Shown here: positions 1 through 64,000 of the stretch, one piece after another
Layout of the letters: the number at the start of each line of letters is the position of its first letter
Numbering within the stretch: position 1 is the first letter of the stretch
Assembly (NCBI GenBank): GCA_012813795.1
Contig: GCA_012813795.1_4087.1
DNA: 64,000 nt
Direction: 5' to 3' (one strand)
From: a phage
Notes under the pieces: model-generated
The model's database searches: none
Told to the model about the DNA's origin: nothing
What the model saw: the letters and a program-made list of their open reading frames with translations, nothing else
Made by a program: the position numbers and the translations under genes

Positions 1-310
1 GTATACAATTCCTAAGAGAACTCGTTGTGTAAGTACTTAAATCATTTTCTGTAATGAAATGAACATTCCAGTTGACTTGTACTGGATAATCTCGTTTAAA
101 AAACAAAACTACTATAGGTCTTTCAGTACTCAATGCATTAATAAATTCGATTACACTATCATAGATTTCAGTACGGATATTATTGGTTTTTATTGTACTT
201 ATGTAATTCTGTTTAATTCCGTGCTCTTCATTGATTTGATACTCAAAAAACTTTTTAAACAATTCTTTGGTTAAATCAGATGAATTTTTAATATTCGTTG
301 CGTTACTCAT
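1..310 (-). CDS. hypothetical protein, partial (runs off window start); N-terminus MSNATNIKNSSDLTKELFKK
   Basis: Minus-strand ATG at 310-308 followed by more than 100 sense codons to position 1 with no stop; absent from ORF track because no stop is inside the window; hydrophilic K/E-rich composition. Confidence 0.4.
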   Translation of the reverse strand, partial: MSNATNIKNSSDLTKELFKKFFEYQINEEHGIKQNYISTIKTNNIRTEIYDSVIEFINALSTERPIVVLFFKRDYPVQVNWNVHFITENDLSTYTTSSLRNCI

Positions 311-400
311 TCACTTCGTTCTCTCGTAACTCAAGAATTCGTTTCGTTATCTACGATAACTCACTCATTCATATTAATTAATATTGTATTGTACTTTTAA

Positions 401-950
401 AGATTGACGGGATTTGTTGAGGACATTTTCATCCCCCCGCAGGGGAATGATATTAAAAAAGAACCAATGAAGGTTCTTGATTTTGACGCTGATGGCATCG
501 GAATTTATCGAATTGCGAATTTCTCCATATTTTGGACGGTTCAAGGGTGTCCAATTTTTGGAGAACGAAAGCGGGTTGCTCTGTTTCTCTCTATCGCAGT
601 CATATGCAACGGTCGCAGGTATTTTCATCCCCTGCACTAAAGTACTGGAACTATTCGATCAATTCAGTACTCGTTTTACTCAATTTTTGGGTGCAACTTT
701 CCCGTAGAAAAATTGACCGCTTGTTTTAAGTAAAACTCCCTTAGCAAATCTGGTAAGGTGCGATCCTTATACATCTATCGAGGAACTCTCTGTATGCTTA
801 TCGGAGTTCTTTATTGAGCCGTGTCGCCGTGTGATCCGTGTCTTATTTCGCGTTTGTATGAATGCACTTGGATGGTACTAACGGGTTTCTTTTGCTCATC
901 GCCTCAGTGGGAAGGCTCATCTATCCTTTACATTTTCAAGAGAAGTAGGT
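401..950. repeat. Direct-repeat element copy A: long non-coding region with invariant cores at 567-597 and 736-771 and a GC hairpin at 433-445
   Basis: About 720 bp without a convincing ORF; shares blocks with 63490-63965 including identical 31-nt and 36-nt cores at the same spacing (139 vs 141 nt) and a stem whose loop differs between copies. Confidence 0.55.
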
Positions 951-1030
951 TCTTCTTGTCCGTTGTTAAAACGTCCACTGACATTTTCCATTACAATATA
1001 ATTATAGCACAATATAAAGTATTGTCCCAA

Positions 1031-1444
1031 TTACATATAAACTTTTTTCAATTCTTTGCTGCTTCGTTCAAATACTGTTTCAATGAACTCAATATCCTGA
1101 AGAAGCTGTAGAGTACTGGCATCTGTCTCATTGCGTGACACATTTCTGTACTTTTGTTCAGGGTGATTGAATACCACCTTGACTACACTATTTAGGTCTA
1201 CAAAATTTGACGTTTTTTTCGTATAGGAAGCCTGAAGCTTAATATACTTCCCATTATCTTGTAGATTAGTTTTATGAATTAGTTCTTCAATACCTGTAAG
1301 ATGTAAATAACTATCTTCTTCTTTGACGAATGTAATAGTCAACAGTACTGTCTTTTCGTCTCCCATGTCAGAGATATTTTTCACAGCACTAACAATTTCC
1401 AAGTTTGAAAAATCTAAATCTTTAAGCATTACACATATTTCCAC
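1031..1444 (-). CDS. hypothetical protein
   Basis: 137-aa minus-strand ORF, hydrophilic composition, packed with neighbours. Confidence 0.5.
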   Translation of the reverse strand: MEICVMLKDLDFSNLEIVSAVKNISDMGDEKTVLLTITFVKEEDSYLHLTGIEELIHKTNLQDNGKYIKLQASYTKKTSNFVDLNSVVKVVFNHPEQKYRNVSRNETDASTLQLLQDIEFIETVFERSSKELKKVYM

Positions 1445-1785
1445 AAAGTTCTATAAGTGATAATTTCTTCTCTGGTAACAGAAACTTCATTGCACTTAAC
1501 ACCATCCGTTTCATACTCGAATGGTCGTTGTGGTCGATATTCTGTTAAACCTCGTTCATACGTACAATGATAATACTTGTTCTCGTTTATGTCAAGAAAA
1601 ACAAGATCAAATTCTTCAGTAAATCGTCTATGCCCTTTACTTTCATTGCAAATGATTTTGTACTGCACATCTGGACCAAAGGTTTCAGTACTGTCATCCC
1701 ATGCACCATAGTCAGTATACAAATCATCTTCATCTAACTCTGCAAGATGCCACATTAACTGTGGTAAAAAGATTTTTGATTTCAT
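1429..1785 (-). CDS. hypothetical protein
   Basis: 118-aa ORF; GGAG 8 nt upstream of ATG; 16-bp overlap with downstream gene. Confidence 0.5.
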   Translation of the reverse strand: MKSKIFLPQLMWHLAELDEDDLYTDYGAWDDSTETFGPDVQYKIICNESKGHRRFTEEFDLVFLDINENKYYHCTYERGLTEYRPQRPFEYETDGVKCNEVSVTREEIITYRTLWKYV

Positions 1786-1797
1786 TTATTTTCTCCA

Positions 1798-1826
1798 TTA
1801 AAAAAGGACTTGATTTCTCAAGTCCC
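1798..1826 (-). terminator. Intrinsic terminator candidate after the HNH gene
   Basis: 8-bp stem ggacttga/tcaagtcc (1806-1825) with 4-nt loop, followed on the minus strand by a U6 run (plus-strand aaaaaa 1800-1805). Confidence 0.55.
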
Positions 1827-1838
1827 TATTATAACATA

Positions 1839-2450
1839 TTACTCATGTTTATCCAACAGCTTTTGTGCCTTTTTTAATGCTTTCATGTGTCGCCCGTACT
1901 CACGAACATGCCACAGATGATCGTTATCCCATAGCTCTTGACGCAATTTACGTTCTTCGATCATTTCTGGTGTAGGACGTTTACTTTCCTTCTCAATCTT
2001 ATTGAAATAACGATTCATATGTTCTTCAAGTAGATTTAGGTTTTTGACTTTCTCAAGGAATTCATCAACCGTTTCAGTTTTATTTGAACGCATTTGGTTG
2101 CATCTTGAGCACATTGTATTAAAGTTGGACTCCAAATCAGCACCACCTTTAGATGCAAGATGATTATGATCTACAGTCATCATAACTTCATAAAGACCAC
2201 ATACTGCATACACATTTAAATGCGGTTTACCATATACCGGATCACTACAGTTAGAACGTTCGATTCGAACTTCTGTAGCCTCGATGCCACAAGCAATGCA
2301 CTTACAATTCTTAACGAATGTTAGTACTTTTTGTGGAAAGTATCTGAAAGTAATACCATTATAAGTATAACGTTTCATTTTGGTACTAGTATGATTGAGT
2401 TCATCTAGTAAACTCAATTTGGTTACATAATAAACATGATATTTAGACAT
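1839..2450 (-). CDS. HNH-family endonuclease, possibly a free-standing homing endonuclease
   Basis: Cys-rich core CIACG ... VDHNHLASKGGADLESNFNTMCSRCN matches the HNH His/Asn metal-finger pattern; own terminator downstream. Confidence 0.55.
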   Translation of the reverse strand: MSKYHVYYVTKLSLLDELNHTSTKMKRYTYNGITFRYFPQKVLTFVKNCKCIACGIEATEVRIERSNCSDPVYGKPHLNVYAVCGLYEVMMTVDHNHLASKGGADLESNFNTMCSRCNQMRSNKTETVDEFLEKVKNLNLLEEHMNRYFNKIEKESKRPTPEMIEERKLRQELWDNDHLWHVREYGRHMKALKKAQKLLDKHE

Positions 2451-2451
2451 A

Positions 2452-2766
2452 CTATTCCTTAACTTTTATGTTAACACGAATATTTTGGTCTTGGAGTTTG
2501 CGAATTGTATCAATTAGTGCATCATATCTCAGTGCACATTCATTGTATATGGAATCCCAACGCGTCAGAACGTTAAGAATTTCATCACCAGCATATCCTC
2601 TATTACCATGTGAGTCAACAACAATTTTTTTAGGAATTGGTGTATCTTCTTCGCATCGTTCTAATAAGATTTCCTGGGTGATTATTGGTGACGCTTGAAC
2701 TGGAACCTTATTAGAACACCCAGTGATAAACATAAAAGTAATCAAGAATGTTAATATGTATTTCAT
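2452..2766 (-). CDS. o-spanin (outer-membrane lipoprotein subunit)
   Basis: Signal peptide with lipobox FITGC then a short mature protein; start overlaps the stop of the upstream i-spanin-like gene by 4 nt, as in the T4 pseT.3/pseT.2 pair. Confidence 0.6.
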   Translation of the reverse strand: MKYILTFLITFMFITGCSNKVPVQASPIITQEILLERCEEDTPIPKKIVVDSHGNRGYAGDEILNVLTRWDSIYNECALRYDALIDTIRKLQDQNIRVNIKVKE

Positions 2767-3137
2767 TTAAATTTCTCTCTAGCTGCAAGTGAATTTTGTT
2801 TTAGATCATTCAAAAGTTTTACCCCTTCTTCATCTAAACATACATTTCTATAAACTTCACGCTCAATAATAACTGGTACTTTAGTTTCTATTACCTTTGC
2901 ATTATTTTGCATTATATGTTTAGTTTCTACATAGTTTTTGGTATTTTGGCTTTCAATTTTACTTAAAGCCGCATCTACTTTCTTCTCTATTTTTAATTCA
3001 ATACTTTCTTTATACCCAGTATAAAAAGTATTAGCCTTCCAGCCACCAAAAGTACATGATGCCATCAGGAGAACAAACGCAATTGGTTTCCAGAACGGTA
3101 TCAGTACTTTTGAAACAATAATATCTAGTACACTCAT
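2763..3137 (-). CDS. i-spanin (inner-membrane subunit)
   Basis: N-terminal transmembrane helix (IAFVLLMASCTFGGW) followed by charged coiled-coil-like region; immediately upstream of lipoprotein gene. Confidence 0.55.
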   Translation of the reverse strand: MSVLDIIVSKVLIPFWKPIAFVLLMASCTFGGWKANTFYTGYKESIELKIEKKVDAALSKIESQNTKNYVETKHIMQNNAKVIETKVPVIIEREVYRNVCLDEEGVKLLNDLKQNSLAAREKFK

Positions 3138-3182
3138 AATAATATCTCCTATAGATGATGATATTATTTAGAGTGCTGAAAA

Positions 3183-3608
3183 TTAGCGTTTATCGATCAT
3201 TGTTTGTACATGTTCTACGAGATGTACGATTCTGGAATCACCTGATTCATACTTATCTTCGATCTCAACCTTAAATTCATCTTCAAGTTCCATGATCATT
3301 TCTACCCAGTCCAGTGAATCAAATTTGAATTTTTCTTCAATTTCTAAGGAGGTTAAATGTAAATTCATCAGTACATCTGCCTCTGATACATCACCATAAC
3401 GTCCAGAAATGAATTTTGCAATTGCTTTCTCAACGTCAGTTGGTCCACGTGTACGGTATTCTGGTTCAAGGAACCATTCACCCTTATTGATAGCTTCTAA
3501 TTCTAGTTTAATTTCATGCATTACTTTATAACGATCAGTACTTTTATGGATGCGGCTAACTTCGCGATTCAGTACACGTAGTGCATCAATAATTGTTGAA
3601 TTCAGCAT
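3183..3608 (-). CDS. Acyl-carrier-protein-like protein with N-terminal extension
   Basis: C-terminal half carries the ACP phosphopantetheine-attachment signature FDSLDWVEMIMELEDEFKVEIED (DSL serine followed by acidic helix). Confidence 0.5.
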   Translation of the reverse strand: MLNSTIIDALRVLNREVSRIHKSTDRYKVMHEIKLELEAINKGEWFLEPEYRTRGPTDVEKAIAKFISGRYGDVSEADVLMNLHLTSLEIEEKFKFDSLDWVEMIMELEDEFKVEIEDKYESGDSRIVHLVEHVQTMIDKR

Positions 3609-3617
3609 ATAATCCTC

Positions 3618-4859
3618 TTATTTTTTACCATACCACTGCATTTCTCGAATATCGATTAGAACTTTTGCAGCTAGTTGAATGTTTGGTTTCTTTGGTAGAA
3701 CTGACTTAGGATACACCACATTGCGGATATAGTCAACCTTTTCATTGAAATAATCCATGACTTCTTCATATTTCCATTTGCCGTTGCGGATATCCATTAG
3801 CATATCAGCATCAGGACGTTTAACAAGGATAATACCGCTTTGTAATGCTTCTTCGGCACTATTTAGCAGCCTGATCGTATGCATAGCATGTTTTAAATCG
3901 AAGCCGTGCTGTGATTCCATAAGAGCACGTTTAGCATTACGATTCTCTTTCCATTTGTGATAACTTTTACGGTTCTCACTGTTCTCACTGTATTCTTTTT
4001 CATTGAATTTGACAATGAGTTCAGGTCGCACTTTCAATTCTTCAGTACTGCGTTCTTTGTTGAAATAACGTAAAGAACCATCAGCGTTAATTGTACTTTC
4101 ATTAGGATTGATAATAACACCAAAGATATTTTCACCGTAATGAATTAATTCGTACCCATTGTTATAATCCAATAAGTTGAAATCACGGTCTAGTACTTTA
4201 TCAGTACTGTAATTATGTACTAAACGTACAAAATGATACTGTTTCAACGGATGAGTTGAAACTAACTGCAATGAAGTATCACGCATGTATTTTTCAAAAT
4301 CAATTTTCTTAGCATTAAATGGATGTAGTTTAGAAGTATCTAAACGTTCTACCAAATAGTGTGGGAAATTTTCATACATCCATGCTAAAGTTTCATCTAC
4401 TGGAAAATCTTCTAAGATTTCATTTAGACGTTTTTCAGCAATACGCTCTTTATCCATCCACCCGTGGTGATTAGACATACGCTTAACCTGATTATATGCA
4501 TAACCGGTATAAGAGAATGCAATCTTAGAACTAAGTAATTGTTGATTGAATGTACGTAGATAATCATAGATTTCAGTACTTTCTACGATGTGTTCAGGAT
4601 CGACCCATAGTGATTCAAGAATATTTGGGTTAGCCTCTGTATATAGTCTTAAGTACTGGTTTAGTTCATAGAATTTAGTATCTTCTTCTCTTGAATCAGA
4701 AACTTCCTTTACATTATAAAAAGGCGTAAGGATGAATTCTTTGTTAGCAAGAAAAATACCACGATAATCCGTATCACTTTCAGGTGTACTGGTTCCATAC
4801 GCTTGTGAACCTGCTAAGTGCTTCACAATTGTTTGTTCAAGAAATTTGTTATTATTCAT
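3618..4859 (-). CDS. Pol-beta-superfamily nucleotidyltransferase (RlaP/PF10127-like)
   Basis: N-terminal HLAGSQAYGTSTPESDTDYRGIF fits the GS-x(9-13)-D-x-D minimal nucleotidyltransferase motif; 413 aa. Confidence 0.5.
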   Translation of the reverse strand: MNNNKFLEQTIVKHLAGSQAYGTSTPESDTDYRGIFLANKEFILTPFYNVKEVSDSREEDTKFYELNQYLRLYTEANPNILESLWVDPEHIVESTEIYDYLRTFNQQLLSSKIAFSYTGYAYNQVKRMSNHHGWMDKERIAEKRLNEILEDFPVDETLAWMYENFPHYLVERLDTSKLHPFNAKKIDFEKYMRDTSLQLVSTHPLKQYHFVRLVHNYSTDKVLDRDFNLLDYNNGYELIHYGENIFGVIINPNESTINADGSLRYFNKERSTEELKVRPELIVKFNEKEYSENSENRKSYHKWKENRNAKRALMESQHGFDLKHAMHTIRLLNSAEEALQSGIILVKRPDADMLMDIRNGKWKYEEVMDYFNEKVDYIRNVVYPKSVLPKKPNIQLAAKVLIDIREMQWYGKK

Positions 4860-5257
4860 AGATGTAATGTTAGCTCCTTAAGAAACCCATTATAGTACTT
4901 CATGAAATCTTTATGAAGAACTTTGTATTCTGATAAACTAAAACCTAGATTGATTATAGTATCTTCTTGAAAGAACTTTTCTTCTTCGGATAAATCCAGA
5001 GAAATAGATTGTTTGCCACCATTTAATATTTTAGTAAAGTGTAAACCATCATTATTGATTTCAACGTACATGAAGTTATTTTCACGGTCACGAGGGCAAA
5101 CAATATTAATGGAACTTTCACCAGTATCATCGTATTCGAATGATATTACATCATACTCCCCGATTCCATAAAATTGTTTATCACTCTTGTAACCACTATA
5201 TACTTTTTTATACGAATCCATCTGTCTTATGGTGCTATACACATCATCAAGATCCAT
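4856..5257 (-). CDS. hypothetical protein
   Basis: 133-aa ORF, 4-nt overlap with upstream gene. Confidence 0.45.
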   Translation of the reverse strand: MDLDDVYSTIRQMDSYKKVYSGYKSDKQFYGIGEYDVISFEYDDTGESSINIVCPRDRENNFMYVEINNDGLHFTKILNGGKQSISLDLSEEEKFFQEDTIINLGFSLSEYKVLHKDFMKYYNGFLKELTLHL

Positions 5258-5260
5258 ATA

Positions 5261-5764
5261 TTAACTCCTGTAATATTGTAAGTATTCGTTCTTTGCATCA
5301 TCCAATTCTTTTTGTTCCTGAATTTTCTTGTCGATATCTTTCACGTTAGTAATACTGTTATATAGTGCGTGAAGTACAAGAAAATCAGATACAGAAGTTG
5401 AAAAATCCTTCCACCCACCCGACATTTTAATACGCACACGTATATCACGTCTGTCCATCCAGAACATGAACCCTCGATTCCCACGTAAATCATTAATCAT
5501 ATACACTTTAAAACAAGAATCTCGTGTGCTGCTTTCTCGTCTTTCAAAATCTACATGAATACTGAACAAGTTTTTTGAACAGTACTTACAAAATGCATAG
5601 ATAACAGGATCACATTTTGAAAGAAGATATTTGTTTTGAATAATTTCTCTGCGATCTTTGTCTGATTTAATATTAGGTACTAATAAAGTACTTTTGTTTA
5701 AAATCAACGCAACTAAGTACTGAAGAATATCATTATCTTTTACTTTATGTTTACCGAAGATCAT
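5261..5764 (-). CDS. hypothetical protein, member 3 of tandem paralog triplet
   Basis: Shares S/T-D-x-D-R-R/K ... I ... K ... LS motif and C-terminal charged helix with 5764-6264 and 6274-6834. Confidence 0.5.
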   Translation of the reverse strand: MIFGKHKVKDNDILQYLVALILNKSTLLVPNIKSDKDRREIIQNKYLLSKCDPVIYAFCKYCSKNLFSIHVDFERRESSTRDSCFKVYMINDLRGNRGFMFWMDRRDIRVRIKMSGGWKDFSTSVSDFLVLHALYNSITNVKDIDKKIQEQKELDDAKNEYLQYYRS

Positions 5765-6264
5765 TAGTATAATCCTTTTAGTTTATTAAATTCATTAAGT
5801 TTATGCTGCTCGTATTCTAACTTCTTGTACTTTGTTTCAAGCTCACGAAGTGCAACGAGTAAATGAAACAAAAACATTTGTTCATGTTTAGGTAGAATAT
5901 TCGCATCTCCGTTAATATAAACAAATGTATGTTTTTCATCATAATCTTTAGATGAATATGTTACTGCATTAAAATCAACCTTAGTTTCGGTATCAAACAA
6001 TTTTACACGGTTGATATGATTACCATATATGAATACTGGTTCATATAACCAACGTTCACCGTATGGTTCTTTAACTAGGTCAGTGATTAGTTTCATTAGA
6101 GAATGAGAACTTAACATTTCTTTAATTTTAAGTATAGTTCTACGATCTTCATCAGTACTGATAATTTCTTTTAAAGAATAGCTTTTCATCAGTACTGGAA
6201 GAATTAATGTACACCACTCTACATTTTCTCTTTTGTGATCATTATTTTTCTTTTTGAAAAACAT
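5764..6264 (-). CDS. hypothetical protein, member 2 of tandem paralog triplet
   Basis: KEIISTDEDRRTILKIKEMLSSH aligns with KDFVKTDNDRKSLIELKYKLSKH in the upstream paralog. Confidence 0.5.
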   Translation of the reverse strand: MFFKKKNNDHKRENVEWCTLILPVLMKSYSLKEIISTDEDRRTILKIKEMLSSHSLMKLITDLVKEPYGERWLYEPVFIYGNHINRVKLFDTETKVDFNAVTYSSKDYDEKHTFVYINGDANILPKHEQMFLFHLLVALRELETKYKKLEYEQHKLNEFNKLKGLY

Positions 6265-6273
6265 AGTAACCTC

Positions 6274-6834
6274 TTAATATAAATCAGTTATTCTCTTTTG
6301 GATTTTGAATTTACGCTGTTCTTCTTCAATTTGTGATAACTTTTCTTTAATATCTTCAGCACCAATAATCACATGGAACAGGATCATTAACTCATCATCA
6401 TCAAGCATATCATAATGAACACCGAAGTTTGAAGAAACAACACATGACAAATCTCTTGATTGAATGATAGTTTCTTCGGTTCTGTGTTCAATCCCTGCTG
6501 GTGTATACTCAACCTTAAACATGATTGCATTTTTTAAATCGCGTAGTATGAATTCTTCATCACCACCCCACAGTTTTTTTTGAACCATAGACCAACGATC
6601 ACTGAATGGATTTTGGGTGTATTCTGCCAGTAATCCATATAGTTTATGCTTACTTAACTTGTACTTAAGTTCGATAAGTGATTTACGATCATTATCGGTT
6701 TTCACAAAATCTTTAAGAGTTACACTTTTGCATAGCAAACGAACTACTAGTGTATTCTGAAAGTGCTGCTCTTTTTCTTTTAAACGTTGTAACTGTGCGG
6801 GTGACAGTGGTGGTCTAAAACGTGATTGTACCAT
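6274..6834 (-). CDS. hypothetical protein, member 1 of tandem paralog triplet
   Basis: AGGAGG 7 nt upstream of ATG; paralogous to the two downstream genes. Confidence 0.5.
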   Translation of the reverse strand: MVQSRFRPPLSPAQLQRLKEKEQHFQNTLVVRLLCKSVTLKDFVKTDNDRKSLIELKYKLSKHKLYGLLAEYTQNPFSDRWSMVQKKLWGGDEEFILRDLKNAIMFKVEYTPAGIEHRTEETIIQSRDLSCVVSSNFGVHYDMLDDDELMILFHVIIGAEDIKEKLSQIEEEQRKFKIQKRITDLY

Positions 6835-6865
6835 AGATTCCTCCTAGTTTTTTAGCATTATACAG

Positions 6866-6896
6866 ATAAAAGAAAAGCCTGTCAATAGACAGGCTT
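6866..6896 (-). terminator. Intrinsic terminator candidate after fibre-like gene
   Basis: Stem agcctgtc/gacaggct (6876-6895) with loop aata; U-rich tract follows on the minus strand. Confidence 0.5.
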
Positions 6897-6902
6897 AATT
6901 TT

Positions 6903-9671
6903 TTAACTCCAACGAGTACCAGATTGTGATGGTAACCCAGAACTAGCTGGGATAGCAGAACCACGATTGTAGGTACTTGGGCGGTATAGCAAGAATCTGG
7001 ACACTTTTTCAGACTCGATTGATGCAATACCATTAGCATCAGTTACTATCTTACCAATGTAGGTTGATGTCATAGTTTCTGATAATTGATATAGTGATAT
7101 CTGATACGAAGCTGTAGATGTACCTCTATCCATAACCGCATATATGTAGAATGTTGAATTATCTGGTGTAGTACTTATGGTAGATAAGTCTATCATAGTC
7201 GGTGGTATCTTTGCAAACTTTCCACCCAAGAAAACTGGTACTTCTTGTGAAAAGTACACGTTGAACCCTTGTGCCACATCCTGTGAAGCAACAACTAAGT
7301 ACTGTGATATCGTTTCATTACCAGATATTAGTTTATCCATATCTGCTTCAGTAGTACCACATACAGCAAAAACTGATTTAGTTTGATAATCGTTTTTGTT
7401 CATTTGGTAATATCCAAACCCAATCCCTGGAATTGTACCTATATCAAATTGTGCGTTTGAAATATAAGTTGTTTCCATATATCGTTGACTTGAAATAATA
7501 CCATTTTTCACTTTAGCAATCATGTTAGGATAACGAGTCCATCCTGGGGTATCAATGCCATATAAAATGTTCACACCTAAGTAGTTAAAACCACTAAACT
7601 TAGCAACCGTCATACCAGCCCAACGTTTGATCATTTCATTTGGTGAAATTTGGAATGTATTCGTGATTGATGTATATCTTGCTGTATCAACACTAATACC
7701 ACGTAAAATTATAGTACCACTTGTACCCAGTGCACTACATGATATTTCGGAAAAAATAATATAACACACGTTGGTAGTACCGTTTAGTGCAGAAGTGACT
7801 GCAATAGATTTAGAATATGTAGTATCAGGTACATAATAAAAAACAGTTTTATGTTCAGTTATTCCAGTCAATCCAGCTTTAGCAACGGCATTATAACCTA
7901 TACCTGATAATGTAGTTCCTGAAATTTCATATCTATCACTGTTAAAGTCCATTGTAACAGGGTCGAATTTTCCATAAGCTGGTTTATCGATACCTTCTAT
8001 TAAAGAAGATCCATAAGTGCTGACATTTCCATTGGCATCAACCAATGTTACCATACCTGCATATTTGTAATCAGTACTTAAATAGTGTCTATTACCTGAT
8101 GGTGCAAAACCATTCATTGTGGTATTTTGTTCCAAGTTTTTATAACTATAAGTTGGATTCTCACCTATTTCAGTAAAAACTGTACTATCATAACCATAAG
8201 AAATTCCATCAGCAGTACCAGAACATGCAACAAGTATCTTACGTTTATCAACGAAACGAACACCTATTAAGTTTTCACCTACAGGTGAACCATAAACGGG
8301 CATTACTTCTACGCGTTTTAAATTACTACCAGTACGTGTTTTAGCAACCCAACTATCATAAGGTGTACCAGAAACTTTGTATGTTTGTACTGCATAGGTC
8401 GGCATGGATGACCATCTTGCTTTGGTAGTGAAAACAAAACCATCAGAAGTTTGACAGATTGAACCATAGTTACCAAGTGCACCATCATAAAACCCTGTAA
8501 AGTTTTCCATATTGATTGAAAACGGGTTTCTCACTGTTATACTGCCAGTTGATGCATTAGCTGATACTCTGATTGGACCACGTTCAGAACCGTCAAGTGT
8601 CATTGTTTTAGTACTGATATCATATGTAAAGCTAATGCCAAGTGAATATACACTAGATGTTTTTGTTTCAGTAAAGACACGAAACCCTGGATATATCGCT
8701 ACTCTTATTTTTGTACCATCAGGGCTAAGAACTGCTTGGGTATTAAACGTGTAATGTTGCCAGTCATCGATTTTGGAAACCCCATTATCATATGCTATTA
8801 GTGCATCACCACCTGAACCCAATACTGAATAGCTATCATAAACGCGAATATTATTTGAAGCTGAATATGTTACATCTCGTATAGTTCTTCCTGAATAACC
8901 ACTAATTTGTGTTACTGTCGAAACTGAACCAGTATTAAATGCAGTTAAAGGTACTGTGTATATGATAAATGCACAACCGCGAACACTATTAAGAACACTT
9001 GAATCCCTACACCATATATAAACTGAATCATTTACGATGTGTGCATAGATTGGTTTATTTGTTATTGCTGTTTTTGGAATTCTACAGTGTTTATGAGCAG
9101 ATTCATTTAATGTTTCATTTGTTAATGTAAGGTAGTATGATGCTCTATCAGTTGATTCCCAAAATAGTAATTCATATGCATTTGACCCATAAAATTCATA
9201 AATGTAATCAGTGCTTGGTAGCACAGAAGGTCTATACATCGTGTTGGTTGTAATTATATTATCTTGAGTTAGTGTTTCTATATCTCTTATATTTTTAATA
9301 TAAGCATAATAGTAACCATACGAACTTCCATTTGTACCTGCACGTAAAATTACACCAGTACCATCATTTTCAATGATACAAGGTTGCATTATTTTTGCAA
9401 ATGAAAAGGAAGAAGCACCTTCAAATGTACCGTTAATACTCATCGGTAGGTAATCTTGATCACCTACCCTTGAAACTGGAAGCATATCAAACATCTGATC
9501 TACTTCCGCTTTGTCATAATATTGGTAAGTGATTTTACCAGCAGAATCAGCAGGGAATCCATTAAAGGAACGTAATGCATACTTTCCATTAATTTTCAAA
9601 TTCCCTAGTATTTCTGCGTTTCCTATAATTCGTCTCGAAGCCATATATATTCCTTTACCATTCTGTCCCAC
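6903..9671 (-). CDS. Fibre-like beta-rich structural protein (tail fibre / receptor-binding candidate), paralog 2
   Basis: 922 aa, S/T/G/N/Y-rich; N-terminal and C-terminal regions shared with 10256-12955, central region divergent. Confidence 0.5.
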   Translation of the reverse strand: MGQNGKGIYMASRRIIGNAEILGNLKINGKYALRSFNGFPADSAGKITYQYYDKAEVDQMFDMLPVSRVGDQDYLPMSINGTFEGASSFSFAKIMQPCIIENDGTGVILRAGTNGSSYGYYYAYIKNIRDIETLTQDNIITTNTMYRPSVLPSTDYIYEFYGSNAYELLFWESTDRASYYLTLTNETLNESAHKHCRIPKTAITNKPIYAHIVNDSVYIWCRDSSVLNSVRGCAFIIYTVPLTAFNTGSVSTVTQISGYSGRTIRDVTYSASNNIRVYDSYSVLGSGGDALIAYDNGVSKIDDWQHYTFNTQAVLSPDGTKIRVAIYPGFRVFTETKTSSVYSLGISFTYDISTKTMTLDGSERGPIRVSANASTGSITVRNPFSINMENFTGFYDGALGNYGSICQTSDGFVFTTKARWSSMPTYAVQTYKVSGTPYDSWVAKTRTGSNLKRVEVMPVYGSPVGENLIGVRFVDKRKILVACSGTADGISYGYDSTVFTEIGENPTYSYKNLEQNTTMNGFAPSGNRHYLSTDYKYAGMVTLVDANGNVSTYGSSLIEGIDKPAYGKFDPVTMDFNSDRYEISGTTLSGIGYNAVAKAGLTGITEHKTVFYYVPDTTYSKSIAVTSALNGTTNVCYIIFSEISCSALGTSGTIILRGISVDTARYTSITNTFQISPNEMIKRWAGMTVAKFSGFNYLGVNILYGIDTPGWTRYPNMIAKVKNGIISSQRYMETTYISNAQFDIGTIPGIGFGYYQMNKNDYQTKSVFAVCGTTEADMDKLISGNETISQYLVVASQDVAQGFNVYFSQEVPVFLGGKFAKIPPTMIDLSTISTTPDNSTFYIYAVMDRGTSTASYQISLYQLSETMTSTYIGKIVTDANGIASIESEKVSRFLLYRPSTYNRGSAIPASSGLPSQSGTRWS

Positions 9672-10245
9672 TATTCACATCTGGTGTACCAGAACTGATA
9701 GGGATAGCTGAACCAATTTTTGTAGCACTTACTCTGAAGTCGTCAAATCTTGACACTTTATTTATACTGACCCCTGTAATGCCATCTGGGAAAACTGTCA
9801 TTTGTCCTATGTACATATTAACATTACTTTCAGGGCGTTGAGTTTTAGAAATGATGTAGTCAGCTACCCCAACATCTAATATAACATATACATAATGTGT
9901 TTCAATATTAGTTCCAGTAACGCCTGGGTCCGTTATTGTTTTAGCAGGGAGGGTATAAACCGCTCCCGCCATGAACAATGGTAATTCTTTACTGAAAGTT
10001 AATTTGAACCCAGCAGCAGTAATACCTAATGGTTCAGTACTGTAAAGTGAACCAAATTGTGATAACGGAAAGGAACTGGTAATGTAATTCACATCATCTG
10101 TACTCATGAGTGGTACATCAACATTCCCATTAGCATCAGCTTGATACACATTACCAGAACGATCAGTTATCGTGGTCCCAGTATTTTTTCCTTGTGATTT
10201 AACGGAAGCATACGCTTCCACATCAGATCTAAATTTATAAGCCAT
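9655..10245 (-). CDS. Short protein carrying the C-terminal domain of the fibre-like paralogs
   Basis: 196 aa; last ~120 aa (YVYVILDVG ... KVSRFDDF ... SSGTPDVNSGTEW) align to the C-termini of both large neighbours. Confidence 0.5.
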   Translation of the reverse strand: MAYKFRSDVEAYASVKSQGKNTGTTITDRSGNVYQADANGNVDVPLMSTDDVNYITSSFPLSQFGSLYSTEPLGITAAGFKLTFSKELPLFMAGAVYTLPAKTITDPGVTGTNIETHYVYVILDVGVADYIISKTQRPESNVNMYIGQMTVFPDGITGVSINKVSRFDDFRVSATKIGSAIPISSGTPDVNSGTEW

Positions 10246-10255
10246 ATTATCTCCA

Positions 10256-12955
10256 TTACCAATTCACATTACCAGAACTTGAAGGGAACCCAGAACTAAC
10301 TGGGAAGGAACTTCCGGCAGCGTCGAATGATGAACCAAACAGGTCTAAACGCGAACGTTTTTCTATATTAATTTCGGTTATTTGTAAATCATCAGTTTTC
10401 ACTGTACCAATCCAGTATATTGAATGAGTTTCAGCTAATTCAGTTGTTGATATGTGATAGTTTGCAATACCCTGTACTAATTTAATATACACATAAAATG
10501 TAGTATTGGCAGGATTTGCTTTCACAGTTGTTAAATCTATATTTGATATTGGTAATTTATAGTGTTTACCTGATAGCAGTACTGGTGTCTCTTCGGTGAA
10601 GTATATAATAAAACCTTGAGCAACATCTTGGGAAACAAGACATATAAATGGATTTCCTTTATCAGTCCATGCATTATAATCCGCTAATGTAGTACCATAT
10701 GTTCTAAAAATTGTTTTGTTTGTATTATCTATACTTTGAAGAATACCAAACCCAATATTAGGTAAAGCGAATGGTTGACCATCTAATGCATAGATAGGAC
10801 GTGCACCAGCTATATGGAAATTATTAAATTGGGCTGTCGCTTTATCCACTGTAGCACGGAAAAATGGAGAGTTTGTATTACCAACTGTATTAAAGAAACC
10901 TGGAATACCACCACCAATGAAGTAGAAAGAACCAGCATCATATATAGTAATACCAATACTTCCACTATCAAGATGATATGCGGTATCTGTTTTGTAATCC
11001 CCAGCTTGAACACTTTCATGTACTAAACGTTTGAACGACCATGTTGTAATATCACCAGTTCTTGTATTGACATTCAATTCAACAACTCGTACATATAAAC
11101 CACGGGCTGTAGTAGATGCTGCAAGAACACCAAAAACAGGAATATCAGTTTGTTGTGGAACAAATACAGATAATGTTTTTATTGATTCTGGTGATATATT
11201 CCATGAACTAGCAACTTTAGCAAATTCGGAATTTCGAATAGCATTCATTATATCTTGAGACATACTGATTGTACCATTATTCAGTACATTACCTTTATAA
11301 TCAAAACTAATAGGAGTTGATGTTCTATTATCTGCCACCAAAACACCACCATTAGTAGTGACCGTTGAACCAGAAATTGAACTTATAAAAATTCTAGATT
11401 CTGGTGTAGTTATAAACGCTCGGTCTGGTGTTGGTTCATAACCAGGAACAGTACCATAGTCTAGAGACTTAAATGTAAAGTTCGGTGTAGCTTTATGTAC
11501 AGCATAGGATGGATAAAAACGACCATCACCAGAACGTCTTGAATATTGTTTAGTACTGTTATTTGGTAATAACTCTACACCTACTTGGTATGAACCAACT
11601 GCTGAACCAAATCTTGGTGATACTACACCATTAATAAAATTAGTTGCTGATACACTTCTAACATTCATTAAATTAAACAATGACTGTGGTGGATATTTCG
11701 CATATGATAAGTTCAATGCTTCTGCGAGGTTTGGTGAGAATGAACAAAATGCATCACCAGTTGATGGTACATAGCAATAATTACTAAAAATATTACGACC
11801 ACCCGCGTGAAGATAAAATGGATCTTTTGTTATGCATTGACCCGTTACATTCATACTTGAACCCGTGTCATTAACAGCAACTGGTGTAGTCGTTAACATA
11901 TTATCTAATTTACATTGTTTTGTCACAACATCAAAAGTCATACTAAAACCATGTTGTGGGCGTGTGTCATATCGTCCATTTGTCATCCACATATCACCAC
12001 ATAATCTAAATCTGAATTCGGATGTACCAGATTTCTGTGCAACATATAAATCTGGATCTGTCATATAAACACCAAACCCAATAATACCACTTGGAATTAA
12101 AACGTATGGATTATCATTGGTATTTGTTGAATTTATTTTCATAGTTGGAACAATATTGTCATCATATACCATTGCATTATAAAAAGTTCTTGTGGCCCAA
12201 CCAGTAATTCTAGTAACACTATAAGTACCACCACCTGGGTTATTACTTGGACTAAAAGTAACTTTAGTAACGGATATTTTAAGAGTATTGCTTGGTGTAT
12301 CTAAACTGAAAAAGTATAATGAACCATCTTCAGCACGAATAACAAATTGTATTGCACCAAAAGGTTGTACGGCTGTATGGTCTGATAGAATAATACCAGT
12401 GTGCATTGTATCATTCATAGTACCATTATTGACTGAAACAAAAACTCTATCAATATATGTACCATCAGAATTTTCAGTTCTCACCAAACCACAAGTAATA
12501 TCATCACTGCTTGGATACAAATAAACTGCATACCCAGCACCAAAATAATTTGGTTTATATGCACGAGTAGTATTAACCATACGACTTGTATTTGTTGTAC
12601 CAACCGCCTGGGTCATATAACTATAATAAATCCCCTGTGTACTTCCATTAGTACCCGGACGTAACATTACTAAAGTGTTATCATCTTCCAAAAATAATTT
12701 TGTATTTCTGGAACTAGCATTTTCTGAAGAACCAACTGTTGTACCATTGACACCAGCAGGTAGATAGTTTTGTGTACCATAACGAGAAATGGGTAACATA
12801 CCAACCATTTCCAGCATATCATCTTGTGTATATGCATCTATTGTGAGATTGCCATTTTCATCAAATACGTTATCATTGATGCTCTGAACACTTCTCTTAC
12901 CTTTGACTGTTACATTATGTGTAACATCAATGCCACCATATATTTTCTTTGCCAT
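10256..12955 (-). CDS. Fibre-like beta-rich structural protein (tail fibre / receptor-binding candidate), paralog 1
   Basis: 899 aa; shares MLPISRYGTQNYLP ... LRPGTNGS N-terminal motifs and the conserved C-terminal domain with 6903-9671. Confidence 0.5.
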   Translation of the reverse strand: MAKKIYGGIDVTHNVTVKGKRSVQSINDNVFDENGNLTIDAYTQDDMLEMVGMLPISRYGTQNYLPAGVNGTTVGSSENASSRNTKLFLEDDNTLVMLRPGTNGSTQGIYYSYMTQAVGTTNTSRMVNTTRAYKPNYFGAGYAVYLYPSSDDITCGLVRTENSDGTYIDRVFVSVNNGTMNDTMHTGIILSDHTAVQPFGAIQFVIRAEDGSLYFFSLDTPSNTLKISVTKVTFSPSNNPGGGTYSVTRITGWATRTFYNAMVYDDNIVPTMKINSTNTNDNPYVLIPSGIIGFGVYMTDPDLYVAQKSGTSEFRFRLCGDMWMTNGRYDTRPQHGFSMTFDVVTKQCKLDNMLTTTPVAVNDTGSSMNVTGQCITKDPFYLHAGGRNIFSNYCYVPSTGDAFCSFSPNLAEALNLSYAKYPPQSLFNLMNVRSVSATNFINGVVSPRFGSAVGSYQVGVELLPNNSTKQYSRRSGDGRFYPSYAVHKATPNFTFKSLDYGTVPGYEPTPDRAFITTPESRIFISSISGSTVTTNGGVLVADNRTSTPISFDYKGNVLNNGTISMSQDIMNAIRNSEFAKVASSWNISPESIKTLSVFVPQQTDIPVFGVLAASTTARGLYVRVVELNVNTRTGDITTWSFKRLVHESVQAGDYKTDTAYHLDSGSIGITIYDAGSFYFIGGGIPGFFNTVGNTNSPFFRATVDKATAQFNNFHIAGARPIYALDGQPFALPNIGFGILQSIDNTNKTIFRTYGTTLADYNAWTDKGNPFICLVSQDVAQGFIIYFTEETPVLLSGKHYKLPISNIDLTTVKANPANTTFYVYIKLVQGIANYHISTTELAETHSIYWIGTVKTDDLQITEINIEKRSRLDLFGSSFDAAGSSFPVSSGFPSSSGNVNW

Positions 12956-12999
12956 ATATATCCCTTTTATCTAGATATCCATAGTGTATTTATAATAGT

Positions 13000-13025
13000 A
13001 TAAAAAAAGCACCCAAAGGGTGCTT
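13000..13025 (-). terminator. Intrinsic terminator candidate downstream of nrdG and small ORF
   Basis: Stem agcaccc/gggtgct (13008-13024) with loop aaa, followed on the minus strand by U7. Confidence 0.5.
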
Positions 13026-13032
13026 CTTCATA

Positions 13033-13191
13033 TTAACCGCCGTGTTTAGAAAATTCAACTGCTCTTAATTGTTTAAGTGCTTCTTTTCTGGTTGGGTGAC
13101 GACCGAGAACTTTCTTCCCTGTGTGGTCAGTAACAACCCACTCATTTCCACGTTTCTGTATCTTTTCCGAAATAATATCAAGATAACGCAT
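13033..13191 (-). CDS. Small ORF (52 aa) MRYLDIISEKIQKRGNEWVVTDHTGKKVLGRHPTRKEALKQLRAVEFSKHGG
   Basis: Below ORF-track size cutoff; ATG at 13191-13189 preceded by GGAG; start overlaps nrdG stop; ends just before terminator. Confidence 0.35.
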   Translation of the reverse strand: MRYLDIISEKIQKRGNEWVVTDHTGKKVLGRHPTRKEALKQLRAVEFSKHGG

Positions 13192-13657
13192 AATCTACTC
13201 CTTTACGAAGAATACGTTGATTATTAGAGCCTCTAAATGGTAATTCTAAATTCTTTTCTTCAAGAATAAATTTACCATCAACTAATACATCAATGTACTC
13301 TAGTATTGCGGAGGCATGATTATTTATTATTTCCTCTAAAGTATAACCACTCCAGCACCAAATATCTTTATTTGGATATTTTTCTTTTACTACTTTACAT
13401 AACTCAACAACAGTACTGATATTCTTTGGCATCAATGGATCACCACCAAGAAGTGACAACCCTTGTACATATGGCTTGTTAAGTTCATTCAGGATGATAT
13501 CAACTGTTTCAGTACTGAATTCTGAACCACTGCGATAATCCCATGCTTTTTCGTTGAAGCATTCTTCACATCCGTGGCTACACCCTGAAACAAAAAGGGA
13601 GCATCTAACTCCCTCTCCATTGACTAAATCATCCTTGATTATCGTCTGGTAATTCAT
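13178..13657 (-). CDS. nrdG: Anaerobic ribonucleotide reductase activating protein (radical SAM)
   Basis: N-terminal VNGEGVRCSLFVSGCSHGCEEC cysteine cluster typical of NrdG activases; directly downstream of nrdD. Confidence 0.85.
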   Translation of the reverse strand: MNYQTIIKDDLVNGEGVRCSLFVSGCSHGCEECFNEKAWDYRSGSEFSTETVDIILNELNKPYVQGLSLLGGDPLMPKNISTVVELCKVVKEKYPNKDIWCWSGYTLEEIINNHASAILEYIDVLVDGKFILEEKNLELPFRGSNNQRILRKGVDYALS

Positions 13658-13964
13658 CTAATATTGCACTCACTATTTCAACAAGAACATCTCCGTGACA
13701 TGATTTGGGCTTACAAAAGCACCCAAGACGCTTCCCAGCCAATTCAAGTAGTTCTTCGATAGTAACCTCACCATTATCAATTCTTTGGATAAGATACTCT
13801 CTGAACTTCTCAATCGACTCTTCTCGTGTCGGAACTATAAACTCTGCCTTTGTTTGTTTGTCATTAATGTGGGTAAATGGATTTCCCCATTTAGACCCAC
13901 GACCAATATACACATCATATGGTTCTTTATATTTGTTAACTACAATTGGTTTTAAGTCCATCAT
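13629..13964 (-). CDS. Conserved hypothetical protein with Cys/His cluster (DUF4326-like)
   Basis: [12 protein letters not shown] ... [15 protein letters not shown] motif pattern; 111 aa. Confidence 0.45.
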
Positions 13965-14323
13965 AGACCTTTAGTAAAAGTACGATTGATTACATCATCT
14001 TGTTGTTCTTTTGTTAGTGAATTGAAACGAACTGCATAACCACTAACACGAATTGTAAGTTGCGGATACTTTTCTGGATTATTTTGTGCATCAATGAGTT
14101 GTTCTTTAGATAGAACATTTACATTCAAGTGCTGACCACCTTCAATATTCGGTGCGTGTTGAATTTCCACATCACGCAGTACCTCACCATCAAAAGTACT
14201 CAAAAGTACTTCATCATCTTCGGAAATGGTCTTTGATACAATAATACGTGCAATATCATTTTCTATTAGCATGATAGTTCCACGGTGCTCACCAGACATG
14301 ACTTGTTTACCTTGAATTGACAT
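13961..14323 (-). CDS. grcA: Autonomous glycyl radical cofactor, GrcA/YfiD-like
   Basis: C-terminal [10 protein letters not shown] ... [21 protein letters not shown] ... RTFT is near-identical to the conserved GrcA glycyl-radical domain. Confidence 0.85.
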
Positions 14324-14332
14324 AATATCTCC

Positions 14333-16138
14333 TTACATGTGTTGTATACGTTGAATAACTTCAGCTTGTTTACCTTTATTGAACGGGCGACTATTTGGGG
14401 CACTAAGATATCCCGAAACTCTGCGAATAACCGACATTGTGCGTTCATTGCGGTTGTCACATACCGGACAATGGAAACCATTTTTATCTACACTAAATTC
14501 ACCCTCAAAATCACATTCAAAACACTTATCGACCTTCTGATTAATACCAAAATATGGAATTTTAGTATAAGCAAAATTTATTAATGTTTCAAGTGCTTGT
14601 ATATTATTAGCTAGATTTGGTGTTTCAACATAGCTAATATTACCACCATTGCTTAGATAAGCAAAGTTTTCCTCATAATCCCATTTAGCAAAAGGTGTAC
14701 TTTCAACCCATACTGGTTGATGGAATGAGTTAGTGATAAAGTCACGTTTCAGTACTGAAGGATGTTTTGCCTCAATACAACGTGCAAATTTATAACATAG
14801 TGATTCTGCTGGTGTACCGTAAAGACTAAATGCAATGTTACTCTCTTTTTTGAATTCATCACATTTTGCTTTCATGTAGTTCAAAATACTCATACAGAAC
14901 TCTTTACTAATAGAACCAGTGAGGATCTCTGAACACTCAGATAACCCAACATAACCAATACTGATACTAGCATAACCATTATAAAATAAATGGTCAATAG
15001 TGTCTTCAGGATCAAGACGTGCAATCGCACCTTCAGCGAAAAGTATAGGGTTTTGTTTTGCCTTTGTACCTTTTAAACGTTCTACACGGTTCATCTGTGC
15101 TCTGTAAGCAATATTCATGTGCTCATCAATCTTATCAAAGAAATCACCATCAGACTCACTCTCAAGAGCAATTAGTGGTAAGTTGATAGACACAACGCCA
15201 AGGTTGAATCTACCATTGTATTTTTCTTCTCCTTGTATATTTTCCCATTTCCCTAAGAAACTTCTGCATCCCATAGGAGTAACAGGAATAGTTGTGCTTC
15301 CAGTAACTTTTTGATTCAAAGGTACGGATACAAAATCAGGATAGATGCGTTTAGCTGCACAACGCATAGCTAATTGTTTTAAGTCATAATTACAATCAGT
15401 ACTGTTCATATTAATTCCATCCTGAAGAAAGAATATTACTTTAGGAAATACTGGAGTAATCTTATCTTTACCTAGTCCATTTTCATGTACTTTCAAATAT
15501 TGTTCAGTGATTAGTTTTTCAAATTTAGATGTACCTAATCCTAAACTCAAAGAAATGAACGCAGCCTGGCCATTAGTACTGATCATTGAGTTTGTTTGAT
15601 ATAGAATTGTTTGACAACCGTCATAAACTTCCTTACGCAACTCATCTTCGATGAATTCAGTGCTAAGATTGTATTTCTTTTGTTTTTCTAGGAGTTTATC
15701 CCATGACTTTTGTACATATGGTGCAAGGCCAGTGTCAATGTGAGCCAACGACTGACCACCGTATTGTGAGCTTGCAACAGCCTGAACGATCTGGGTTAGT
15801 ACTGTACAAGCTACCCCAAAGCTTTTTGGTTCTTCAATCTTGGCACAACCAATCATGAAGCCATTAGCAAGCATATCAGGATAATTAACTAAACAACAGT
15901 TTGTTAATGGGCTAATGTAATAGTCTAAATCATGAATATGACCGTAACCTTCATTATGCCACTTCATCAATTCATCAGGAATCACATCTTGGGAATAATG
16001 TTTAGAAAGAATACCTGCCAATAAATCACGATGTGTATTAACACATTTAGCGTCTTTATTTGCATTTTCGTTTGTTAAATCAGCGTTACTCTGGTTGAGG
16101 AAGTTAGTTACGTCCGTATATAATTTATCTATTTGCAT
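14333..16138 (-). CDS. nrdD: Anaerobic ribonucleoside-triphosphate reductase (class III), intact and uninterrupted
   Basis: 601 aa; C-terminal Zn ribbon CFECDFEGEF ... CPVCDN and glycyl radical motif RRVSGYLSAPNSRPFNKGKQAEV. Confidence 0.9.
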   Translation of the reverse strand: MQIDKLYTDVTNFLNQSNADLTNENANKDAKCVNTHRDLLAGILSKHYSQDVIPDELMKWHNEGYGHIHDLDYYISPLTNCCLVNYPDMLANGFMIGCAKIEEPKSFGVACTVLTQIVQAVASSQYGGQSLAHIDTGLAPYVQKSWDKLLEKQKKYNLSTEFIEDELRKEVYDGCQTILYQTNSMISTNGQAAFISLSLGLGTSKFEKLITEQYLKVHENGLGKDKITPVFPKVIFFLQDGINMNSTDCNYDLKQLAMRCAAKRIYPDFVSVPLNQKVTGSTTIPVTPMGCRSFLGKWENIQGEEKYNGRFNLGVVSINLPLIALESESDGDFFDKIDEHMNIAYRAQMNRVERLKGTKAKQNPILFAEGAIARLDPEDTIDHLFYNGYASISIGYVGLSECSEILTGSISKEFCMSILNYMKAKCDEFKKESNIAFSLYGTPAESLCYKFARCIEAKHPSVLKRDFITNSFHQPVWVESTPFAKWDYEENFAYLSNGGNISYVETPNLANNIQALETLINFAYTKIPYFGINQKVDKCFECDFEGEFSVDKNGFHCPVCDNRNERTMSVIRRVSGYLSAPNSRPFNKGKQAEVIQRIQHM

Positions 16139-16189
16139 TTCACATTCCTTGTATGTTATTCGTTTGGGTGAATTTATTTAACTTCAACA

Positions 16190-16240
16190 AAGAGCATTAT
16201 AGCCTCATATTGGCCTTTTTCTCTTGACCTAAATCAAGGA
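16190..16240 (-). promoter_or_regulatory. Putative FNR-dependent class II promoter of nrdD
   Basis: TTGAC-CTAA-ATCAA palindrome at 16224-16237 (9/10 match to FNR box TTGAT-N4-ATCAA) centred 41.5 bp upstream of predicted start site; perfect TATAAT on minus strand at 16201-16196. Confidence 0.45.
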
Positions 16241-16269
16241 AAAGTGCAATTGATTAAGTACTGTACAAA

Positions 16270-16294
16270 CACAAAAAGCACCACTTGGGTGCTT
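16270..16294 (-). terminator. Intrinsic terminator candidate upstream of nrdD promoter
   Basis: Stem agcacc/ggtgct (16277-16293) with 5-nt loop and U5 on the minus strand. Confidence 0.45.
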
Positions 16295-16371
16295 TATAGA
16301 ATAGACAAAATAACAACTGACCAGATTAGCATAACATATAAATTGCAATTACACAGCATCCAATGAATAGT

Positions 16372-16557
16372 TTAATTAGTCTCATCTGGACTCCATGTAA
16401 TAGTTACAGTAAATGTACCTTCCTGGAAGCCATATTCATCTTGTGGGATTTGTTCAGCTAATGGGTTAAATCTTGAATCAAAAGCTTCATGCACATCTCT
16501 TTGGATATCATATAGACTTTCACCATCATATTCTTTTTTGAAGATTTCATTCTGCAT
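16372..16557 (-). CDS. hypothetical protein
   Basis: 61-aa ORF, acidic. Confidence 0.4.
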   Translation of the reverse strand: MQNEIFKKEYDGESLYDIQRDVHEAFDSRFNPLAEQIPQDEYGFQEGTFTVTITWSPDETN

Positions 16558-16957
16558 TTAAACGTAACGACCCTCTGAATGTGTCTGGATAACTGTCTAA
16601 TAGATCGATTAGTCTATTAAACGCATGAGTACTGATGAATGGATGTTTCTTCGCGAGTTCGATGCGTTTCTCAAAATCCATTAATGTAATCTCGGTTCTA
16701 TTGAAACTACCTTTACGTCTGTACGTTAGTAAACGCTCTTTGTGTCCATTAAGCTGGAAATCAAAATATGTTGTTGTAGTATAATCACTATCATCACTGA
16801 TAGGCTTTGAAAAATCCAGATTATACGTAGAACCAAATGCGAAAAAGAAACCACCATCTTCCAATGGGATATCTTTATCGCTTAGATTGAAATCTGATTC
16901 ATCGCATAAAATATCAAATATCTTTCTACTTAATTTTAGAAACTCATCTTCTAACAT
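16547..16957 (-). CDS. hypothetical protein
   Basis: 136-aa ORF. Confidence 0.45.
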   Translation of the reverse strand: MLEDEFLKLSRKIFDILCDESDFNLSDKDIPLEDGGFFFAFGSTYNLDFSKPISDDSDYTTTTYFDFQLNGHKERLLTYRRKGSFNRTEITLMDFEKRIELAKKHPFISTHAFNRLIDLLDSYPDTFRGSLRLNAE

Positions 16958-16959
16958 AG

Positions 16960-17181
16960 TTATTCCTCGTTTTCATTTGGAATACAATATACAAATACTA
17001 AATGCTTAAAGTGATCAGTACTGGAATATAATGCCAATTCATGTAATGGGAAATTTGTATCTTTAAATTTACCATTTTCGTATATAGTTATTTGTAACGA
17101 ATGTTTTGGCTCAAAAATATAATAGTACATTATTGATTCACCAAAAAGTACAGTATGGTGCTGATATCGTTCAATTTTCAT
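16960..17181 (-). CDS. hypothetical protein
   Basis: Track ORF 16960-17229 trimmed to internal ATG at 17181 (MKIERYQHH), immediately after the stop of the deaminase gene. Confidence 0.4.
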   Translation of the reverse strand: MKIERYQHHTVLFGESIMYYYIFEPKHSLQITIYENGKFKDTNFPLHELALYSSTDHFKHLVFVYCIPNENEE

Positions 17182-17546
17182 GTATGGATAATCTCTTTTA
17201 CCCCGTACTCCTGAATTGCTAATGTACAAATCTCACAAGGTTTAGCTGGTACTGGGATACCATCTTTGCTTACACGAGCGATAAGAAGAGTATGTACTTC
17301 AGCACGAGCAGCAAGAAGACACGAAATTTCAGCGTGTAAAAATTCCCCTTGTGGACGACCAGCACGAATTGCAAAGCCTTTCTGCTTAGGGTGAGTCTGT
17401 GTGTAAGAGTTGGTACGAGTAGCCAGTACTCGACCTTTCTTATCCAGTGCACGAGCAATTACTCTATACCGTTTGTAATTGCCAACTTGTTCAATCGGCG
17501 GCATCTCACGGAGTTCTTCTACCAGTTTAAGCAATTTCGGGTTCAT
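17178..17546 (-). CDS. Zinc-dependent cytidine/deoxycytidylate deaminase-family protein
   Basis: HAE ... PCEIC zinc-binding signature (FLHAEISCL ... AKPCEICTLAI); 122 aa; distinct from the dCMP deaminase at 38228-38707. Confidence 0.5.
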   Translation of the reverse strand: MNPKLLKLVEELREMPPIEQVGNYKRYRVIARALDKKGRVLATRTNSYTQTHPKQKGFAIRAGRPQGEFLHAEISCLLAARAEVHTLLIARVSKDGIPVPAKPCEICTLAIQEYGVKEIIHT

Positions 17547-18160
17547 ATGTTGTAGTCTATACCTTTTCTAAGTGATTCCTCAAGCACCCATAGTTTACAT
17601 TCCTCGGATTGTAAATGTTTGTTTGCCTCTTCTTGTTCTTCTATTGTACAAGTTTTGAGGAATTCTTTCAAGGCTTTTATTGTACCTTTAATGTTTTCAA
17701 TATCACCTGGAATATAATCAAGTTCAATTTCAGATAATTTTGAGTTCTCCCATGTGTTACGAAGTTCTTCTGGTTGGAACATTGATGAAGGAAAAACACT
17801 TTTCGTCACTACACGCTGATGTACAGAATCATACTTAGCTTCCGCTTCTTCTTGTGTGTAATCACCGTACTTTTCTAGGATCTTGGTGTATAAATTATCA
17901 ATTGCTTCTTCATATGTATCACCACCACAATCCAACTCGTACTCATGTCCACGAACAAACTTCCCTTCGTCTTCATCGAAAAAAGGAGTTAGCATTTCGA
18001 TCCAGTACTGTGTTTTTGTATTCAGGGCCGGATAATCTTCAATTCGATTTGTGATGGGACATACATCGTGTGGCTCAACATCAATGCGAGCATCAACGTA
18101 GTCTTTATTGATAAATTCAGGGTGTCCCAAAATCCACCAGTACTTTTGTGATGTAGTCAT
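17543..18160 (-). CDS. hypothetical protein
   Basis: 205-aa ORF, acidic. Confidence 0.5.
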   Translation of the reverse strand: MTTSQKYWWILGHPEFINKDYVDARIDVEPHDVCPITNRIEDYPALNTKTQYWIEMLTPFFDEDEGKFVRGHEYELDCGGDTYEEAIDNLYTKILEKYGDYTQEEAEAKYDSVHQRVVTKSVFPSSMFQPEELRNTWENSKLSEIELDYIPGDIENIKGTIKALKEFLKTCTIEEQEEANKHLQSEECKLWVLEESLRKGIDYNI

Positions 18161-18204
18161 ATAGTCTCCATAAAAAGTACTGCCACATGGACAGTACTGA
18201 ACTA

Positions 18205-19008
18205 TTAGTAGTCTTCGTTATATGCAAAAGCGTAATGAGAAATTAGTTTATCGTTATACGATACTAAGGTGTAATGTCTACCTTCATCTGATTCAAATAA
18301 GCGGTATTCGATTTGACCCCATTTTTCTTTTTTAATGCGTTTTGCTTTTTCAACATCATATTCTTGCTTTAGGAATGCTTTACAATCAGCAGTCGTTTTG
18401 ATATCAACGGAATCGGGACTATACAATGAACGCCCAATAACTTCAGACATAAAGGCATTAATACCTTTATTCTTACTTTCATCAATATCCATATGACTTT
18501 CAAAAGTGCCAATTTCAATCAATTCTAAATTAGAAAGCTTACTCCATTCTATTAATGTAATATTATCAAGAAGGCAGTAATCATCTTCAAGTTCACCGAT
18601 ATTGGTTTTCATACCAAACATTAGATAAGTTCCATCATTTGCAGTATCCGGTTTACCTAAAACGACAGTTCCATCACAATTGTTTAATGCACATTTTAGG
18701 TCATCTGCTTCTTCTTCACAATCAACATCGGCATTTTTATAAATCGTATCAAAAACCCATTGTTTGTCATGTAACGGAATAACAAAATCATCAACATTGG
18801 TAATCTGTTCTTTCCAATCTAGTAATGGACTTACGGTTTGATTGATTTCTGGAATAACTAAAACGTTTGGTTCAGAAACTACTTCATCATATACATTAAC
18901 ATCTTCATAAGTGACGAGAAGAGAACGAGAAGGTTTAGGACATTTCAATGTATGTGGTTCATGGTAGAATTTAGTTTTTGAACAATGCTTACAGATTGGA
19001 TTCGACAT
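18205..19008 (-). CDS. hypothetical protein
   Basis: Track ORF 18205-19176 trimmed to ATG at 19008 (MSNPICKHCSK), which has GAGGA 7 nt upstream and abuts the stop of the upstream gene; the longer N-terminus looks non-protein-like. Confidence 0.5.
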   Translation of the reverse strand: MSNPICKHCSKTKFYHEPHTLKCPKPSRSLLVTYEDVNVYDEVVSEPNVLVIPEINQTVSPLLDWKEQITNVDDFVIPLHDKQWVFDTIYKNADVDCEEEADDLKCALNNCDGTVVLGKPDTANDGTYLMFGMKTNIGELEDDYCLLDNITLIEWSKLSNLELIEIGTFESHMDIDESKNKGINAFMSEVIGRSLYSPDSVDIKTTADCKAFLKQEYDVEKAKRIKKEKWGQIEYRLFESDEGRHYTLVSYNDKLISHYAFAYNEDY

Positions 19009-19018
19009 GGATTGATCC

Positions 19019-19378
19019 TCAGATATAACGTTTCTTTTTATAATCATACCCGATTGCTTTATAAAAGTCAAACAATGAAGCATGGGTAAACGTAGGTAAT
19101 AGATCATATGGGTGCTGATAGTTTGCAATGCCAACAATTTTAAGCATTGATACCGCAGTTCTTGCATTATCTTCATCCCATTCGTCTAAACGCCAAAGGG
19201 AACAAAGCACTGCTCGTTCATGTTGCTTACCGAGAAAGAATTCAGCTTCACGGTCACGGAATGCACCTACGCTGATAGTACTTTTGTACCAGTCTTTCTC
19301 ACCATAAGCTGGTAGACGAATGATGTGCTTTTCTTCAGCTTTACCAAAACGATGTAGGAATGCAACATAATCACTCAT
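19019..19378 (-). CDS. hypothetical protein
   Basis: 119-aa ORF. Confidence 0.45.
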   Translation of the reverse strand: MSDYVAFLHRFGKAEEKHIIRLPAYGEKDWYKSTISVGAFRDREAEFFLGKQHERAVLCSLWRLDEWDEDNARTAVSMLKIVGIANYQHPYDLLPTFTHASLFDFYKAIGYDYKKKRYI

Positions 19379-19400
19379 AGTTTATATCCCATTACGTCTT

Positions 19401-19634
19401 TCATTGAGCATCCCTTGGGACTGTTGTTAAGCGTTTGCGGTTAACAATTTTGCGACACATAAGATTTAGATCCTGTCCGTGACGCATCTCATGACAGGCA
19501 TAGAGTGTGCCATTATGATTCAGTTTAGTTAAGTCCTTACGGATCATTTCTGCATCCATCTCGTTAACTTTAGGTGCACAGCCGACGAGTAAGGTTGTCC
19601 CAGCAACTAAACAAGAAATGATAATCTTTTTCAT
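19401..19634 (-). CDS. Small putative lipoprotein
   Basis: Signal peptide ending in lipobox LLVGC; AGAGGA upstream of ATG. Confidence 0.5.
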   Translation of the reverse strand: MKKIIISCLVAGTTLLVGCAPKVNEMDAEMIRKDLTKLNHNGTLYACHEMRHGQDLNLMCRKIVNRKRLTTVPRDAQ

Positions 19635-19841
19635 GAATTAATCCTCTTTGTAAATGTATTGTAATTTTGTTTCACCATTAATGACATACATCTGATTACT
19701 TTCTAGTAAACAGTTATCTGGTGCTTCTTCAAACACTGAATAGTATTGTGTACTGTATTTAAAGTCCATTAGTGAACAAGATGATATTAACATTAATACT
19801 AATACATATGCAAGTCTTTTTATGATTATTTTCCAATGTTT

Positions 19842-20492
19842 TTAAGTTTTGGTCTTAGCTAATGCAATCTGGATTCGTGTAATGAACTCACGCTCAATTT
19901 CATCGGCATTTGTACCTTGGTATTGCGTCTTGAATAGTTCCATAGCTTTAAGTGCCATTTGTACTGAAATGTCAGCAATGCTCTCAGTACTGGAATTGTC
20001 AAATACACATTTGAGGCTTAGTTCACCGTCACTTACATCATCTACTAAAATTGGCGTTTTGTTCTGTTCATCAATGTAACGCAACGCTTTGTACTCTGCT
20101 TTGGTTAGATTTTCATACCAACGCGGATGGTTGAACAAATCATACATTGTAACTTTCGCTGATTCCATGAGAAGCAATAGCTCTTCATTTCTGCGAATAT
20201 GTTTTTCTTCACCTTTGTGATTTTTGTAAGCATATGCACAACGCATAATGGCTAAACGAACTTCACCTGCTTTGGTGATAGTATATGAATGTGTTGCATT
20301 ATCATAATCACTTTCCCATTGCTGTCCAGCGTATTCATACCAAAGATCATTAGTTTCCCATTTCAGGAAATCAAATTCCAATAAATTATCAATCAACTTA
20401 GCCATATGACCAACGTATTCTCGGCTAATAATATTGAAAGAACCGTTATGTTTAGCGTGATACAGAATCTTTTCTTGAGTTACATTTTTCAT
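19842..20492 (-). CDS. hypothetical protein
   Basis: 216-aa ORF. Confidence 0.5.
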   Translation of the reverse strand: MKNVTQEKILYHAKHNGSFNIISREYVGHMAKLIDNLLEFDFLKWETNDLWYEYAGQQWESDYDNATHSYTITKAGEVRLAIMRCAYAYKNHKGEEKHIRRNEELLLLMESAKVTMYDLFNHPRWYENLTKAEYKALRYIDEQNKTPILVDDVSDGELSLKCVFDNSSTESIADISVQMALKAMELFKTQYQGTNADEIEREFITRIQIALAKTKT

Positions 20493-20821
20493 TACATGTA
20501 ATCCTTGATATATTTTAGAAGTTTAGATTTCTCTTCAGTACTTAATGATTTCTTGTTCATTAAATGTTTCATTTCTTGACGTTCAATTTCTTCGCGACGT
20601 TGTGATTCTAACTGCAAACGGATATTGTATTCTTCATCCGTTTCTTCTCGTGTCCAAATTACATTGTATCCATCGAAACCGCCGTAACCACCGTCTGGTG
20701 AAAGACTAATGTGTCCCTTGTACTCTGCACGGTACTTATTAAGAGTGTCAATCAATGTATCAATACAACACTGTTCAATTTCAATATAGCCAATAACTAC
20801 ATCAACATCAACTTTGCTCAT
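20492..20821 (-). CDS. hypothetical protein
   Basis: Track ORF 20492-20983 trimmed to ATG at 20821 (MSKVDVDVVIGYIEIEQ); a stem-loop (20843-20858) sits between it and the upstream gene. Confidence 0.4.
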   Translation of the reverse strand: MSKVDVDVVIGYIEIEQCCIDTLIDTLNKYRAEYKGHISLSPDGGYGGFDGYNVIWTREETDEEYNIRLQLESQRREEIERQEMKHLMNKKSLSTEEKSKLLKYIKDYM

Positions 20822-20849
20822 AACGTTTAACCTATAAAAATAGGGAGCA

Positions 20850-21407
20850 TTAGCTCCCTTTGTATTGTTTTTTACGCTTAGTACTGTATTTCCAGCCAGT
20901 ACTGTGTCTTGTTCTAAAATCGTCCCAATATGTCGGTAGTGAACGCATCTTGCGTTTTCCACGAATATCAGGTTCACCATCATCCTTCAGTACTGCACAC
21001 GCCATACGACGCTCTTGTTGGGTCTTAGGACGTTTGTAGCGAGAATGGTTATGCTTGTACATGTAAGAGCGTTTGTGTCGCCATTCGGTGTCACGGGCCT
21101 TACGTTTATGTTCCCAGTACTCATTATAGAGAACCATGTATTCACCCATAAGTAAATCAGGCGATACTAATAAACCTTTTTCAGTACAGAGATAATAACC
21201 GACAAACTTTTCAGGATACATTTCGTAATAGAAACGATTTTTCCAGAATGATTCACGATTCTTCTTGTTGAACTCGGATAAATCAAATTTCATTTTGCTG
21301 TGAAATAGATCAACCCCTTCGTGGTCAGCAATATATTGTAGAAGATTATCAACAATCTCTACTTTTCCAGAATCATGGTACAACGTAAATGTTTGGTCAA
21401 AGAACAT
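20850..21407 (-). CDS. hypothetical protein with basic C-terminal tail
   Basis: 185 aa; C-terminus rich in K/R (KRKKQYKGS). Confidence 0.45.
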   Translation of the reverse strand: MFFDQTFTLYHDSGKVEIVDNLLQYIADHEGVDLFHSKMKFDLSEFNKKNRESFWKNRFYYEMYPEKFVGYYLCTEKGLLVSPDLLMGEYMVLYNEYWEHKRKARDTEWRHKRSYMYKHNHSRYKRPKTQQERRMACAVLKDDGEPDIRGKRKMRSLPTYWDDFRTRHSTGWKYSTKRKKQYKGS

Positions 21408-21470
21408 ATTATTTTCTCCATTAAGTTAAAGTTCCTTAATGGAAAGTCATGCGACCTCTGAAAGTATCTT

Positions 21471-22217
21471 TCATACATCCTCCTTGGGGTATAATTTTCT
21501 AAATTCAGTCATCAGTTTGTTGCGAATCGGTTTCGCATAATCAATAACAGCTTGTGCTTTTACATGATAATCACCATATGTTTCATCATATATCTTATAG
21601 ATGTTGTCGCGAATGTTCAGCATTTCAAGCACATCAAACTCTTGTTTCATTGACGCAATATTCATTTCATGTTCAGTATTGGATCTGTACAGATTGTAAT
21701 AATGCGTAATGATATAGATGAAGTGAATGCTATGCCAGATGTTCTTCAGTCCTAACATCTTATCGTAATCTTCCAGTACTGTCAACTTCTTTTTTCCTTT
21801 ATTAAAGGCTTTATCTGATGCAGTACTGCAAATTTTACGAATCTCACTGTTACGGCGTGTCATCATAACCGAACCGATATGACCAAGGTACATCAAAAGA
21901 TGATTTGCACATTTCGGTACAATAGTACCAAAACCGATGGTATAGTATTTAACATCACCACGCATTAATTCGACACGAAGATGATTGAGAGTCATACATT
22001 CAATATTGACAGGTATATCAATACAATCTAATTTTACAGAGAACTCACCTTCTTCAAACTCTTCTGGTACTATATTAATAACATCAATATCATTTGGTAA
22101 TTTGTCATCATACTTATACAAACAAAAAGTATTCCACGAACCATAGATAAATGGGCATTTATAACCAATTTTGATTAGTTCGGTGATGATTGCTTCGGTT
22201 TGTTTTTCAAGATCCAT
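21471..22217 (-). CDS. hypothetical protein, possible minimal nucleotidyltransferase fold
   Basis: FIYGSWNTF ... NDIDVI resembles GS ... D-x-D; weak. Confidence 0.35.
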   Translation of the reverse strand: MDLEKQTEAIITELIKIGYKCPFIYGSWNTFCLYKYDDKLPNDIDVINIVPEEFEEGEFSVKLDCIDIPVNIECMTLNHLRVELMRGDVKYYTIGFGTIVPKCANHLLMYLGHIGSVMMTRRNSEIRKICSTASDKAFNKGKKKLTVLEDYDKMLGLKNIWHSIHFIYIITHYYNLYRSNTEHEMNIASMKQEFDVLEMLNIRDNIYKIYDETYGDYHVKAQAVIDYAKPIRNKLMTEFRKLYPKEDV

Positions 22218-22229
22218 AGTTTACCACCA

Positions 22230-22259
22230 ATAAAAAATCCCTGCCAATTGACAGGGATG
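22230..22259 (-). terminator. Intrinsic terminator candidate
   Basis: 7-bp stem atccctg/cagggat (22237-22258) with U6 on the minus strand. Confidence 0.45.
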
Positions 22260-22361
22260 AAAAACTTACTGAAATAACACATGGAGTTCTTTTTAAATTC
22301 ATAAAAAGTATTATTATTCTTATGAAAGTATTTATTAAGAACTCCAAAAAAACGCGTTAAA

Positions 22362-22550
22362 TCAAAAACCTTTTTGTGCAACCAGTTCACGATATTGTGC
22401 ACGTGTTAGTACACCTTGCTTACGTAGAGACTGAAGCCCACTTAAAGTTTCAGCTTTACGTAGCTCATAAGTGCGTTGTTCTTTGGATTGAATAACTTTC
22501 ACTTTTTTAACTTTAACTTCTGGTTCTTTTTTCTTAGGTTGTTTAGCCAT
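22362..22550 (-). CDS. Small basic protein (possible nucleic-acid binding)
   Basis: 62 aa, lysine-rich N-terminus KKKEPEVKVKKVKV. Confidence 0.45.
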   Translation of the reverse strand: MAKQPKKKEPEVKVKKVKVIQSKEQRTYELRKAETLSGLQSLRKQGVLTRAQYRELVAQKGF

Positions 22551-22618
22551 GATTTACTTCCTTCTTCGATAATGGTGTGTTCATTATAGCAATGAACACA
22601 TTTAATGTCAATAATAGA

Positions 22619-24058
22619 TTACATATTTTCTTCTGCAAACTCTGCAAGTGCAGAACGTACAACACCTTCCAATTCAATGATACGACACCCTTCCCAATCT
22701 TTGAATTTTTCAGTTACATATGTCAAACCACTATTAACTGGACTAATAAACTTACTATCAATCTGTGCTAAGTTACCCATAATGATAACCTTACAGTTTT
22801 GACCAGCACGGGTAAGAATAGTCTTTGCCTGTGCAGGGGTGATGTTCTGGAATTCATCTACAATTAGAATTGTATTAGTAAAAGAACGACCACGAATAAA
22901 GTTCAATGCTTTAAACTGCATTACGTTACGTTTGAGAATCTCTTCAATGCTACCTTGTGGGTTAGCATCATCTTTGTGTAGATACTCTAGAGCATCGATT
23001 GCAGCCCCACAGAATGGGATGACCTTTTCAGCTTCAGAACCAGGCAAGAAACCAATTTCTTCAAATTGAGAATCTTGTGTTTTGGAGAAGATTATACGAT
23101 CATATTTACGTTTTTCCAGCACTAATTCAAGGGAAGTAGCAACGGTAATCAGTGTTTTACCAGTACCTGCTGAACCTAGTAGTACTGTCAAATGTACATC
23201 AGGGTCAAGAATACTGTTAATTGCTAGTGCCTGTTGAATATTCTTTGCTTTAATATCCCAAACTTTAGCACGAAGAGCGATACTTTGACCAATATCCTGG
23301 AATACCAAAATATCTTCAGGTGTTAGTGAACCGTCTTCTTCTTCGATAGCAGATTGACCTTCGTATACGAATAGTACATCAGCATTATCATATAGATAAT
23401 CACCAATACATAGATTATCTGGTAGAACATCTTGAATCAATGCGGTTGGAATATAGTGATATAGACGGCGACCTTCTTGTTGGGATTTAATTTCAGCATT
23501 GTTAACTTCACTGAATGTTTTCCAGAAATCAATATCAAGGTGGTGCTGTCCAATATGAATCAACTCACTATCTTCGATTGCAACGTCATGGCGGTAATCT
23601 TGTACCTCAACACCGTAGCTCATTGCTTTGATACGCATGTTAATGTCGCGAGTTACCAGTACTGATTGTGATGCCAAAGCCACTAGAATGATTTTGTCAT
23701 CTGGTACAGTACTTTTAAGTAGAGTTTCTACTTTATCTTCACTGCCGCCCATACGAATAAGTGCTTCAGCTTCTTCATTCGTCATAACGAATAGCTTACT
23801 GGATGCATCCATATTTTTGTGGATATTGGCAATATTAACACCAGTACTGCTGATTTCTTCATGAGTAGCATCTTTCAGAATTGCATCGATGTTACGGATT
23901 GCGAAACGTGCATCACGTGATACGTCAACATTACGGCTCTTGATTGAATCAAGTTCTTCAAGAACAGTGAATGGTAGAATCACTGCTGCCCCATCAAATG
24001 CTACGGTTGCATTTGGATCGGATAGTAGTACGTTTGTGTCAATTGTGTATTTTTTCAT
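22619..24058 (-). CDS. phoH: PIN-domain / PhoH-like ATPase fusion (PhoH2/YlaK-type)
   Basis: N-terminal PIN-like acidic residues (YTIDTNVLL ... LEELD); C-terminal Walker A LLGSAGTGKT and PhoH core ILIVDEFQN; start set at ATG 24058 with AAGGA upstream. Confidence 0.8.
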   Translation of the reverse strand: MKKYTIDTNVLLSDPNATVAFDGAAVILPFTVLEELDSIKSRNVDVSRDARFAIRNIDAILKDATHEEISSTGVNIANIHKNMDASSKLFVMTNEEAEALIRMGGSEDKVETLLKSTVPDDKIILVALASQSVLVTRDINMRIKAMSYGVEVQDYRHDVAIEDSELIHIGQHHLDIDFWKTFSEVNNAEIKSQQEGRRLYHYIPTALIQDVLPDNLCIGDYLYDNADVLFVYEGQSAIEEEDGSLTPEDILVFQDIGQSIALRAKVWDIKAKNIQQALAINSILDPDVHLTVLLGSAGTGKTLITVATSLELVLEKRKYDRIIFSKTQDSQFEEIGFLPGSEAEKVIPFCGAAIDALEYLHKDDANPQGSIEEILKRNVMQFKALNFIRGRSFTNTILIVDEFQNITPAQAKTILTRAGQNCKVIIMGNLAQIDSKFISPVNSGLTYVTEKFKDWEGCRIIELEGVVRSALAEFAEENM

Positions 24059-24122
24059 AAAACATCCTTGAGTTATGAGCACATCCTTGTGCTCTACGGT
24101 AGATTATAGACTCAGACACTTC

Positions 24123-24422
24123 TTATTGTGGCTCATAGTCAACGTAGCAGCGGTGACCGCGAGCCTTTTCTGTCCAGCATTCATTGTAAACAATTTGCCC
24201 AACTGAAACTGGTTTCCTTGATGCTCCATACTTAATAGACCCATCTTCAGTCTTATAAGTAAATGAACATGTATTTTCTTCACACTGCCCTATGTCAGTA
24301 ACAACAGCAGTACGGTAGTATATATCTCTGTGTTTGGTTTGATCTTGATGATAAAAGAACCAAAACCCAATAAGAAATATAATACTTGTGATTATAAAGC
24401 TTTGTATATGATGTTTTGTCAA
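24123..24422 (-). CDS. Small membrane protein
   Basis: N-terminal transmembrane helix SFIITSIIFLIGFWFFY. Confidence 0.45.
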   Translation of the reverse strand: MTKHHIQSFIITSIIFLIGFWFFYHQDQTKHRDIYYRTAVVTDIGQCEENTCSFTYKTEDGSIKYGASRKPVSVGQIVYNECWTEKARGHRCYVDYEPQ

Positions 24423-24751
24423 TTGTCCCCTCTCAAAAATCTAAAACCATTCTGTAAGTACGTGTCAATGTTGACCTTCCCTACAGGATTACTGCTATGG
24501 ATGATATAATCGAATTCAGTACTGATATTGTTTTCGACCATATAATCAATTAGAAATTTTGCAAATGAATACCCTGTCTTTTCATCCTCCCCAACATCAC
24601 CTAAGTCATGATCGAAGCTAATAAATTGTGGTAAACCATGTTCATTTACATAAGCACATGCACTTTCATAATCACGACATAAAACCATGTTTTGATTTGG
24701 ATAATACTTTTCAGGATCACGAATATCATCCAGAAACATTGAGTAAGACAT
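24419..24751 (-). CDS. hypothetical protein
   Basis: 110-aa ORF. Confidence 0.45.
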   Translation of the reverse strand: MSYSMFLDDIRDPEKYYPNQNMVLCRDYESACAYVNEHGLPQFISFDHDLGDVGEDEKTGYSFAKFLIDYMVENNISTEFDYIIHSSNPVGKVNIDTYLQNGFRFLRGDN

Positions 24752-24762
24752 TATAATTCACC

Positions 24763-25311
24763 TTATAAGTAACTAATCAGTAAATTCTCGGATTGAACAA
24801 GATGTTCTAATTCCATTTTAGCAGTTCCTATGAAGTTTTGTGTCATAAGATTATTATATCCTGCTTCTCGGTTTTGTCCCTTTGAATAACGAGAAATGTG
24901 ACATAAATTAACACCAGCCACTTCTGCACTTGCATGTTTAGCAGTACTGTATCCATCGCGAATCGCTTTCAATTCTTCGTAAGTAACTTCATAACTATAG
25001 CTATGGGTATGTGCTCCTGGATATAGTTCGTAAGTTTTCAATGGTTTCAATTGTTCGATAAAAATATTATAATTCATCTCTTCCTGAATTTCACGGAATA
25101 GTGCATCTTCTAAGGTGGCATCGGTATCTTCGACTGTTCCACCACAACCACCCAGTAAACCATCCCAACGAAGCTGGAGTAATACCAGATTCACAACAGG
25201 GATATCATTTAATTCATAACCTTTATATGGGTTACAATTTCGAGCAAAGAAGTAACAGAATACAAAGTTTGCTCGTTTACCATACTCACCTAGAGGTACT
25301 TCTCGAATCAT
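24763..25311 (-). CDS. hypothetical protein, divergent Nudix-like motif
   Basis: GGTVEDTDATLEDALFREIQEEMN approximates the Nudix box G-x5-E-x7-REUxEE but with altered spacing; weak. Confidence 0.3.
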   Translation of the reverse strand: MIREVPLGEYGKRANFVFCYFFARNCNPYKGYELNDIPVVNLVLLQLRWDGLLGGCGGTVEDTDATLEDALFREIQEEMNYNIFIEQLKPLKTYELYPGAHTHSYSYEVTYEELKAIRDGYSTAKHASAEVAGVNLCHISRYSKGQNREAGYNNLMTQNFIGTAKMELEHLVQSENLLISYL

Positions 25312-26060
25312 TTCATTCTATCCTTAATGATAGTTTCCAGTACTGGAATCGCTTTTGTAGCTGGTTTTATAATTTTTTCATTGAACATGAAATCGTTATC
25401 ATTTTTTCTGATGTTGATATTAACACTAAAGCATGGTAAACAAGCAACCAGATGTGACCATTTCAGTACTGTGTCACTGCTACCAATGACTACAACTGTA
25501 TCATCTTCTGTTAAGGATTGCAATACTAAATTACGCTCATCGTATATTGGGAGTTTTTCACCATCAACATAACGATAATATTCACCAATGAACACTACGT
25601 TTGGTTTCGCAAAGACACCTTCTTTCGGAATGTACGGTTCATAACCACAATCCACAATACTATAATCGTCACCACCAATTGTAAAATTCTCAATAACTTC
25701 TTTTAAATTACCATGTAACTTTAATTCATTACCACCAATACGAGTATAGAGATCATCCATATTCGAAGTCATATGTAAAAAGTTATCCCCGTATGTATCT
25801 TCTAGAGATTTGATATAATAATGCATATCATTAGGAACACAATCTTTCATTTTATCACGTAATGTATTATAGAAAGTGTGTACTAAATGATACTTAGTAC
25901 TAAGACGTGCAATGTTACATACATCATTTATTTGAAATTGATCCCATAGACCATCGTCCATGCGAAACGGTTCCATCCCACTTTCAACGGATAGACCTGC
26001 ACCGGAAATAACCAATACACGTTTATTACCTTTATTTTTTATAAAAGAGTCAGAAATCAT
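25308..26060 (-). CDS. Sir2-family NAD-dependent protein
   Basis: VLVISGAGLSVESGMEPFR (GAGxS ... PxFR), LHGN, PNVVFIGE and VVVIGSSDTV match Sir2 NAD-binding motifs. Confidence 0.6.
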   Translation of the reverse strand: MISDSFIKNKGNKRVLVISGAGLSVESGMEPFRMDDGLWDQFQINDVCNIARLSTKYHLVHTFYNTLRDKMKDCVPNDMHYYIKSLEDTYGDNFLHMTSNMDDLYTRIGGNELKLHGNLKEVIENFTIGGDDYSIVDCGYEPYIPKEGVFAKPNVVFIGEYYRYVDGEKLPIYDERNLVLQSLTEDDTVVVIGSSDTVLKWSHLVACLPCFSVNINIRKNDNDFMFNEKIIKPATKAIPVLETIIKDRMK

Positions 26061-26269
26061 AGCTTACCTACTGTACCTAATGAACTCAAATCATATACAA
26101 ATAATATACACACAACAGAGATGATAATATGATATACCATCCATCCATTGAATTTCTCTTTGTTTTTGATAATTTTATATATACATTTAATATTATTGTA
26201 CGCTGCAACTGCTAGAAATACAACAACAAAATAAACAAAGCATAGTGAAAAGTAATTGATAGTTATCAT
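26057..26269 (-). CDS. Small membrane protein
   Basis: Two predicted transmembrane helices; AAGGAG upstream. Confidence 0.4.
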   Translation of the reverse strand: MITINYFSLCFVYFVVVFLAVAAYNNIKCIYKIIKNKEKFNGWMVYHIIISVVCILFVYDLSSLGTVGKL

Positions 26270-26299
26270 AGTTATAATACTCTCCTTATTAAATTAATA

Positions 26300-26328
26300 T
26301 AGGGGATTATAAGAATCCCCTTTTTTGT
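26300..26328. terminator. Hairpin-plus-T-tract terminator candidate, orientation ambiguous
   Basis: Stem ggggatt/aatcccc (26303-26321) followed on the plus strand by tttttt; lies between two minus-strand genes. Confidence 0.4.
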
Positions 26329-26329
26329 A

Positions 26330-26932
26330 TTACAGCTTAGGATAGCTTAGTAAATCATACTCAGCACTAACGCTGGTGACATTATCACTTACAATTTTGA
26401 AGATAGAATCGGTGCGGTCAACCATCTTAACACCTGTTTCTTTTTGAACTTCAATATATGCTTGCATAGCTGCAATTGCATGATATGTCCCACTACCTAC
26501 TGACGTAATTTGAGTCTTCGGCTGGAGTACTGAAAAATCCCCTTGAACTTCATAAATTGTATGATTGTGGAGAATAATAAACTGTCCACCACCAACGTCT
26601 TGAGTTGTATCACGAGCACCCCATTCTTCTTTAAAGAGTGTGCGAATACGTGGGATTACCTCAAGTACTAAGTACTGTGAGAATGTTTGGTTTGATTGCT
26701 GTTCAGGTAAATCAAGTTTATACGTCAGCAATTGTCCCATGCGGAAGCTCGACGTGTATCCCATTGCCATAACTTCTTTGGTGCGATTCAATCCACTTTC
26801 ATCGATTTTGATGAATTCTTTTTCAAACACTTTTGGTTCAGTTTGAATTGCTTTAGTGAAACCATTACTACCCAGTTTGTCACCAGCGATAAAAGATGTG
26901 TTACCATCAGTATAAGCAATAATACAAGTCAT
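26330..26932 (-). CDS. HslV/proteasome-beta-like Ntn hydrolase
   Basis: N-terminus MTCIIAYTDGNTSFIAGD (Thr after Met, then IAGD) and later VGSGTYHAIAAMQA resemble HslV TTIVSV ... IAGD and IGSGGPYAQAAA. Confidence 0.55.
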   Translation of the reverse strand: MTCIIAYTDGNTSFIAGDKLGSNGFTKAIQTEPKVFEKEFIKIDESGLNRTKEVMAMGYTSSFRMGQLLTYKLDLPEQQSNQTFSQYLVLEVIPRIRTLFKEEWGARDTTQDVGGGQFIILHNHTIYEVQGDFSVLQPKTQITSVGSGTYHAIAAMQAYIEVQKETGVKMVDRTDSIFKIVSDNVTSVSAEYDLLSYPKL

Positions 26933-26943
26933 TGATATCTCCG

Positions 26944-27207
26944 TTATAAAAGGTGTGTTACATCTAAGATTGTGTACATGAAATACAATAGTAAACCCAA
27001 AATTATGAGTAAAATTGTATACGAAATTTTAAAGAAATAATAAAAGTACTTTTCAGTTTTAGAAGAAAACTCACCATTTTCTTCAAGAAAACCACTCTTA
27101 AAATCACTTGCCATAATCACTGATAAAAGAACAATGATTCCATATGTAACTATAGTAGCATAGAAGATGAACTCTGTCCAGCCTTGAAGATGTGATAATT
27201 CTGTCAT
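26944..27207 (-). CDS. Small membrane protein
   Basis: Two hydrophobic helices. Confidence 0.45.
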   Translation of the reverse strand: MTELSHLQGWTEFIFYATIVTYGIIVLLSVIMASDFKSGFLEENGEFSSKTEKYFYYFFKISYTILLIILGLLLYFMYTILDVTHLL

Positions 27208-27333
27208 TTTTTGTTTCCTTGGTTGTTAATGTACAACCATTATATCTTAAAATCGGGTGGCAGTACACCACCCTTAACCAAAATCATGAATTAGTATTAG
27301 GATTATATCATTGCTTCATAAAAAATACAACTT

Positions 27334-27939
27334 TTATTGAATAATTCCCCATTTAACTAGATCTGTTCTTCGTAAGACAACGATATCCTCACCATGTTTA
27401 GTACTGATATCAATGAGTGTTTCAGCGGGGATACCGTTATGTGCGTACAGTGTAAAAAGATACCCAACTTTAGTTGAGACTTGATGTGTAAACTCCATCA
27501 ACTGTCTAACTGAAACGAATGTAGTATCTGGATCTGCACCATTCGTAGATACCAGTGAGATGTTATGTAAACCCATCACTGCGGTATCACTCATATCCCT
27601 ACGTTCAGTTGATGCAGAGAAAAAAACCAGACTACAAGACGAATTACATTGCTTTGGGACATAAACAGTTAACTTTTTAGCAGCCACAAACAATCCCAAA
27701 TCTAATCCTGCATCAAAATCTCCACCTGGTGATGTAATTGTTAAAATTTTAAATCTTGTTTCTTTCCACAACTTCTTCACTTCTTGTACAGTTTCATCAT
27801 TTAGTTCACCATCAATTGACACAACATGTTCATTTAATAGAAAAACAGATGATTTTTTTGAAACTTCTGCCGCTGCCGGAAAGTTTAATGCAGCGATTAA
27901 AACAACGGTTTGTACAATCTCTTTCAAGATTCGTTTCAT
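27334..27939 (-). CDS. Signal-peptide-bearing ClpP/NfeD-fold serine peptidase-like protein
   Basis: N-terminal signal peptide (LIAALNFPAAAEV) then ITSPGGDFDAGLDL resembling the ClpP-family SPGG oxyanion motif. Confidence 0.45.
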   Translation of the reverse strand: MKRILKEIVQTVVLIAALNFPAAAEVSKKSSVFLLNEHVVSIDGELNDETVQEVKKLWKETRFKILTITSPGGDFDAGLDLGLFVAAKKLTVYVPKQCNSSCSLVFFSASTERRDMSDTAVMGLHNISLVSTNGADPDTTFVSVRQLMEFTHQVSTKVGYLFTLYAHNGIPAETLIDISTKHGEDIVVLRRTDLVKWGIIQ

Positions 27940-28083
27940 TTATTACCTCGGATTTGAGTTAAGGAACATAAATAATAGTATAATAATTGATCAATTATGT
28001 CAAGTACAAAACTGAACAATTATGACTGTAGTATCAAGTGTTTTTGTTAAGTTCATTGATTTACCAATTGACCATTTGAACTA

Positions 28084-28096
28084 TGGTATCATATTG
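28084..28096 (+). promoter_or_regulatory. Possible extended -10 promoter for the plus-strand Ig-like cassette
   Basis: TGgTATCAT at 28084-28092 about 45 nt upstream of ATG 28139; in the 200-bp divergent intergenic region. Confidence 0.25.
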
Positions 28097-28138
28097 GGAG
28101 GCAGTTTGCAATCCCATTTTTTAAGGTAAGGAGATGTT

Positions 28139-31100
28139 ATGAAACCAATAGCTGGCTTAGATCAATTTCCATTTGTTATAGGTGGATTGCAGGTTACTGC
28201 TGCAAAGATAGAAGGGCAAGTATTTGTTAAAGAATTGTATGTTATAAAACAAAGAACATTCGATTCGTATGATTTGATATCTGAAAATTTCAAGATTTAC
28301 AAAGATATAAAAATCACAGGTAGAAATAAAGATAAATCAACATTGACGTATGATGATGACGATGCTGAAATTGCTAAATCTTTAGCAAATAATACATTTT
28401 GCATAAAAGAATCTGATGATTTTAACAAAAAATATGGTTTTGGTATACAATATCAATTGAATAAAATAAAATTACATAATGGTGAAGTGATATTTAGACA
28501 ATCCTCAATTCGACCATCAGTACTTAATGGTGTTTTCATTACACCGAGTTCATTTGAGATTGATGTTGGTCAACAACAAGTATTTGACGCGATATATGAT
28601 CCACAAAGTTGGATTAATAAAAATGGTACTTGGGATTATGATAAATCAGTTTTTGATGTGGTTTCTTTTACACAAACATCAATCACACTTCTCGCTAAAC
28701 AAGATGCCATTAATACAGAAATAAAATATTCACCTACTGGACGAGAAATAAATCGCATAGCAGTCAGTATAGGTTCAGTAGTAGATAACACTTCTATAAT
28801 TAAAAACATTTCAATAACACCTAATGTCATAAATTCCAAATTATCTGAAGATTTTACAGTTAATGTAGTTTATGATCCTATCAAATATAAATTCAAATCA
28901 GGTAAATGGTCTGTCAGTGATACATCAGTACTACAATTTGTTTCTGGTGATGGTGAAACTGCGACATTTAAACCTATCAGCGTTGGTTCTTCCACAATAA
29001 CATTCACATTAGATAAAGATAGTACAAAAACTGCAACTGCATCAGTTGAAGTATCTTATGCAGATTTAAAATCCGTCACAATATCACCAGAAAATGTAAC
29101 TGGTACTATAGGTGAAACTGGTAGTATTTCAATAAGTTATGTACCAGATAATGCACAAAAAGGTGGTTCATGGGCTATTTCTGATAAATTAATACTAAAA
29201 GAATTATCATCGACAATATCAGAATTTGATTATGAATTGGTTGGTAATGGAACAACATATGCTACATTCGTCCCATTAGCTAATTATGATGGTTCAATGA
29301 TAACTGCTAAATTTGATGTTAACTATTCAAAACTTGAAAACATTGTTCTTACACCTTCATCAGTTAGTAATCTAGTTCCAGGCGACACAGGAAAAATTAG
29401 TATTGAATATACACCAAGTACTGTTGAAACTGGTGGTACATGGTCATTCAATCCAACTGGTGTAATAGAACAAGATCTCAGCAAAAGTACGAGTACTGAA
29501 ATGTATTATAATGTATTAATCCCAGGTACATCAACTGCAACATTCCACCCAACTGCGTCATATGATGGAACTCCTAAAACTGTTTCATTTGAAGTTGGGA
29601 ATTCCGAGTTAACTGGTATTACGCTAACACCTACTACATCAACCGTAAAAATTGGTGATGATTTCTATATTGATATTACATATGAACCAAACACTGCTCT
29701 ACATGAAGGTACATGGAATACATCAGATTTTGAGAAATATGTAACACTCGAATCAGATAGTACACCTGATCGTGCACATTTTAAAGCTATAGGTGTGATT
29801 GATTCTGTTAATCTGACATATTCAAAAGGAACAATTAGTGCAACTAACAAATGTGCAGTTAATTATTCTGATTTAAAATCTATCACATTAAGTCCAACTG
29901 CAACATATGCTAAACTTGGTGATGATTTCTATGTAGATATTGCATATGATCCAGACACAGCACAACACACGGGTTCATGGAATACATCAGATTTTGAGAA
30001 ATATGTAACACTAGAATCAGATAGTACACCTGACCGTGCACACTTCAAAGCAATTGATTTAGTTGATGAAGTTGATTTGGTATATTCGAATGGTAATATA
30101 AGTGATACGAATTATTGTGGAGTTAGTCGTCCACCATTAATTTCAGTTTCATTGTCACCTTCTTCTGAAAAAGTTAAAGTTGGTGATTCCTTTAATGTGA
30201 AGATTACATATAACCCTAATACTGCTCAACATTACGGTGAATGGAATTTGGATGAAATAAAAGAATATCTTACATATGATTCGGATCTTAGTGTTTATGA
30301 TGTGGCTGTGTTTGATGTTATTAAACGTTCTGAAACACCAATAGAATTGAAATTTACAAGTGCAGGTAAAACTGCAACAAACACTTGTGAATTTGAAGAA
30401 GCTGTGTTAACCGGAATTTCATTGAAAATACAAGAAAATACGCCAATATACGACAGCCTATATGTTGTACCATATAAAGGTGACATATATATTGATGTTC
30501 TACCTATTCCAGCCGACGCAAAATTACCAGACGATATTGGAACCATCACTGATAATACGGGATTATATGATTTAACGTTTTTTGATTTTTTGAGTTTTAA
30601 TAAAGAAAAAAGTACAAATCACCGTTTGTATTTTGATTTTGTTTCATCATTTGATGAGTATATGTATTTTATTGAGGAATCTTCAAAAGGATTAATATTC
30701 ACATATACACTGTCTAATGGTATGACGGTAGACTCACCGGCAATGGTAACAAATTTTCCAGAACTGACGAAAGTCACCCTTGTGCCATCATCTGGAAAAT
30801 GTGATGTTAACTCAATAATAAAATGCGAGGCAACACTTGATAATGGTATGTCAACTTATTATATTAATCCGTTGAGTACTTATACAAGTGAACACGAGGA
30901 TTATTTGGTAATTGAAGATAGAACATCCTTTCAGCCGTTTGATGAATTCCTTGAACCAATTGAAATTGTAGGTAAACTTCCAACAAATATATATGTACCA
31001 GATGGTAATTACGTATATTTCACATATACACTATCAACCACACCTGCCCAACCGTTGATTGATTATAATATTTACATATATGATAGTAATGAATGTATAA

Positions 31101-31426
31101 AAGGACGTATAAAAAATCCAACAGACGTAGTTAACATAAAATATATGAATGTCTTTTTCTTTGACATAGAGAATAATCCACCAAATGCTTTATATAGAGG
31201 AAAAATGGAAGGTGGTATTCCTGTTACGTTTCAATATGACACCCAAAATTCTAGATTAAATTCGTATACTTATATGGTACAGGGGGTAACTGATGGACCA
31301 ATAACTCTAAAATACACTTCATCTGCTACTGGTGTTATTAGAACTGCACAAGTTGATGTTACTGGACCAATGACTGATGATAGTAATAAAACTGATGAGG
31401 GGGGTGATGGTGATTTACTTAAATGA
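28139..31426 (+). CDS. Giant Ig-like (Big_2/Hoc-like) repeat protein 1
   Basis: 1095 aa built from ~85-90-aa repeats with Y.DLKS ... GD.FY.DI.Y.PDTA.H.G.W ... F.A pattern; AAGGAGA upstream; two near-identical 264-bp tandem DNA repeats inside. Confidence 0.65.
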   Translation: MKPIAGLDQFPFVIGGLQVTAAKIEGQVFVKELYVIKQRTFDSYDLISENFKIYKDIKITGRNKDKSTLTYDDDDAEIAKSLANNTFCIKESDDFNKKYGFGIQYQLNKIKLHNGEVIFRQSSIRPSVLNGVFITPSSFEIDVGQQQVFDAIYDPQSWINKNGTWDYDKSVFDVVSFTQTSITLLAKQDAINTEIKYSPTGREINRIAVSIGSVVDNTSIIKNISITPNVINSKLSEDFTVNVVYDPIKYKFKSGKWSVSDTSVLQFVSGDGETATFKPISVGSSTITFTLDKDSTKTATASVEVSYADLKSVTISPENVTGTIGETGSISISYVPDNAQKGGSWAISDKLILKELSSTISEFDYELVGNGTTYATFVPLANYDGSMITAKFDVNYSKLENIVLTPSSVSNLVPGDTGKISIEYTPSTVETGGTWSFNPTGVIEQDLSKSTSTEMYYNVLIPGTSTATFHPTASYDGTPKTVSFEVGNSELTGITLTPTTSTVKIGDDFYIDITYEPNTALHEGTWNTSDFEKYVTLESDSTPDRAHFKAIGVIDSVNLTYSKGTISATNKCAVNYSDLKSITLSPTATYAKLGDDFYVDIAYDPDTAQHTGSWNTSDFEKYVTLESDSTPDRAHFKAIDLVDEVDLVYSNGNISDTNYCGVSRPPLISVSLSPSSEKVKVGDSFNVKITYNPNTAQHYGEWNLDEIKEYLTYDSDLSVYDVAVFDVIKRSETPIELKFTSAGKTATNTCEFEEAVLTGISLKIQENTPIYDSLYVVPYKGDIYIDVLPIPADAKLPDDIGTITDNTGLYDLTFFDFLSFNKEKSTNHRLYFDFVSSFDEYMYFIEESSKGLIFTYTLSNGMTVDSPAMVTNFPELTKVTLVPSSGKCDVNSIIKCEATLDNGMSTYYINPLSTYTSEHEDYLVIEDRTSFQPFDEFLEPIEIVGKLPTNIYVPDGNYVYFTYTLSTTPAQPLIDYNIYIYDSNECIKGRIKNPTDVVNIKYMNVFFFDIENNPPNALYRGKMEGGIPVTFQYDTQNSRLNSYTYMVQGVTDGPITLKYTSSATGVIRTAQVDVTGPMTDDSNKTDEGGDGDLLK

Positions 31427-31462
31427 TTATAAATTAATTTTAATGCTAAGGAGAAATATTTT

Positions 31463-33982
31463 ATGGCAGAATTAAAATCAATTAGATTTAACAATAATGG
31501 TGTTGTAAACAGCACCATTTATAAAACCAGTACTATAACGGTTACATATGACCCAGTTGATTGGTATGATCAAACTGGGAAATGGGTATATGATAGTACG
31601 TATATTAAAGTGTTGTATAGGAGTGGTGAGAAACTTATTTTCAAAACACTCAAAGAAGGAAACACAAATATATCATTTTCACCAACTAATTATGATTCTT
31701 TAAAACAAACGTGTACTGTTGATATTCATACCGATACAGTTCAAAGTATCTCATTGAATCCAACTGAAAACATGTTGAAGTATAGTTCTGAATTTGAAAT
31801 CGATGTCACTTATAACCCACCAATTGGCACGGATCTTCCAACATGGACATATGATAAAAATGTTTTAACATATGATGCTGAAAAAAGTACAAGGGATAAA
31901 GCTTTCTTTAAAGTAAATTCTAGTGTTTTAAGTCCAGTATCAGGTAAGATTACATGTACGTATGGTGTAGATTTATCAGCGGAAAGTTTTTATTACGTGT
32001 CCGAAAACCCCGCATCACGTGTAAAATTGTCTCCTGATACATCAAACGTACTACTTGGTGATACGTTCTCAGTTAATATTTTATATGATCCACTTGGGTG
32101 TGATAAAACTGGTGTATGGAGTTACGATGATACATGTCTTGAATACAACGAATCACGCTCAACTTCTGATGTTGCATATTTTAAAGCAATTAAAACACCA
32201 GAAGGAAATAATGACACGTTAAAATTAACATATAAATGTGCATCATCCGTGTCCGATTCAACAACGTGTACAATATCATATGATCCATTGCAATCAGTTA
32301 AATTGACAACAATCCCAGCTTCATTGAATCCAGATGCAATGATAAACGTAAAAGCTGGGGATGGGTTTAGTGTTAAGGTCACATATGTCCCAGACACCGC
32401 CAGACATGATGGTGTTTTGAATTTTAACCCACTATATTTCACCTATGAAAAAGACCAATCTGCACAAGACACTTTTTTAATCACACCAATTCTACCATCT
32501 ATAGACACTGATGAACCTGTGCAGCCGATATCTTTTACTTCTAACGGGATTATATCAAATATACTCAATTTCACAATAGATTATTCTGACCTTGTTTCGG
32601 TATCTTTTGACCCACCAGAAGTTAATACAACCGCTGGTTCTGTATTTGGTGTAACTGTGATTTATAATCCAAGCACAGCTAAAAATGACGGTGAATGGAA
32701 CATTGCTAATGTTCTGGATTATATTAAAAAAGGAACAACAGTCGGTGATTCAACTTCATTCCAATCTTTGAAAGCCACAGTTGATAGTGATGGAAACCCA
32801 TCAAGTATAGATATGGTTTACAAAAGTGGTTATATCAGTACACCTATTAAATGTAACATTGATTATAGTGAGTTGAAATCTATTAATGTAAAATGTGATC
32901 CGTCATATCCACTGAATACTTCTCTTGGGATAATAGCAACATATACACCAGACACCGCAAAACATGATGGTGTATGGACATGTTCATCAGATTTAATTCC
33001 AGGTGCATCTACTCCAGATCTTGGGTCATTCCGTACAGGTAAATTAGTAAATGCAAAAAGTGTAGTTACTGTAACATCTAAATCCAATAAAGATATTGGT
33101 GCATCATGTGGATTTACCTCAACTTATTCTAAGTTAAAAGGTATAACAGTAACACCACTTGGAACAACAACAGTTAAACCTGGTGATTCATTTGGTATAC
33201 AAATATCGTATAATCCAAACACTGCACAGCATCTTGGTATGTATAATTGGGATTTTAACCCTGATTATTTTGAATATAACTATGAGTTGTCAGAGCCAAA
33301 CAAAGATATACAATATTTTAATGCTTTATTACCCACACCAGAAGAAGGTTCAGTACTAACATGTCTCCCACCTGAAGGGTCTGGTGCTACATCTGGTAAA
33401 TGTGTAATAACCGTTAGTTATCCTCCAATCAAATCAGTGTCTATTGAACCACCTGAATCAACTCATAAATTTGGTGATGTGTTCAACCTTATCGTGAAAT
33501 ATGATCCAGATACAGCAAGAAAAATGGGTACATGGGAATATGATAAAGATCGAATAGCATTAGTTAATCCGGTAACCGACCTTAACGATCAAGCAACATT
33601 TTATGTTATCAATAACGGTATAGGTGGAGAAACGGATATATCATATTCATATTATCCAGGCGTAACTGCAACACATAAGTGTACTGTAGAATATGAAAAC
33701 TTGGATACCCTAAGTTTAGTTCCTCCAAGAATCAAGAAAAAACCAGGTAATACTTTCTATATAAAAATCATATACACACCAGATGGTGCATTACATGATG
33801 GTACATGGACATACAATAAAACTGTATTTGAATATACACAGGAAAGTACTAAAGATTTGGGAGTTTTTAAAATTTCCGACACTGCTCCTGAAGGTGCATA
33901 CCAATTATCATATCAACCAAAAACTGCTGATCCAGATCAAACATTCCCACCTGTAATTTTACAATGCACTATTACAAAATAA
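31463..33982 (+). CDS. Giant Ig-like repeat protein 2
   Basis: 839 aa with the same repeat signature (YNPNTAQHLGMYNWD, YTPDTAKHDGVWT); AAGGAGA upstream. Confidence 0.65.
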   Translation: MAELKSIRFNNNGVVNSTIYKTSTITVTYDPVDWYDQTGKWVYDSTYIKVLYRSGEKLIFKTLKEGNTNISFSPTNYDSLKQTCTVDIHTDTVQSISLNPTENMLKYSSEFEIDVTYNPPIGTDLPTWTYDKNVLTYDAEKSTRDKAFFKVNSSVLSPVSGKITCTYGVDLSAESFYYVSENPASRVKLSPDTSNVLLGDTFSVNILYDPLGCDKTGVWSYDDTCLEYNESRSTSDVAYFKAIKTPEGNNDTLKLTYKCASSVSDSTTCTISYDPLQSVKLTTIPASLNPDAMINVKAGDGFSVKVTYVPDTARHDGVLNFNPLYFTYEKDQSAQDTFLITPILPSIDTDEPVQPISFTSNGIISNILNFTIDYSDLVSVSFDPPEVNTTAGSVFGVTVIYNPSTAKNDGEWNIANVLDYIKKGTTVGDSTSFQSLKATVDSDGNPSSIDMVYKSGYISTPIKCNIDYSELKSINVKCDPSYPLNTSLGIIATYTPDTAKHDGVWTCSSDLIPGASTPDLGSFRTGKLVNAKSVVTVTSKSNKDIGASCGFTSTYSKLKGITVTPLGTTTVKPGDSFGIQISYNPNTAQHLGMYNWDFNPDYFEYNYELSEPNKDIQYFNALLPTPEEGSVLTCLPPEGSGATSGKCVITVSYPPIKSVSIEPPESTHKFGDVFNLIVKYDPDTARKMGTWEYDKDRIALVNPVTDLNDQATFYVINNGIGGETDISYSYYPGVTATHKCTVEYENLDTLSLVPPRIKKKPGNTFYIKIIYTPDGALHDGTWTYNKTVFEYTQESTKDLGVFKISDTAPEGAYQLSYQPKTADPDQTFPPVILQCTITK

Positions 33983-34052
33983 TAGACTGAAATTACTTTA
34001 CAAAAAAAATGTGGTTGAATATTCAACCACATAATAAGAAGGAAACATAATT

Positions 34053-35678
34053 ATGATAGAAGATTCAAAAAATCTTATTTCAGTTAGTTTAAACAAAAGA
34101 ACTATTAGAACTTCTGTTCGTGATGTTAACACATTATATGTTAGTTTTAATCCACCTGACTATATTAATCAGGTTGGAACATGGACATATGATGAACAGT
34201 ATATTGAAATGATCACACAAGATAATTTGGTTTTTGTTTTTAAATCTATAAAAAGTGGTGTAACCACCATAACATACACACCACGTGATAATAAAGCATT
34301 ATCGAAGAATTGTATAGTTAATATTGAAAAAATACCATTATCATCAATTAGTCTTAACCCAAATTATATAACTTTATACAAAGGTCAAACTTTTGATATT
34401 GATATATCATATATCCCAGATGGAGCAGTTCATTCGGGTAATTGGAGTAATTTAAACAATGATATATTGTATATAGGTCAACAAAGTACACCTGATAAAT
34501 CAAGAATGCAAGTACTAACAACTGATGCTAAGATGATAACTTTATATTATACCAGTGGCGAAATATCAGTTCCTTTGAATTGTACTATATTGAACAACCC
34601 AGCAGATGAAATTATTTTCGATCCACCATCACCAATTAATGTAACAGTTGGTGAGAGTTTTTTTGTAAACATAAACTATGCACCAGAAAATGCGGATAAG
34701 GTTGGATTCTGGGAATATGATGATTCAGTACTGATGTTATTGAATGATAGTGATAAGGCATCCAGTGCACATTTTGTGGCTACCAAAAAAACCACATCAA
34801 CTGGAACTGAACTTAAATTCCGTTCAGGTGATGTGTACTCAACGTTACAGTGCTTTATAACTCCTGGTGTTTTAGATTTATTAACATTAACACCTAGTTA
34901 TGAAACGGTGGTTGTTGGTGACGCGTTTGACATTGGAATAACCTATTACCCAGAAGACATAATTCACAAAGGTATATGGGAATATGATTCTACATATTTC
35001 AAAAAAATGTTCGATGACTCAAATACTGCAACATTTAGATTAATCAAAAAATCCGACATACCATTAAAATTAAGATATATCTCTTATGGGAGAGCATTTA
35101 ATAATATATGCACTACTGTTGAAAATGGTGATTTAGTTTCATTACAATTAAACCCTAATTCCGAATCAGTTGAGGTTGGTAAAAGTTTTGATATCGCAAT
35201 AACATATAAACCTGATAATGCTTTACATAGTGGTATATGGGATTTCGATTCGGAATATATTAAATTGGAAAAATCAAGTACAGTGGATAAAGCAACATTT
35301 ACAGTACTGAAATATAATCCAAATCCATTAACATTAACTTATAAATCAGGTAAAACAACTGCAACAAACAAATGTATTACTGTAAAAAATACACCAGTAT
35401 TAAGTAGTATTAAAGTATCCCCAGAATCAACTGAAATGAAAGTTGGTGATACAGTATTATTATCAATTTCATACAACCCTAATACAGTAGAGCATATGGG
35501 AATGTGGTATTATGATAAAAAACTATTCAAATTAATAGACACAGGTCAAACACATGACTATGGTATATTTGAATGCTTGGCGGTGTCAGACGCAAAATCA
35601 CCAATAGTATTTTCAAGTGCTGGAAATGCTGATGCTTGTATTGTCACAACTAAAGAAAAAACAACTAAAGAGGATTAA
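34053..35678 (+). CDS. Giant Ig-like repeat protein 3
   Basis: 541 aa, same repeat signature (YIPDGAVHSGNW, YKPDNALHSGIW). Confidence 0.65.
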   Translation: MIEDSKNLISVSLNKRTIRTSVRDVNTLYVSFNPPDYINQVGTWTYDEQYIEMITQDNLVFVFKSIKSGVTTITYTPRDNKALSKNCIVNIEKIPLSSISLNPNYITLYKGQTFDIDISYIPDGAVHSGNWSNLNNDILYIGQQSTPDKSRMQVLTTDAKMITLYYTSGEISVPLNCTILNNPADEIIFDPPSPINVTVGESFFVNINYAPENADKVGFWEYDDSVLMLLNDSDKASSAHFVATKKTTSTGTELKFRSGDVYSTLQCFITPGVLDLLTLTPSYETVVVGDAFDIGITYYPEDIIHKGIWEYDSTYFKKMFDDSNTATFRLIKKSDIPLKLRYISYGRAFNNICTTVENGDLVSLQLNPNSESVEVGKSFDIAITYKPDNALHSGIWDFDSEYIKLEKSSTVDKATFTVLKYNPNPLTLTYKSGKTTATNKCITVKNTPVLSSIKVSPESTEMKVGDTVLLSISYNPNTVEHMGMWYYDKKLFKLIDTGQTHDYGIFECLAVSDAKSPIVFSSAGNADACIVTTKEKTTKED

Positions 35679-35681
35679 ATC

Positions 35682-37883
35682 ATGTCAAAAGATGATCAAT
35701 TAACATCTGTTACCCTACAACCAGAATCAGTAACACTGAATGTGGGTGACAATAAAATTGTATATGCAGTTTATACACCAAATACATATACACCAAAAAA
35801 AGGTAAATGGATATATGATGCAAATATTGTATCTGTTACACATGAAGAAGATACCTTTATGCAATTCATTGCAGTAAAACCTTCTGAAACTGAAATAACG
35901 TACATTCCATTGGGTGCACCTGAATTTGCTTGTAGTACAGTTGTTACAATTAAAGGTACTGATCCAACAGATGATTTGGTATTAGATCCAGAAAACGAAA
36001 CAGTTCAGGTCAATACTGATTTTTATATTAATGTAAAATATAATCAAGCAGATGGTATCCCAACATGGAAATATGACCAATCTGTAGTTAAATATATGCC
36101 TGATAGTACACCTAGTAAAGCACACTTTAAAGCACTAAAAACTACTGCGAATAGTATTCCTTTGGTTTGTGAATGCGGAAATAACACTAAAATGAATTTA
36201 TGTACAGTTGTTGATACTGCGGCCACCATATCATTGAATCCACAACACGTAACTAAACAAGTTGGTGACGACTATTATGTTGATATTTTTTACTCCAAAA
36301 AAGTTCAAGATCCAGTAGTTACATGGGACGGTACTGATGAGTTTTTAGAATTACAACCTGATAGCAACCCATACCGTGCTCATTTCAAAGTTGTAAAATA
36401 TTCTGAAGATCTTGTTTCAAGAAGAATTACAACTTCAATGGGTAAAAGTGCCACACATACCTGTGTTACACGTTATAGTGATTTGAAAAACATTTTCATT
36501 GATTATCCAAGTAAAAATTTAATGGTTGGTGACCAATTTAAATTAACAGCGTTGTATTATCCAGATACGGCAAATCATGATGCTAAATGGTCGTTTGATT
36601 CTGGTAATTTTATTATTGATAGTAGTAGAACCACGCCAAATGAAGCATACTTCACTGCACTAAAAGCAACATCAGGGGCAGACTTCAAGAGTATTACATT
36701 GAGTAGTGGTACATTTAAAGATGAATGTAAATGTATAATTAATGAATCCTCATACTCAGAAGAAGATAATGTGCCAGTACTAAATCAACGTGCAAGTGGG
36801 GATTTGGATAGTGTTGTAGTAACTCCATTAACAATTGCATCCAGAGTTGGGCAGCCTAAAATTATATCTGCGGTTTTCGAACCAAGAGATTATAGTGATA
36901 AATCAGGAACTTGGATGTATGATCCACAAACACTTGACGTATTGTCTGAACAAGATAACTATATAATCATAAAACCGAACCATATTAGTAATACATTTGT
37001 TGAATTTGTTTCCAATGATAAACCTTCATTTAGTTCTAATTGTTCCATCGTGGTTTCAAGTGATGGTTTTGTAATTTCACCAACACACCAACATGTAAAA
37101 TTAACTGAAGATTTTTATATTGATGTTTTATTCGATGAATCGAAAGGTAAACCAGTATGGAGATACGATACTAATTACATAAAAATGTTGGATGACAGTA
37201 CTGATACCAAACCACATTTTCAAGCATTTAATATGACAAGTGAGGATGAATTAATAACCAAATTAGTATGTTCGTATGACAATATGGAACAAATATTCAC
37301 TTGTTATATTGATAAAAATACTAACCCAATATCATGTCACCCATCAAAATCATTACAATTTATGTCATCTGATTTTTGGATAAATGTTGCATATGATAAA
37401 GAAAATACAAAATCTTCTTTATTGGATGTCGATTTTATTACATGGGATGATGATAATGAATACGTTGAACTACAACCTGACAGTACCTCTTTCGTAGCCC
37501 ATTTCAAAGTTGTGAAATATAAAAATGGTCAAATTACAAGAACAGCAACCTCCAAATCTGGACATACCGCCACATTTGCCATATCATTATATTCACCATA
37601 TACTTACATCGATATGACACCACAATTTGAAACTTATTCTATGAATAGTATTATAGTTTTGAGCATAAATTACGGAGGTAGTCCATATACACCTGAATAC
37701 AAAAAATTCAATGACATGTTAAATTATGATTCTAGATTTCTGCAATTGGAGGATGATAGTACTGGCGATAAACTATACTTCACTCCTTTATCTCCAACAG
37801 GAAATAACTTTACAACTGTTATATTTTCCGACGATAACACACGTTTGATGTCTGCAAAAAGTTGCATTACAATTAAAAAATAA
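35682..37883 (+). CDS. Giant Ig-like repeat protein 4
   Basis: 733 aa; more diverged repeats (YYPDTANHDAKWSFD); AGAGGA upstream; ends at bidirectional terminator. Confidence 0.6.
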   Translation: MSKDDQLTSVTLQPESVTLNVGDNKIVYAVYTPNTYTPKKGKWIYDANIVSVTHEEDTFMQFIAVKPSETEITYIPLGAPEFACSTVVTIKGTDPTDDLVLDPENETVQVNTDFYINVKYNQADGIPTWKYDQSVVKYMPDSTPSKAHFKALKTTANSIPLVCECGNNTKMNLCTVVDTAATISLNPQHVTKQVGDDYYVDIFYSKKVQDPVVTWDGTDEFLELQPDSNPYRAHFKVVKYSEDLVSRRITTSMGKSATHTCVTRYSDLKNIFIDYPSKNLMVGDQFKLTALYYPDTANHDAKWSFDSGNFIIDSSRTTPNEAYFTALKATSGADFKSITLSSGTFKDECKCIINESSYSEEDNVPVLNQRASGDLDSVVVTPLTIASRVGQPKIISAVFEPRDYSDKSGTWMYDPQTLDVLSEQDNYIIIKPNHISNTFVEFVSNDKPSFSSNCSIVVSSDGFVISPTHQHVKLTEDFYIDVLFDESKGKPVWRYDTNYIKMLDDSTDTKPHFQAFNMTSEDELITKLVCSYDNMEQIFTCYIDKNTNPISCHPSKSLQFMSSDFWINVAYDKENTKSSLLDVDFITWDDDNEYVELQPDSTSFVAHFKVVKYKNGQITRTATSKSGHTATFAISLYSPYTYIDMTPQFETYSMNSIIVLSINYGGSPYTPEYKKFNDMLNYDSRFLQLEDDSTGDKLYFTPLSPTGNNFTTVIFSDDNTRLMSAKSCITIKK

Positions 37884-37901
37884 TTATTATATTAAATAAT
37901 T

Positions 37902-37930
37902 TAAAGGAGCCATAAGGCTCCTTTTCTTTT
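37902..37930. terminator. Bidirectional intrinsic terminator between convergent genes
   Basis: 8-bp stem aaggagcc/ggctcctt (37904-37923) with ataa loop and T-rich tracts on both sides. Confidence 0.55.
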
Positions 37931-38231
37931 ATAGTTCAATATTACCAGATAACACACTGTAATCTTTATTCATAAGTTCACAAACATATGATACAGTTGA
38001 AACATCTTTGTAATAAATTGTTAACCCAAAACGACCACGGATACGTTCTTCTTTTTCTTGATACATGAATGTTCGTACAACGTAGTACTTATTATTCTTT
38101 GGTTCATAACGTGCTTCGTACCCTTTAACTTTGTAAGCACTAGTAGAAGTACAAATAATCAATGACACAATAACCCACACGATTATAAAGAATGCCATTA
38201 GTCCAAGAAAAACAAAAGCTTGAATCATCAT
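37929..38231 (-). CDS. Small membrane protein
   Basis: N-terminal hydrophobic helices AFVFLGLMAFFIIVWVIVSLII. Confidence 0.45.
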   Translation of the reverse strand: MMIQAFVFLGLMAFFIIVWVIVSLIICTSTSAYKVKGYEARYEPKNNKYYVVRTFMYQEKEERIRGRFGLTIYYKDVSTVSYVCELMNKDYSVLSGNIEL

Positions 38232-38707
38232 TTTAATCCCATGTCAAATATACAGTTAACTTCAATCCCAGCATCTTCCAGTACTTTAATAGCTTCTAGT
38301 GGAGTGCGAGGATACGATTTTTCGTAAATTACACGAGAAATACCACTACCAGCGATTAACTTAGAACAAGTATAGCACGGTTGGAGTGTGGTGTAAAGTG
38401 TTGCACCCTGACGTTCTTGTGGTGAACTATATAGTAATGCATTCATTTCCGCATGGATCTCATGAATGTTGCTCCACTCGTGATGTAAGTGTTTTGCATC
38501 TTCATCAATCCAATTTTGAAATTGACCATTGTTTACGAGATGTTTATTAACATCACAACAGTTAGGTTGCTTTGATGGTGTACCGTTATATCCAGTACTC
38601 AATACTCGGTTATTCTTTACAATAACACAACCTACTTTCTGGGAAAGACACTTACTTTCCTCAGCAACGACACTGGCTATCTTCAACCACGTTGTATGTT
38701 TCATCAT
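38228..38707 (-). CDS. cd: Deoxycytidylate (dCMP) deaminase
   Basis: HAEMNALL and PCYTCSKLIAGSGI zinc-binding motifs and overall similarity to T4 Cd as recalled from memory (not aligned). Confidence 0.8.
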   Translation of the reverse strand: MMKHTTWLKIASVVAEESKCLSQKVGCVIVKNNRVLSTGYNGTPSKQPNCCDVNKHLVNNGQFQNWIDEDAKHLHHEWSNIHEIHAEMNALLYSSPQERQGATLYTTLQPCYTCSKLIAGSGISRVIYEKSYPRTPLEAIKVLEDAGIEVNCIFDMGLK

Positions 38708-39182
38708 ATGTCCCTAAATTGGTTAATAGTTCTTTACAGATCTGATGCGTACGTAAAATACGCATATAGTCTACTATATCTTTCTGGGTAATGTCAAATG
38801 GTTTTGAGCTATAAACATTCCAGCAACGAACGATTTCCAGAATGAAATCCACTTCCTTATTCATAATCTTATCAACTGCCACGATAACATCTTTTTCGTT
38901 TTGTTCTAATGTACGACCAGTATCTGAAAAAATCCCACCTAATGTGAACATCGCCCCACTATACAACCCAATAAAAATATCAGATGGTTTGTACATATTA
39001 TACATAGTAAGTGCATAAATTTTCATGAAGATATTACGGTGAAAGTGTTTGTATGTTTTTTCTTTAGCTTCGTCTGATACACGGTCAGCTTCCGAAATAC
39101 ATTGTCGCACAAGTTCCAACGTATTGTTTACGTTCTTTAGCCAAATATCAGTATCTTCTTGTGATAATTGATTATAGTTCAT
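38661..39182 (-). CDS. hypothetical protein
   Basis: 173-aa ORF. Confidence 0.45.
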   Translation of the reverse strand: MNYNQLSQEDTDIWLKNVNNTLELVRQCISEADRVSDEAKEKTYKHFHRNIFMKIYALTMYNMYKPSDIFIGLYSGAMFTLGGIFSDTGRTLEQNEKDVIVAVDKIMNKEVDFILEIVRCWNVYSSKPFDITQKDIVDYMRILRTHQICKELLTNLGTYDETYNVVEDSQCRC

Positions 39183-39183
39183 A

Positions 39184-39693
39184 TCACTCCTTTAATTTTA
39201 AAGATTCAACCATCTCTTCACACATTTTCATGTGATGATATTGTTTTTCATCTAAAGTATATGGGATATTACGACTTTGTAAATCCATACTAATATCATA
39301 ATTTCTATACATAAATGACGAGTGCTTAATCATAAATGTTACAGCTTCCCAAACTTTACCCGATTCTTCATATATTTCCTTAGTATTGATTGATGTTAAT
39401 TTTCTAATTTTTTTAATATCCATACCAACAATTGTTGAATTGAAATCAAGTCCAATGTAATTAAAATTCATACAATTATATCTTAATACTAGTCCATCTC
39501 CCTCAGTTATAGTAGTAAGAAACCACTGGTAATCATTAATTTTATGATACCATTTTCTTGTATTCAAATAATTATCGTACCATTTCTTGGTTATTTCTAT
39601 TGCTTCAGTACTGATATTTTTTGCGTACTCATTTATTAAAAACATATTTTTTGAGAACTCAATACTGCTTTCTTTAGTGATTTTAAAGATCAT
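39184..39693 (-). CDS. hypothetical protein
   Basis: 169-aa ORF. Confidence 0.45.
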   Translation of the reverse strand: MIFKITKESSIEFSKNMFLINEYAKNISTEAIEITKKWYDNYLNTRKWYHKINDYQWFLTTITEGDGLVLRYNCMNFNYIGLDFNSTIVGMDIKKIRKLTSINTKEIYEESGKVWEAVTFMIKHSSFMYRNYDISMDLQSRNIPYTLDEKQYHHMKMCEEMVESLKLKE

Positions 39694-40046
39694 TAAAGTA
39701 TTACCTCCTTCCTAGTGTTACTTGCGTCGCACCAATAAAAGACGTGCCAGTCAGGAAACTCCTTCTTTATTTGTACTGCACAAGCTTGACTTAATATATG
39801 TGATGCTTGTTGGATCATAAACATCCCAGGTGCTTCCACATTTATCATATCCGATGGTGACAGATATGAACTCCAATTGGATGCCTCCCAAATTTGCTGG
39901 TAAACATACAAGCTATGCATTAAACCTGCACTAAAAAGTTTTTTGTATCCATCAAGATCATCATTAATCCAATAGTCTCCTGTTTTAGAAGTCCATATAG
40001 GATCAGATGAATAATCCATATCAACAGAAATGTAAACTTTACTCAT
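39693..40046 (-). CDS. hypothetical protein
   Basis: 117-aa ORF. Confidence 0.45.
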   Translation of the reverse strand: MSKVYISVDMDYSSDPIWTSKTGDYWINDDLDGYKKLFSAGLMHSLYVYQQIWEASNWSSYLSPSDMINVEAPGMFMIQQASHILSQACAVQIKKEFPDWHVFYWCDASNTRKEVIL

Positions 40047-40094
40047 ATAATTTACCTATGCGAAAAGGGAGTACAATGACTCCCATTTATTTAA

Positions 40095-40541
40095 TCACTT
40101 TTCGGTCGGTGTATAGTTATATTGTTGACAATCTTCAACAGTTAATACACCTTCATCGTAGCCGTACTGAAGTACAATATCAAATGCTTCATCTACCATA
40201 GTAACAACATCACGATAACGGACAATAGTATGTGCACGTTTTTCAACAGCTTTCATGATACCCATTAGCAGCCATTTACCTTCGTCGGTATGTAGTTTTG
40301 CAAAACGTGGTCGTTTAGTTGCTGCCATAATATCAGTCCAATCAGCCTTAAACACTTCAGGACGTTTAGGAATATCAAACAATGTAGTTGGGAAGGTTAC
40401 ATTGTTTTTCTTCATTGCGTCAGCTTGTGCAGCACGATAGCCTTGACGGAAAATTGGATGCTGCATTTTAAGTTGTTCTGGTGACAATACTAGTTTATTT
40501 TTAAACGCATCATAACCATCTTTGTATTGTTCATTAGCCAT
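40095..40541 (-). CDS. hypothetical protein
   Basis: Track ORF 40095-40634 trimmed to ATG at 40541 (MANEQYKDGY) with AAGGA upstream, just after the stop of the upstream gene. Confidence 0.45.
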   Translation of the reverse strand: MANEQYKDGYDAFKNKLVLSPEQLKMQHPIFRQGYRAAQADAMKKNNVTFPTTLFDIPKRPEVFKADWTDIMAATKRPRFAKLHTDEGKWLLMGIMKAVEKRAHTIVRYRDVVTMVDEAFDIVLQYGYDEGVLTVEDCQQYNYTPTEK

Positions 40542-40545
40542 TGTA

Positions 40546-40839
40546 TTATTCCTTATCTTCTGTGCTGACAGCTTTTTTCTCGTTGAATGAACCGTGTTCG
40601 GCTCGCAAATTTGCAGCATATTGCACTGCATCAATTGGTTTAATATTGTTCTTCATAAGAACTTCTTGCATCAATTCAAGAATTTCAGCCATACCAACCA
40701 GTAGGTCTTCTGATTCTTTAATGTCTTTTAGTGCTAACGCTTGAGTACTGATCTGCTCTAGTGCAGTACTGATGAATTCCGAATCATCAAGAATTTCAAC
40801 TTCTTCAGTGCTAGAGTTTCGTACAAGTTTCTTTGACAT
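40546..40839 (-). CDS. hypothetical acidic protein
   Basis: 97-aa ORF. Confidence 0.45.
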   Translation of the reverse strand: MSKKLVRNSSTEEVEILDDSEFISTALEQISTQALALKDIKESEDLLVGMAEILELMQEVLMKNNIKPIDAVQYAANLRAEHGSFNEKKAVSTEDKE

Positions 40840-40903
40840 TTTAACTCCTTAGAAAATGCCCCACATAGTGAGGCATAATATATTTTAAGTTTTTAGTACT
40901 GAA

Positions 40904-41599
40904 TTATACCCACTCTTCCACGCCACCGCGACGTTTAACTAGGTATTGACCTTTTTCATTACGTGGACCAAGGATAATACCATCGATAAATCCAAGTTCA
41001 CCATACTCAAGTGCTTCATCTGCACTCAACCACAAATCGCGGTCCGCATCTTCTAGTAGTTTTTCATGAGAAACACCTACAGCTTCAGCGATTTCTTTCG
41101 TCAGCAATGTGTTCAATGCATCAGAGTGTTTTAGTGCAATTTTCTGATCAGTGATCAGACCTTGTGTACCAGAACTTACTTGGTGACACATAAAGTACGA
41201 GCGTTTACCACCAAGACGATAACCTTTAGTACCAACTACTGATTGTGTGTAGCAACCCATTGATGCTGCATAACCCATCACTACTGTGCGGATTGGTGAT
41301 ACACAAGATTTAGCAATATCAGAAATACCCAAACCTGCATGAACACTACCACCCGGCGAGGAAATATAAAGAGTAATTGGTTCAGAACCTTGAGAATCCA
41401 ACCACACCAATTGTTGCTTGATGATATGTGCCATTTGGTCGTTGAAATCAGTATCAAGGAAAATGATACGGTCTTGCATCATACGAGATGCTAGATCATA
41501 AGTACGTTCGTTGCCATTAACTTTTTCAACTACATATGGAATTGAAATGTTAGTTGTTTCACCATTCGCATAACCACCAAACATAAATTGTTGAGTCAT
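40904..41599 (-). CDS. clpP: ATP-dependent Clp protease proteolytic subunit-like peptidase
   Basis: LYISSPGGSVHAGLGI and VVMGYAASMGCY match ClpP oxyanion and catalytic-Ser regions (GxAASMG). Confidence 0.8.
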   Translation of the reverse strand: MTQQFMFGGYANGETTNISIPYVVEKVNGNERTYDLASRMMQDRIIFLDTDFNDQMAHIIKQQLVWLDSQGSEPITLYISSPGGSVHAGLGISDIAKSCVSPIRTVVMGYAASMGCYTQSVVGTKGYRLGGKRSYFMCHQVSSGTQGLITDQKIALKHSDALNTLLTKEIAEAVGVSHEKLLEDADRDLWLSADEALEYGELGFIDGIILGPRNEKGQYLVKRRGGVEEWV

Positions 41600-41659
41600 T
41601 GTATATTTTCCTCTATTGTTTCATTGATGTGAGTATTATATCACAGTGTTCTTATTTGT

Positions 41660-42043
41660 CTACAATTTTCTTGTAAAATCTAGTAAACCGTAAATTGTTT
41701 CTTTGTTGTACAGAGTTGGGTCTATCTTCAGTAACCTAACCATACCTGTATCATACACAGAAGTGTTGGTAATGTCAAACAAAGAATGTGTATAAAATCG
41801 GTCAGTACTGACATAAATGAAGAATTCGTTCGATTTATCTAAATCTTCAAAGAAAACTGCATCATAGTATTCAGCATTGCCATCAATATACACTTCAACT
41901 GAATCATCATCAAGCCAGTAGTGAGAGATTTCAGTACTGTTCTGTTGTAACTTTGTTTCACCTCTCGTGTGGTGTAAGTTTGCATTTAACACGTACTTGA
42001 TTTCGTTATTATATACGATTGTGTACACAGTAATAAGTTTCAT
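41660..42043 (-). CDS. hypothetical protein
   Basis: 127-aa ORF. Confidence 0.45.
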   Translation of the reverse strand: MKLITVYTIVYNNEIKYVLNANLHHTRGETKLQQNSTEISHYWLDDDSVEVYIDGNAEYYDAVFFEDLDKSNEFFIYVSTDRFYTHSLFDITNTSVYDTGMVRLLKIDPTLYNKETIYGLLDFTRKL

Positions 42044-42438
42044 CAGTACTCCCTAATTGATACCAGTGCGTTAAGAAATTCTAAACGAATTCCACATGGT
42101 ATGGTATCAAAATCAACCTCAATCATTCTTAATGAATCAGAGAGTTCATTTCTAAAGAACATATTACATGCAAAAGTACTGAAAGGTAACACATCACCTT
42201 TACTATCATCACAAACAACAACGTACACTTTACCACTAAAAGAATCCAAATCATCTGCTCTCTGGATATCACGACTATAGTGATACCTATCTTTCAGTAC
42301 TGAGTTGATTCCTTTCTTATCATCATAGAATTGAACTTTATCACAATATGTCACCAGACGCATACCATATCTTTGGAACATACGAGCACTTCCATTGATT
42401 ACGATCATTTTGTCTTTTGTATGCAATGTATATATCAT
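42043..42438 (-). CDS. hypothetical protein
   Basis: 131-aa ORF. Confidence 0.45.
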   Translation of the reverse strand: MIYTLHTKDKMIVINGSARMFQRYGMRLVTYCDKVQFYDDKKGINSVLKDRYHYSRDIQRADDLDSFSGKVYVVVCDDSKGDVLPFSTFACNMFFRNELSDSLRMIEVDFDTIPCGIRLEFLNALVSIREY

Positions 42439-42447
42439 AGTAATCCC

Positions 42448-43239
42448 TTAGATTTCGAATACCAATTTAGGATTGTAATCGAAATTCTCACAAGCTCCAC
42501 TATAAGATTCGTAACCTCTTGGATTACAAATGATACGTGTCTTACCGATGTGGTAATCAAAGCTACTATGAACATGACCATGAATCCAAACATCAGCACC
42601 CAAATCTTCAATGTACTGATCCATGTCTGAACAGTAACAACCATTCAGTGAATCGTTTTTATATTTTGGTGAAACACTTTGAAAACTCGGTGCGTGATGG
42701 GTAATCACGATGACCTTGAAATCATTATCCTGCATTAAGCGTACTGTGTCAACTGAATTTTTGATAAATTGTTTATCTTTGTAATGCATGAACTCAGTAT
42801 CTTCTGGTGTCAGTTTCTTACGCCAAGGCTCGGATGTTGTTCCATGACGGATGTGTTTGTAATCGTTCATCTTCTGACGAGCATCAAACTTCGTCATGGA
42901 ATTACCTTTGTCAAAGTCTGTCCACAGAGTACTACCAACGAGCAAAACACCATCCAGCCATACAAATTTGTTTTGCAAAAAGATGAAATTAGGAAACTCA
43001 TCTTGCATATCGGACAGTACTTGATGCGTTTTGTAAATGTTCGAACCGTAGTACTCGTGATTACCAGGAACCAGTACTACATTCTTGAACTGCTTACACA
43101 GTGATTCGATACCAGTACGATAACGACTACGTTTAACTTCATCGAAGTCCCCAGCAATGATCAGTACTGTGTCACTGTAATCACCACTATGGAGGTAATC
43201 AGTGCCACCGTGTACATCAGATGTTACGACAAATTTCAT
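42448..43239 (-). CDS. Calcineurin-like metallophosphoesterase
   Basis: VTSDVHG, GDFDE, GNHEY, ITHHAP and WIHGHVH motifs; start trimmed to MKFVVTSDVHGG. Confidence 0.7.
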   Translation of the reverse strand: MKFVVTSDVHGGTDYLHSGDYSDTVLIIAGDFDEVKRSRYRTGIESLCKQFKNVVLVPGNHEYYGSNIYKTHQVLSDMQDEFPNFIFLQNKFVWLDGVLLVGSTLWTDFDKGNSMTKFDARQKMNDYKHIRHGTTSEPWRKKLTPEDTEFMHYKDKQFIKNSVDTVRLMQDNDFKVIVITHHAPSFQSVSPKYKNDSLNGCYCSDMDQYIEDLGADVWIHGHVHSSFDYHIGKTRIICNPRGYESYSGACENFDYNPKLVFEI

Positions 43240-43258
43240 AATTACCTCCAATAAATGT

Positions 43259-44677
43259 TTAGCCAAGTGATTCAATAATACTGTTTGAGAAGACCTCAAC
43301 TGCACTATCACGAATTTCTAAGATACGAGTATAATCGTCACAAGTGTTTTTGTCAAATCTAAATTCAATAAACACTGGTAAAAATAGTGATGGCTCACCA
43401 GTACGCTTGTCGAATACAATGTCATTACACTCAACTGTAACCACTTTACCAATAAGTTCTTGCATTCTTTCCCAAATGGTTTTAAATGTCCATTCAGCAT
43501 CTTTTTCGCGGATTCCTGTTCCTACGCTTACTTTTAGTGTACCACAAGCACTTTCCAGTTGTAAAGAACCAAGCATACCTTTACGCTTACCTTCACCTTC
43601 ATTGAAACCAACAATACGCAAGTCCAGTTGCATTTTCAATTTCATTTTCAACTGCTTAGGAGAAGTATGTGATTTCCAGATACCATCTTCACATTTCAGT
43701 ACTGAACCTTCTTCACCTGAACTCATGAGTTCAGAGTTGTAAGCAAAGGCTTCTTTGAGATCCTTCACCTTACGATATCCAACCATACGCACGAATTCAC
43801 TACCTAATGCATTGATTGCACCTTCAAGAATCTCGCGACGTTCCTTACGTTTTACATCCCAGATACCATCACAATATGCATCGTATGGCACTACATCCCA
43901 GAGAACGAATACTGTACGCATTGCTTCGTTTTGGGTGATAGTATCTTTACCTGCTTTCTGAATGATGCCGTTACCAGTTGTACGTGGAAGAATAGTTTCC
44001 CCATCAGTATCCAGTACTAAACCCTCGCCCATAAAGACTACACCACTACTGAAACGTTCATCTGTACTTTGGATATGATGAGCAAGGCCAGCCATTTCAG
44101 CATCACGACAACCGAGGAAGTCGTAAATCTTACCATTACGGGAAGTGGATGTTAATGATGCATTGATAACAACGTGGTTCAAGTACTGACCATCCATCTT
44201 AACTTCAGCAACGGCATAACCATAATCTTTGAAGTTGATGTTCTTAGCAGTTTTCTTGTCAATCAATGAACAACGCATATAAGGTTCATCTTTAATGAAG
44301 CCTTTACCGAATACATCATTACAGTTCTTTTCCTGAATACCACAATCAAGGTTCTTCGTGAGCATTTTACGGAGAACTTCCTGGTCATCTTCAGGAACAG
44401 CACCCAGTACTGAAGCAATGAAATCACGCCCTGTATTACCCGTCACACCACGCTTATAGATGCATTCTAGCTTATCAATAGCTTCATCTAACGTCATATG
44501 TTGATACACGTCAGCAGCGTCTGGTAGCTTCTTATAGCCACTTACGATAGTAGGGTCTAGCGTATATTTCAGTACTTTTTTGAGTGTTTCATTGTTTTTG
44601 TTTTCTTCAAGGATTGCTTTCTTACCAAGTGTACTTGAAGTCTTTTTGATTTGTTCCAGAATTGCTAAAATGCTCAT
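43259..44677 (-). CDS. ATP-dependent DNA ligase
   Basis: Adenylation motif I AVAEVKMDGQ (KxDG); N-terminus MSILAILEQIKKTSSTLGKKAILEENKNNETLKKV resembles T4 gp30 as recalled. Confidence 0.85.
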   Translation of the reverse strand: MSILAILEQIKKTSSTLGKKAILEENKNNETLKKVLKYTLDPTIVSGYKKLPDAADVYQHMTLDEAIDKLECIYKRGVTGNTGRDFIASVLGAVPEDDQEVLRKMLTKNLDCGIQEKNCNDVFGKGFIKDEPYMRCSLIDKKTAKNINFKDYGYAVAEVKMDGQYLNHVVINASLTSTSRNGKIYDFLGCRDAEMAGLAHHIQSTDERFSSGVVFMGEGLVLDTDGETILPRTTGNGIIQKAGKDTITQNEAMRTVFVLWDVVPYDAYCDGIWDVKRKERREILEGAINALGSEFVRMVGYRKVKDLKEAFAYNSELMSSGEEGSVLKCEDGIWKSHTSPKQLKMKLKMQLDLRIVGFNEGEGKRKGMLGSLQLESACGTLKVSVGTGIREKDAEWTFKTIWERMQELIGKVVTVECNDIVFDKRTGEPSLFLPVFIEFRFDKNTCDDYTRILEIRDSAVEVFSNSIIESLG

Positions 44678-44686
44678 TATATTCCC

Positions 44687-45886
44687 TTATAGATAATAGG
44701 TTCCATAAAAAATAGGACAGTCAGTGCTAATATGAACCATAGGTTTTTTATTAGATTCTGATGTATTATTACTGTATCGTTTGGTTGGTGGATAGAAAGG
44801 TGAATTATAACCACGCCATGTATTGAAAGATGTATGTTTATCGATATCAACATCCATTGACATTACACCATTCGCATCAACTTCTACTGGGTATCCGCAG
44901 TATTTTTCAAAATCACCCTTGTACGCTATAGAATAATCATGGCGATAATATCCATAGGAATTTCTGCTGTTGTTATCTGAAATACCAAAGAATACACGAT
45001 ATTTTTGACCATTCTGTTCAGTCATGAATAATACGTTTTCATTGAAACGACCATTAACAAGAACGTCTTTAGTGATTTCAGTGTATTTTACTTTCATATC
45101 AGTACTTTTAAATGATTTAGTACTGATCAGTACTGGTCTATTGCATTCACCTAATGCGTTCTCAGTTCGCATTCGGTACGTATTGAAATACGCATTTGCT
45201 TTAACAATTTCAGCTTCCATTGTTGTTTTAACGTTATGGAGTGCTCTGGGTGTTAATTCGTATCGGTCAAGGCTTGCACATACACCATATGTACCATCAG
45301 CGATACAATACACCATATGATAGAAAGAACTTTTGTTAGGTAAAGAGAATTCTTTAGTTTTCTTCAAACAAAGAGTATGAACGCGACCACAATAGTAGTA
45401 CTCTTTTTTGTTATAAAGGAATCCATCACCAACTTTCAACTCACCAACAACGCATTTACGTTCTTCAGCTTTCTCTTGCTTCTCTTGCATCTTAGCAAAT
45501 GTTTTTGTATTACCATTAATGAGTTCAAGATTATTATTAAAGAACATAGCATCTTGGAATACACCATTAACGATATCATTGTGTGTGATTAAGTCCAGCA
45601 TATTGTTTGCAGTGATATTGAACTCAAATCCTTCTGGGTGACGGCAAACGAAATAAGTATCTCGACCACTGTGAATCAATTTCTGAACAATAGCGAAACC
45701 TTTTTTCGGTTCATTGTCGAGTGTAAGTGACGGCATATTATTGGTTCTTGCCCAGTACTCAACACGTTCTTTCTTATTTTCAAATGCTTTAGTGTGAGTT
45801 TTAGTTGCGTCGATAATAAATCCGTCAACCTGATCTCCACTAACAAAACGTCTTGCGACGAAAATCTTTTCAGGAAAATTCATCAA
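44687..45886 (-). CDS. hypothetical protein
   Basis: 399-aa ORF. Confidence 0.5.
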   Translation of the reverse strand: MMNFPEKIFVARRFVSGDQVDGFIIDATKTHTKAFENKKERVEYWARTNNMPSLTLDNEPKKGFAIVQKLIHSGRDTYFVCRHPEGFEFNITANNMLDLITHNDIVNGVFQDAMFFNNNLELINGNTKTFAKMQEKQEKAEERKCVVGELKVGDGFLYNKKEYYYCGRVHTLCLKKTKEFSLPNKSSFYHMVYCIADGTYGVCASLDRYELTPRALHNVKTTMEAEIVKANAYFNTYRMRTENALGECNRPVLISTKSFKSTDMKVKYTEITKDVLVNGRFNENVLFMTEQNGQKYRVFFGISDNNSRNSYGYYRHDYSIAYKGDFEKYCGYPVEVDANGVMSMDVDIDKHTSFNTWRGYNSPFYPPTKRYSNNTSESNKKPMVHISTDCPIFYGTYYL

Positions 45887-46302
45887 ATAGTCCTCATTGT
45901 ACTCATAGCTTTTAGTGTTTCGTACATATGACCGTATTTGGAAAATAGCTGTAAATCAGACATTGGGTCGTTAGTACGCATCAGTGCCATGTCATCAATC
46001 ATTTCTTCAGTGCATAGTACTGCTACACTAGTGAGGGTATCGTTCAAACCTGGTTCATTGAATTTAGCAAATGGAACCTTGCCCTGTTTGGATAGATTCT
46101 CGTAATGAGTGGTTAATTTATCTTGGTTGCCAGCATTGAGAATTACAATAGTTTCGTGCTCATTATACCATTCATCGATTAGAGTACTGAATACTGTACC
46201 TTCATATTCTTTGACGAGTTTAATACCAGCATGAAATGCCTGAACGCCAGCCTGAACACCCTGACAGTACATGTTTGTTAAGCAATATAGTTTCACTTCC
46301 AT
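45883..46302 (-). CDS. hypothetical protein
   Basis: 139-aa ORF. Confidence 0.45.
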   Translation of the reverse strand: MEVKLYCLTNMYCQGVQAGVQAFHAGIKLVKEYEGTVFSTLIDEWYNEHETIVILNAGNQDKLTTHYENLSKQGKVPFAKFNEPGLNDTLTSVAVLCTEEMIDDMALMRTNDPMSDLQLFSKYGHMYETLKAMSTMRTI

Positions 46303-46520
46303 ACCTCTTGTTTTTCTACATATCCTTTACCATCACAATCTGGACATGCATAATAGCGACGAAATTCTTCATCGGGAACTTGTTGTGATCCGTTACATTT
46401 AGGACAAATGCGACGAACACCAGAAATAATACGTTCATGATGCTCAGCTTGTTTAGCTGAATCAAAAATGCGACCATCTTCAGTTTGATATTTTTCAACC
46501 TGAACATAAATTACTTTCAT
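46293..46520 (-). CDS. Small zinc-ribbon protein
   Basis: CPKCNG ... CPDCDG paired CxxC motifs. Confidence 0.45.
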   Translation of the reverse strand: MKVIYVQVEKYQTEDGRIFDSAKQAEHHERIISGVRRICPKCNGSQQVPDEEFRRYYACPDCDGKGYVEKQEVWK

Positions 46521-46529
46521 TTTATATCC

Positions 46530-46808
46530 TTATAAAAAAGTTAAATCTTCAGTACTTAATTGTACAAAACATTTGTTAGTTTCATTGTCAACCAGAATTT
46601 CAACATACACCTTCACTTCATGAATTGTTACAATTCTATGAATCACACCAACAGTAGTTCCATCTATATATGGTAGCTCAACCCAACGACCAACCAATTT
46701 ATCACTTAAATGGTCTTTCATTTGTTGGTTGGTATCATTGATTATTGTATCGAGTGATTTTTTAAAAAAGTTAAATTCGGTTAATGAACTATCAATCATG
46801 TCATGCAT
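46530..46808 (-). CDS. Small-protein paralog family member
   Basis: 92 aa; N-terminal helix then DKLVGRWVEL motif of the K-x-[YL]-[IV]-G-[KR] family. Confidence 0.45.
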   Translation of the reverse strand: MHDMIDSSLTEFNFFKKSLDTIINDTNQQMKDHLSDKLVGRWVELPYIDGTTVGVIHRIVTIHEVKVYVEILVDNETNKCFVQLSTEDLTFL

Positions 46809-46813
46809 AATAA

Positions 46814-47557
46814 TTACCTCTTGAATCGACTAAATGAATATTCGTCTTTTTCTTTACGCAAATAACACATCTTACCACCTTGAGGGGTAGCAATAGTCAA
46901 ATCACCAGTAAGAAACTGACTGTCAATCCAGATACGGTTACCATAAATGAGGGGATCAAACACGGCAGTATGCCCACTAAGTACATAATCTACGTTGGTA
47001 ATACGTGATGCATTAAAGACGTTGTTGGCTTTACAGAAATCAAATGTCTTTCTGTCCCATAGGCATGACTCAATTGTATCACTGGACATTGATTTTGTCC
47101 CAGTAATGAACTTATTCCAGTCAGTGTGCTTAAGGTCTACACTTGCATGTACGAGGCCAATCTTGAGTCCTCTGTGATTGATTTGGATAATCATAGGTAG
47201 CTGGTTCAAGTACTGACGGAAGAATTCCACTCCTGATACACCAACTTCTTCCAGGAACTTATCGCCCCCATTCTGTGTCCAGCAATGATACCAGTCACGA
47301 TGAGTTGCAGAATCAACACACATCGATTCATGATTGCCCATGATCATATATCGATTCTCAGCGAATAAAAACTCAAACAAAAGGTGAGCACTTTGCTCAC
47401 CTCTGTCAATTAAATCGCCTAAACTGAATACATAATCTTCAGGAGTAATACCAAATTCTTTCTTGGTATGTTCCCATAGTTTTGCATTACCGTGAATGTC
47501 TCCTACTATATACAAATCTTTTTCATCAGGAACTGTTACTTCTAAGAAATGTTTCAT
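46814..47557 (-). CDS. Ser/Thr protein phosphatase (lambda-PPase/ApaH-like)
   Basis: GDIHGN, GDLIDRG and GNHE phosphoesterase signature motifs. Confidence 0.75.
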   Translation of the reverse strand: MKHFLEVTVPDEKDLYIVGDIHGNAKLWEHTKKEFGITPEDYVFSLGDLIDRGEQSAHLLFEFLFAENRYMIMGNHESMCVDSATHRDWYHCWTQNGGDKFLEEVGVSGVEFFRQYLNQLPMIIQINHRGLKIGLVHASVDLKHTDWNKFITGTKSMSSDTIESCLWDRKTFDFCKANNVFNASRITNVDYVLSGHTAVFDPLIYGNRIWIDSQFLTGDLTIATPQGGKMCYLRKEKDEYSFSRFKR

Positions 47558-47808
47558 TGTTCTTTAATCCATATAATTCTATCATAGGTGACAACTTGAG
47601 TATTGGCAATTTGGTCATTGACATAGCAATCTACGTAATATCGCACATCACCATGATATGTTCCCATATCTCTTATGCATATTTTTTGCCAACCTCTGGA
47701 GTGTTTAAGAAGAATTTCTTGACCAATATATTTGTGCTTAGCACGTTGGACAAAATCATCATATAACGATTGTAACATCTTTAACTGTTCAATTTCAGTC
47801 TTTGTCAT
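47554..47808 (-). CDS. Small-protein paralog family member
   Basis: 84 aa; KHKYIGQEILL motif. Confidence 0.45.
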   Translation of the reverse strand: MTKTEIEQLKMLQSLYDDFVQRAKHKYIGQEILLKHSRGWQKICIRDMGTYHGDVRYYVDCYVNDQIANTQVVTYDRIIWIKEQ

Positions 47809-48031
47809 GTTTCTTCTTCTTGAATTTTGTTAGTGTATTGTAAAAATCTTTACAGATTGAAATGAAAAGATACACCAACGACACAGGCCACAGTACTGAT
47901 AACATAGAGCAGGTACTAATATTAATCATTGTGGTATGGGTATCTTTAAAAGAACCCCAGTTGATGATAAGAAAAGTACTCAAAAATGTACTCAGTACTC
48001 CTACACCATACAAAGCAAAAAATAAAATCAT
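47795..48031 (-). CDS. Small membrane protein
   Basis: Two hydrophobic helices. Confidence 0.4.
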   Translation of the reverse strand: MILFFALYGVGVLSTFLSTFLIINWGSFKDTHTTMINISTCSMLSVLWPVSLVYLFISICKDFYNTLTKFKKKKHDKD

Positions 48032-48376
48032 TTATTCCTCTTCTATTAGTTCTAAACGATCTAAACGGTAAGTGAATCCGTACCATTCAGAACTTTTTGG
48101 ATTTTCATATTCCACATCAACATAGATTGATGAATTCTTTACTCGCAACAAAGTAATAAACATAACTGTATTTTCGTTGATATGAGAAGCTTCATCATCA
48201 CAATAAATCCAGTCAGAATCTACTTCATCCTCCTTAGCCTTATTGATGTGGTCAATATACTCTTGAGTGAATTTTACTTTTTTGCCTATTAATTTATTTT
48301 TTAAGGTACTAACGAATTCTGATTGAAGATCAAGGAGAGATTCGAAGTACCTTAGTTCAGATGATAACGGAACCAT
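48032..48376 (-). CDS. Small-protein paralog family member
   Basis: 114 aa; KNKLIGKKVKF motif. Confidence 0.45.
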   Translation of the reverse strand: MVPLSSELRYFESLLDLQSEFVSTLKNKLIGKKVKFTQEYIDHINKAKEDEVDSDWIYCDDEASHINENTVMFITLLRVKNSSIYVDVEYENPKSSEWYGFTYRLDRLELIEEE

Positions 48377-48984
48377 TAATCACAGCTTCCTGAACTTGAG
48401 CTTGAACTATCACAAGAGCCACTATCATAAGAGGAAGATGAGTCGCTATAGGATGAAGTACTGATAATTGCGGCAGTTGTTGCTGCTGTCAGTAGAACAG
48501 TGCTTGTACCATCATCAGTACTGGTAGTACTGGAAGATGCTTCCTTATCAGTTTTAGTGCTTTTGCGAGTTGTACTGGTTTTTTTGGTATTTTTAGTGCT
48601 AGTCTTGCGACCTTTTGTTTTCTTAGAAGTTTTTGCTTTTGTTTTAGTTGTTGGTGCTTTTGGTTGTGGTTCTTCTTTTACTGGAACTTCTTCCTGAACT
48701 GATTTAACTTCTTCAGCAGCACCATCAATGTAAACGTCATCAACTGTTAAAGTTGGCGTATATCCTTCAAAAACTGGTACATCATGTACTGCTTTATCAC
48801 GATTATCGTCAATGACTAGTGACATGTCACGGCGACCCATAATAATGAGTAAACCTAGTTCTAGTACTGGCGTAAAAATAATACCAAATACTGTGTATAC
48901 CAGTGCATTACGGTTGTAAGATTTTGCCAAAAACCAACCAATAACCAGACCAAGTACGTATAGTACGTATAGTGCATAAATCAT
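48376..48984 (-). CDS. Membrane-anchored protein with basic K/T-rich and Ser-rich low-complexity tail
   Basis: N-terminal transmembrane helices, then TKTKAKTSKKTKGRK ... SSSSYDSGSCDSSSSSSGSCD. Confidence 0.45.
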   Translation of the reverse strand: MIYALYVLYVLGLVIGWFLAKSYNRNALVYTVFGIIFTPVLELGLLIIMGRRDMSLVIDDNRDKAVHDVPVFEGYTPTLTVDDVYIDGAAEEVKSVQEEVPVKEEPQPKAPTTKTKAKTSKKTKGRKTSTKNTKKTSTTRKSTKTDKEASSSTTSTDDGTSTVLLTAATTAAIISTSSYSDSSSSYDSGSCDSSSSSSGSCD

Positions 48985-49280
48985 AGTATGACTCCTTTAA
49001 TTACAATTATTTTACCGATATCTTCGATATAATTAGAAAAGTGATAGTTGTCTTGGTATATCAACCACGCACCAAACCCATCTACTATTTCGATTATATT
49101 AATTTCTTCAATTGGATTATTTTTACATTCAGCAACGAACGGACAAAAATAATCATTTAAAATTTGAAGATATATTTTACTTACCTCTAACCATTCAGTT
49201 CTATTATAGTATTTGTCAAAAATAAAAGTTTCCCACAGAAGTTTATATGTTTCTTCTGCTTCATATAATGTTTTAATCAT
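48981..49280 (-). CDS. hypothetical protein
   Basis: 99-aa ORF. Confidence 0.4.
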   Translation of the reverse strand: MIKTLYEAEETYKLLWETFIFDKYYNRTEWLEVSKIYLQILNDYFCPFVAECKNNPIEEINIIEIVDGFGAWLIYQDNYHFSNYIEDIGKIIVIKGVIL

Positions 49281-49579
49281 ATACTAATAATTTCGTTAGT
49301 GGATACTACTCTTCCGTACATCAATGGGATTACGTACACATTTGGAATCGAAATCCCCACTGATTTAATTGTATCACATAGCTCATTATTTGTCCTGGCA
49401 TTTTTGAACTTTATTTCTCTACCTTCAAATGCATCAATAACAGATTGTGAATATGAATCCATTAACACCCTGAAGTTAATCATCATAGTTGGGTAGTCTA
49501 GTATCCCCTCAATTCGCATATCATGGCACGTTCTGAATAGCATAATGTATGTTTTATGACAAAGTAATAGTTCATTCAT
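49277..49579 (-). CDS. hypothetical protein
   Basis: 100-aa ORF. Confidence 0.4.
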   Translation of the reverse strand: MNELLLCHKTYIMLFRTCHDMRIEGILDYPTMMINFRVLMDSYSQSVIDAFEGREIKFKNARTNNELCDTIKSVGISIPNVYVIPLMYGRVVSTNEIISI

Positions 49580-49893
49580 ATGAAAATCTCATCCAGATAC
49601 AATGTAGTACTGGGTCTGTCTGTATTAACATCAGTACTGCAATCAATCATCAGACCGTAGTCAGTACCCCATATTTGCTTGATATAAATGTCATAATCAC
49701 GACTGGTATTTGCTTCATATACTACATTATTATAAAAAAGATCAGTCAATTCGTAATAGAAATCTTTAACAAGTTTATTCACCTCTTTTCTGTACATATC
49801 CATCTCAACGTTATCAATGTACAATAACCATTTCAGACAATAATTAAAATGATTCTCGTACATTATTAATTTATTATATTCTTCTTGTGTCAT
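49576..49893 (-). CDS. hypothetical protein, paralog of 49890-50213
   Basis: IWGTDYGLMIDC ... YLDEIFI parallels VFGTSHGIFVDY ... MYIEEIEL in the neighbour. Confidence 0.45.
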   Translation of the reverse strand: MTQEEYNKLIMYENHFNYCLKWLLYIDNVEMDMYRKEVNKLVKDFYYELTDLFYNNVVYEANTSRDYDIYIKQIWGTDYGLMIDCSTDVNTDRPSTTLYLDEIFI

Positions 49894-50213
49894 AGTTCAA
49901 TCTCTTCTATGTACATACTATTTTCTGTGTACGGATCAAATGGGTGTATTTTATAATCAACAAAGATTCCATGTGATGTACCAAAAACACCATGAATATA
50001 TACAATTTCATCTTCGCACTTAATAGTTCTGTACTTAAATCTCTTTTCCAATGATTCATATATTTCACTAATTATACAGTTAATATAGTTCTTAAACTGA
50101 CGGTTTGATTTAGTGCATTGTTCTTCAAGAAGTATATTATATATAATCAGAAAGTGTCTGTTTATATAATTCAAATAATCTAATTCACTTTTTGTTATTA
50201 AAGTGTTGCTCAT
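49890..50213 (-). CDS. hypothetical protein, paralog of 49576-49893
   Basis: 107-aa ORF, tandem paralog. Confidence 0.45.
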   Translation of the reverse strand: MSNTLITKSELDYLNYINRHFLIIYNILLEEQCTKSNRQFKNYINCIISEIYESLEKRFKYRTIKCEDEIVYIHGVFGTSHGIFVDYKIHPFDPYTENSMYIEEIEL

Positions 50214-50601
50214 ATATAATCTCTATCTCGTTTGAATCGTAATATGCTTTATGGGTTCTTGTTTTATTTTGGTATTTTATTTTGGTTTTGATAAAATATA
50301 TAACCTTTTTCCATTCATAATACACGTACTCAATTTTACCATAGTCACCAGTACTAAGTAATACTTTTTTACCTTTGTACAGTTCTTGTAATTGTGTTTT
50401 ATAATCCTCAAGAAATCTACTTTCAAAAATTTTTACATCACTTTCCATCACAAGGTCGATAAGAATAGCAAGATGCCTATCCAATAATAGTAAGTTCTCT
50501 TGATCGTATTGCATAATATCTTTGTCCATTATCAGATTTTGCCGTATACATGTATGCCCCATAAGAATATGATATGTTGGTAATTTCAACTTCTCTTCCA
50601 A
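50185..50601 (-). CDS. Small-protein paralog family member (start uncertain)
   Basis: ELYKGKKVLL motif; N-terminal part of track ORF overlaps upstream gene, true start probably internal. Confidence 0.35.
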   Translation of the reverse strand: MEEKLKLPTYHILMGHTCIRQNLIMDKDIMQYDQENLLLLDRHLAILIDLVMESDVKIFESRFLEDYKTQLQELYKGKKVLLSTGDYGKIEYVYYEWKKVIYFIKTKIKYQNKTRTHKAYYDSNEIEIIYEQHFNNKK

Positions 50602-50782
50602 GATATATAGCTTTTGTTCCTACGTATTTTTTAAGCAGTGGTGTAGTTAGTTCAAGGAGATAGGTTTCAAGGAAATCGGAAATATCATAAGATGGATAAT
50701 AATCATCCATTTGGGTATGAAAGAAACGACGTGTATCTCTTATTAATTTCACGTGCCTGTCATACAATTCTAATTTCGTCAT
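50477..50782 (-). CDS. Small-protein paralog family member (start uncertain)
   Basis: KKYVGTKAIYLGREVEI motif; track ORF begins at a TTG, so trimmed to ATG at 50782. Confidence 0.35.
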   Translation of the reverse strand: MTKLELYDRHVKLIRDTRRFFHTQMDDYYPSYDISDFLETYLLELTTPLLKKYVGTKAIYLGREVEITNISYSYGAYMYTAKSDNGQRYYAIRSRELTIIG

Positions 50783-51041
50783 ATGTTGCATCCCATAAAA
50801 AACCTGCTCGTTCGCACCTGTACAAAATATTACCATTCCATGTCGCCACTTCAATAATTGTCCAAGTTAAATCAGTATCATCTAGAACATTGACACCAAA
50901 AACCGATTTAGACAATTCGTTCTCGTAATTATCCATCAGTACTGATAATGATGTTAGTAATCTTTCATCGGATTCTGAAAAATATAAACTACGTAAAATA
51001 CGATAATGATAATAAAAAAACTTCAATGAATCATTATTCAT
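50760..51041 (-). CDS. hypothetical small protein
   Basis: 93-aa ORF. Confidence 0.4.
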   Translation of the reverse strand: MNNDSLKFFYYHYRILRSLYFSESDERLLTSLSVLMDNYENELSKSVFGVNVLDDTDLTWTIIEVATWNGNILYRCERAGFLWDATYDEIRIV

Positions 51042-51343
51042 GAAAAAATAAACCTCGAATATATTCTTGAGCGAAATGTTATATCACTTGGGATATATTT
51101 GCAACAAAGGTATGGATATCCGTAAGTACTGGATTCGATTTCGGTAATAATAACATCACTACCTCGATATTTGCACTGAACATTTGAGTATTTTTTATTC
51201 AAAAAGTCAAGATATTCATCATGGAAATAAATGAGTTGTTCTTCAAACTTGTATTGTTTTTCATTATACATTGCAAGAGATTCTTCTTTAAGAAGATATA
51301 ATGTTTTCATTAATGCTTGGAATTCATTCGTATTCATATCCAT
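51038..51343 (-). CDS. hypothetical small protein
   Basis: 101-aa ORF. Confidence 0.4.
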   Translation of the reverse strand: MDMNTNEFQALMKTLYLLKEESLAMYNEKQYKFEEQLIYFHDEYLDFLNKKYSNVQCKYRGSDVIITEIESSTYGYPYLCCKYIPSDITFRSRIYSRFIFS

Positions 51344-51590
51344 CCACTGTAGTTATTGTTGCTCGCGTTGTGAATTGGTATCTATGCCCATACATATCAA
51401 CGCCAGATACAACTATATTATTGTTAGTATCAAGATATACTGAATCAATTTTAATAATGCGTTCCCAGTCACTTGTATCATAGACACATTTAACATATGT
51501 ATCTTTATATTTTTCTGATAGTTGCTTTACTAAATTTTTCAGTACTTGAATATGTGAATTAACAAATTGGAAATCTATATTAATATTCAT
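51324..51590 (-). CDS. hypothetical small protein
   Basis: 88-aa ORF. Confidence 0.4.
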   Translation of the reverse strand: MNINIDFQFVNSHIQVLKNLVKQLSEKYKDTYVKCVYDTSDWERIIKIDSVYLDTNNNIVVSGVDMYGHRYQFTTRATITTVDGYEYE

Positions 51591-51592
51591 GT

Positions 51593-51853
51593 TTATTCAT
51601 CCGATATAGATAATTCAGAGATAATTTTTACCATATGTTCACCCAAGAAATCGTTAGATCCAGTTAGGAATATTTTAGCTTTTATTTTAATTTCATCACT
51701 AAGTGGAGAATAATAAATCTCTACAATTTGCCCACGTCTTCCAGTTGATAAACATGTAGCAATTTTGCCTATGTACTTGATTCGCAACTCTTCCATTAGG
51801 GAGTGTAAAACCAACTGGCATTGTTTGAAATGTACATCATAACTATTATCCAT
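51593..51853 (-). CDS. Small-protein paralog family member
   Basis: 86 aa; RIKYIGKIATCL motif. Confidence 0.45.
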   Translation of the reverse strand: MDNSYDVHFKQCQLVLHSLMEELRIKYIGKIATCLSTGRRGQIVEIYYSPLSDEIKIKAKIFLTGSNDFLGEHMVKIISELSISDE

Positions 51854-51868
51854 TATATCACCTAAATT

Positions 51869-51897
51869 AAAAGAAAAGGGATCAGTACTGATCCCTT
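51869..51897 (-). terminator. Intrinsic terminator candidate after pseT; stem is a perfect palindrome centred on AGTACT
   Basis: aagggatcagtactgatccctt (51876-51897) perfect 22-nt palindrome followed on the minus strand by ttttctt. Confidence 0.5.
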
Positions 51898-51905
51898 TGT
51901 AATAA

Positions 51906-52838
51906 TCAAAATAGTCCAGGTTCCACCTGAAATACTTTCAAGCCTAGTAGCTTACGCCACATGAATACAACTTGTGATCTATCATCAAATACTTTCTTAA
52001 CATCGTAATGATTAACAACGTTATTCATATACAACTCGAATTTGACAACATCATCAGGACGTTTATCATCGATAGCTCGCATTAACAATACATCGTAGGG
52101 AATGCCCCAATTCTTAAGCCACTGTTCAGTATCAGCACGACACCCTTCAGTACGCCCACTCATGACGATTACCTTACGCTTATGGAAAACAGCCTCAGCA
52201 ATGACAGACAGAATTACTTCTTCATCTGGTGTATCCTGAAGGACAGTACTTTCATCAAACGGGTTACGTCCCCACTTATGAGCAAGAGTACCGTCGATAT
52301 CAACAATGATAGCAGCTTCACGTGCATTACCATAGTAACCAATGTGCATCGCCTTACTATAATAGTACGTATTTGCCATAGTGTCAATGATTTCATCTTG
52401 TACTGAACGCTCACGCTGGAGGTTATATTTCTTACAAAGTTTTACGAACTCTTTAATCTTAAAGAATTCATGAACATCTGCACCACGGTCTTCATTAGGT
52501 ACAAAATCATCATAGAAGTTCTTTTCTTTGTAATCATAACCATTATCTTTAGCCCACATTTTCCATTGATCACGGAAATGTGGTTTAAGGTTCGTATCGG
52601 ATACGATGATATTCCAACTATTCTCCGCTGCTGAATTTGCTGCACTGAACTGTAAATTAGTTACGTACTTCTCATTAGCATCGTTGAATTTGTAAGCATC
52701 ATGTGACCCAGCCATAGATTCACGAATATCATCACGGTTGATGTTGATAGTCTTGGATTTGGCTTTTTTAATCTCTTGCACTGCCCATGTAGTTTTACCA
52801 CACCCTGGCAATCCAACTGTTAGTGTAATAGTTGGCAT
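51906..52838 (-). CDS. pseT: Polynucleotide 5'-kinase / 3'-phosphatase
   Basis: N-terminal Walker A GLPGCGKTT and C-terminal HAD phosphatase motif IVDIDGTLA. Confidence 0.85.
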   Translation of the reverse strand: MPTITLTVGLPGCGKTTWAVQEIKKAKSKTININRDDIRESMAGSHDAYKFNDANEKYVTNLQFSAANSAAENSWNIIVSDTNLKPHFRDQWKMWAKDNGYDYKEKNFYDDFVPNEDRGADVHEFFKIKEFVKLCKKYNLQRERSVQDEIIDTMANTYYYSKAMHIGYYGNAREAAIIVDIDGTLAHKWGRNPFDESTVLQDTPDEEVILSVIAEAVFHKRKVIVMSGRTEGCRADTEQWLKNWGIPYDVLLMRAIDDKRPDDVVKFELYMNNVVNHYDVKKVFDDRSQVVFMWRKLLGLKVFQVEPGLF

Positions 52839-53150
52839 TTAATCCTCAATAAATTTCACATTCTTTAGATTGTACCACGAAAAACGTTCATGACGTGTGT
52901 TGTGTCCTATAGTTACTTCTACATAGCACTCGTCAGTAATGTGATGAGTAACTACATGAAATTTGACATTAACATCACTAATGATAGTTTCGAACCATGT
53001 TTTAGTGTTGTAATCCCAGCATTCAACTTTCTTACCAATGAGTGATTTCTTGTATTGTGTAATCATATCATGAACAATTTCAGAAATAGTATTAGTTAAT
53101 TCAATTTCTGCATTCATTAAATTATGAAGTTCTTTTAATGCTTTATTCAT
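52839..53150 (-). CDS. Small-protein paralog family member
   Basis: 103 aa; KKSLIGKKVECW motif. Confidence 0.45.
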   Translation of the reverse strand: MNKALKELHNLMNAEIELTNTISEIVHDMITQYKKSLIGKKVECWDYNTKTWFETIISDVNVKFHVVTHHITDECYVEVTIGHNTRHERFSWYNLKNVKFIED

Positions 53151-53422
53151 TAGATTACCTCAATAATATCATCAATTGAGATATCAATACAATTATCGAC
53201 AATGATATTCAATGTAAAATCATCATCTACATATACATTAGTGATTTTACCATAAACATTCATCCCATCATAAGATGATTTATAACGTACTCTTTTGTTA
53301 ATATATTTTGCACGTAGAGTATTACTCTCACGGTACAATATATCCGTCAAACATTCTGATAGTACTTTATAATATAACAAATCACTTGAATGATTGTTTT
53401 TCATTGTATTTCCCAACTCCAA
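53150..53422 (-). CDS. Small-protein paralog family member
   Basis: 90 aa; RAKYINKRVRYK motif. Confidence 0.4.
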   Translation of the reverse strand: MELGNTMKNNHSSDLLYYKVLSECLTDILYRESNTLRAKYINKRVRYKSSYDGMNVYGKITNVYVDDDFTLNIIVDNCIDISIDDIIEVI

Positions 53423-53618
53423 ATCGCTTGGAGATTTTTACAAGTACAGCTTCATCACAACGAATACTAGCAGTGTTATTGGATGAACTGTACTTTAAGG
53501 GGGTCCACTGTAATTGAGATTCTTCAAGGAACTTGATACATCTGAAGTAATCTTTCAGAGAAAGAAACTTAACCACTGACATATCCTGAACAATACTATG
53601 CTGAACTTCAACTTTCAT
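53382..53618 (-). CDS. hypothetical small protein
   Basis: 78-aa ORF. Confidence 0.4.
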   Translation of the reverse strand: MKVEVQHSIVQDMSVVKFLSLKDYFRCIKFLEESQLQWTPLKYSSSNNTASIRCDEAVLVKISKRFGVGKYNEKQSFK

Positions 53619-53627
53619 ATGAACTCC

Positions 53628-53885
53628 TTATAGTGGATCGAATTTATTTTCACGTTTCGATGTATAGCGAGTTACATCATGTATTCTCGGCTTAACATCC
53701 TTTGGTTTCCTTTTCTTCTTATATTCAGTACTACTACACCCAAAAGTATTCTCGATTCGCTTCTTACTAATCTTCACACCTTTCATTGAGCGTTTGTGCT
53801 GTAAATCATCGATTTCTTGTTGTATTTTCCTGAACTCAGTAGGAGAAAGGGAACCATCATTTTTATACTTAGGTTTAGCCATCAC
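53628..53885 (-). CDS. Small basic protein
   Basis: 85 aa, K/R-rich (KKKRKPKDVKPR). Confidence 0.45.
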   Translation of the reverse strand: MMAKPKYKNDGSLSPTEFRKIQQEIDDLQHKRSMKGVKISKKRIENTFGCSSTEYKKKRKPKDVKPRIHDVTRYTSKRENKFDPL

Positions 53886-53911
53886 TTCTCCTTGTGCTGG
53901 GCTAGTTAGTA

Positions 53912-55057
53912 CTAAAAATCCTTTAGTACATCTTTGTAGTACTTTAGTAAAGTCTCTTTATAATCGACACTTTTGCCATTGTACAACGCAAAGGCCAAGC
54001 CTTGTCGGTTCAATACATTAGGTAAATCTTGCTGAACCTTTTGAGCGAATTCCTTTCGCTCTAAGTGCTTGTATGCATGGACGAAGCTTTCTACCTCATC
54101 TTGTAAAGCATTATAGCACGAAAATACCAATTGTTCCATTCTTAATATCTTATCCATAGCATATGTATCAGTACTGAACAATTGTTTTAAGTCATCACTT
54201 GCACCAGTCAGTACAGCTTCATATAAATGGGAATCAATAAGAATGGAATCTTTTGTTAAATGCAAAGAGCAATACCAGTCAGTTTTGATTTTGCACATTG
54301 TACCATCTTTCATTATACACACAAAACCTTCAATGTCAAGCATAGAACGTACTTTATCGATTGACTCTTTAAATGTAGGCATAATCGGGAATGTATGATG
54401 AATGTCATTACCTGTCATATTAGTACTGTACTGTGAAAGGCATGGAAACTTATCACGTAGTGCTTTACCGCATAACAACTCACCACTAATACGATGACGA
54501 ACGTTAAGAACAAATAACTGTTCCACCTGATATGGTAACACAATTCGATACTCTGGGCTTGTGTATTCCAGATTCACAGTATAGCCCAAACGGTCTGCTT
54601 CATCAATGTATTGATAGAGATTTTGGTTCTCGTTCAAAAGTCGAGTACTGTTAATAGCATGGTCAGAAGATAACGAAGTGTGTGATTTACAACGGATTTC
54701 ACCATCGTTATCACGGAATGTGCTGATGATAGAACCATCTAGCTTAGGCATTACAACCGCAATATCATCACAGGTAGTATCAGTACTGAACATTGTGTAC
54801 GGGTTTTCATATGCATTGAAGAACTTTTTCATTGTACGTGCTGCACAACGAATCATAATTCCGTTGGAATCGATTTCCCACATAGAACCACGAGTTTCTA
54901 GTGCATTTTTATTTGTGAAATCGGTATAAGATGCCAGACGATAGGTGAATACACGGTATAAACCACCACCAGGGCTTGTATGATCTATATAGAAAAATGC
55001 ATCATTAGATTCACATAGTTCCATTAAATCATTGTATATTTCTCGCAAATTACTCAT
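53912..55057 (-). CDS. rnlA: RNA ligase 1
   Basis: Nucleotidyltransferase motif I VVMPKLDGSI (KxDG); N-terminus LMELCESNDAFFY and VCIMKDGTMCKIKTDWY parallel T4 Rnl1 as recalled. Confidence 0.85.
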   Translation of the reverse strand: MSNLREIYNDLMELCESNDAFFYIDHTSPGGGLYRVFTYRLASYTDFTNKNALETRGSMWEIDSNGIMIRCAARTMKKFFNAYENPYTMFSTDTTCDDIAVVMPKLDGSIISTFRDNDGEIRCKSHTSLSSDHAINSTRLLNENQNLYQYIDEADRLGYTVNLEYTSPEYRIVLPYQVEQLFVLNVRHRISGELLCGKALRDKFPCLSQYSTNMTGNDIHHTFPIMPTFKESIDKVRSMLDIEGFVCIMKDGTMCKIKTDWYCSLHLTKDSILIDSHLYEAVLTGASDDLKQLFSTDTYAMDKILRMEQLVFSCYNALQDEVESFVHAYKHLERKEFAQKVQQDLPNVLNRQGLAFALYNGKSVDYKETLLKYYKDVLKDF

Positions 55058-55362
55058 CTAATTACCTCTATATCTACATCTGTGCCATAGTAGGAAACGT
55101 AACCATTATCTGACTTACATTGAATTGATAACTCTGATTCATAGTATGTTACTTTGTTCACTGTTAGAACTTTTTCTTCAATTTCTCCCGTTAAATAATC
55201 CATTTCACGAACACGAACGTTGGTTCCTTTTGGGAGTTCTTGTGCAATTTTATTAACAAGTTCAAAAGCAGCTTCTTCAAGTGTGTGCAACAATTGCAAT
55301 CTATCTTGGATATTCATATTATTTCCACCAACTGGTATCTCGACCACCAGACAAAGATTCAT
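55054..55362 (-). CDS. hypothetical small protein
   Basis: 102-aa ORF. Confidence 0.4.
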   Translation of the reverse strand: MNLCLVVEIPVGGNNMNIQDRLQLLHTLEEAAFELVNKIAQELPKGTNVRVREMDYLTGEIEEKVLTVNKVTYYESELSIQCKSDNGYVSYYGTDVDIEVIR

Positions 55363-56008
55363 TGTACTGATGCCTGAAATTAGTATTTGGATTATTTGTC
55401 ATTGTACTAATAAAATCAAATTTAGTGTTCTCTTGGATATATTCAATAACACTATCTTTAAACTTGATAGTACTGAAATCTAAATCCAAATGTTCATACG
55501 ATACTGGATGACAAAACTCATGATTACACAATGATCTCATCGTATCTTTAATGTATTGTACGGTGTTAATCATTGCTTCATAGTCTGGCATTGCACGCAT
55601 CATCATAAGCTGGAAGTGTTCTTCCTCTGTCATTGATTCATCCAAATCAATAACAACTTCTTCATTCTTAGAGTCATATACTTTAATCTTACTATTCGTA
55701 GGGTCAAGCATAGCCCAATCAGGGTACAGGCATGTTTTCCAGAAAGGATTATTACACTGAAACATACTGACCAGTACTTGATTTTTATCGAAGATTGCAA
55801 AACCAAGATCATTACTGGGCTGTACTTCACACACATATATATCATATGCAGAGTCTTCAGTGCAGAATGAACCAACTACATTTGATATATGAGTGTATGG
55901 AGTTTCTCTTGATTTTAATTCAAAGGCTCTCTCCATGCGGTTAATCTGTGGTTGTAAAGTAATTACACCCCTTAGTACATATAAAATTCTATCTAAATCT
56001 TTAATCAA
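55319..56008 (-). CDS. hypothetical protein
   Basis: 229-aa ORF. Confidence 0.45.
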   Translation of the reverse strand: MIKDLDRILYVLRGVITLQPQINRMERAFELKSRETPYTHISNVVGSFCTEDSAYDIYVCEVQPSNDLGFAIFDKNQVLVSMFQCNNPFWKTCLYPDWAMLDPTNSKIKVYDSKNEEVVIDLDESMTEEEHFQLMMMRAMPDYEAMINTVQYIKDTMRSLCNHEFCHPVSYEHLDLDFSTIKFKDSVIEYIQENTKFDFISTMTNNPNTNFRHQYNESLSGGRDTSWWK

Positions 56009-56583
56009 AATTCTATCCCCGTGTCGGTTAATTTTGCCCCGTCCATGTACCTGACAGTTATTTCAATACGACTCTCGGTACTCAATTTCTGAAGTTCACT
56101 GTAGTACAATTTAAATTCTTCAAAGAACTCAAACGGTGGAATATCGAATAGAGTACTCATCTGGAAGTGCTCAGGTAAGCCAAAATCTAATATATTAATC
56201 TTAGGAATAAGACCATCTGATGCTGCACCTTCAGGTGTACTGCTATCTGCTATATAAAACATAGAATCACCATGACGCTGGATAACGAATATACAATCAT
56301 CTTCAGTTACATAAATTATATTTCCTAGGTATGGATCATTATCACACCACTCATCATGGACGAGTTCTTCAACTTGAAGTAAATCTTTTATAATTCCCTG
56401 CCCACTATCATCAACTCGAATATGTAAACTAGAATCATCTTTACTCAACCAGCGGTATCTGGCATCTGATTCTGATTCCATGAATGGATATTTGGAAAAA
56501 TCCATATCAGTACCGTTATAATACCAATTGTACCACTCATTACGCATAGTAATCAGCTTAGTACTTAATTCTACAATATTCAT
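56005..56583 (-). CDS. hypothetical protein
   Basis: 192-aa ORF. Confidence 0.45.
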   Translation of the reverse strand: MNIVELSTKLITMRNEWYNWYYNGTDMDFSKYPFMESESDARYRWLSKDDSSLHIRVDDSGQGIIKDLLQVEELVHDEWCDNDPYLGNIIYVTEDDCIFVIQRHGDSMFYIADSSTPEGAASDGLIPKINILDFGLPEHFQMSTLFDIPPFEFFEEFKLYYSELQKLSTESRIEITVRYMDGAKLTDTGIEF

Positions 56584-56879
56584 TTTAGTTTTAACCTTTT
56601 AGCAACATATTCTCTTAATTTTCCATCAGGAAGTTCTACTACAAAATATGGATGATATGTTAGTCTCAGTGTAACCCTTTTTATTACACCTCGGTCATAT
56701 GATATGGGAATTCCATAGGGATCATCAATTTCAACTTCCTTGCCATATAACATTGCATTGCAGGTATAGGTGTATTGCGTGAGTATACCGTGCATAGCAC
56801 TGACGGAACCACCACTGCTCCATCTGGCAGCATCTGCGAGCATTGTTATCGTACTACTAACTAATTGTATTTTGTCCAT
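56580..56879 (-). CDS. Small-protein paralog family member
   Basis: 99 aa; AMLYGKEVEI motif. Confidence 0.4.
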   Translation of the reverse strand: MDKIQLVSSTITMLADAARWSSGGSVSAMHGILTQYTYTCNAMLYGKEVEIDDPYGIPISYDRGVIKRVTLRLTYHPYFVVELPDGKLREYVAKRLKLK

Positions 56880-56922
56880 AATGTACCTACAAAAAAGACC
56901 AGCAATCCATGCTGGCCTGTAC

Positions 56923-57201
56923 TTATTTTAATTCTTTATACGTGTATATACCAACAGTATCATTTGAGAAAATAATATAAAAATACACACCATGTGTATC
57001 AAAATCAATTTCATCAATGATACCTGATTTATTCATTGATTTATGTGTAACTTCTTTATTAGTATAAAGTGGAATAAACTCAGAAGAAAAATCATCTATC
57101 AAAGCCCTTATATCGTCTATGTATGGTTTATTTTTAATATACATATCACCATAAAGTTCTAAAAGATATTCATATATCCACACATCTCTTTGTAAATTCA
57201 T
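56923..57201 (-). CDS. hypothetical small protein
   Basis: 92-aa ORF. Confidence 0.4.
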   Translation of the reverse strand: MNLQRDVWIYEYLLELYGDMYIKNKPYIDDIRALIDDFSSEFIPLYTNKEVTHKSMNKSGIIDEIDFDTHGVYFYIIFSNDTVGIYTYKELK

Positions 57202-57209
57202 AACTTACC

Positions 57210-57938
57210 TTAGAAGTAAATCATACCAAGTAATTCAGAATCATCAGGTCTGTTATAATCTTGCTTCTTAACTTTGAAGTAGAAAGACTCATGTTCTTCT
57301 AAATTATATCTCTTTTTAAGGCAACGTGTATAAGTTTGACAGTTAGGTGTGACCCATTCATAAATGTGGACACCATTCTCATCATAACCATTTACACTAC
57401 AACGATTGCCTTCGTGCTTTTTGTAGTTTTTACTCTTTTCAGTAAATTCACGAGCACATGTGGTATGTGGTTTTTTATAATCAAAAGGTACTTCAGTTAT
57501 ACGGAAATAATAGAAAAATTCGTCTTCATCATATCCCAAGAGCACTGTGTTAGTTTCACGTACATTGTAATGATTCTTACTTTTTGCTTCATTTTCGTAT
57601 ATATCTTTCAGTACTTCATCAAATACTACATCACTTGCAGCATTCGGGTTTGACACACCTGATACACGGCGTTCAATAATAAAATCGGTAAACTTACGTT
57701 CTTCTTCAATATCACCGTTCATATACAGACTAACAAACTTATCCTTGTATGTTTTGACTGAATATTGTTTACCTTGCACTTCACTGTATACATCAGCTAG
57801 TAAATTCTCTTGTCCGCATTGGACACCACTTACTGAATATGCAGTTGCATGTTCTGCCATTACGGATGTTAGCATTTGGAAATTTGCAATGTTTAATTGG
57901 TTTGCTAACTCGCTGGCAAATCTGATACGGTCAATCAC
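57210..57938 (-). CDS. hypothetical protein
   Basis: 242-aa ORF. Confidence 0.5.
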   Translation of the reverse strand: MIDRIRFASELANQLNIANFQMLTSVMAEHATAYSVSGVQCGQENLLADVYSEVQGKQYSVKTYKDKFVSLYMNGDIEEERKFTDFIIERRVSGVSNPNAASDVVFDEVLKDIYENEAKSKNHYNVRETNTVLLGYDEDEFFYYFRITEVPFDYKKPHTTCAREFTEKSKNYKKHEGNRCSVNGYDENGVHIYEWVTPNCQTYTRCLKKRYNLEEHESFYFKVKKQDYNRPDDSELLGMIYF

Positions 57939-57996
57939 TCTACACGCTCCTTGTGTTAGATATTATTCCATACCAACAATTATATCACTACTTATA

Positions 57997-58299
57997 CTAC
58001 TGTCCCGCTTTATAACAATAAAGATTCTCTAATTTGAAGTCCGCAAGGTCACATTCAGAACGTACTCGGTTCTTGTTCCAGTACAAAATACGAATCCTTT
58101 CATAATCACGATAAACACTAATAATGCTTTTGTGCTTGGATTTATAGTATTCCTGCACAGTCACAAGATACACGGTCCTCAATAAAGACTTAATGGGATA
58201 GGGCATATTCTGTGCTGTAGTAATACTATAAATCATCTTCATTGTTTCAGCAATAAGTACTTCATTTGTTTGATTTGTCATTGAAATCCTTACATACAC
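57997..58299 (-). CDS. hypothetical small protein
   Basis: 100-aa ORF. Confidence 0.4.
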   Translation of the reverse strand: MYVRISMTNQTNEVLIAETMKMIYSITTAQNMPYPIKSLLRTVYLVTVQEYYKSKHKSIISVYRDYERIRILYWNKNRVRSECDLADFKLENLYCYKAGQ

Positions 58300-58444
58300 T
58301 ATGTAAAGTAAATCCTAAACCTACACCTACGAATGGGAATAGTAAATTAATGTACCAGACATTCATTGTCGATAAGAAACAAATCCCACCTACTGTCAGT
58401 ACTGCAAGAGAAAAAAGACTCCAGATAAAAAATAATGTTCTCAT
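58262..58444 (-). CDS. Small membrane protein
   Basis: 60 aa, two hydrophobic helices. Confidence 0.35.
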   Translation of the reverse strand: MRTLFFIWSLFSLAVLTVGGICFLSTMNVWYINLLFPFVGVGLGFTLHSVCKDFNDKSNK

Positions 58445-58731
58445 AAAAAGGTTACCTCATCGAATGAAAAGTTTAAGTACGTTGGTGAATTTTGGTCTAA
58501 ACTATGAATGGTAATATGACCATTGAAATAAAAAGAAACATCTTCTACTTGAAGTTTTGGATATTTTCTAGTACTGAAATATCTTCCTACTACTAAGTCA
58601 GAAAACATATTTCTGTATTCTTGTGTTACGTTTTTGTATAGGTTATGTAGAGCACTTTCTTGTGAATCGAAAGTAATGGAATAATCTTTCACCAATATAG
58701 CATATGTTTTCTGTATTAAAATAATATTCAC
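58441..58731 (-). CDS. Small-protein paralog family member
   Basis: 96 aa; DLVVGRYFST motif. Confidence 0.4.
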   Translation of the reverse strand: MNIILIQKTYAILVKDYSITFDSQESALHNLYKNVTQEYRNMFSDLVVGRYFSTRKYPKLQVEDVSFYFNGHITIHSLDQNSPTYLNFSFDEVTFL

Positions 58732-58991
58732 AAATCACCTAAGATTTCAAAAATTATTGATACTGGGTATACTGGGTTATCAGTTGAAGTAATACATACT
58801 ATTAGTACGTTTTTTCCGGGTGCTATATCTTTTATCGTGAAATTAAAATCATTAAGATTCAGTGATTTTCCAAGATAATGTTCTTTTAAGGATTCAATAA
58901 AATAGTCCAGTACTGGATTATCTGCACCACAGGATAACTCAGTACTGGCTATCATTTTATATGTATGAACTATTAGTTCAGCTTTAGTCAT
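58728..58991 (-). CDS. hypothetical small protein
   Basis: Track ORF trimmed to ATG at 58991, which overlaps the upstream stop as ATGACTAA. Confidence 0.4.
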   Translation of the reverse strand: MTKAELIVHTYKMIASTELSCGADNPVLDYFIESLKEHYLGKSLNLNDFNFTIKDIAPGKNVLIVCITSTDNPVYPVSIIFEILGDL

Positions 58992-59184
58992 GTACACGCT
59001 CACAATTAAGGCAATAAATGCACTCAATGTCTGGTCGCCATGATTTATCAAAATCTTTGTGCTGTTCTTCAGTGTATTCCGCATCATCATTGATGGGAAA
59101 GAAATCCCCAGCACCAGTGGCCCAGTCTGAATCTAAGCGGAAACGAGCTAATTGAGTACTGTTACAATATGGACACTTATTCAA
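58984..59184 (-). CDS. Small zinc-ribbon protein
   Basis: CPYC ... CIYCLNC paired Cys motifs. Confidence 0.4.
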   Translation of the reverse strand: MNKCPYCNSTQLARFRLDSDWATGAGDFFPINDDAEYTEEQHKDFDKSWRPDIECIYCLNCERVHD

Positions 59185-59464
59185 AATTTATTCCTTCTAA
59201 CTGATATACGTTTAATGAAAATGACCCACTATTATTATCGCATCTGAAACACAGTGTTAAAGAACCATTAAAACTAACGACATCCGTACAGGTACATTTT
59301 TCACCATTGGATATGATAGATTTTCCTATATATAAATCTCTTACTATAGTACGGTAATGTTGCCATAAAAAATAATACACACTTTCATAGTACTCATCTG
59401 TTACATATGACAAGTATAAGAATCTATAAAATACTTGTATTTCCTTTAAGTTGTTTTTCATCAT
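59177..59464 (-). CDS. Small-protein paralog, member of 5-gene tandem array
   Basis: RDLYIGKSIISNGEKCTCTDVVSFNGSL aligns with the three genes upstream. Confidence 0.45.
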   Translation of the reverse strand: MMKNNLKEIQVFYRFLYLSYVTDEYYESVYYFLWQHYRTIVRDLYIGKSIISNGEKCTCTDVVSFNGSLTLCFRCDNNSGSFSLNVYQLEGINFE

Positions 59465-59724
59465 TTAAAATCCAGTAAATTTATACCAATGAAGTCCCCG
59501 TCTCTGCGGTAGAATTCTAAACGCAACCTACCTCTATGACTTACTACATCAGTACAACGATAGTTTTTATTATTTCTACGTATTGGAAGTCCTATAAAAT
59601 GATGTTGTATCTCAGATAGATAATTTGACCATATTTTATTATGTACTTCATAGTAGAAACCTAATTCGTTATTCATATCATCATATAAAAGTTGATACGT
59701 GAATTGTAAATCATGATAGTTCAT
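59461..59724 (-). CDS. Small-protein paralog, member of 5-gene tandem array
   Basis: MNYHDLQFTYQLLY ... HHFIGLPI ... RCTDVVSHRGRL. Confidence 0.5.
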   Translation of the reverse strand: MNYHDLQFTYQLLYDDMNNELGFYYEVHNKIWSNYLSEIQHHFIGLPIRRNNKNYRCTDVVSHRGRLRLEFYRRDGDFIGINLLDFK

Positions 59725-59996
59725 AGGTACTCCAAATCAACAAATCCGCTTTTCGCCTTTTCATTGTTATAGTAAATTCCAACAAGACTTCCATTATAAC
59801 TTTTAATTCTGATAATACGTACAGTCATGTCGTCAATCATATATTCTTTATCAACAAAAATCTCGTTAATCATTGCCAAATATTCACACCACAATGTAAG
59901 AAAAAAATCTCGTTCATCGTAAGTTAATATTCCTTCACCACGTTCATATTGTTCATGAAGAATTTTGTACGTGAATTGTAAATCCTTATAATTCAT
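59721..59996 (-). CDS. Small-protein paralog, member of 5-gene tandem array
   Basis: Trimmed to ATG at 59996 so protein begins MNYKDLQFTYKIL like its neighbours. Confidence 0.45.
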   Translation of the reverse strand: MNYKDLQFTYKILHEQYERGEGILTYDERDFFLTLWCEYLAMINEIFVDKEYMIDDMTVRIIRIKSYNGSLVGIYYNNEKAKSGFVDLEYL

Positions 59997-60252
59997 AGAT
60001 ATAAATCTCATGTAATCCATCACTAGAATCTCTACCCCTGAAGCATAGATCCCCGTTGTAACTATCAACTTGAAATATTTTTACTGTTTTACCTTCGTAT
60101 TGAATTATAGTACCTATAAAATGTTCACGTAAAGATTTTATATAATCACTCCACAAACGATGATAAAATGCATTATCCATGCAGTTGTTATCAGCGTAAC
60201 GATACATATAAAATGTTAGTTTATAGGTGAAATGTAAATCCTTATAATTCAT
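59986..60252 (-). CDS. Small-protein paralog, member of 5-gene tandem array
   Basis: MNYKDLHFTYKL ... EHFIGTIIQYEGK ... VDSYNGDL. Confidence 0.5.
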   Translation of the reverse strand: MNYKDLHFTYKLTFYMYRYADNNCMDNAFYHRLWSDYIKSLREHFIGTIIQYEGKTVKIFQVDSYNGDLCFRGRDSSDGLHEIYIYEL

Positions 60253-60524
60253 TATAATATCTCTAAATTTATAGATTGTTGTCCAATAATAGAATCAGTA
60301 TAGAATAACACAATTTCACCACCTATACTATCAACGCGTGTTAGCTTACGCATTTCACCATCTATAAAGATTTCGTTAGCGTAAAAGTAATTTTGAATCA
60401 TTGTAAAATATTCATTCCATATAATATAAACTGGATTTTTATAAATGATAGGATTATGTACTTTACTTTCAATATATGTTTTGTATAAAGCTTTATATGT
60501 TCTATTCAGTACTCGATAATCCAT
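60252..60524 (-). CDS. Small-protein paralog, member of 5-gene tandem array
   Basis: MDYRVLNRTYKALY ... RVDSIGGEI. Confidence 0.45.
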   Translation of the reverse strand: MDYRVLNRTYKALYKTYIESKVHNPIIYKNPVYIIWNEYFTMIQNYFYANEIFIDGEMRKLTRVDSIGGEIVLFYTDSIIGQQSINLEIL

Positions 60525-60569
60525 TTACTTTTCCTTAAAAAGATGCCCGAACTAAGTCGGGCATAATTA

Positions 60570-61226
60570 TTATTCATCGTCGTCATCATCATCCAGTTCG
60601 ATGTAGATTTCACCATCATCGTCATCAAAGCTTTCAACGATAACACCTGGAATGTTCAGAGTACTGAATAATACGTCATATTTTTCATCTGAAGGAATTA
60701 AGACAAATTCTTCAATATCTTGAATCTCTGGCATCTTATCTTCAGGGATACCCATCTGAAGAAGTGATTGAACCATCTTTGCTTTGAATTCTTCAAATTT
60801 CTCTTTAGATGCAAAATCCATGATAAGTTGTGCTACATATCCATCTTCATTACCAAAAGCAATTGCCATTTGTGGATCTGTACCTACTAAACACCATGTA
60901 GTTTTTGCTGTGTTAGTTTCAATAAATTTATGAATTTCTTTGATTACATCATGTCTTGAACTGTTTACGATGCAATCTAGATTCTCAATGCCGTTCATAA
61001 TACCAGTACTGTCATTGGTTTCTTCAAACTCACCGAAGTCACCCAGAACATACTGTACACCATCATCATAAATGGAATATGCATAATCTAAATCAGCAAG
61101 AGAATCACATTTACCTCGAATTGGACGAAGGGATAGCCCAAGGCGTAGATAACGAAAATAAGTATTACTGTTTGTATTTGTCAAAATAGTTCTCCTTGGT
61201 GAGATAGAATAAATGATCACTTCCAA
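60570..61226 (-). CDS. hypothetical protein with poly-acidic C-terminus (start uncertain)
   Basis: Ends DDDDGEIYIELDDDDDDE; N-terminal part of track ORF overlaps upstream gene. Confidence 0.4.
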   Translation of the reverse strand: MEVIIYSISPRRTILTNTNSNTYFRYLRLGLSLRPIRGKCDSLADLDYAYSIYDDGVQYVLGDFGEFEETNDSTGIMNGIENLDCIVNSSRHDVIKEIHKFIETNTAKTTWCLVGTDPQMAIAFGNEDGYVAQLIMDFASKEKFEEFKAKMVQSLLQMGIPEDKMPEIQDIEEFVLIPSDEKYDVLFSTLNIPGVIVESFDDDDGEIYIELDDDDDDE

Positions 61227-61455
61227 GATAAATTATATATCCAGTATATGAAAGACTCGGTGATGACCTCACTGTACACAGTTTACCTTCAGTACTGTGC
61301 GAAGTCAAGAGTTTTTTGCATTCAGTACTGAAGCCATTGATACCACGGCATTTAATGTGCCATAGTTCTATACCGTCTAGTACTGAAAATGTTTCGTATG
61401 ATCCTAAAATACACTCATCCAATATGATAGAAGTGATATCATTTATTTCAGACAT
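61165..61455 (-). CDS. hypothetical small protein
   Basis: 96-aa ORF. Confidence 0.4.
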   Translation of the reverse strand: MSEINDITSIILDECILGSYETFSVLDGIELWHIKCRGINGFSTECKKLLTSHSTEGKLCTVRSSPSLSYTGYIIYLGSDHLFYLTKENYFDKYKQ

Positions 61456-61741
61456 GTAAATTGTCCAGTAAGTTGATTACATCATCGTGTGTAAGTTCAG
61501 TATCAGTACAAAGGAAGTTCATAATGAACTGCATTTGTGAATAAAGATTAGCGAGAAATTCAACTTCATCCAGACGATATGAATAACCCATTGGAACCAC
61601 TTGACATGTCCATTCACCTAGGGTTTTGTTCGCAACAACCGATACAATAGTGTTACCTTTGTATTCTACTTGGATATTACGATATCCTGAACTTTCATTT
61701 TGTTCCCATAGTACTGGGTTAGTTTTGAAGAGTACTGTCAT
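61448..61741 (-). CDS. hypothetical small protein
   Basis: 97-aa ORF. Confidence 0.4.
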   Translation of the reverse strand: MTVLFKTNPVLWEQNESSGYRNIQVEYKGNTIVSVVANKTLGEWTCQVVPMGYSYRLDEVEFLANLYSQMQFIMNFLCTDTELTHDDVINLLDNLHV

Positions 61742-62277
61742 GGTTCTTTCCTCATGTATTTTATTACATCTTTAAAAAGTTTTATTTTCAAGTCATTATC
61801 ATCACCTGGTAGATAAGAACTAAAGCTTTCAAAATCATCACGCTTAGCAAAAGAACGCATTTCAGTTGAACTGTACTTGCTAACGTTTCGGTCAATACCA
61901 GCTTGGATTGCTTTTATATTACGAAAATTATACAAGTTTCCATTGTATCTGTCAAGTACATTTTGAAAGTTTTCTATCCTGTCTGAACCACATATGAAAA
62001 GAACATCACTGTACTTACCATTCAATTCCTGCATAATATCAAAAAGATTATCTTCAGTACTGATGTTGTGTTGAATTCTTGGATAGAAACCCTCAGTGTA
62101 ATACATTTTCAATTCAGGTGGTAATGGATTCTTAATACAATCTTGTGTAGTACTAAGGTATATTTTTAAATCAGCATTGTATTGTTCTTTCATCGATACG
62201 GCTTTATCAAAAATTAACCCATGTCCCAAATGCACTGGATTTATACGTCCATACGTTACTATACAAGTGTCTTTCAT
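61738..62277 (-). CDS. HxGH-family nucleotidyltransferase, NMN adenylyltransferase-like (NadM/PPAT type)
   Basis: N-terminal YGRINPVHLGHG (GRxxPxHxGH) and later KYSSTEMR (ISSTxxR-like) motifs; 179 aa. Confidence 0.55.
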   Translation of the reverse strand: MKDTCIVTYGRINPVHLGHGLIFDKAVSMKEQYNADLKIYLSTTQDCIKNPLPPELKMYYTEGFYPRIQHNISTEDNLFDIMQELNGKYSDVLFICGSDRIENFQNVLDRYNGNLYNFRNIKAIQAGIDRNVSKYSSTEMRSFAKRDDFESFSSYLPGDDNDLKIKLFKDVIKYMRKEP

Positions 62278-62801
62278 ATATTCTTCATCACCTGACCGAG
62301 AGATTTAAGATAGTTGATTTTAGCTGGTGTTAAGTACTTATCCAGTACTATTAAACAGCTAGGGAATGGAGCACTATCAGTCTTTTTATCTGGTTCTTCA
62401 GGGATGCCAAATTTTAAACGTCCTTTAATAAAACAAATACAGTCACAAAGCTTAGATGCATATTCCTGAAATGCAATTGTATCAGTACGTGATGGAACAA
62501 GTATCAGTACTGTTGCACCATTATTATAAGCATCAACTGCCTTAGATAGCCAAGGTTTTAAGTCACTGTAAGGGGGATTTAACCAGACGATATTGTTTCC
62601 CCAATCCTGTGAAAGACTATCATCTTCCGGTGTAAAAAACTTGTCACATAATGCAGTTTCTTTAACACATGCTGCATCCAGTGTGAATTCCCAGACTTCA
62701 TCCAAATCTTCAAAGAATTCCTTTGGAGTAGTCCAGTTATCTTTTCCAGTACTGAAGTGTACCGAATGTTTGTTTTTTGTGGGATTATCCTTTTTCCCCA
62801 T
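62274..62801 (-). CDS. Phage-type DNA N6-adenine methyltransferase (Dam family)
   Basis: WTTPKEFF ... FTLDAAC ... VWLNPPYS matches the Dam motif pattern (DAAC, NPPY). Confidence 0.8.
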   Translation of the reverse strand: MGKKDNPTKNKHSVHFSTGKDNWTTPKEFFEDLDEVWEFTLDAACVKETALCDKFFTPEDDSLSQDWGNNIVWLNPPYSDLKPWLSKAVDAYNNGATVLILVPSRTDTIAFQEYASKLCDCICFIKGRLKFGIPEEPDKKTDSAPFPSCLIVLDKYLTPAKINYLKSLGQVMKNI

Positions 62802-62818
62802 ATCATTAAGTCCTTTAA

Positions 62819-63361
62819 TTATAGACAGTTCTGTAAGATATTATCGAACAGTTTACTGTCCAGGTTGTACTCATATAAAAATTTAAATCTAGAACCGTAC
62901 TTCATCATTATATTGAATGCTTCATCTTCTGCTAATACATAGAAGTTGAAGTCATCTACTGTACCATTGAACCCAATAAAATCCATAATTTCAATAGTAA
63001 CATCATGTCCTTGATGGAAGTACTTCACTGACAAAGGGAGTCCAAGAACACTATATTGTCTGGATTCCCCTTCTAATTTCCCATCTACTACATGGAATTT
63101 CCTTGATACTGTATTAGAATTATATCGCTCTTCTCCGTAATGTCCATAGCGAACAGAAAAAATTACTGGGTTTTTTGTAGGTCTACAAGTGATTTTTGCT
63201 AGTTCTACACCTCCCATGTACTCAACAATATGATTGATAGTTCCTTTTTCTTTTACTATTTTATATCCATCAAATGAATCTCTATCAAATTCTTCTAGTA
63301 CTTCAAATTCTTTTGATTTATAAATGATCTCTGTTGTTTTGTTCTTTGAAAATACAGGCAT
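62819..63361 (-). CDS. hypothetical protein
   Basis: 180-aa ORF; AAGGA upstream; lies immediately downstream of repeat element copy B. Confidence 0.5.
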   Translation of the reverse strand: MPVFSKNKTTEIIYKSKEFEVLEEFDRDSFDGYKIVKEKGTINHIVEYMGGVELAKITCRPTKNPVIFSVRYGHYGEERYNSNTVSRKFHVVDGKLEGESRQYSVLGLPLSVKYFHQGHDVTIEIMDFIGFNGTVDDFNFYVLAEDEAFNIMMKYGSRFKFLYEYNLDSKLFDNILQNCL

Positions 63362-63489
63362 TATTATTCCTTTTTAGGAAACATCAAATAATGTACTCGA
63401 TATTGATTTCGTTTGCACTCAATCAACATCAGTAGAATTAATTCATCGCTACGCTCTGAATAATTCTAATAGTACTAAATGGTTTTAAT

Positions 63490-63965
63490 TAATATTGACG
63501 AGGTTTGGAAGAGCATATTTCATCCCCCCACTGGGGGAAAGAATTAAAATTTGACGCTGGTGGTCTTCACATATTTCATATCACGAATTCTCTTAACGAG
63601 GCGAAAGCGGGTTGCTCTGTTTCTCTCTATCGCGGTTCTTGTAGCAACGGTCGTCGGTCTTAAACATCCCGACACATAATACGAGTACCATATGAACAGT
63701 ACTGGTATTTGATTTCACCAAATTTTGGACGCAACTATCTTGTACAAATAGTTGACCGCAATTTCTAATGAAATCTCCCTTAGCAAATCTGGTAAGGTGC
63801 GATCCTTATATGTCTATCTAGGAACTCTCTGTGTGCTTATCGGAGTTCTTTATACAGCCGCATTGCCGTGAGGGGTTCATAATATGCCCACATCTGACGG
63901 GTTTCATCTGCTGTTCGTACTGAAAGGACTACTCATCTACCCTCTACATTTTCGAGTGGATTAGG
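63490..63965. repeat. Direct-repeat element copy B: invariant cores at 63603-63633 and 63774-63809, GC hairpin at 63524-63538
   Basis: No ORF of 60 aa or more in 63362-64000; same block order, spacing and conserved terminal segment as copy A. Confidence 0.55.
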
Positions 63966-64000
63966 CTCTTAATCATTTCCATATGGAACCTTTCAGGATT

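Follow-up and report, generated by a model that had tools for sequence, protein, structure and literature searches.

Is the abundance of the palindrome AGTACT in this phage DNA a signal carried by the DNA itself, or does it follow from the proteins and codons that the DNA encodes? In the window, the whole analysed stretch of 64,000 bp (GC 34.4%), we counted 165 exact copies of AGTACT, a mean of one every 388 bp, and 55 of the octamer CAGTACTG, 15 of which have the form TCAGTACTGA. The first bases of the copies are as follows.

AGTACT, 165 copies, exact count: 32, 125, 641, 666, 1112, 1344, 1687, 2323, 3103, 3537, 4044, 4192, 4203, 4575, 4652, 4894, 5581, 5687, 5716, 6154, 6191, 7170, 7298, 8073, 8610, 10036, 10578, 11552, 13412, 13511, 14195, 14205, 14751, 15398, 15575, 15798, 16257, 16628, 17017, 17425, 18004, 18139, 18176, 18193, 19277, 19986, 20537, 20880, 20898, 20989, 21116, 21775, 21822, 23181, 23658, 23708, 23843, 24518, 24943, 25339, 25465, 25896, 26526, 26664, 26671, 27045, 27400, 28519, 28927, 29417, 29492, 30875, 31529, 33352, 33845, 34511, 34727, 35303, 36776, 37197, 37758, 38084, 38280, 38594, 39607, 40744, 40765, 40895, 41804, 41933, 42045, 42175, 42296, 42928, 43016, 43050, 43073, 43163, 43698, 44013, 44182, 44406, 44571, 45101, 45119, 45129, 45397, 45754, 46016, 46183, 46551, 47209, 47892, 47975, 47994, 48457, 48517, 48526, 48863, 49606, 49633, 50350, 50938, 51125, 51541, 51884, 52245, 53361, 53727, 53908, 53938, 54170, 54422, 54644, 54782, 55469, 55773, 56152, 56560, 57610, 58256, 58398, 58570, 58909, 58941, 59155, 59389, 60508, 60660, 61005, 61291, 61324, 61379, 61710, 61731, 62056, 62149, 62333, 62344, 62506, 62748, 63019, 63297, 63471, 63698
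CAGTACTG, 55 copies, span 1343..63704, exact count: 1343, 1686, 4043, 4202, 6153, 6190, 10035, 10577, 13411, 13510, 14750, 15397, 17016, 18003, 18192, 19985, 20897, 20988, 21774, 21821, 23657, 23842, 24517, 24942, 25338, 25464, 34726, 35302, 37196, 39606, 40764, 41803, 41932, 42295, 43162, 43697, 44405, 45128, 47891, 48516, 49632, 50937, 51883, 54169, 54781, 58397, 58908, 58940, 61004, 61290, 61323, 62055, 62505, 62747, 63697

The expectation for AGTACT is 21.7 with independent bases and 17.2, 31.9, and 60.1 with Markov models of order 1, 2, and 3, respectively; that for CAGTACTG is 0.64 with independent bases and 2.1 with the order-2 model. The several-fold excess that a sequence-only reading had estimated by eye is real and larger than first noted (165 vs 17–22 expected), and the octamer is in excess too (55 vs 0.6–2 expected); its local counts (7 in 3.0–4.7 kb, 8 in 40.6–42.3 kb, and none in 12.0–12.95 kb) proved exact. 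AGTACT ranks first among the 4096 hexamers in the window (z = 35.6), followed by GTACTG and CAGTAC, both of which overlap it. No other 6-bp palindrome is strongly enriched; the runner-up is TCGCGA (7 vs 2.9 expected). Twenty-four other 6-bp palindromes are absent from the window (about 85 copies expected in total), as is GCGC (0 vs 29), and the sign of the AGTACT deviation is opposite to that of restriction avoidance, as had been proposed. A maximal-order Markov model predicts 131 copies of AGTACT and 53.5 of CAGTACTG. This near-match is no refutation, because sub-words such as AGTAC (246 seen vs 64 expected) already hold the excess. The flank preference is mirror-symmetric, with C at −1 in 91 and G at +1 in 97 of the 165 sites, and the two flanks are independent (both present in 55 sites vs 53.5 expected), as would be expected if the half-sites are recognised additively and on duplex DNA, not RNA.

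The coding sequence does not account for the excess. When synonymous codons were shuffled with every protein and the codon usage of each gene kept, genes contained 39.2 ± 5.6 AGTACT against 146 seen (z = 19) and 3.7 ± 1.7 CAGTACTG against 50 seen (z = 27); protein-preserving and codon-preserving shuffles reached 39 and 23 AGTACT, respectively. The explanation by codon or dipeptide usage, named in the sequence-only reading as what would overturn it, therefore failed. Genic copies occupy all three frames (72, 21, and 53 in frames 0, 1, and 2), and the 5.2 kb of non-coding DNA wholly contain 18 copies vs 1.5 expected. Of the compatible peptide contexts, nearly half carry the palindrome: Ser-Thr in 72 of 168 cases (20.5 expected), X-Val-Leu in 53 of 108 (9.4), and X-Tyr-Z in 20 of 59 (3.2). 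The protein composition itself is shifted, Ser-Thr and Val-Leu occurring at 1.65 and 1.5 times expectation and the reversed dipeptides at 0.88 and 1.02 times, and ACTAGT, the reverse dicodon, is scarce, encoding 3 of 90 Thr-Ser vs 11 expected.

Gaps between copies are Poisson-like (CV 0.92; per-gene chi-square 102.5 on 100 df; uniform along the gene length), with a spread slightly more regular than Poisson (351 pairs within 300 bp vs 410 expected). The scattered sites showed neither helical nor long-range periodicity, 64 kb being too short for a long-range test of the HIP1 type. The following features stand out.

40744..42301, no strand: dense stretch with 8 AGTACT, in or near the gene for the ClpP-like prohead protease and its small neighbours
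3103-4657: equally dense stretch with 7 AGTACT, 4.1 per kb
6903..12955, − strand: sparsest region with 7 AGTACT, 1.16 per kb; two large genes (~900 aa) and a small gene between them
28139..37883, + strand: block of four large genes, absent from phage A4; 14 AGTACT, 1.44 per kb
51875..51898, − strand: intrinsic terminator 3' of the polynucleotide kinase gene, a 24-bp perfect palindrome, AAAGGGATCAGTACTGATCCCTTT, with a GUAC loop

The sparsest region, which includes a run from 11558 to 13411 with no AGTACT, still has about 4 times the expected density. Genes on the − strand carry 2.67 copies per kb vs 1.44 in the + strand block, around which the alignment to A4 is interrupted between 28498 and 38244-38264. 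The terminator has a 10-pair stem, a 4-nt loop, and a T-rich tail on the − strand (−14.9 kcal/mol, z = −2.95). It bears out the suggestion that AGTACT occurs in an intergenic hairpin; the plural was an overstatement, as this is the only long-hairpin site in the window.

The window belongs to an Asteriusvirus, a giant phage of E. coli, and shares 98% identity with phage A4. All RaK2/121Q-like jumbo phages sampled show the excess (121Q, RaK2, GAP32, CBB, fENko-Kae01, and eight metagenomic contigs), at 6–12 times expectation in 121Q (710 copies in 245 kb), fENko-Kae01, RaK2, GAP32, and the eight IMG/VR contigs, and at 3.4 per kb in CBB. It is confined to this clade: no excess was found in PA5oct (3 vs 14.3 expected), XacN1 (0 vs 9.3), Atu_ph07 (3 vs 6.7), T4 (7 vs 9.4), or the 50 kb sampled of phi92 (0 vs 15.4). 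AGTACT is about 43 times denser in the phage chromosome than in E. coli DNA (50 kb sampled). We found no earlier account of the excess in the literature. The core is constant across lineages and the outer flank preference varies, which fits a reader co-evolving with the phage. Compared with neighbouring hexamers of the same phase, AGTACT is kept at the aligned place more often in 121Q (63% vs 32%, p = 1e-8), PBECO4 (55% vs 30%), WPEC3 (57% vs 32%), fENko (41% vs 17%), and GAP32 (40% vs 15%). Where the genomes encode the same amino acids, retention is 93% vs 48% (p = 1.3e-10), and the amino-acid context is similarly conserved at sites and controls (0.66 vs 0.62). AGTACT appears to be kept by selection on the DNA itself; alternatively, biased repair restoring the sites could produce this conservation.

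A role for the palindrome is suggested by the early promoters of relatives. In the early region of 121Q (129–157 kb, outside the window), AGTACT lies between −81 and −7 in 34 of 45 strong σ70-like promoters, although these promoters are partly paralogous and the 34 are not independent events. Its first base lies at −19/−20 in 20 promoters, at −39 in 10, and at −42, −62/−63, or −29 to −31 in 4 each, so that the palindrome abuts the −10 hexamer, abuts or overlaps the −35 hexamer, or lies about two helical turns farther upstream. At least four promoter families carry it, at different positions. Genome-wide, 30 promoter-like matches have AGTACT at −19 to −21 (about 2 expected), and CBB, of another genus, contains three occurrences of aaaaAGTACTTGACA-N17-TAcAAT. 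No such promoter-embedded arrangement was found within the 64-kb window. The shared hexamer suggests that the scattered copies are tied to the promoter copies. In addition, a 2-kb non-coding stretch of 121Q (135.2–137.2 kb) with about 22 AGTACT, mostly AGTACTGA, adjoins iteron-like GATGGCTAGA repeats and an A+T-rich run, and looks like an origin or control region.

We tentatively favour, at a little under even confidence, the reading that AGTACT is a HIP1-like highly iterated palindrome and the binding site of a putative symmetric DNA-binding protein tied to transcription control. Selection on double-stranded DNA would maintain the palindrome, in its fullest form TCAGTACTGA, in the RaK2/121Q-like jumbo phages of enterobacteria, and a two-fold symmetric (dimeric), lineage-specific protein would bind it. 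The fixed places in σ70-type early promoters suggest that this reader most probably acts on transcription. In the version we prefer, it would be a repressor or silencer of transcription by the host RNA polymerase (σ70) that shuts off early promoters, and it may also mark or coat the whole chromosome through some 1000 scattered copies per genome, a number extrapolated from the 710 copies in 245 kb of 121Q. We infer that a protein reads AGTACT, that it is probably phage-encoded, and that it probably represses; the role given to the scattered copies is of the same kind. A site of 6–8 bp is short for a specific regulator, and this reading does not account for the benefit of about 1000 intragenic copies. 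Among 25 proteins scanned against Pfam, 20 of them from window ORFs and 5 from relatives, no reader candidate emerged. The earlier proposal of a recognition site is supported for a DNA-binding function, by virtue of the symmetry, the selection, and the promoters of relatives, but not for the suggested link to a methyltransferase, whose gene is as follows.

62274-62801, − strand: Dam-family (PF05869) methyltransferase gene, Pfam match E 3.6e-32

This enzyme is a candidate only. It is a widespread PF05869 protein with homologues in well over 1000 unrelated phages (1854 phage records); no solved relative was found. PF05869-type methylases of T1-like and Stx phages methylate GATC. We consider it possible, though unlikely, that one of the phage methyltransferases marks AGTACT and protects the roughly 1000 sites from restriction specific for AGTACT. 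The excess would then arise and persist through mismatch repair that depends on methylation, or because the methyl mark itself has a function, for example in switching early promoters in step with replication. The avoidance of AGTACT in phi92, XacN1, and PA5oct suggests that the site is under restriction pressure, and hence that an AGTACT-rich genome should need protection; E. coli strains with ScaI isoschizomers such as Eco255I exist. The clade has several methyltransferases (PF05869 Dam-like, a clade-conserved C5, and an N4-C in one subclade), giant viruses possess AGTACT-methylating enzymes (PMC7253447), and HIPs have been linked to cognate methyltransferases (Elhai 2015, PMC4390886), the maintenance proposed for cyanobacterial HIP1 serving as the model. 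Methylation, however, accounts for tolerance of the site and not for a ten-fold excess. Directed T:G to C:G repair would deplete a one-step neighbour of AGTACT, yet none is depleted (AATACT/AGTATT stand at 1.2–1.5 times expectation in all four enriched genomes). The N4-C enzyme is absent from Asteriusvirus and RaK2, and the nearest outside relatives of the C5 enzyme are in phi92-like phages, phi92 itself having no AGTACT in the 50 kb sampled. The 5-methylcytosine reported in RaK2 is in CpG context (PMC3622015), and AGTACT contains no CpG. Distinct, unusually small adenine methylases of this phage subgroup, exemplified by a CBB protein, may act on RNA (Iyer et al. 2021, PMC7824862).

It is less probable still that AGTACT is the preferred site of a phage DNA-transaction enzyme (such as the phage-encoded type II topoisomerase, a primase, an initiator, or an enzyme that nicks or recombines DNA), with copies selected for efficient replication, untangling, or recombination of the 350-kb chromosome. 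The origin- or control-like cluster in 121Q, the even scatter of the sites, and the presence of topoisomerase II subunits, primase, UvsX/UvsY-like proteins, and ligase would be consistent with this. It does not, however, predict fixed promoter positions, the scattered sites lack periodicity, and primase sites of the trinucleotide type require no hexamer enrichment; to our knowledge, no enzyme prefers AGTACT.

We give little credence to a reader from the enterobacterial host that the phage exploits or titrates, such as SlmA, a nucleoid-occlusion factor that binds GTgAGTACTcAC, a site with an AGTACT core. Confinement of the excess to Enterobacterales phages, with none in Pseudomonas, Xanthomonas, and Agrobacterium relatives, would suit such a reader, and because early promoters must be active before phage genes are expressed, a positive role there would require a host or injected protein. 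Yet GTNAGTACTNAC matches the window only once, the outer bases that give the SlmA site its specificity are not those of the preferred flanks (T-C...G-A), the flank preference differs among phage lineages, and the coliphages T4 and phi92 show no excess and total avoidance, respectively. Finally, a by-product of composition, codons, or dipeptides devoid of meaning at the DNA level, for which the near-match of the maximal-order model and the commonness of AGT, ACT, and GTA codons might speak, has a negligible probability and is refuted, since that model merely moves the excess into 5-mers, and by the codon shuffles, the dipeptide counts with the ACTAGT deficit, the enrichment in all three frames and non-coding DNA, the retention where amino acids are unchanged, and the lack of excess in relatives of equal GC content.

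Several known systems can be compared with the reading as a binding site. Restriction-site avoidance concerns the same class of words, AGTACT being a 6-bp palindrome and the ScaI/Eco255I site; the same genome displays classical avoidance of other palindromes and of GCGC, and phi92, XacN1, and PA5oct avoid AGTACT itself, whereas here it shows the opposite, a ten-fold excess. Very-short-patch repair in E. coli, which favours CCWGG over CTWGG, is likewise a DNA-level process able to raise the frequency of a methylase target, but its excess is small and the deamination product is depleted, in contrast to a ten-fold excess with no depleted neighbour. MetJ is a small dimeric repressor that binds operator arrays of the 8-bp met box AGACGTCT. 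Operators of this type resemble the promoter sites in being palindromes of 6–8 bp over core promoter elements, often paired about two helical turns apart; they are limited to a few promoters, whereas AGTACT is more than 95% intragenic and genome-wide. The DUS of Neisseria, the USS of Haemophilus, and Chi share a density of about one per kb and a strong contrast to foreign DNA (43-fold here), lie within genes at the expense of codon choice, and sometimes serve in terminators. These 'self' words are read by a DNA-handling machine and are asymmetric and used in one orientation, Chi being strand-biased; AGTACT is palindromic, implies no uptake or RecBCD-like reader, and has a single terminator case in the window.

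The closest system is HIP1 (GCGATCGC) of cyanobacteria (Elhai 2015, PMC4390886; Xu, Lawrence and Durand 2018, PMC5861425). Both are short palindromes in many-fold genome-wide excess at about one per gene, occur between genes as well as in every frame of coding DNA, are better conserved between genomes than control words, and are lineage-specific. HIP1 is in 15- to 300-fold excess; here AGTACT reaches 10-fold and the octamer 26- to 87-fold. AGTACT differs in being A+T-rich rather than G+C-rich, in residing in a virus rather than a cellular chromosome, in having no cognate methyltransferase identified, and in being embedded also in promoters at fixed positions.

The palindrome AGTACT is present 165 times in the window, as against 21.7 copies expected from independent bases and 17.2, 31.9, and 60.1 copies from Markov models of orders 1, 2, and 3, respectively. 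The 8-bp palindrome containing it, CAGTACTG, is present 55 times (expected 0.64 from independent bases and 2.1 at order 2). A sequence-only reading had claimed a several-fold excess and had given local counts by eye; exact counting agreed with those local counts, and the excess stayed well above the Markov expectations. Among the 4096 hexamers, AGTACT ranked first (z = 35.6), followed by words overlapping it, and none of the other 6-bp palindromes in the window approached its enrichment. A maximal-order Markov model yields numbers near the observed ones (131 for AGTACT and 53.5 for CAGTACTG) solely because it inherits the excess from the 5-mers (AGTAC, 246 versus 64). AGTACT thus behaves as a highly iterated palindrome (HIP) does, being short, palindromic, top-ranked among words of its length, and many times more frequent than Markov models predict.

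Short palindromes are commonly avoided by phage genomes. In the window, 24 G+C-containing 6-bp palindromes are absent (0 versus about 85 expected in total), including GGATCC, GGTACC, CTGCAG, CAGCTG, CCATGG, GCATGC, and GTCGAC; GCGC is also absent (29 expected), and GATC occurs 126 times against 210–250 expected. The absent palindromes and the lack of GCGC indicate classical restriction avoidance in this genome, to which AGTACT is the one extreme exception, with an observed/expected ratio of 9.6–11 and not the value well below 1 of a restriction-avoided palindrome. This avoidance points to mostly unmodified DNA exposed to strong Type II restriction, or else to a phage nuclease cutting these words in host DNA. 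The hexamers furthest below expectation were TAAATA (6 versus 55 expected) and TATTTA (15 versus 66), a scarcity that probably reflects the avoidance of spurious T4-type late promoters; the late motif ATAAATA has been reported for phages CBB and GAP32 (PMC5259590).

The window shares 98% identity over about 54 kb with Escherichia phage A4 (ON286972.1, about 65.7–126.7 kb, opposite strand), a 355-kb Asteriusvirus related to 121Q and PBECO4 (RaK2-like jumbo myoviruses). Its GC content is 34.4%, about 92% of it is coding, and nearly all genes lie on the minus strand. The features referred to below are as follows.

28139-37883, plus strand: block of four large genes, the exception in gene orientation; A4 lacks it
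28499-38243, plus strand: block of about 9.7 kb lacking in A4, with four large genes (1095, 839, 541, and 733 aa); A4 has a different, shorter set
51875-51898: terminator, the sole AGTACT site within a long palindrome
62274-62801, minus strand: Dam-family (PF05869) methyltransferase gene

The block at 28499-38243 probably represents an exchanged tail-fibre or host-range cassette. At window position 3587/3619, A4 has about 3.6 kb of extra DNA annotated as a putative tail fibre and 'tail protein I', which is a receptor-binding gene insertion or deletion between 98%-identical phages. The AGTACT sites private to the window (five) and to A4 (nine) are too few to polarise gains and losses. The gene order of 41660-64000 (methyltransferase, nucleotidyltransferase … RNA ligase … polynucleotide kinase … phosphatase … DNA ligase … phosphoesterase … ClpP-like protease) is kept from Asteriusvirus to fENko-Kae01 and partly in GAP32, and resembles an RNA/DNA repair module.

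Codon usage, dipeptides, or composition do not account for the excess, an explanation excluded by two kinds of shuffle, by counts for each peptide context, and by a synonymous-site test. The sites use all three reading frames (72, 21, and 53), 19 lie outside ORFs or at ORF edges, and 18 fall wholly within the 5.2 kb of non-coding DNA (1.5 expected). Shuffling synonymous codons within genes, with proteins and codon usage held, gave 39.2 ± 5.6 copies of AGTACT versus 146 observed and 3.7 ± 1.7 copies of CAGTACTG versus 50; shuffling codon order gave 22.9 and 0.96, respectively. Ser-Thr is written AGTACT in 72 of the 168 dipeptides (20.5 expected), and compatible X-Val-Leu and X-Tyr-Z contexts are realised as AGTACT in 53/108 (9.4 expected) and 20/59 cases (3.2 expected). 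The mirror dicodon ACTAGT encodes 3 of 90 Thr-Ser dipeptides (11 expected). Protein composition itself is shifted alongside the excess: Ser-Thr and Val-Leu occur at 1.65 and 1.5 times the amino-acid expectation, with Thr-Ser at 0.88 and Leu-Val at 1.02. As for HIPs, the word is spread genome-wide over all frames and intergenic DNA beyond what peptide and codon usage give, with 710 sites in 245 kb of 121Q. The palindrome-inflated Ser codon AGT makes up 31% of Ser codons in the window, and 121Q has an annotated tRNA-Ser (75464-75555) whose anticodon, ACT, would read it.

Conservation of the sites was assessed by comparing AGTACT at aligned positions with neighbouring control hexamers of equal codon phase.

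Retention of window AGTACT sites in related phages
121Q: 79% nucleotide identity; retained 61/97 (63%); controls 32%; p = 1e-8
PBECO4: 77% nucleotide identity; retained 42/77 (55%); controls 30%
WPEC3: 77% nucleotide identity; retained 47/83 (57%); controls 32%
fENko-Kae01: 71% nucleotide identity; retained 14/34 (41%); controls 17%
GAP32: 71% nucleotide identity; retained 10/25 (40%); controls 15%

Across the compared genomes, AGTACT was retained about twice as often as the control hexamers. The cleanest test of selection at the DNA level is the comparison in which the amino-acid context is unchanged: there AGTACT was identical in 50/54 cases (93%) and controls in 138/288 (48%, p = 1.3e-10), and the same test in PBECO4 and WPEC3 gave 83% versus 45–50%. 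The amino-acid context was not more conserved at sites (0.66) than at controls (0.62). Where 121Q lacks a window site at the aligned position, 25 cases showed an amino-acid change and four a synonymous change alone. Each relative has about 31 private sites, so the sites turn over around a maintained density. Between-genome conservation against control words is the test applied to HIPs by Xu et al. 2018 (PMC5861425), and AGTACT sites are likewise conserved beyond control words. The excess is genuine and strong, and it is under selection.

Information beyond the hexamer is limited to positions -1 (C in 91 of the 165 sites) and +1 (G in 97), with weak preferences for T at -2 and A at +2. The two flanks mirror each other and are independent (both present in 55 sites, 53.5 expected), the pattern predicted if a symmetric dimer recognises duplex DNA through additive half-sites. 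With nearly every gene on the same strand, the symmetric flanks also argue against an RNA-level signal. One-mismatch variants, counted in four enriched and four control genomes, reach about twice the expectation at positions 1/6 and 3/4 in all four enriched genomes and about 1.2–1.5 times, near the control level, at the G/C positions 2/5. No variant was depleted in the enriched genomes except AGGACT/AGTCCT, which is low in the controls too; VSP-like directed repair was dropped, as the eight genomes showed no depleted one-step neighbour. A hairpin or terminator role fits just one of the 165 sites.

The scatter of the sites is almost Poisson (gap CV 0.92; per-gene chi-square 102.5 on 100 df) and flat along gene length. 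Pairs less than 300 bp apart are slightly scarce (351 versus 410 expected, pooled over five divergent genomes), and neither clustering of the scattered sites nor helical phasing (five genomes pooled) was found. The density is highest, about 4 per kb, in stretches of small genes and lowest in the large genes at 6.9–13 kb (1.16 per kb) and in the plus-strand block absent from A4 (1.44 per kb). The lower density of this block is as expected for DNA acquired more recently.

The excess was seen in all sampled members of the enterobacterial RaK2-like group. The counts per 50 kb, against expectation, are 141/13.8 in 121Q, 130/13.8 in fENko-Kae01, 96/12.8 in RaK2, and 139/11.9 in GAP32; CBB has 172 in 50 kb, and all eight sampled IMG/VR contigs have 6–10 times the expectation. 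A sharp gap in ligase identity delimits the group (at least 58% internally and at most 34% to everything else), and a scan of IMG/VR proteins with the ligase returned close relatives only. Outside the group the enrichment is lacking: PA5oct has 3 copies versus 14.3 expected, Atu_ph07 3 versus 6.7, and T4 7 versus 9.4, and AGTACT is absent from XacN1 (9.3 expected), which also has no GATC (210 expected), and from phi92 (1-50000; 15.4 expected). To judge by its scarcity in phi92, XacN1, and PA5oct, AGTACT seems to be targeted by restriction in Gammaproteobacteria. In E. coli K-12, 50 kb of sampled DNA contain 3 copies, a density 43-fold below that of the phage. Within the group the hexamer core is constant and the outer flanks are lineage-specific, with TCA-GTAC in Asteriusvirus and RaK2 and AAA/GAA-GTAC preferred in fENko-Kae01 and several metagenomic relatives.

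In relatives, the palindrome is associated with early promoters. Its mean density in 245 kb of 121Q is 2.9 per kb and rises to 5–8 per kb in the early-gene region (130–155 kb), which holds many tiny ORFs with spacers. There, 34 of the 45 strong σ70-type promoter matches carry AGTACT between -81 and -7. The first base is at -19/-20 in 20 cases (…AGTACTG-TATAAT), at -39 in 10 (aaaaAGTAC-TTGCAA), and at -42, -62/-63, and -29 to -31 in four each; a spacing of about 21 bp separates the three main positions, which places them on one face of the helix. Among looser promoter matches throughout 121Q, 30 have AGTACT at -19 to -21, where about 2 are expected even from the already high density. The early region of CBB (genus Mimasvirus) contains aaaaAGTACTTGACA-N17-TAcAAT three times; its authors described RpoD-like early promoters in that region and did not mention the palindrome (PMC5259590). 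Copies with a constant spacing to the -35 and -10 elements, as expected of an operator, were thus found in the relatives 121Q and CBB, and all copies in the window are of the scattered kind, with no promoter arrangement among them. Directly upstream of the dense early region, 121Q carries a run of about 14 paralogous minus-strand genes (117–131 kb) annotated as RCC1-like 'regulator of chromosome condensation / putative DNA condensation'.

A signal that is duplex-level, symmetric, clade-bound, constraining, and linked to early promoters calls for a clade-specific, two-fold symmetric reader of duplex DNA. The sequence-only suggestion of a recognition site is supported in its general form. We favor a putative dimeric DNA-binding protein, all of whose properties we infer, that would read AGTACT (the duplexes TCAGTACTGA and TCAGATCTGA would serve for an affinity comparison). 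As the sites overlap the core promoter, it would most simply be a repressor or silencer of σ70 transcription, and the scattered copies may be genome-wide binding, marking, or titration sites. Pfam scans of 20 window ORFs and five proteins of relatives, 25 in total, gave no usable candidate for the reader. A bolder proposal, which we hold only tentatively and consider rather unlikely as a whole, is that AGTACT is a genome-wide 'self word' of RaK2/121Q-like phages. A small dimeric, phage-encoded, and possibly injected protein would read (C)AGTACT(G), gate σ70 early promoters, and coat or mark the chromosome through about 1000 intragenic copies, distinguishing phage from host DNA. Such a protein could work as a silencer or anti-silencer, or as a timer that genome replication titrates.

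Chief among the rivals is a mechanism centred on methylation, like that put forward for HIP1. That phi92, XacN1, and PA5oct avoid AGTACT suggests that unprotected sites are dangerous, but no methyltransferase tracks the trait, and methylation alone creates no excess. The clade has three methyltransferase families. The Dam-family enzyme of the window, which the sequence-only reading had offered as a link, belongs to a widespread family with no solved relative, and the link was not supported. The N4-cytosine methyltransferase (GAP32_152) is confined to the GAP32/CBB/Erwinia/Serratia/Yersinia subclade. The C5 methyltransferase is conserved in the clade, yet its nearest outside relatives are in phi92-like phages, making it a poor predictor since phi92 has no AGTACT in 50 kb. 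In RaK2, moreover, 5-methylcytosine was reported in a CpG context (PMC3622015). Methylation of AGTACT and protein binding are compatible and not exclusive.

A role in replication or topology is a weaker alternative. In 121Q, about 22 copies, mostly as AGTACTGA, lie within 2 kb without an annotated gene (135.2–137.2 kb), together with at least five iteron-like GATGGCTAGA repeats spaced 16–24 bp apart, TAATCA repeats, an A+T-rich run, and a 69-nt repeat starting TACTGAATTTTGGGCGTAA; this stretch may serve as a replication origin or control region, or may hold clustered small-RNA genes. A host reader such as SlmA is likewise a weaker candidate. The consensus SlmA-binding site is a 12-bp palindrome, GTgAGTACTcAC; only one of the 165 sites matches GTNAGTACTNAC, G at -3 is not enriched (22/165), and C is preferred at -1.

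A whole clade of phages with 350-kb genomes enriches one word avoided completely by unrelated coliphages and distant relatives, at a cost in codon choice and even in amino-acid sequence. The excess is a simple metagenomic signature of the clade, and recoding or engineering of these genomes should respect the sites. Restriction with ScaI/Eco255I-type enzymes or an assay of AGTACT methylation offers an immediate probe of these therapeutic-candidate phages. Full-text literature searches and the papers on CBB, RaK2, and Sharanji and the jumbo-phage review contained no mention of the excess, which is probably unreported. It is a highly iterated palindrome of a new variety, in a virus. To our knowledge, cyanobacterial HIP1 is the only comparable case, and it has had no functional explanation in 30 years. 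The phage version may be far easier to dissect, given the small genome, synchronous infection, limited gene set, and mutable fixed promoter positions. Should the 'self word' proposal be true, no earlier highly iterated palindrome would have had an assignable reader and function, and none would have come from a virus.

AGTACT resembles HIP1 in being hyper-abundant, present in all frames, and conserved beyond control words (PMC4390886, PMC5861425). The likeness is in behavior alone, as HIP1 is a different word (GCGATCGC) of cyanobacterial genomes. A HIP is expected to be accompanied by a methyltransferase of the genome recognising the palindrome or its core (Elhai 2015, PMC4390886); for AGTACT the three methyltransferase families of the clade are at most candidates for this part, and an association with promoters is added. 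In density and 'self-word' logic AGTACT also resembles uptake sequences and Chi, but these are asymmetric words with an orientation or strand bias, whereas AGTACT and its flank preferences are symmetric.

What the first reader, a model, noticed from the sequence alone, without database searches (positions are those of the whole stretch)
401..950. Two diverged ~500-bp direct-repeat non-coding elements with invariant cores, ~63 kb apart (copy A)
Region 311-1030 (about 720 bp) and region 63362-64000 lack convincing ORFs in a genome that is otherwise tightly packed. They share an ordered series of blocks: a GC-clamped hairpin whose loop differs between copies (ccccccgcagggg at 433-445 vs ccccccactggggg at 63524-63538), an identical 31-nt core gaaagcgggttgctctgtttctctctatcgc (567-597 and 63603-63633), an identical 36-nt core ctcccttagcaaatctggtaaggtgcgatccttata (736-771 and 63774-63809) at nearly the same spacing (139 vs 141 nt), a conserved hairpin ggaactc...gagttcc, and a conserved terminal segment ctcatcta.cct.tacattttc.ag. 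Copy A also has a hairpin insertion (gaacc aatgaa ggttc) absent from B. Invariant cores within diverged flanks, plus loop-only variation in a stem, are more typical of a structured RNA or protein-recognition element than of drifting spacer DNA. Candidates are a large structured ncRNA, long 5' leaders, replication origins or relics of a mobile element. Both copies sit just upstream of minus-strand gene starts and copy A is about 800 bp from an HNH endonuclease gene.
Basis: seen in the sequence. Interest (0 to 1): 0.8.

Follow-up and report, generated by a model that had tools for sequence, protein, structure and literature searches.

The report
Large multicopy structured RNA, jumbo phages
The two repeats are copies of an apparently undescribed, intricately folded non-coding RNA gene of about 550 nucleotides that jumbo phages of enterobacteria keep in four or five diverged copies, each with its own promoter; what the RNA does is unknown.

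Summary
Both regions are ORF-free and share identical 31-nt and 36-nt cores that shuffled sequence never reproduces. The window is 99.6-99.8% identical, over both copies, to Escherichia phage A4, a 355-kb Asteriusvirus. The element is a family: 62-72 jumbo-phage records depending on the query, 4-5 co-oriented copies per genome at syntenic positions, plus about 70 full-length metagenome copies. On 50 sequences (mean identity 63%), a 114-pair model with three pseudoknots has 92.9% of cells paired (shuffles 74.5%, slid partners about 40%) and 82 pairs changed on both sides. Wobble patterns, a conserved TG(A/G)(A/G)AC-16/17-TGnTATAAT promoter and a hairpin+U6 terminator place the RNA on the window's minus strand. 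My first plus-strand call was wrong and I corrected it. A covariance model built without any Asteriusvirus copy finds exactly the two window copies (E 4e-19 and 6e-18). Rfam 15 has no match, there are no conserved ORFs, no transposon ends, and no paper found describes it. This is a new class of large structured phage ncRNA. Function is unknown; a trans-acting RNP or RNA assembly is my leading guess, with an origin primer RNA or an antitermination leader as rivals.

The parts
1022..1029 (-). Copy A promoter, -35-like element TGGGACAA
   Evidence: Aligned TG(A/G)(A/G)AC(A/G) motif in the homologs, mostly 16-17 nt upstream of the -10 hexamer. It matches the 'divergent RpoD-like promoter' (-35 TGAAACG) reported for phages CBB and GAP32 (PMC5259590).
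1001..1010 (-). Copy A promoter, extended -10 (GTGCTATAAT)
   Evidence: Found by the promoter scan. All 43 homologs with enough upstream DNA have a -10 element (37 TATAAT) and 40 carry the TG extension. Predicted start near 994.
405..994 (-). Copy A: predicted RNA, about 542 nt to the U-run at 453 or about 590 nt to the second CGUCA
   Evidence: Consensus structure of 114 pairs, 92.9% of cells paired, 82 pairs changed on both sides, 0 of 500 shuffles reach the observed values; coordinates.
901..981 (-). 5' domain: P1 (981-974/911-904), P1a (973-961), P1b (948-921), invariant GAUGAG (921-916), and pseudoknot PK0 (hairpin P1c 916-901, whose loop is the 3' strand of P1)
   Evidence: P1 has 7 of 8 pairs, P1a 5 of 5 and P1b 7 of 8 changed on both sides; P1c is 100% paired with 2 of 3 pairs covarying.
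815..898 (-). P2 (898-894/819-815) and P2a (884-881/830-827), enclosing a variable insertion and the invariant GCAnAnGAnACCCGU and ACGGCAAUGCGGC
   Evidence: 100% and 99.5% paired; 3 of 5 and 2 of 4 pairs covary.
736..809 (-).
   Evidence: P3 has 5 of 5 pairs covarying; PK1 has 4 of 5, e.g. AGCA/UGCU, AUACC/GGUAU, UACAU/AUGUA, AUCG/CGAU; P5 has 3 of 5.
641..736 (-). P6 (736-732/677-673, with an optional inserted module) and the 12-bp hairpin P7 (671-641)
   Evidence: P6 5 of 5 and P7 12 of 12 pairs changed on both sides.
507..659 (-). Pseudoknot PK2: P7 loop AUCGAAU (659-653) with AUUCGAU (513-507), next to P11
   Evidence: 7 of 7 pairs covary and 99.7% of cells pair. The sequence is paralog-specific: A AUCGAAU, B UUCAUAU, C AUUGUAU, D AUUGCAU.
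484..635 (-).
   Evidence: P8, P11 and P13 each have 4 pairs changed on both sides. P12 pair X/Y occurs as A-U 26, G-C 20, C-G 2, plus one G.U and one U.G. The neighbouring pair is G.U 33 / A-U 17, tolerable only on the minus strand. Held-out covariance model hit 639..481: 99.7 bits, E 3.9e-19. P9' forms at least 4 of 5 pairs in 43 of 50 sequences.
453..478 (-). Hairpin AAGAACC-UUCAUU-GGUUCUU plus U6: intrinsic-terminator-like, absent from copy B
   Evidence: Terminator scan. It covaries; its mismatches are C.A on the plus strand and U.G on the minus strand. It is missing from about 19-24 of the 50 aligned sequences, the B/D-type copies.
405..451 (-). 3' module: P14 hairpin (451-428, UCAUUCCCC-UGC-GGGGGGAUGA) and invariant CAAAUCCCGUCA ending at 405
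   Evidence: 90% paired, with C-G/U.G alternation (e.g. U.G 26 / C-G 23). Wobble cells 60 against A.C 26, so it is read on the minus strand.
63496..63996 (-). Copy B: RNA body from P1 (63996-63989) to the second CGUCA (63500-63496); promoter and 5' hairpin lie beyond the window end
   Evidence: nhmmer and the alignment. Held-out covariance model hit 63669..63549: 94.1 bits, E 5.8e-18. Orthologs in 121Q, GAP32 and the Yersinia phage show the promoter followed by a hairpin plus T-run.
63575..63696 (-). Copy B PK2: UUCAUAU (63696-63690) with AUAUGAA (63581-63575); core 1 at 63627-63603
63519..63542 (-). Copy B P14 hairpin (CCCCC-AGU-GGGGGG); no terminator hairpin precedes it

Best explanation
Each repeat is a gene for a large (about 540-590 nt), highly structured non-coding RNA read from the window's minus strand. 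Shown: about 20 covarying helices, three pseudoknots (PK0, PK1, PK2) and many invariant unpaired motifs. Shown: a family of 4-5 diverged, co-oriented paralogs per genome at syntenic positions in PBECO4/121Q/GAP32-type jumbo phages. Inferred from sequence: transcription from its own conserved phage-type promoter (TG[A/G][A/G]AC, 16-17 nt, TGnTATAAT) and, in A/C-type copies, partial termination at a hairpin+U6. Function is not shown. My committed guess (about 40%) is a trans-acting, abundant structural RNA: an RNP scaffold, an RNA-only assembly or a ribozyme that the phage needs during infection. On that view several copies supply dosage, and their helices have diverged by compensatory change so that a recombination-proficient phage does not recombine between direct repeats. 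Sub-probabilities: conserved RNA structure 0.93; minus strand 0.85; independent transcription unit 0.8; trans-acting 0.4.
For: Cores are non-random. Family: 72, 62 and 71 phage records with 239-291 places for queries A, B and C, and 72 full-length copies among all loci held after the metagenome scan. Structure on 50 sequences of 63% mean identity: 92.9% of cells paired against 74.5% in shuffles and 37-43% with slid partners; 82 of 114 pairs and 994 cells changed on both sides against 296 in shuffles; 0 of 500 shuffles reach the observed values. PK2 has 7 of 7 covarying pairs and 99.7% pairing. Strand: at pairs with proven Watson-Crick compensation, wobble cells number 159 on the minus strand and 59 on the plus; consensus energy is -146 vs -134 kcal/mol; pairs such as G.U 33 / A-U 17 and U.G 26 / C-G 23 fit only the minus strand; the single-sequence fold has z -4.7 (minus) vs -2.3 (plus). 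Promoter present in 43 of 43 sequences, 40 with TG, also at copy C where the neighbouring genes run the other way; it belongs to the class described in CBB and GAP32. Terminator. Held-out covariance model finds only the two window copies, plus A4 copies C and D. Not coding. No Rfam family.
Against: There is no expression data for any phage of this group, so the promoter, the ends and the strand are predictions. The plus strand also gives a well-scoring consensus fold, because Watson-Crick helices are symmetric. The conserved P14 and CGUCA module lies beyond the 'terminator', and B/D-type copies have no terminator, so the 3' end is undefined. B-type copies carry a terminator-like hairpin between promoter and RNA body. 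Paralogs that stay diverged, syntenic, co-oriented and near the heads of long co-directional gene arrays would suit a cis-acting role at least as well as a trans-acting one. MAFFT alignment in the variable insertions is imperfect (P1a 79% paired, PK1 82%).
Confidence: 0.7

Rival explanations
1. The same minus-strand RNA acts in cis as a replication-origin (pre-primer) transcript. Each copy would mark one of several origins of a T4-like replication system. The folded RNA would promote a persistent RNA-DNA hybrid near the conserved C4/G6 block, which is then processed to prime DNA synthesis, as with ColE1 RNA II or T4 oriF/oriG R-loops (comparison from my own knowledge).
For: Four copies spread around the A4 genome at 65, 126, 206 and 321 kb, all co-oriented and syntenic across genera. 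The promoter class is associated with DNA-synthesis genes in CBB. The promoter-to-G-run distance is about 550 nt. An invariant G-run and two CGUCA boxes sit at the 3' end. The phage encodes RNase H, a T4-type replisome and recombination proteins.
Against: Cumulative GC skew falls across the 64-kb window with only a local reversal at 28-36 kb and no inflection at either copy; this is a weak test because skew follows gene strand. Three pseudoknots and many invariant unpaired motifs go well beyond what R-loop priming is known to need. P14 shows RNA-type wobble, so the G-run is paired within the RNA. No AT-rich unwinding element or iteron array was identified.
Confidence: 0.12
2. The RNA is a cis-acting leader that modifies the transcribing RNA polymerase (processive antitermination, as with HK022 put or lambda PR'-qut-tR') so that it reads through the embedded terminator and transcribes the long gene array downstream.
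For: The layout is promoter, RNA, terminator, then a long co-directional gene array. The window between copies B and A is about 63 kb of genes almost all on one strand, and A4 copies sit near the heads of arrays. The conserved module lies beyond the U6 terminator, and B/D copies have no terminator at all.
Against: At copy C the next genes in the RNA's direction are convergent (A4_1, A4_2; GAP32_242/243). Separate sigma-70-like promoters lie between the RNA and the downstream genes. Known antitermination RNAs are about 70-130 nt and none matched in Rfam. The downstream genes differ between copies.
Confidence: 0.12
3. The functional RNA is the plus-strand transcript, antisense to the flanking genes at copies A and B.
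For: RNAalifold on the plus strand gives 85 pairs, 36 with compensation, and several invariant G.U pairs. This was my first reading.
Against: The plus-specific helices never covary and rest on invariant G.U pairs. At covarying pairs the plus-sense fold has more A.C mismatches than G.U (77 vs 41), and the minus strand wins 159 to 59. Pair 703/723 would be C.A in 33 of 50 sequences. There is no well-conserved plus-strand promoter by inspection, whereas the minus-strand promoter is present in 43 of 43. The hairpin+U6 is a terminator only on the minus strand.
Confidence: 0.06
4. The conservation is at the DNA level only: a duplicated regulatory region or protein-binding array, or single-stranded-DNA hairpins, with no functional RNA.
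For: Invariant blocks, two CGUCA boxes and a palindromic C/G hairpin could be protein sites. The elements lie between transcription units.
Against: Compensatory changes in about 20 helices and in three long-range pairings up to about 150 nt apart preserve pairing, not sequence. Strand-asymmetric wobble tolerance is not expected for duplex DNA sites. A promoter fires into the element. The genes next to different copies are unrelated, so these are not promoters of paralogous genes.
Confidence: 0.04
5. The repeats are relics of a mobile element (MITE-like or homing-endonuclease-associated), or unrecognised protein-coding genes.
For: The element is multicopy; an HNH endonuclease gene lies about 800 bp from copy A; some GenBank records annotate small hypothetical ORFs here.
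Against: Each paralog holds the same syntenic position across genera: copy B beside the adenine methyltransferase and cytidylyltransferase genes, copy C beside EndoVII. There are no terminal inverted repeats or credible target-site duplications. HNH genes are not associated with the other copies. Every frame has at least 3 stops (median 12) in all 50 homologs, and substitutions are pair-compensating rather than codon-like.
Confidence: 0.02

Closest known systems
GOLLD and ROOL RNAs (large 'ornate' bacterial and phage ncRNAs; cryo-EM shows RNA-only homo-oligomeric assemblies, bioRxiv 10.1101/2024.12.08.627333)
   Same: More than 500 nt, many helices and pseudoknots, many invariant unpaired nucleotides, carried by phages, function unknown. 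Covarying 'pseudoknots' could in principle be contacts between molecules.
   Different: No sequence or structure match to any Rfam model. Not next to tRNA genes, as GOLLD and ROOL often are (from memory). Found in virulent jumbo phages of Enterobacteria, Yersinia and Xanthomonas. Present as 4-5 diverged paralogs per genome, each with its own promoter.
OLE RNA (about 600-nt structured RNP RNA of Bacillota; PMC12054373, listed)
   Same: Similar size and complexity; most likely works with protein partners.
   Different: No homology (Rfam scans). OLE is a single-copy host gene with known protein partners; here no partner gene is evident beside the copies.
ColE1 RNA II, the plasmid origin pre-primer (from my own knowledge)
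   Same: About 550-nt folded transcript from a dedicated promoter; a G-rich element near its 3' end; a possible cis role at a replication origin.
   Different: No homology. No antisense RNA I-type regulator identified. Far more elaborate tertiary pairing. Four or five copies per genome. No skew or other origin evidence.
Processive antitermination RNAs and promoter-proximal terminated transcripts (HK022 put; lambda PR' 6S RNA with tR'; from my own knowledge)
   Same: A promoter, an RNA element and a terminator placed ahead of a long gene array.
   Different: Those RNAs are several times smaller. Copy C faces convergent genes. Independent promoters follow the element.
ncRNA001-004 of the related jumbo phage PA5oct (RNA-seq defined, 236-619 nt; PMC7318152)
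   Same: Long ORF-free transcribed regions in a distant relative of the same phage group; four per genome.
   Different: No detectable homology by nhmmer --max, signature motifs or the covariance model.

Membership tests
Any Rfam 15 family (including GOLLD, ROOL, OLE, HEARO, RNase P, tmRNA, group I/II introns, 6S, riboswitches) | Covariance-model score at or above the family's gathering threshold | tested here: not met
   0 matches in the whole window at gathering thresholds. With permissive E-value searches nothing fell within the element at E < 0.9 in window 1-1500 or in four divergent loci.
GOLLD/ROOL-type ornate phage RNAs (as a kind, not by homology) | More than 500 nt, with multiple covarying helices and pseudoknots | tested here: met
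   114 pairs in 21 helices, three pseudoknots, 82 pairs changed on both sides.
GOLLD/ROOL-type ornate phage RNAs (as a kind) | Frequent adjacency to tRNA genes (feature recalled from memory) | tested here: not met
   ARAGORN finds no tRNA in the 64-kb window. The A4 tRNA cluster at about 305.5-307.1 kb is about 14 kb from copy D.
GOLLD/ROOL-type ornate phage RNAs (as a kind) | Symmetric RNA-only multimer | not testable with these tools
   Needs native gels, SEC-MALS or cryo-EM. Covariation cannot tell intra- from intermolecular PK2.
Group I intron | Interrupts a gene (flanking exons); P3-P9 core with a G-binding site | tested here: not met
   The element is intergenic with its own promoter; no match to the Rfam intron models.
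ColE1 RNA II-like origin primer | Transcript ends or is processed at a mapped origin; RNase H-dependent priming | not testable with these tools
   Only indirect: no GC-skew inflection at the copies.
Processive antitermination RNA (put-like) | Promoter-proximal element ahead of terminators and co-directional genes at every copy | tested here: inconclusive
   True for copies A, B and D. Not for copy C, where the next genes are convergent.
MITE or mobile-element relic | Terminal inverted repeats, target-site duplication, variable insertion sites | tested here: not met
   No credible terminal repeats or duplications; positions are syntenic across genera.
Protein-coding gene | A conserved open reading frame | tested here: not met
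   At least 3 stops in every frame of all 50 homologs; median longest ORF 68 aa, not positionally conserved.
CBB/GAP32 'divergent RpoD-like' promoter class (applies to the promoter only) | -35 TGAAACG-like element plus a classic -10 | tested here: met
   TG(A/G)(A/G)AC(A/G) mostly 16-17 nt from TATAAT, 40 of 43 with the TG extension; description in PMC5259590.

The most novel reading that the evidence does not exclude
This is a new class of self-assembling or catalytic RNA made by virulent jumbo phages. The paralog-specific 7-9-bp 'PK2' pairing (A AUCGAAU, B UUCAUAU, C AUUGUAU, D AUUGCAU) would be an intermolecular kissing code specifying which copies associate, giving defined homo- or hetero-oligomeric RNA particles (ROOL/GOLLD-like) that act during infection.
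Probability: 0.2. Interest if true: 0.92.

Novelty: categorically new. Interest (0 to 1): 0.82.

Why it matters
Large RNAs with this much conserved tertiary structure are rare, and every class found so far (ribosomal RNAs, RNase P, group I/II introns, OLE, GOLLD, ROOL) has revealed unusual biochemistry. This one sits in culturable E. coli phages (A4, PBECO4, 121Q, phAPEC6, G17 and others) that are being developed for therapy, so it is immediately open to genetics, probing and cryo-EM. The 62-72 isolate genomes and about 70 full-length metagenome copies already give enough covariation for a detailed model. The finding also shows that the 0.6-0.7-kb 'gaps', or the small hypothetical ORFs annotated in these genomes, are RNA genes. 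If the RNA acts in cis, it would instead identify the long-sought replication origins or the transcription-unit organisers of 350-kb phage genomes.

Tried and rejected
1. Plus-strand RNA. This was my first call from RNAalifold. I withdrew it after helix-by-helix wobble counts, the promoter and the terminator all pointed to the minus strand.
2. Assuming the window is collinear with A4. This led me to the wrong A4 genes. The window has about 2.4 kb of indels relative to A4.
3. IMG/VR. The exact 23-mer probe returned only 121Q and the flanking-protein search found nothing. A 19-mer probe and a degenerate metagenome probe then worked.
4. Homology with the PA5oct RNA-seq ncRNAs: none.
5. RNAalifold helices P4 (411-417/422-427), old P5 (435-440/451-456) and 268-270/901-903 were replaced by covarying alternatives (P5, PK0). 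The long-range P9 GAC/GUC is invariant and untestable. The local hairpin P9' is only tentatively supported, because its register varies in the alignment.
6. My regex test for an extra 3' hairpin with a GUUAA loop was faulty. By eye the hairpin exists only in some lineages and not in the window copies.
7. GC skew as an origin test: no signal.
8. Pfam on neighbouring proteins: uninformative, DUF7325 only.
9. Terminal repeats: none credible.
10. Chance resemblances to hammerhead (GAUGAG), RNase P (ACAGAGCAAC), a T-loop (GUUCGAAU in A-type PK2) and a Shine-Dalgarno sequence (UAAGGGAG) were considered and dropped. None is backed by Rfam or conserved across the paralogs.
Full report
OBSERVATION. Regions 311-1030 and 63362-64000 align over their whole length at 76% column identity. 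Neither region has a credible ORF. All neighbouring genes are on the minus strand, so each element fills a 0.6-0.7-kb gap inside a co-directional gene run.

WHERE IT COMES FROM. Over both repeat copies the window is 99.6-99.8% identical to Escherichia phage A4 (ON286972.1; 355,528 bp; Asteriusvirus), and the window's plus strand corresponds to A4's minus strand. It is not the deposited sequence: copies A and B are 63,051 bp apart here and 60,621 bp apart in A4. BLAST with three paralogs finds the element in 62-72 phage records, with 239-291 places in all, which is 3-5 per genome. The hosts are Escherichia, Salmonella, Klebsiella, Yersinia, Erwinia, Serratia, Cronobacter, Pectobacterium and Xanthomonas; these are the PBECO4/121Q/GAP32/CBB-type jumbo phages. 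A4 has four copies: B at 65.1 kb, A at 125.7 kb, C at 205.5 kb and D at 320.9 kb, all in the same orientation.

SYNTENY. Copy B lies beside the adenine-methyltransferase and cytidylyltransferase genes in the window, GAP32, XbC2 and Yersinia phage fHe-Yen9-04. Copy C lies beside EndoVII in both A4 and GAP32. At copy C the neighbouring genes run the opposite way, so the element's orientation follows the genome and not the local genes.

MORE SEQUENCES. A 19-mer probe gave 14 IMG/VR loci and a degenerate 20-mer gave 92 metagenome loci. nhmmer found 72 full-length copies among all the loci then held, of which 51 are below 95% identity, with a mean pairwise identity of 63%. In 100,044 species genomes only three true copies exist, on contigs that look like co-assembled jumbo-phage DNA; I did not check their gene content.

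STRUCTURE. On a 50-sequence minus-sense alignment, the RNAalifold consensus already had 92.6% of cells paired and 64 of 103 pairs changed on both sides. A model-free covariation scan plus inspection then added three pseudoknots and corrected two helices:
- PK0: the loop of hairpin P1c is the 3' strand of P1.
- PK1: the P3 loop pairs with the bases just 5' of the invariant UAAGGGAG.
- PK2: the P7 loop pairs with the strand immediately 3' of P11, about 150 nt away.

The final model has 114 pairs in 21 helices. It shows 92.9% pairing, against 74.5% in shuffles and 37-43% when partners are slid by 1-3 columns. In all, 82 pairs and 994 cells change on both sides, against 296 cells in shuffles. The covariation score is 0.475 against 0.170, and none of 500 shuffles reaches the observed value on any measure. 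PK2 covaries at 7 of 7 pairs with 99.7% pairing, and each paralog has its own version: A AUCGAAU/AUUCGAU, B UUCAUAU/AUAUGAA, C AUUGUAU/AUACAAU, D AUUGCAU/AUGCAAU.

WHICH STRAND. I first called the plus strand from RNAalifold. That was an artefact, because Watson-Crick helices are mirror-symmetric and the plus-specific helices rested on invariant G.U pairs. Four lines of evidence favour the minus strand:
- At pairs with proven Watson-Crick compensation, wobble cells number 159 in the minus sense and 59 in the plus sense. The plus-sense fold has more A.C than G.U at such pairs (77 vs 41). Consensus energy is -146 against -134 kcal/mol.
- Individual pairs alternate G.U 33 / A-U 17, U.G 26 / C-G 23, U.G 38 / C-G 11 and U-A 28 / U.G 22, which would be C.A mismatches on the plus strand.
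- A promoter points into the element from its right-hand side in all 43 homologs with enough upstream DNA: -10 TATAAT in 37, the TG extension in 40, and -35 TG(A/G)(A/G)AC(A/G) mostly 16-17 nt upstream. It is also present at copy C. It matches the 'divergent RpoD-like' promoter (-35 TGAAACG) reported for CBB and GAP32 (PMC5259590).
- A covarying hairpin followed by U6 (478-453) is a terminator only in the minus sense, and its mismatches are U.G there.

Single-sequence folding agrees, with z -4.7 on the minus strand and -2.3 on the plus.

INDEPENDENT CHECK. A covariance model of the P8-P13 domain (119 positions, 26 pairs) was built from 44 sequences and excluded the window and all Asteriusvirus copies. 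It finds exactly two hits in the window, 639..481 (99.7 bits, E 3.9e-19) and 63669..63549 (94.1 bits, E 5.8e-18), both on the minus strand. It also finds A4 copy C (100 bits) and copy D (74 bits), and six divergent metagenome loci whose 5' halves nhmmer could not align (89-95 bits). It finds nothing in PA5oct.

WHAT IT IS NOT.
- No Rfam 15 family matches, at gathering thresholds or in permissive mode, and there is no tRNA or tmRNA.
- It is not protein-coding: every frame carries at least 3 stops in all 50 homologs.
- It is not a transposon relic: positions are syntenic and there are no terminal repeats.
- The copies are not duplicated promoters of paralogous genes: the neighbouring genes are unrelated.
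- It is not homologous to the four RNA-seq ncRNAs of the distant relative PA5oct.
- Five literature searches, plus text searches within four of the papers they returned, found no description of it and no transcriptome for this phage group.

HOW IT PROBABLY WORKS. Shown: a conserved, pseudoknotted fold; a multicopy, syntenic, co-oriented family. Inferred from sequence: an autonomous transcription unit with a promoter at 1029-1001 and a start near 994, giving an RNA of about 542 nt to the U-run at 453 or about 590 nt to the second CGUCA at 405. Not shown: function.

I commit, at about 40%, to a trans-acting structural RNA (an RNP scaffold, an RNA-only assembly or a ribozyme). The reasons are the density of invariant unpaired nucleotides, the tertiary pairings and the strong dedicated promoters, all of which resemble ROOL, GOLLD, OLE and RNase P more than a leader or a primer. 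Several copies would supply dosage. In a recombination-proficient T4-like phage, selection against exchange between direct repeats could explain why the helices have diverged by compensation while the functional cores stay identical; the longest identical run between copies A and B is 36 nt.

Two cis-acting rivals remain, each at about 12%: an origin pre-primer RNA, and a processive-antitermination leader at the head of the long gene arrays. Both are suggested by the spacing, synteny and co-orientation, by the conserved P14/CGUCA module beyond the 'terminator', and by the lack of a terminator in B/D-type copies. GC skew gives no origin signal, and copy C faces convergent genes.

UNRESOLVED. 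The 3' end. Why B-type copies have a hairpin plus T-run between the promoter and the RNA body. Whether PK2 is intra- or intermolecular. The role of an optional UACAAUAUAGAUCCGUC...AAAAUU module found in the P6 and P13 insertions.

VERDICT. It is a previously undescribed class of large, pseudoknotted, multicopy ncRNA genes in jumbo phages, readily testable in culturable E. coli phages. Novelty: no known family. Interest 0.82.

Noticed in passing
window 311-400: Between the distal end of RNA copy A and the start codon of the next minus-strand gene (310) lie a perfect inverted repeat GTTATC-TAC-GATAAC (346-360) and repeated ACGAA motifs. Similar palindromes follow copy C in A4 and 121Q. This may be an operator or a leader hairpin of the downstream gene.
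   Followed up: no
L007, L008, L009, L022, L024 (downstream of the RNA): In other genera the DNA after the RNA carries a conserved block AAAATTCTTTGACATTCGAAGAATGGCAAAT, a TTGACA -35-like hexamer inside an inverted repeat. It is probably the promoter/operator of the next gene array.
   Followed up: no
L006 about 2796-2870, L021 2017-2046, L023, L020 (orthologs of copy B); beyond window 64000: B-type copies have a strong hairpin plus T6-7 immediately after the -10 of the RNA promoter, so the predicted transcript would begin with a terminator-like structure. The GAP32 record annotates it as a rho-independent terminator.
   Followed up: partly
window as a whole vs ON286972.1: Copies A and B are 63,051 bp apart in the window but 60,621 bp apart in phage A4, so the window comes from a close relative or variant with about 2.4 kb of insertions, although both copies are 99.6-99.8% identical to A4.
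   Followed up: partly
L003 4139-6138 (phage A4 4139-6138): A 2-kb stretch of the A4 record has no annotated gene. It holds no tRNA and no copy of this RNA.
   Followed up: partly
window 28001-36000: GC skew is negative along the whole window except here, where GC skew and AT skew turn positive or near zero. This may be a block of opposite-strand or foreign genes.
   Followed up: no
window 731-678 and 560-526 (minus strand): An optional module resembling UACAAUAUAGAUCCGUC(C)AAAAUU sits in the P6 insertion of most family members and again in the P13 insertion of A-type copies, so one sub-element is reused at two sites in the RNA.
   Followed up: partly
window 425-436 and 621-632: A 12-nt direct repeat ATTTTCATCCCC. 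On the RNA strand, GGGGAUGAAAAU occurs both at the 3' side of P14 and in the loop of P8, in copy A only.
   Followed up: no
L034, L092, L061, L048, L109, L047 (metagenome contigs): A divergent subfamily. The P8-P13 domain scores 89-95 bits with the covariance model, but nhmmer cannot align the 5' half, so the family is broader than the cultured phages.
   Followed up: partly
L129 (Enterobacteriaceae bacterium RIT714, 299-kb contig), L127 (Silvania hatchlandensis, 185-kb contig), L139: True copies of the RNA (100-105 bits) occur in three records deposited as bacterial genomes. These are probably jumbo-phage DNA co-assembled with the host.
   Followed up: partly
L119 14409-15371 and 17357-17635 (A4_181, A4_187); L118 6945-7277 (A4_529): The phage encodes sigma-70-family sigma factors, and copy D lies directly downstream of one of them. 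They are candidates for recognising the unusual TG(A/G)(A/G)AC -35 element.
   Followed up: no
A4 annotates no HNH gene next to copies C or D. A second putative HNH gene (A4_397) lies about 3 kb from copy B. No link to the RNA is evident.
   Followed up: partly

Follow-up and report, generated by a model that had tools for sequence, protein, structure and literature searches.

Does the small HNH gene of this phage belong to an endonuclease that is still on the move, with its own terminator and a meaningful place beside a duplicated non-coding element, or is it an old part of its surroundings? The earlier note on this DNA had leaned toward the former, with reference to the free-standing HNH homing endonucleases of T4-like phages, which often mark recombination hotspots. 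We analyzed the gene, its neighborhood and the corresponding loci of related phages. The term "window" is used for the complete stretch of 64,000 nucleotides.

Source Phage

The first 3.6 kb of the window showed 98.8% identity to Escherichia phage A4, an Asteriusvirus; for 121Q, PBECO4 and roughly 30 more jumbo coliphages, the values were about 77-79%. Judged by these identities, the window phage is an Asteriusvirus, a jumbo myovirus of E. coli of the 121Q/PBECO4/Rak2-like type which is only distantly related to T4. The comparison with T4-like phages in the earlier note has to be corrected accordingly.

The HNH Gene Product

The following features were assigned to the gene.

1839-2450, minus strand: coding sequence of the HNH endonuclease, 203 amino acids (open reading frame list, Pfam and PHROG matches, AlphaFold2 model, identity to A4_508)
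2097-2174, minus strand: catalytic motif, residues 93-118, with D94-H95, N109, C114-x2-C117 and N118, invariant in 17 homologues
2289-2300, minus strand: first CxxC pair, C51 and C54, invariant alignment columns and presumed zinc ligands together with C114 and C117

The proposed HNH motif was confirmed by profile searches. Pfam PF01844 (HNH) was matched with 26.0 bits at a cutoff of 21.4 (E 1.1e-5), and PHROG 23285 ("HNH endonuclease") was matched from end to end, residues 1-203 of 203, with an E-value of 1.2e-110. A total of 21 HNH or endonuclease VII PHROGs matched the protein, and 98% identity was found to A4_508, annotated as "HNH endonuclease." The motif VDHNHLASKGGADLESNFNTMCSRCN covers residues 93-118. 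Within an alignment of 17 homologues with a lowest identity of 29%, D94, H95, N109 and N118 did not vary; C51, C54, H77, N79, Y81, T92-V93, G103, C114, C117, R121 and H181 were found invariant as well. The pattern corresponds to the DH...N...N of HNH nucleases plus two CxxC pairs as a presumed zinc site. D94-H95 is the predicted general base, N118 a predicted metal ligand, and both CxxC pairs would bind zinc. The two asparagines follow the catalytic histidine at distances of 14 and 23 residues, the same spacings that separate D839/H840 from N854 and N863 in SpCas9.

The AlphaFold2 model (mean pLDDT 84.7, about 90 in the core) divides the protein into an N-terminal beta/alpha part (1-47), a zinc finger with a beta-beta-alpha-metal core (about 48-124) and C-terminal helices (128-202) of about 75 residues. 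Strands 77-84 and 87-95 and helix 115-124 form the beta-beta-alpha fold. Searching the PDB with Foldseek, the best matches were the HNH domains of the Gme nickase, McrA and Cas9, restricted to a core of about 45 residues at E > 0.4; all top matches were HNH nucleases, but at this weakness they were uninformative on function. The BFVD search with Foldseek returned HNH orthologues and further phage HNH proteins. A sequence search of the PDB gave nothing relevant, PADLOC and NCBIfam yielded no meaningful family, the best NCBIfam match being the IscB HNH region (E 1.7e-7, 30.7 bits at a cutoff of 175), and no recognized DNA-binding module of homing endonucleases was found by Pfam. Only 18 clusters in a database of 5.8 billion proteins matched; therefore, the family is restricted to the Rak2-like clade. 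There it is already annotated as HNH endonuclease.

Going by motif, alignment and model, the product of the 203-codon frame is a genuine HNH nuclease and probably an active DNA-cutting enzyme. As a stand-alone open reading frame with intact catalytic residues, the gene retained the free-standing character ascribed to it.

The Spanin Operon, Its Probable Promoter and Its Terminator

The transcriptional context was assembled from the following features.

3163-3171, minus strand: CTAAATAAT, a motif resembling T4-type late promoters (alignment of 10 upstream regions by eye)
2763-3137, minus strand: i-spanin (Rz-like, PHROG 1152), first gene of the unit (PHROG match, loci of the relatives)
2452-2766, minus strand: o-spanin (lipoprotein, PHROG 2425, weak LysC match), upstream operon partner of the HNH gene (profiles, annotation in Munch and K64-1)
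2455-2460, minus strand: Shine-Dalgarno sequence AAGGAA of the HNH gene, within the 3' end of the o-spanin gene (junctions of the window and six relatives)
1828-1855, minus strand: sigma-70-like promoter for the downstream genes, with the -35 TGGATA at 1850-1855 and the extended -10 TGtTATAAT ending at 1828
1798-1827, minus strand: intrinsic terminator of the spanin(-HNH) operon, stem 1804-1827 and T-run 1798-1803

A single nucleotide separates the o-spanin stop codon TAG (2452-2454) from the ATG of the HNH gene (2448-2450), and in six relatives the same junction ranges from a 1-nt overlap to a 12-nt gap. Inspection of the junctions revealed no promoter of the HNH gene's own. The motif CTAAATAAT is likely the promoter of the spanin-spanin-HNH unit, a function suggested by its resemblance and position, and in most relatives, including the annotation of Munch, an intrinsic terminator precedes it. 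It was observed clade-wide, as CTAAATAAT or TAAATAT, about 25-35 nt upstream of the i-spanin start. In the entire clade, the spanin unit is directly preceded by an acyl-carrier-protein-like (ACP-like) gene (3183-3608, minus strand; weak PP-binding match, PHROGs 18343 and 5934).

The strong hairpin reported behind the HNH gene was recovered; it consists of a 10-bp stem (1804-1827) and a loop of 4 nt, and the T-run behind it is TTTTTT (1798-1803). Its folding energy was -13.7 kcal/mol (z = -4.4), and none of 200 shuffled sequences was as stable. It is, however, not the HNH gene's own terminator. BF, CBB and GAP32, which are devoid of the HNH gene, carry the promoter, a AAGGAAATC...GATTTCC hairpin and the T-run directly after the o-spanin gene, and the terminator is therefore that of the spanin operon. 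Its position is kept in A4, 121Q, Munch, Yen9-04 and Hallingskeid with differing stem sequences. The promoter for the downstream genes lies directly upstream of the terminator stem, with its -35 hexamer inside the last HNH codons, and an equivalent of the form TTGAyw-17-TATAAT was found in BF, CBB, GAP32 and Yen9-04. The overlap of promoter and terminator is kept as a module in 121Q, Munch, Yen9-04, BF, CBB and GAP32. Transcripts starting about 7 nt past the downstream -10 would miss the 5' arm of the hairpin and read through, while transcripts arriving from upstream would terminate. From the arrangement of these signals, the HNH gene is a promoter-less third cistron of the spanin unit rather than a self-contained cassette ending in a terminator of its own.

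Conservation of the Locus and Presence of the HNH Gene

The gene order ACP-like, i-spanin, o-spanin, HNH, (p118), DUF7325, non-coding element, Dps-like was common to A4, 121Q, RaK2, Munch, Yersinia phage fHe-Yen9-04 (Yen9-04), Erwinia phage Hallingskeid and four IMG/VR contigs. No other genomic context was found for HNH genes of the PHROG 23285 type, and the window contains a single copy.

The earlier note suggested looking for presence/absence polymorphism in related genomes, and such polymorphism was found. The DUF7325 gene was detected in 70 phage records and the HNH gene in about 55 of 69 enterobacterial ones, among them all 32 sampled Asteriusvirus, 10 Klebsiella and 8 Salmonella records. 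It was present in all sampled Asteriusvirus (except for the divergent EJP2), Alcyoneusvirus and Munch-like phages. Direct inspection revealed no HNH gene at the locus in Serratia phage BF, CBB, GAP32 and EJP2; absence beyond these four loci was deduced from tblastn counts at E 1e-5. In BF, CBB and GAP32 the o-spanin gene is followed after about 75 bp by the DUF7325 gene, in EJP2 by a p118-like gene. Aligning HNH-positive Yen9-04 with BF, CBB and GAP32, the difference was a clean indel of the size of the open reading frame, bordered by the o-spanin stop codon on one side and the promoter/terminator module on the other. Yersinia phage Yen9-04 with and Serratia phage BF without the gene belong to the same genus. 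Accordingly, the HNH gene is neither conserved at this locus in all relatives nor deprived of its catalytic residues, and a reading as universally conserved core gene was discarded due to its absence from BF, CBB, GAP32 and EJP2.

Variation among close Asteriusvirus genomes was seen for other HNH genes (Gp520 and Gp570 of fEgEco12), but not for the HNH gene of the window. The slot downstream of the terminator varies, with p118 present or absent and extra genes in Hallingskeid. The p118 gene (PHROG 6343; 1429-1785, minus strand) is absent in RaK2, Yen9-04, BF, CBB and GAP32, and its dS against 121Q was 0.29 compared to 0.8-2.0 for its neighbors. This suggests, as far as substitution rates can tell, that recent exchange was confined to the small p118 gene.

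Age, Selection and Descent

For 10 genomes, a neighbor-joining tree was built from three short proteins (i-spanin, o-spanin and DUF7325), and gain and loss were deduced from it. One clade (A) contained the pairs (CBB, GAP32) and (Yen9-04, BF), the other (B) ((Hallingskeid, EJP2), Munch) and (RaK2, (121Q, window)). The HNH gene was found in all members of clade B save EJP2 and in clade A solely in Yen9-04. The HNH tree was congruent with the tree of the flanking genes. Protein identities to the window were as follows.

121Q: HNH 81%, neighboring genes 57-86%
RaK2: HNH 51%, neighboring genes 51-58%
Munch: HNH 38%, neighboring genes 37-57%
Yen9-04: HNH 34%, neighboring genes 35-50%
Hallingskeid: HNH 40%, neighboring genes 35-52%

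Overall, HNH identities of 30-81% compare with 38-68% for the flanks, and HNH was never clearly above them except in 121Q, where dS still reached 1.85. Between the window and 121Q, the HNH dN/dS of 0.075 was the lowest of six adjacent genes. With a dS of 1.85 against 0.29 for p118, the HNH gene lies outside of any recent exchange or conversion tract. Neither tree conflict nor excess identity over the flanks nor a co-conversion tract was found as a sign of lateral movement, and recent mobility or a hotspot was not supported for this locus. In the simplest history, the HNH gene was inserted long ago, inherited vertically and lost cleanly three times or more; a single later transfer to the Yen9 lineage may have occurred.

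A disrupted HNH frame was encountered in three records (CMSTMSU, SHEFM2K and SD-1_S14). Homopolymer indels or, in one case, a deletion of 58 nt account for the disruptions, most of which lie past the catalytic core, and one of the records is flagged UNVERIFIED. They are probably sequencing or assembly errors, and gene decay via frameshifted copies was rejected on this basis.

Element A and Its Relation to the HNH Gene

The earlier note had also described a conserved, duplicated non-coding element about 800 bp from the HNH gene, here called element A. Both distance and duplication were verified. Positions 311-1030 are non-coding, the conserved core ends 844 bp from the HNH stop codon, and a second copy extends from about 63495 (minus strand) past the window end at 64000 (full length at L007:7084-7777).

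About 404-995, minus strand: element A RNA, -10 at 1001-1006 and TG at 1008-1009, same direction as the surrounding genes

Between 3 and 5 copies per genome were found in 72 phage records, and the DNA identity of the element amounts to about 70% between phages with 35-50% protein identity. In an alignment of 14 copies taken from 10 Rak2-like phages, every copy opens with the extended -10 TGnTATAAT, which does not vary, and closes with a T-run and, behind it, the likewise invariant tail CCCCTGYGGGGGGATG...CAAAYCYCGTCAR; hairpin-sized indels lie between conserved blocks. Using RNAalifold and pair counting for 13 copies, 46 pairs were obtained with 95.9% of the cells paired, compared to 40-53% with slid partners. 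Compensatory changes were observed in 24 pairs versus 5-11 when slid, and the covariation score of 0.50 (at most 0.12 when slid) was matched by none of 500 shuffles. The G-U pairs were consistent with the gene-sense strand only. By this covariation, element A is a promoter-equipped structured-RNA gene of about 500-600 nt. Rfam 15 contained no family for it at gathering and permissive thresholds, applied to the window and five other loci. A putative resemblance of two of its blocks to conserved regions of RNase P was supported by no Rfam match. A literature search found no study of the HNH protein or of the element A RNA. Among the features in this part of the window, element A is probably the most interesting one, and it is a more valuable by-product of the analysis than the HNH gene itself.

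The HNH gene adjoins element copy 1 because of conserved synteny. The element occupies the same syntenic gap in BF, CBB, GAP32 and EJP2, and no annotated HNH gene was found within 5 kb of the copies at 261 kb in GAP32 and 191 kb in RaK2. Since genomes lacking the HNH gene keep the element in place, the meaning given to their proximity is not supported, nor, as judged from these gene arrangements, is a functional tie between the two. Endonuclease-type genes do occur near elements, with neither dependence nor significant association shown. The Yen9-04 copy at 174 kb adjoins endonuclease VII. A4_402, annotated as "putative HNH" beside element copy 2, was excluded, as HNH support was found neither in Pfam nor in PHROGs. 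A 658-bp insertion in A4 (66328-66985; L007:8329-8986) is missing from the window at 62776-62810; its flanks show 98.6-99.7% identity to the window, and it lies about 0.6 kb from RNA copy 2. It carries A4_405, a fragment-like frame of 204 amino acids which matches the C-terminal half of HNH PHROG 953 (E 1e-64) with no Pfam match. By its near-identical flanks, A4_405 is a genuinely recent case of presence/absence of a homing-endonuclease-like gene. A shorter A4_405 paralogue, A4_397, is located 3.5 kb away.

Comparison With Known Systems

The phage proteins of PHROG 23285 (A4_508, 121Q gp513, RaK2 ORF012/gp522, Munch gp184 and fHe-Yen9-04 g156) are orthologous to the window HNH protein, with equal length and locus. 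No difference was found at the sequence level, and the name they carry is annotation only.

A likeness in architecture was seen to the mobA-E genes of T4; the HNH protein had no significant sequence match in T4 records at E 1e-5. According to Edgell et al. (2010, PMC2988022), the free-standing endonucleases of T4 (seg and mob) are open reading frames in gaps between conserved genes. Often they are cassettes which lack a promoter and join the upstream polycistronic message, promoters of downstream genes are embedded in the endonuclease frame, which favors retention of the endonuclease, and the mob proteins are fusions of an HNH domain with a distinct C-terminal part (PMC2988022). The HNH gene of the window shares all of these structural features as well as the presence/absence among relatives. 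It differs from the mob genes in its fixation in four genera, congruent trees and strong purifying selection, and its distribution among close relatives appears hardly sporadic.

With T4 endonuclease VII (gp49) the protein has in common a beta-beta-alpha-metal nuclease fold, a Cys4 zinc site and late expression, the latter two being predicted for HNH. However, the match to PHROG 1035 was marginal (E 1e-3), Pfam Endonuclease_7 was not matched, and the true endonuclease VII of the clade is another gene elsewhere (PHROG 423, E 6e-32). The HNH domains of Cas9, IscB, McrA and the Gme nickase share the DH...N...N pattern and gave the best, though weak, structural and profile matches, but the likeness is limited to a core of about 45-65 residues, and the other domains of these proteins are absent from the window HNH protein.

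HNH proteins of the HK97 gp74 type, reportedly described by Kala and co-workers in 2014, are said to act in packaging, where gp74 helps the terminase. Like gp74, the window protein is a small phage HNH protein whose gene directly follows lysis genes. In contrast to gp74, it belongs to a T4-related jumbo myovirus and its gene is not beside terminase or portal; the neighbors within about 4 kb are spanins, ACP-like, nucleotidyltransferase or tail protein, p118, DUF7325 and Dps-like genes. Moreover, it is missing from close relatives with the same packaging genes. In the literature, such genes of CBB are called "free-standing homing endonucleases," or a packaging role is assumed.

Possible Roles of the HNH Gene

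We favor, with moderate confidence, an old, promoter-less, free-standing HNH cassette of the mob type that became fixed in the spanin operon, with the o-spanin stop codon before it and the promoter/terminator module behind it. An ancestor would have acquired it as a mob-like endonuclease of intronless homing. It would since have been kept as a dispensable accessory nuclease and cleanly lost in at least three lineages, namely EJP2, BF with the Erwinia amylovora phages, and CBB with GAP32. The protein would be made late in infection from the spanin transcript and would cut or nick double-stranded DNA, with H95 as general base and D94/N118 holding the metal. Its likeliest present activity may be the cleavage of related genomes without the gene, i.e., homing or marker exclusion in co-infection. 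Fixation in four genera, congruent trees and the very low dN/dS would be expected of a domesticated gene no less than of a selfish one. A domesticated nuclease, produced late with the spanins for DNA maturation or debranching, for help in packaging or for clearing unpackaged or host DNA before lysis, is the main alternative, though a clearly less probable one. It would fit the fixation in Asteriusvirus, Alcyoneusvirus, Munch-like and Yersinia phages with a tree following the flanks, the dN/dS of 0.075 over the full HNH length including non-catalytic regions, and the tight coupling to a late-looking operon. On the other hand, BF, CBB, GAP32 and EJP2 retain the identical operon without the gene, which is thus dispensable; no terminase gene lies within about 4 kb, and a separate endonuclease VII orthologue exists in the clade (PHROG 423; CBB_248). 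A packaging role for "the HNH endonuclease" is stated in an Eneladusvirus paper, which also cites Kala and co-workers, but as an assumption (PMC7760394). A further, less probable reading is that the spanin operon of most Rak2-like jumbo phages captured a former homing endonuclease for good as its third gene, which is now selected for a late-infection job of its own. If true, this job of the captured HNH protein might be, e.g., the attack on co-infecting relatives without HNH or DNA clearance at lysis.

A currently mobile homing endonuclease at a recombination hotspot, functionally linked to its place beside duplicated element A, appears improbable. The ORF-sized indel at the HNH site, the variable small-gene content downstream of the terminator and the recent insertion of A4_405, a different HNH-family gene of PHROG 953, 0.6 kb from element copy 2 in A4 would agree with it. 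Close relatives do not differ by the HNH gene, however, as 32 of 32 sampled Asteriusvirus records carry it, and its dS of 1.85 contrasts with 0.29 for the adjoining p118. Furthermore, element A stays at its site in HNH-less genomes, other copies have no HNH gene nearby, and A4_402, annotated near copy 2, has no HNH support. An inactive relic which retained the fold but lost DNA cutting is very unlikely; the broken frames of CMSTMSU, SHEFM2K and SD-1_S14 point in this direction, but are probably errors of sequencing or assembly mostly beyond the catalytic core, and catalytic and zinc ligands are all invariant at a dN/dS of 0.075. Hardly any weight is given to an RNA-associated or RNA-guided nuclease formed by the HNH protein and the element A RNA. 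The RNA is present in every HNH-positive genome, IscB provided the best NCBIfam match (E 1.7e-7), and Foldseek gave a weak match to TasH. Yet the IscB match covers the HNH core only (30.7 bits versus 175), the TasH alignment had an rmsd of 12 and a TM score of 0.24, and the protein is free of RuvC, Nop or other RNA-binding domains. In addition, genomes without HNH contain 3-5 RNA copies, and two genes plus a terminator lie between the HNH and RNA genes. 

The old spanin-operon cassette, our preferred reading, itself matters little, and the analysis mainly corrects how the locus is read: the terminator is assigned to the spanin operon, and the HNH gene is seen as ancient, not recently mobile, and as unconnected with element A. 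It provides a tidy example of a mob-like cassette wired into its host operon by the upstream message and the embedded downstream promoter and persisting across genera.

Other Features of the Window

A mosaic breakpoint was located at about 3587-3620 of the window, the 98.8% identity to A4 ending at 3587. In A4 and 121Q, the gene upstream of the ACP-like one encodes a tail protein; the same slot in the window holds a nucleotidyltransferase gene (RlaP-like, 3618-4859), as in Turkey3, Ecwhy_1, RaK2, Munch and Yen9-04. Tandem repeats of about 264-279 nt were observed at 29587-30245 and 32381-32978 (families D1 and D2). Finally, three tandem paralogous small open reading frames of 88-115 amino acids with a common 49-nt repeat were found at 59681-60524 (family D4).
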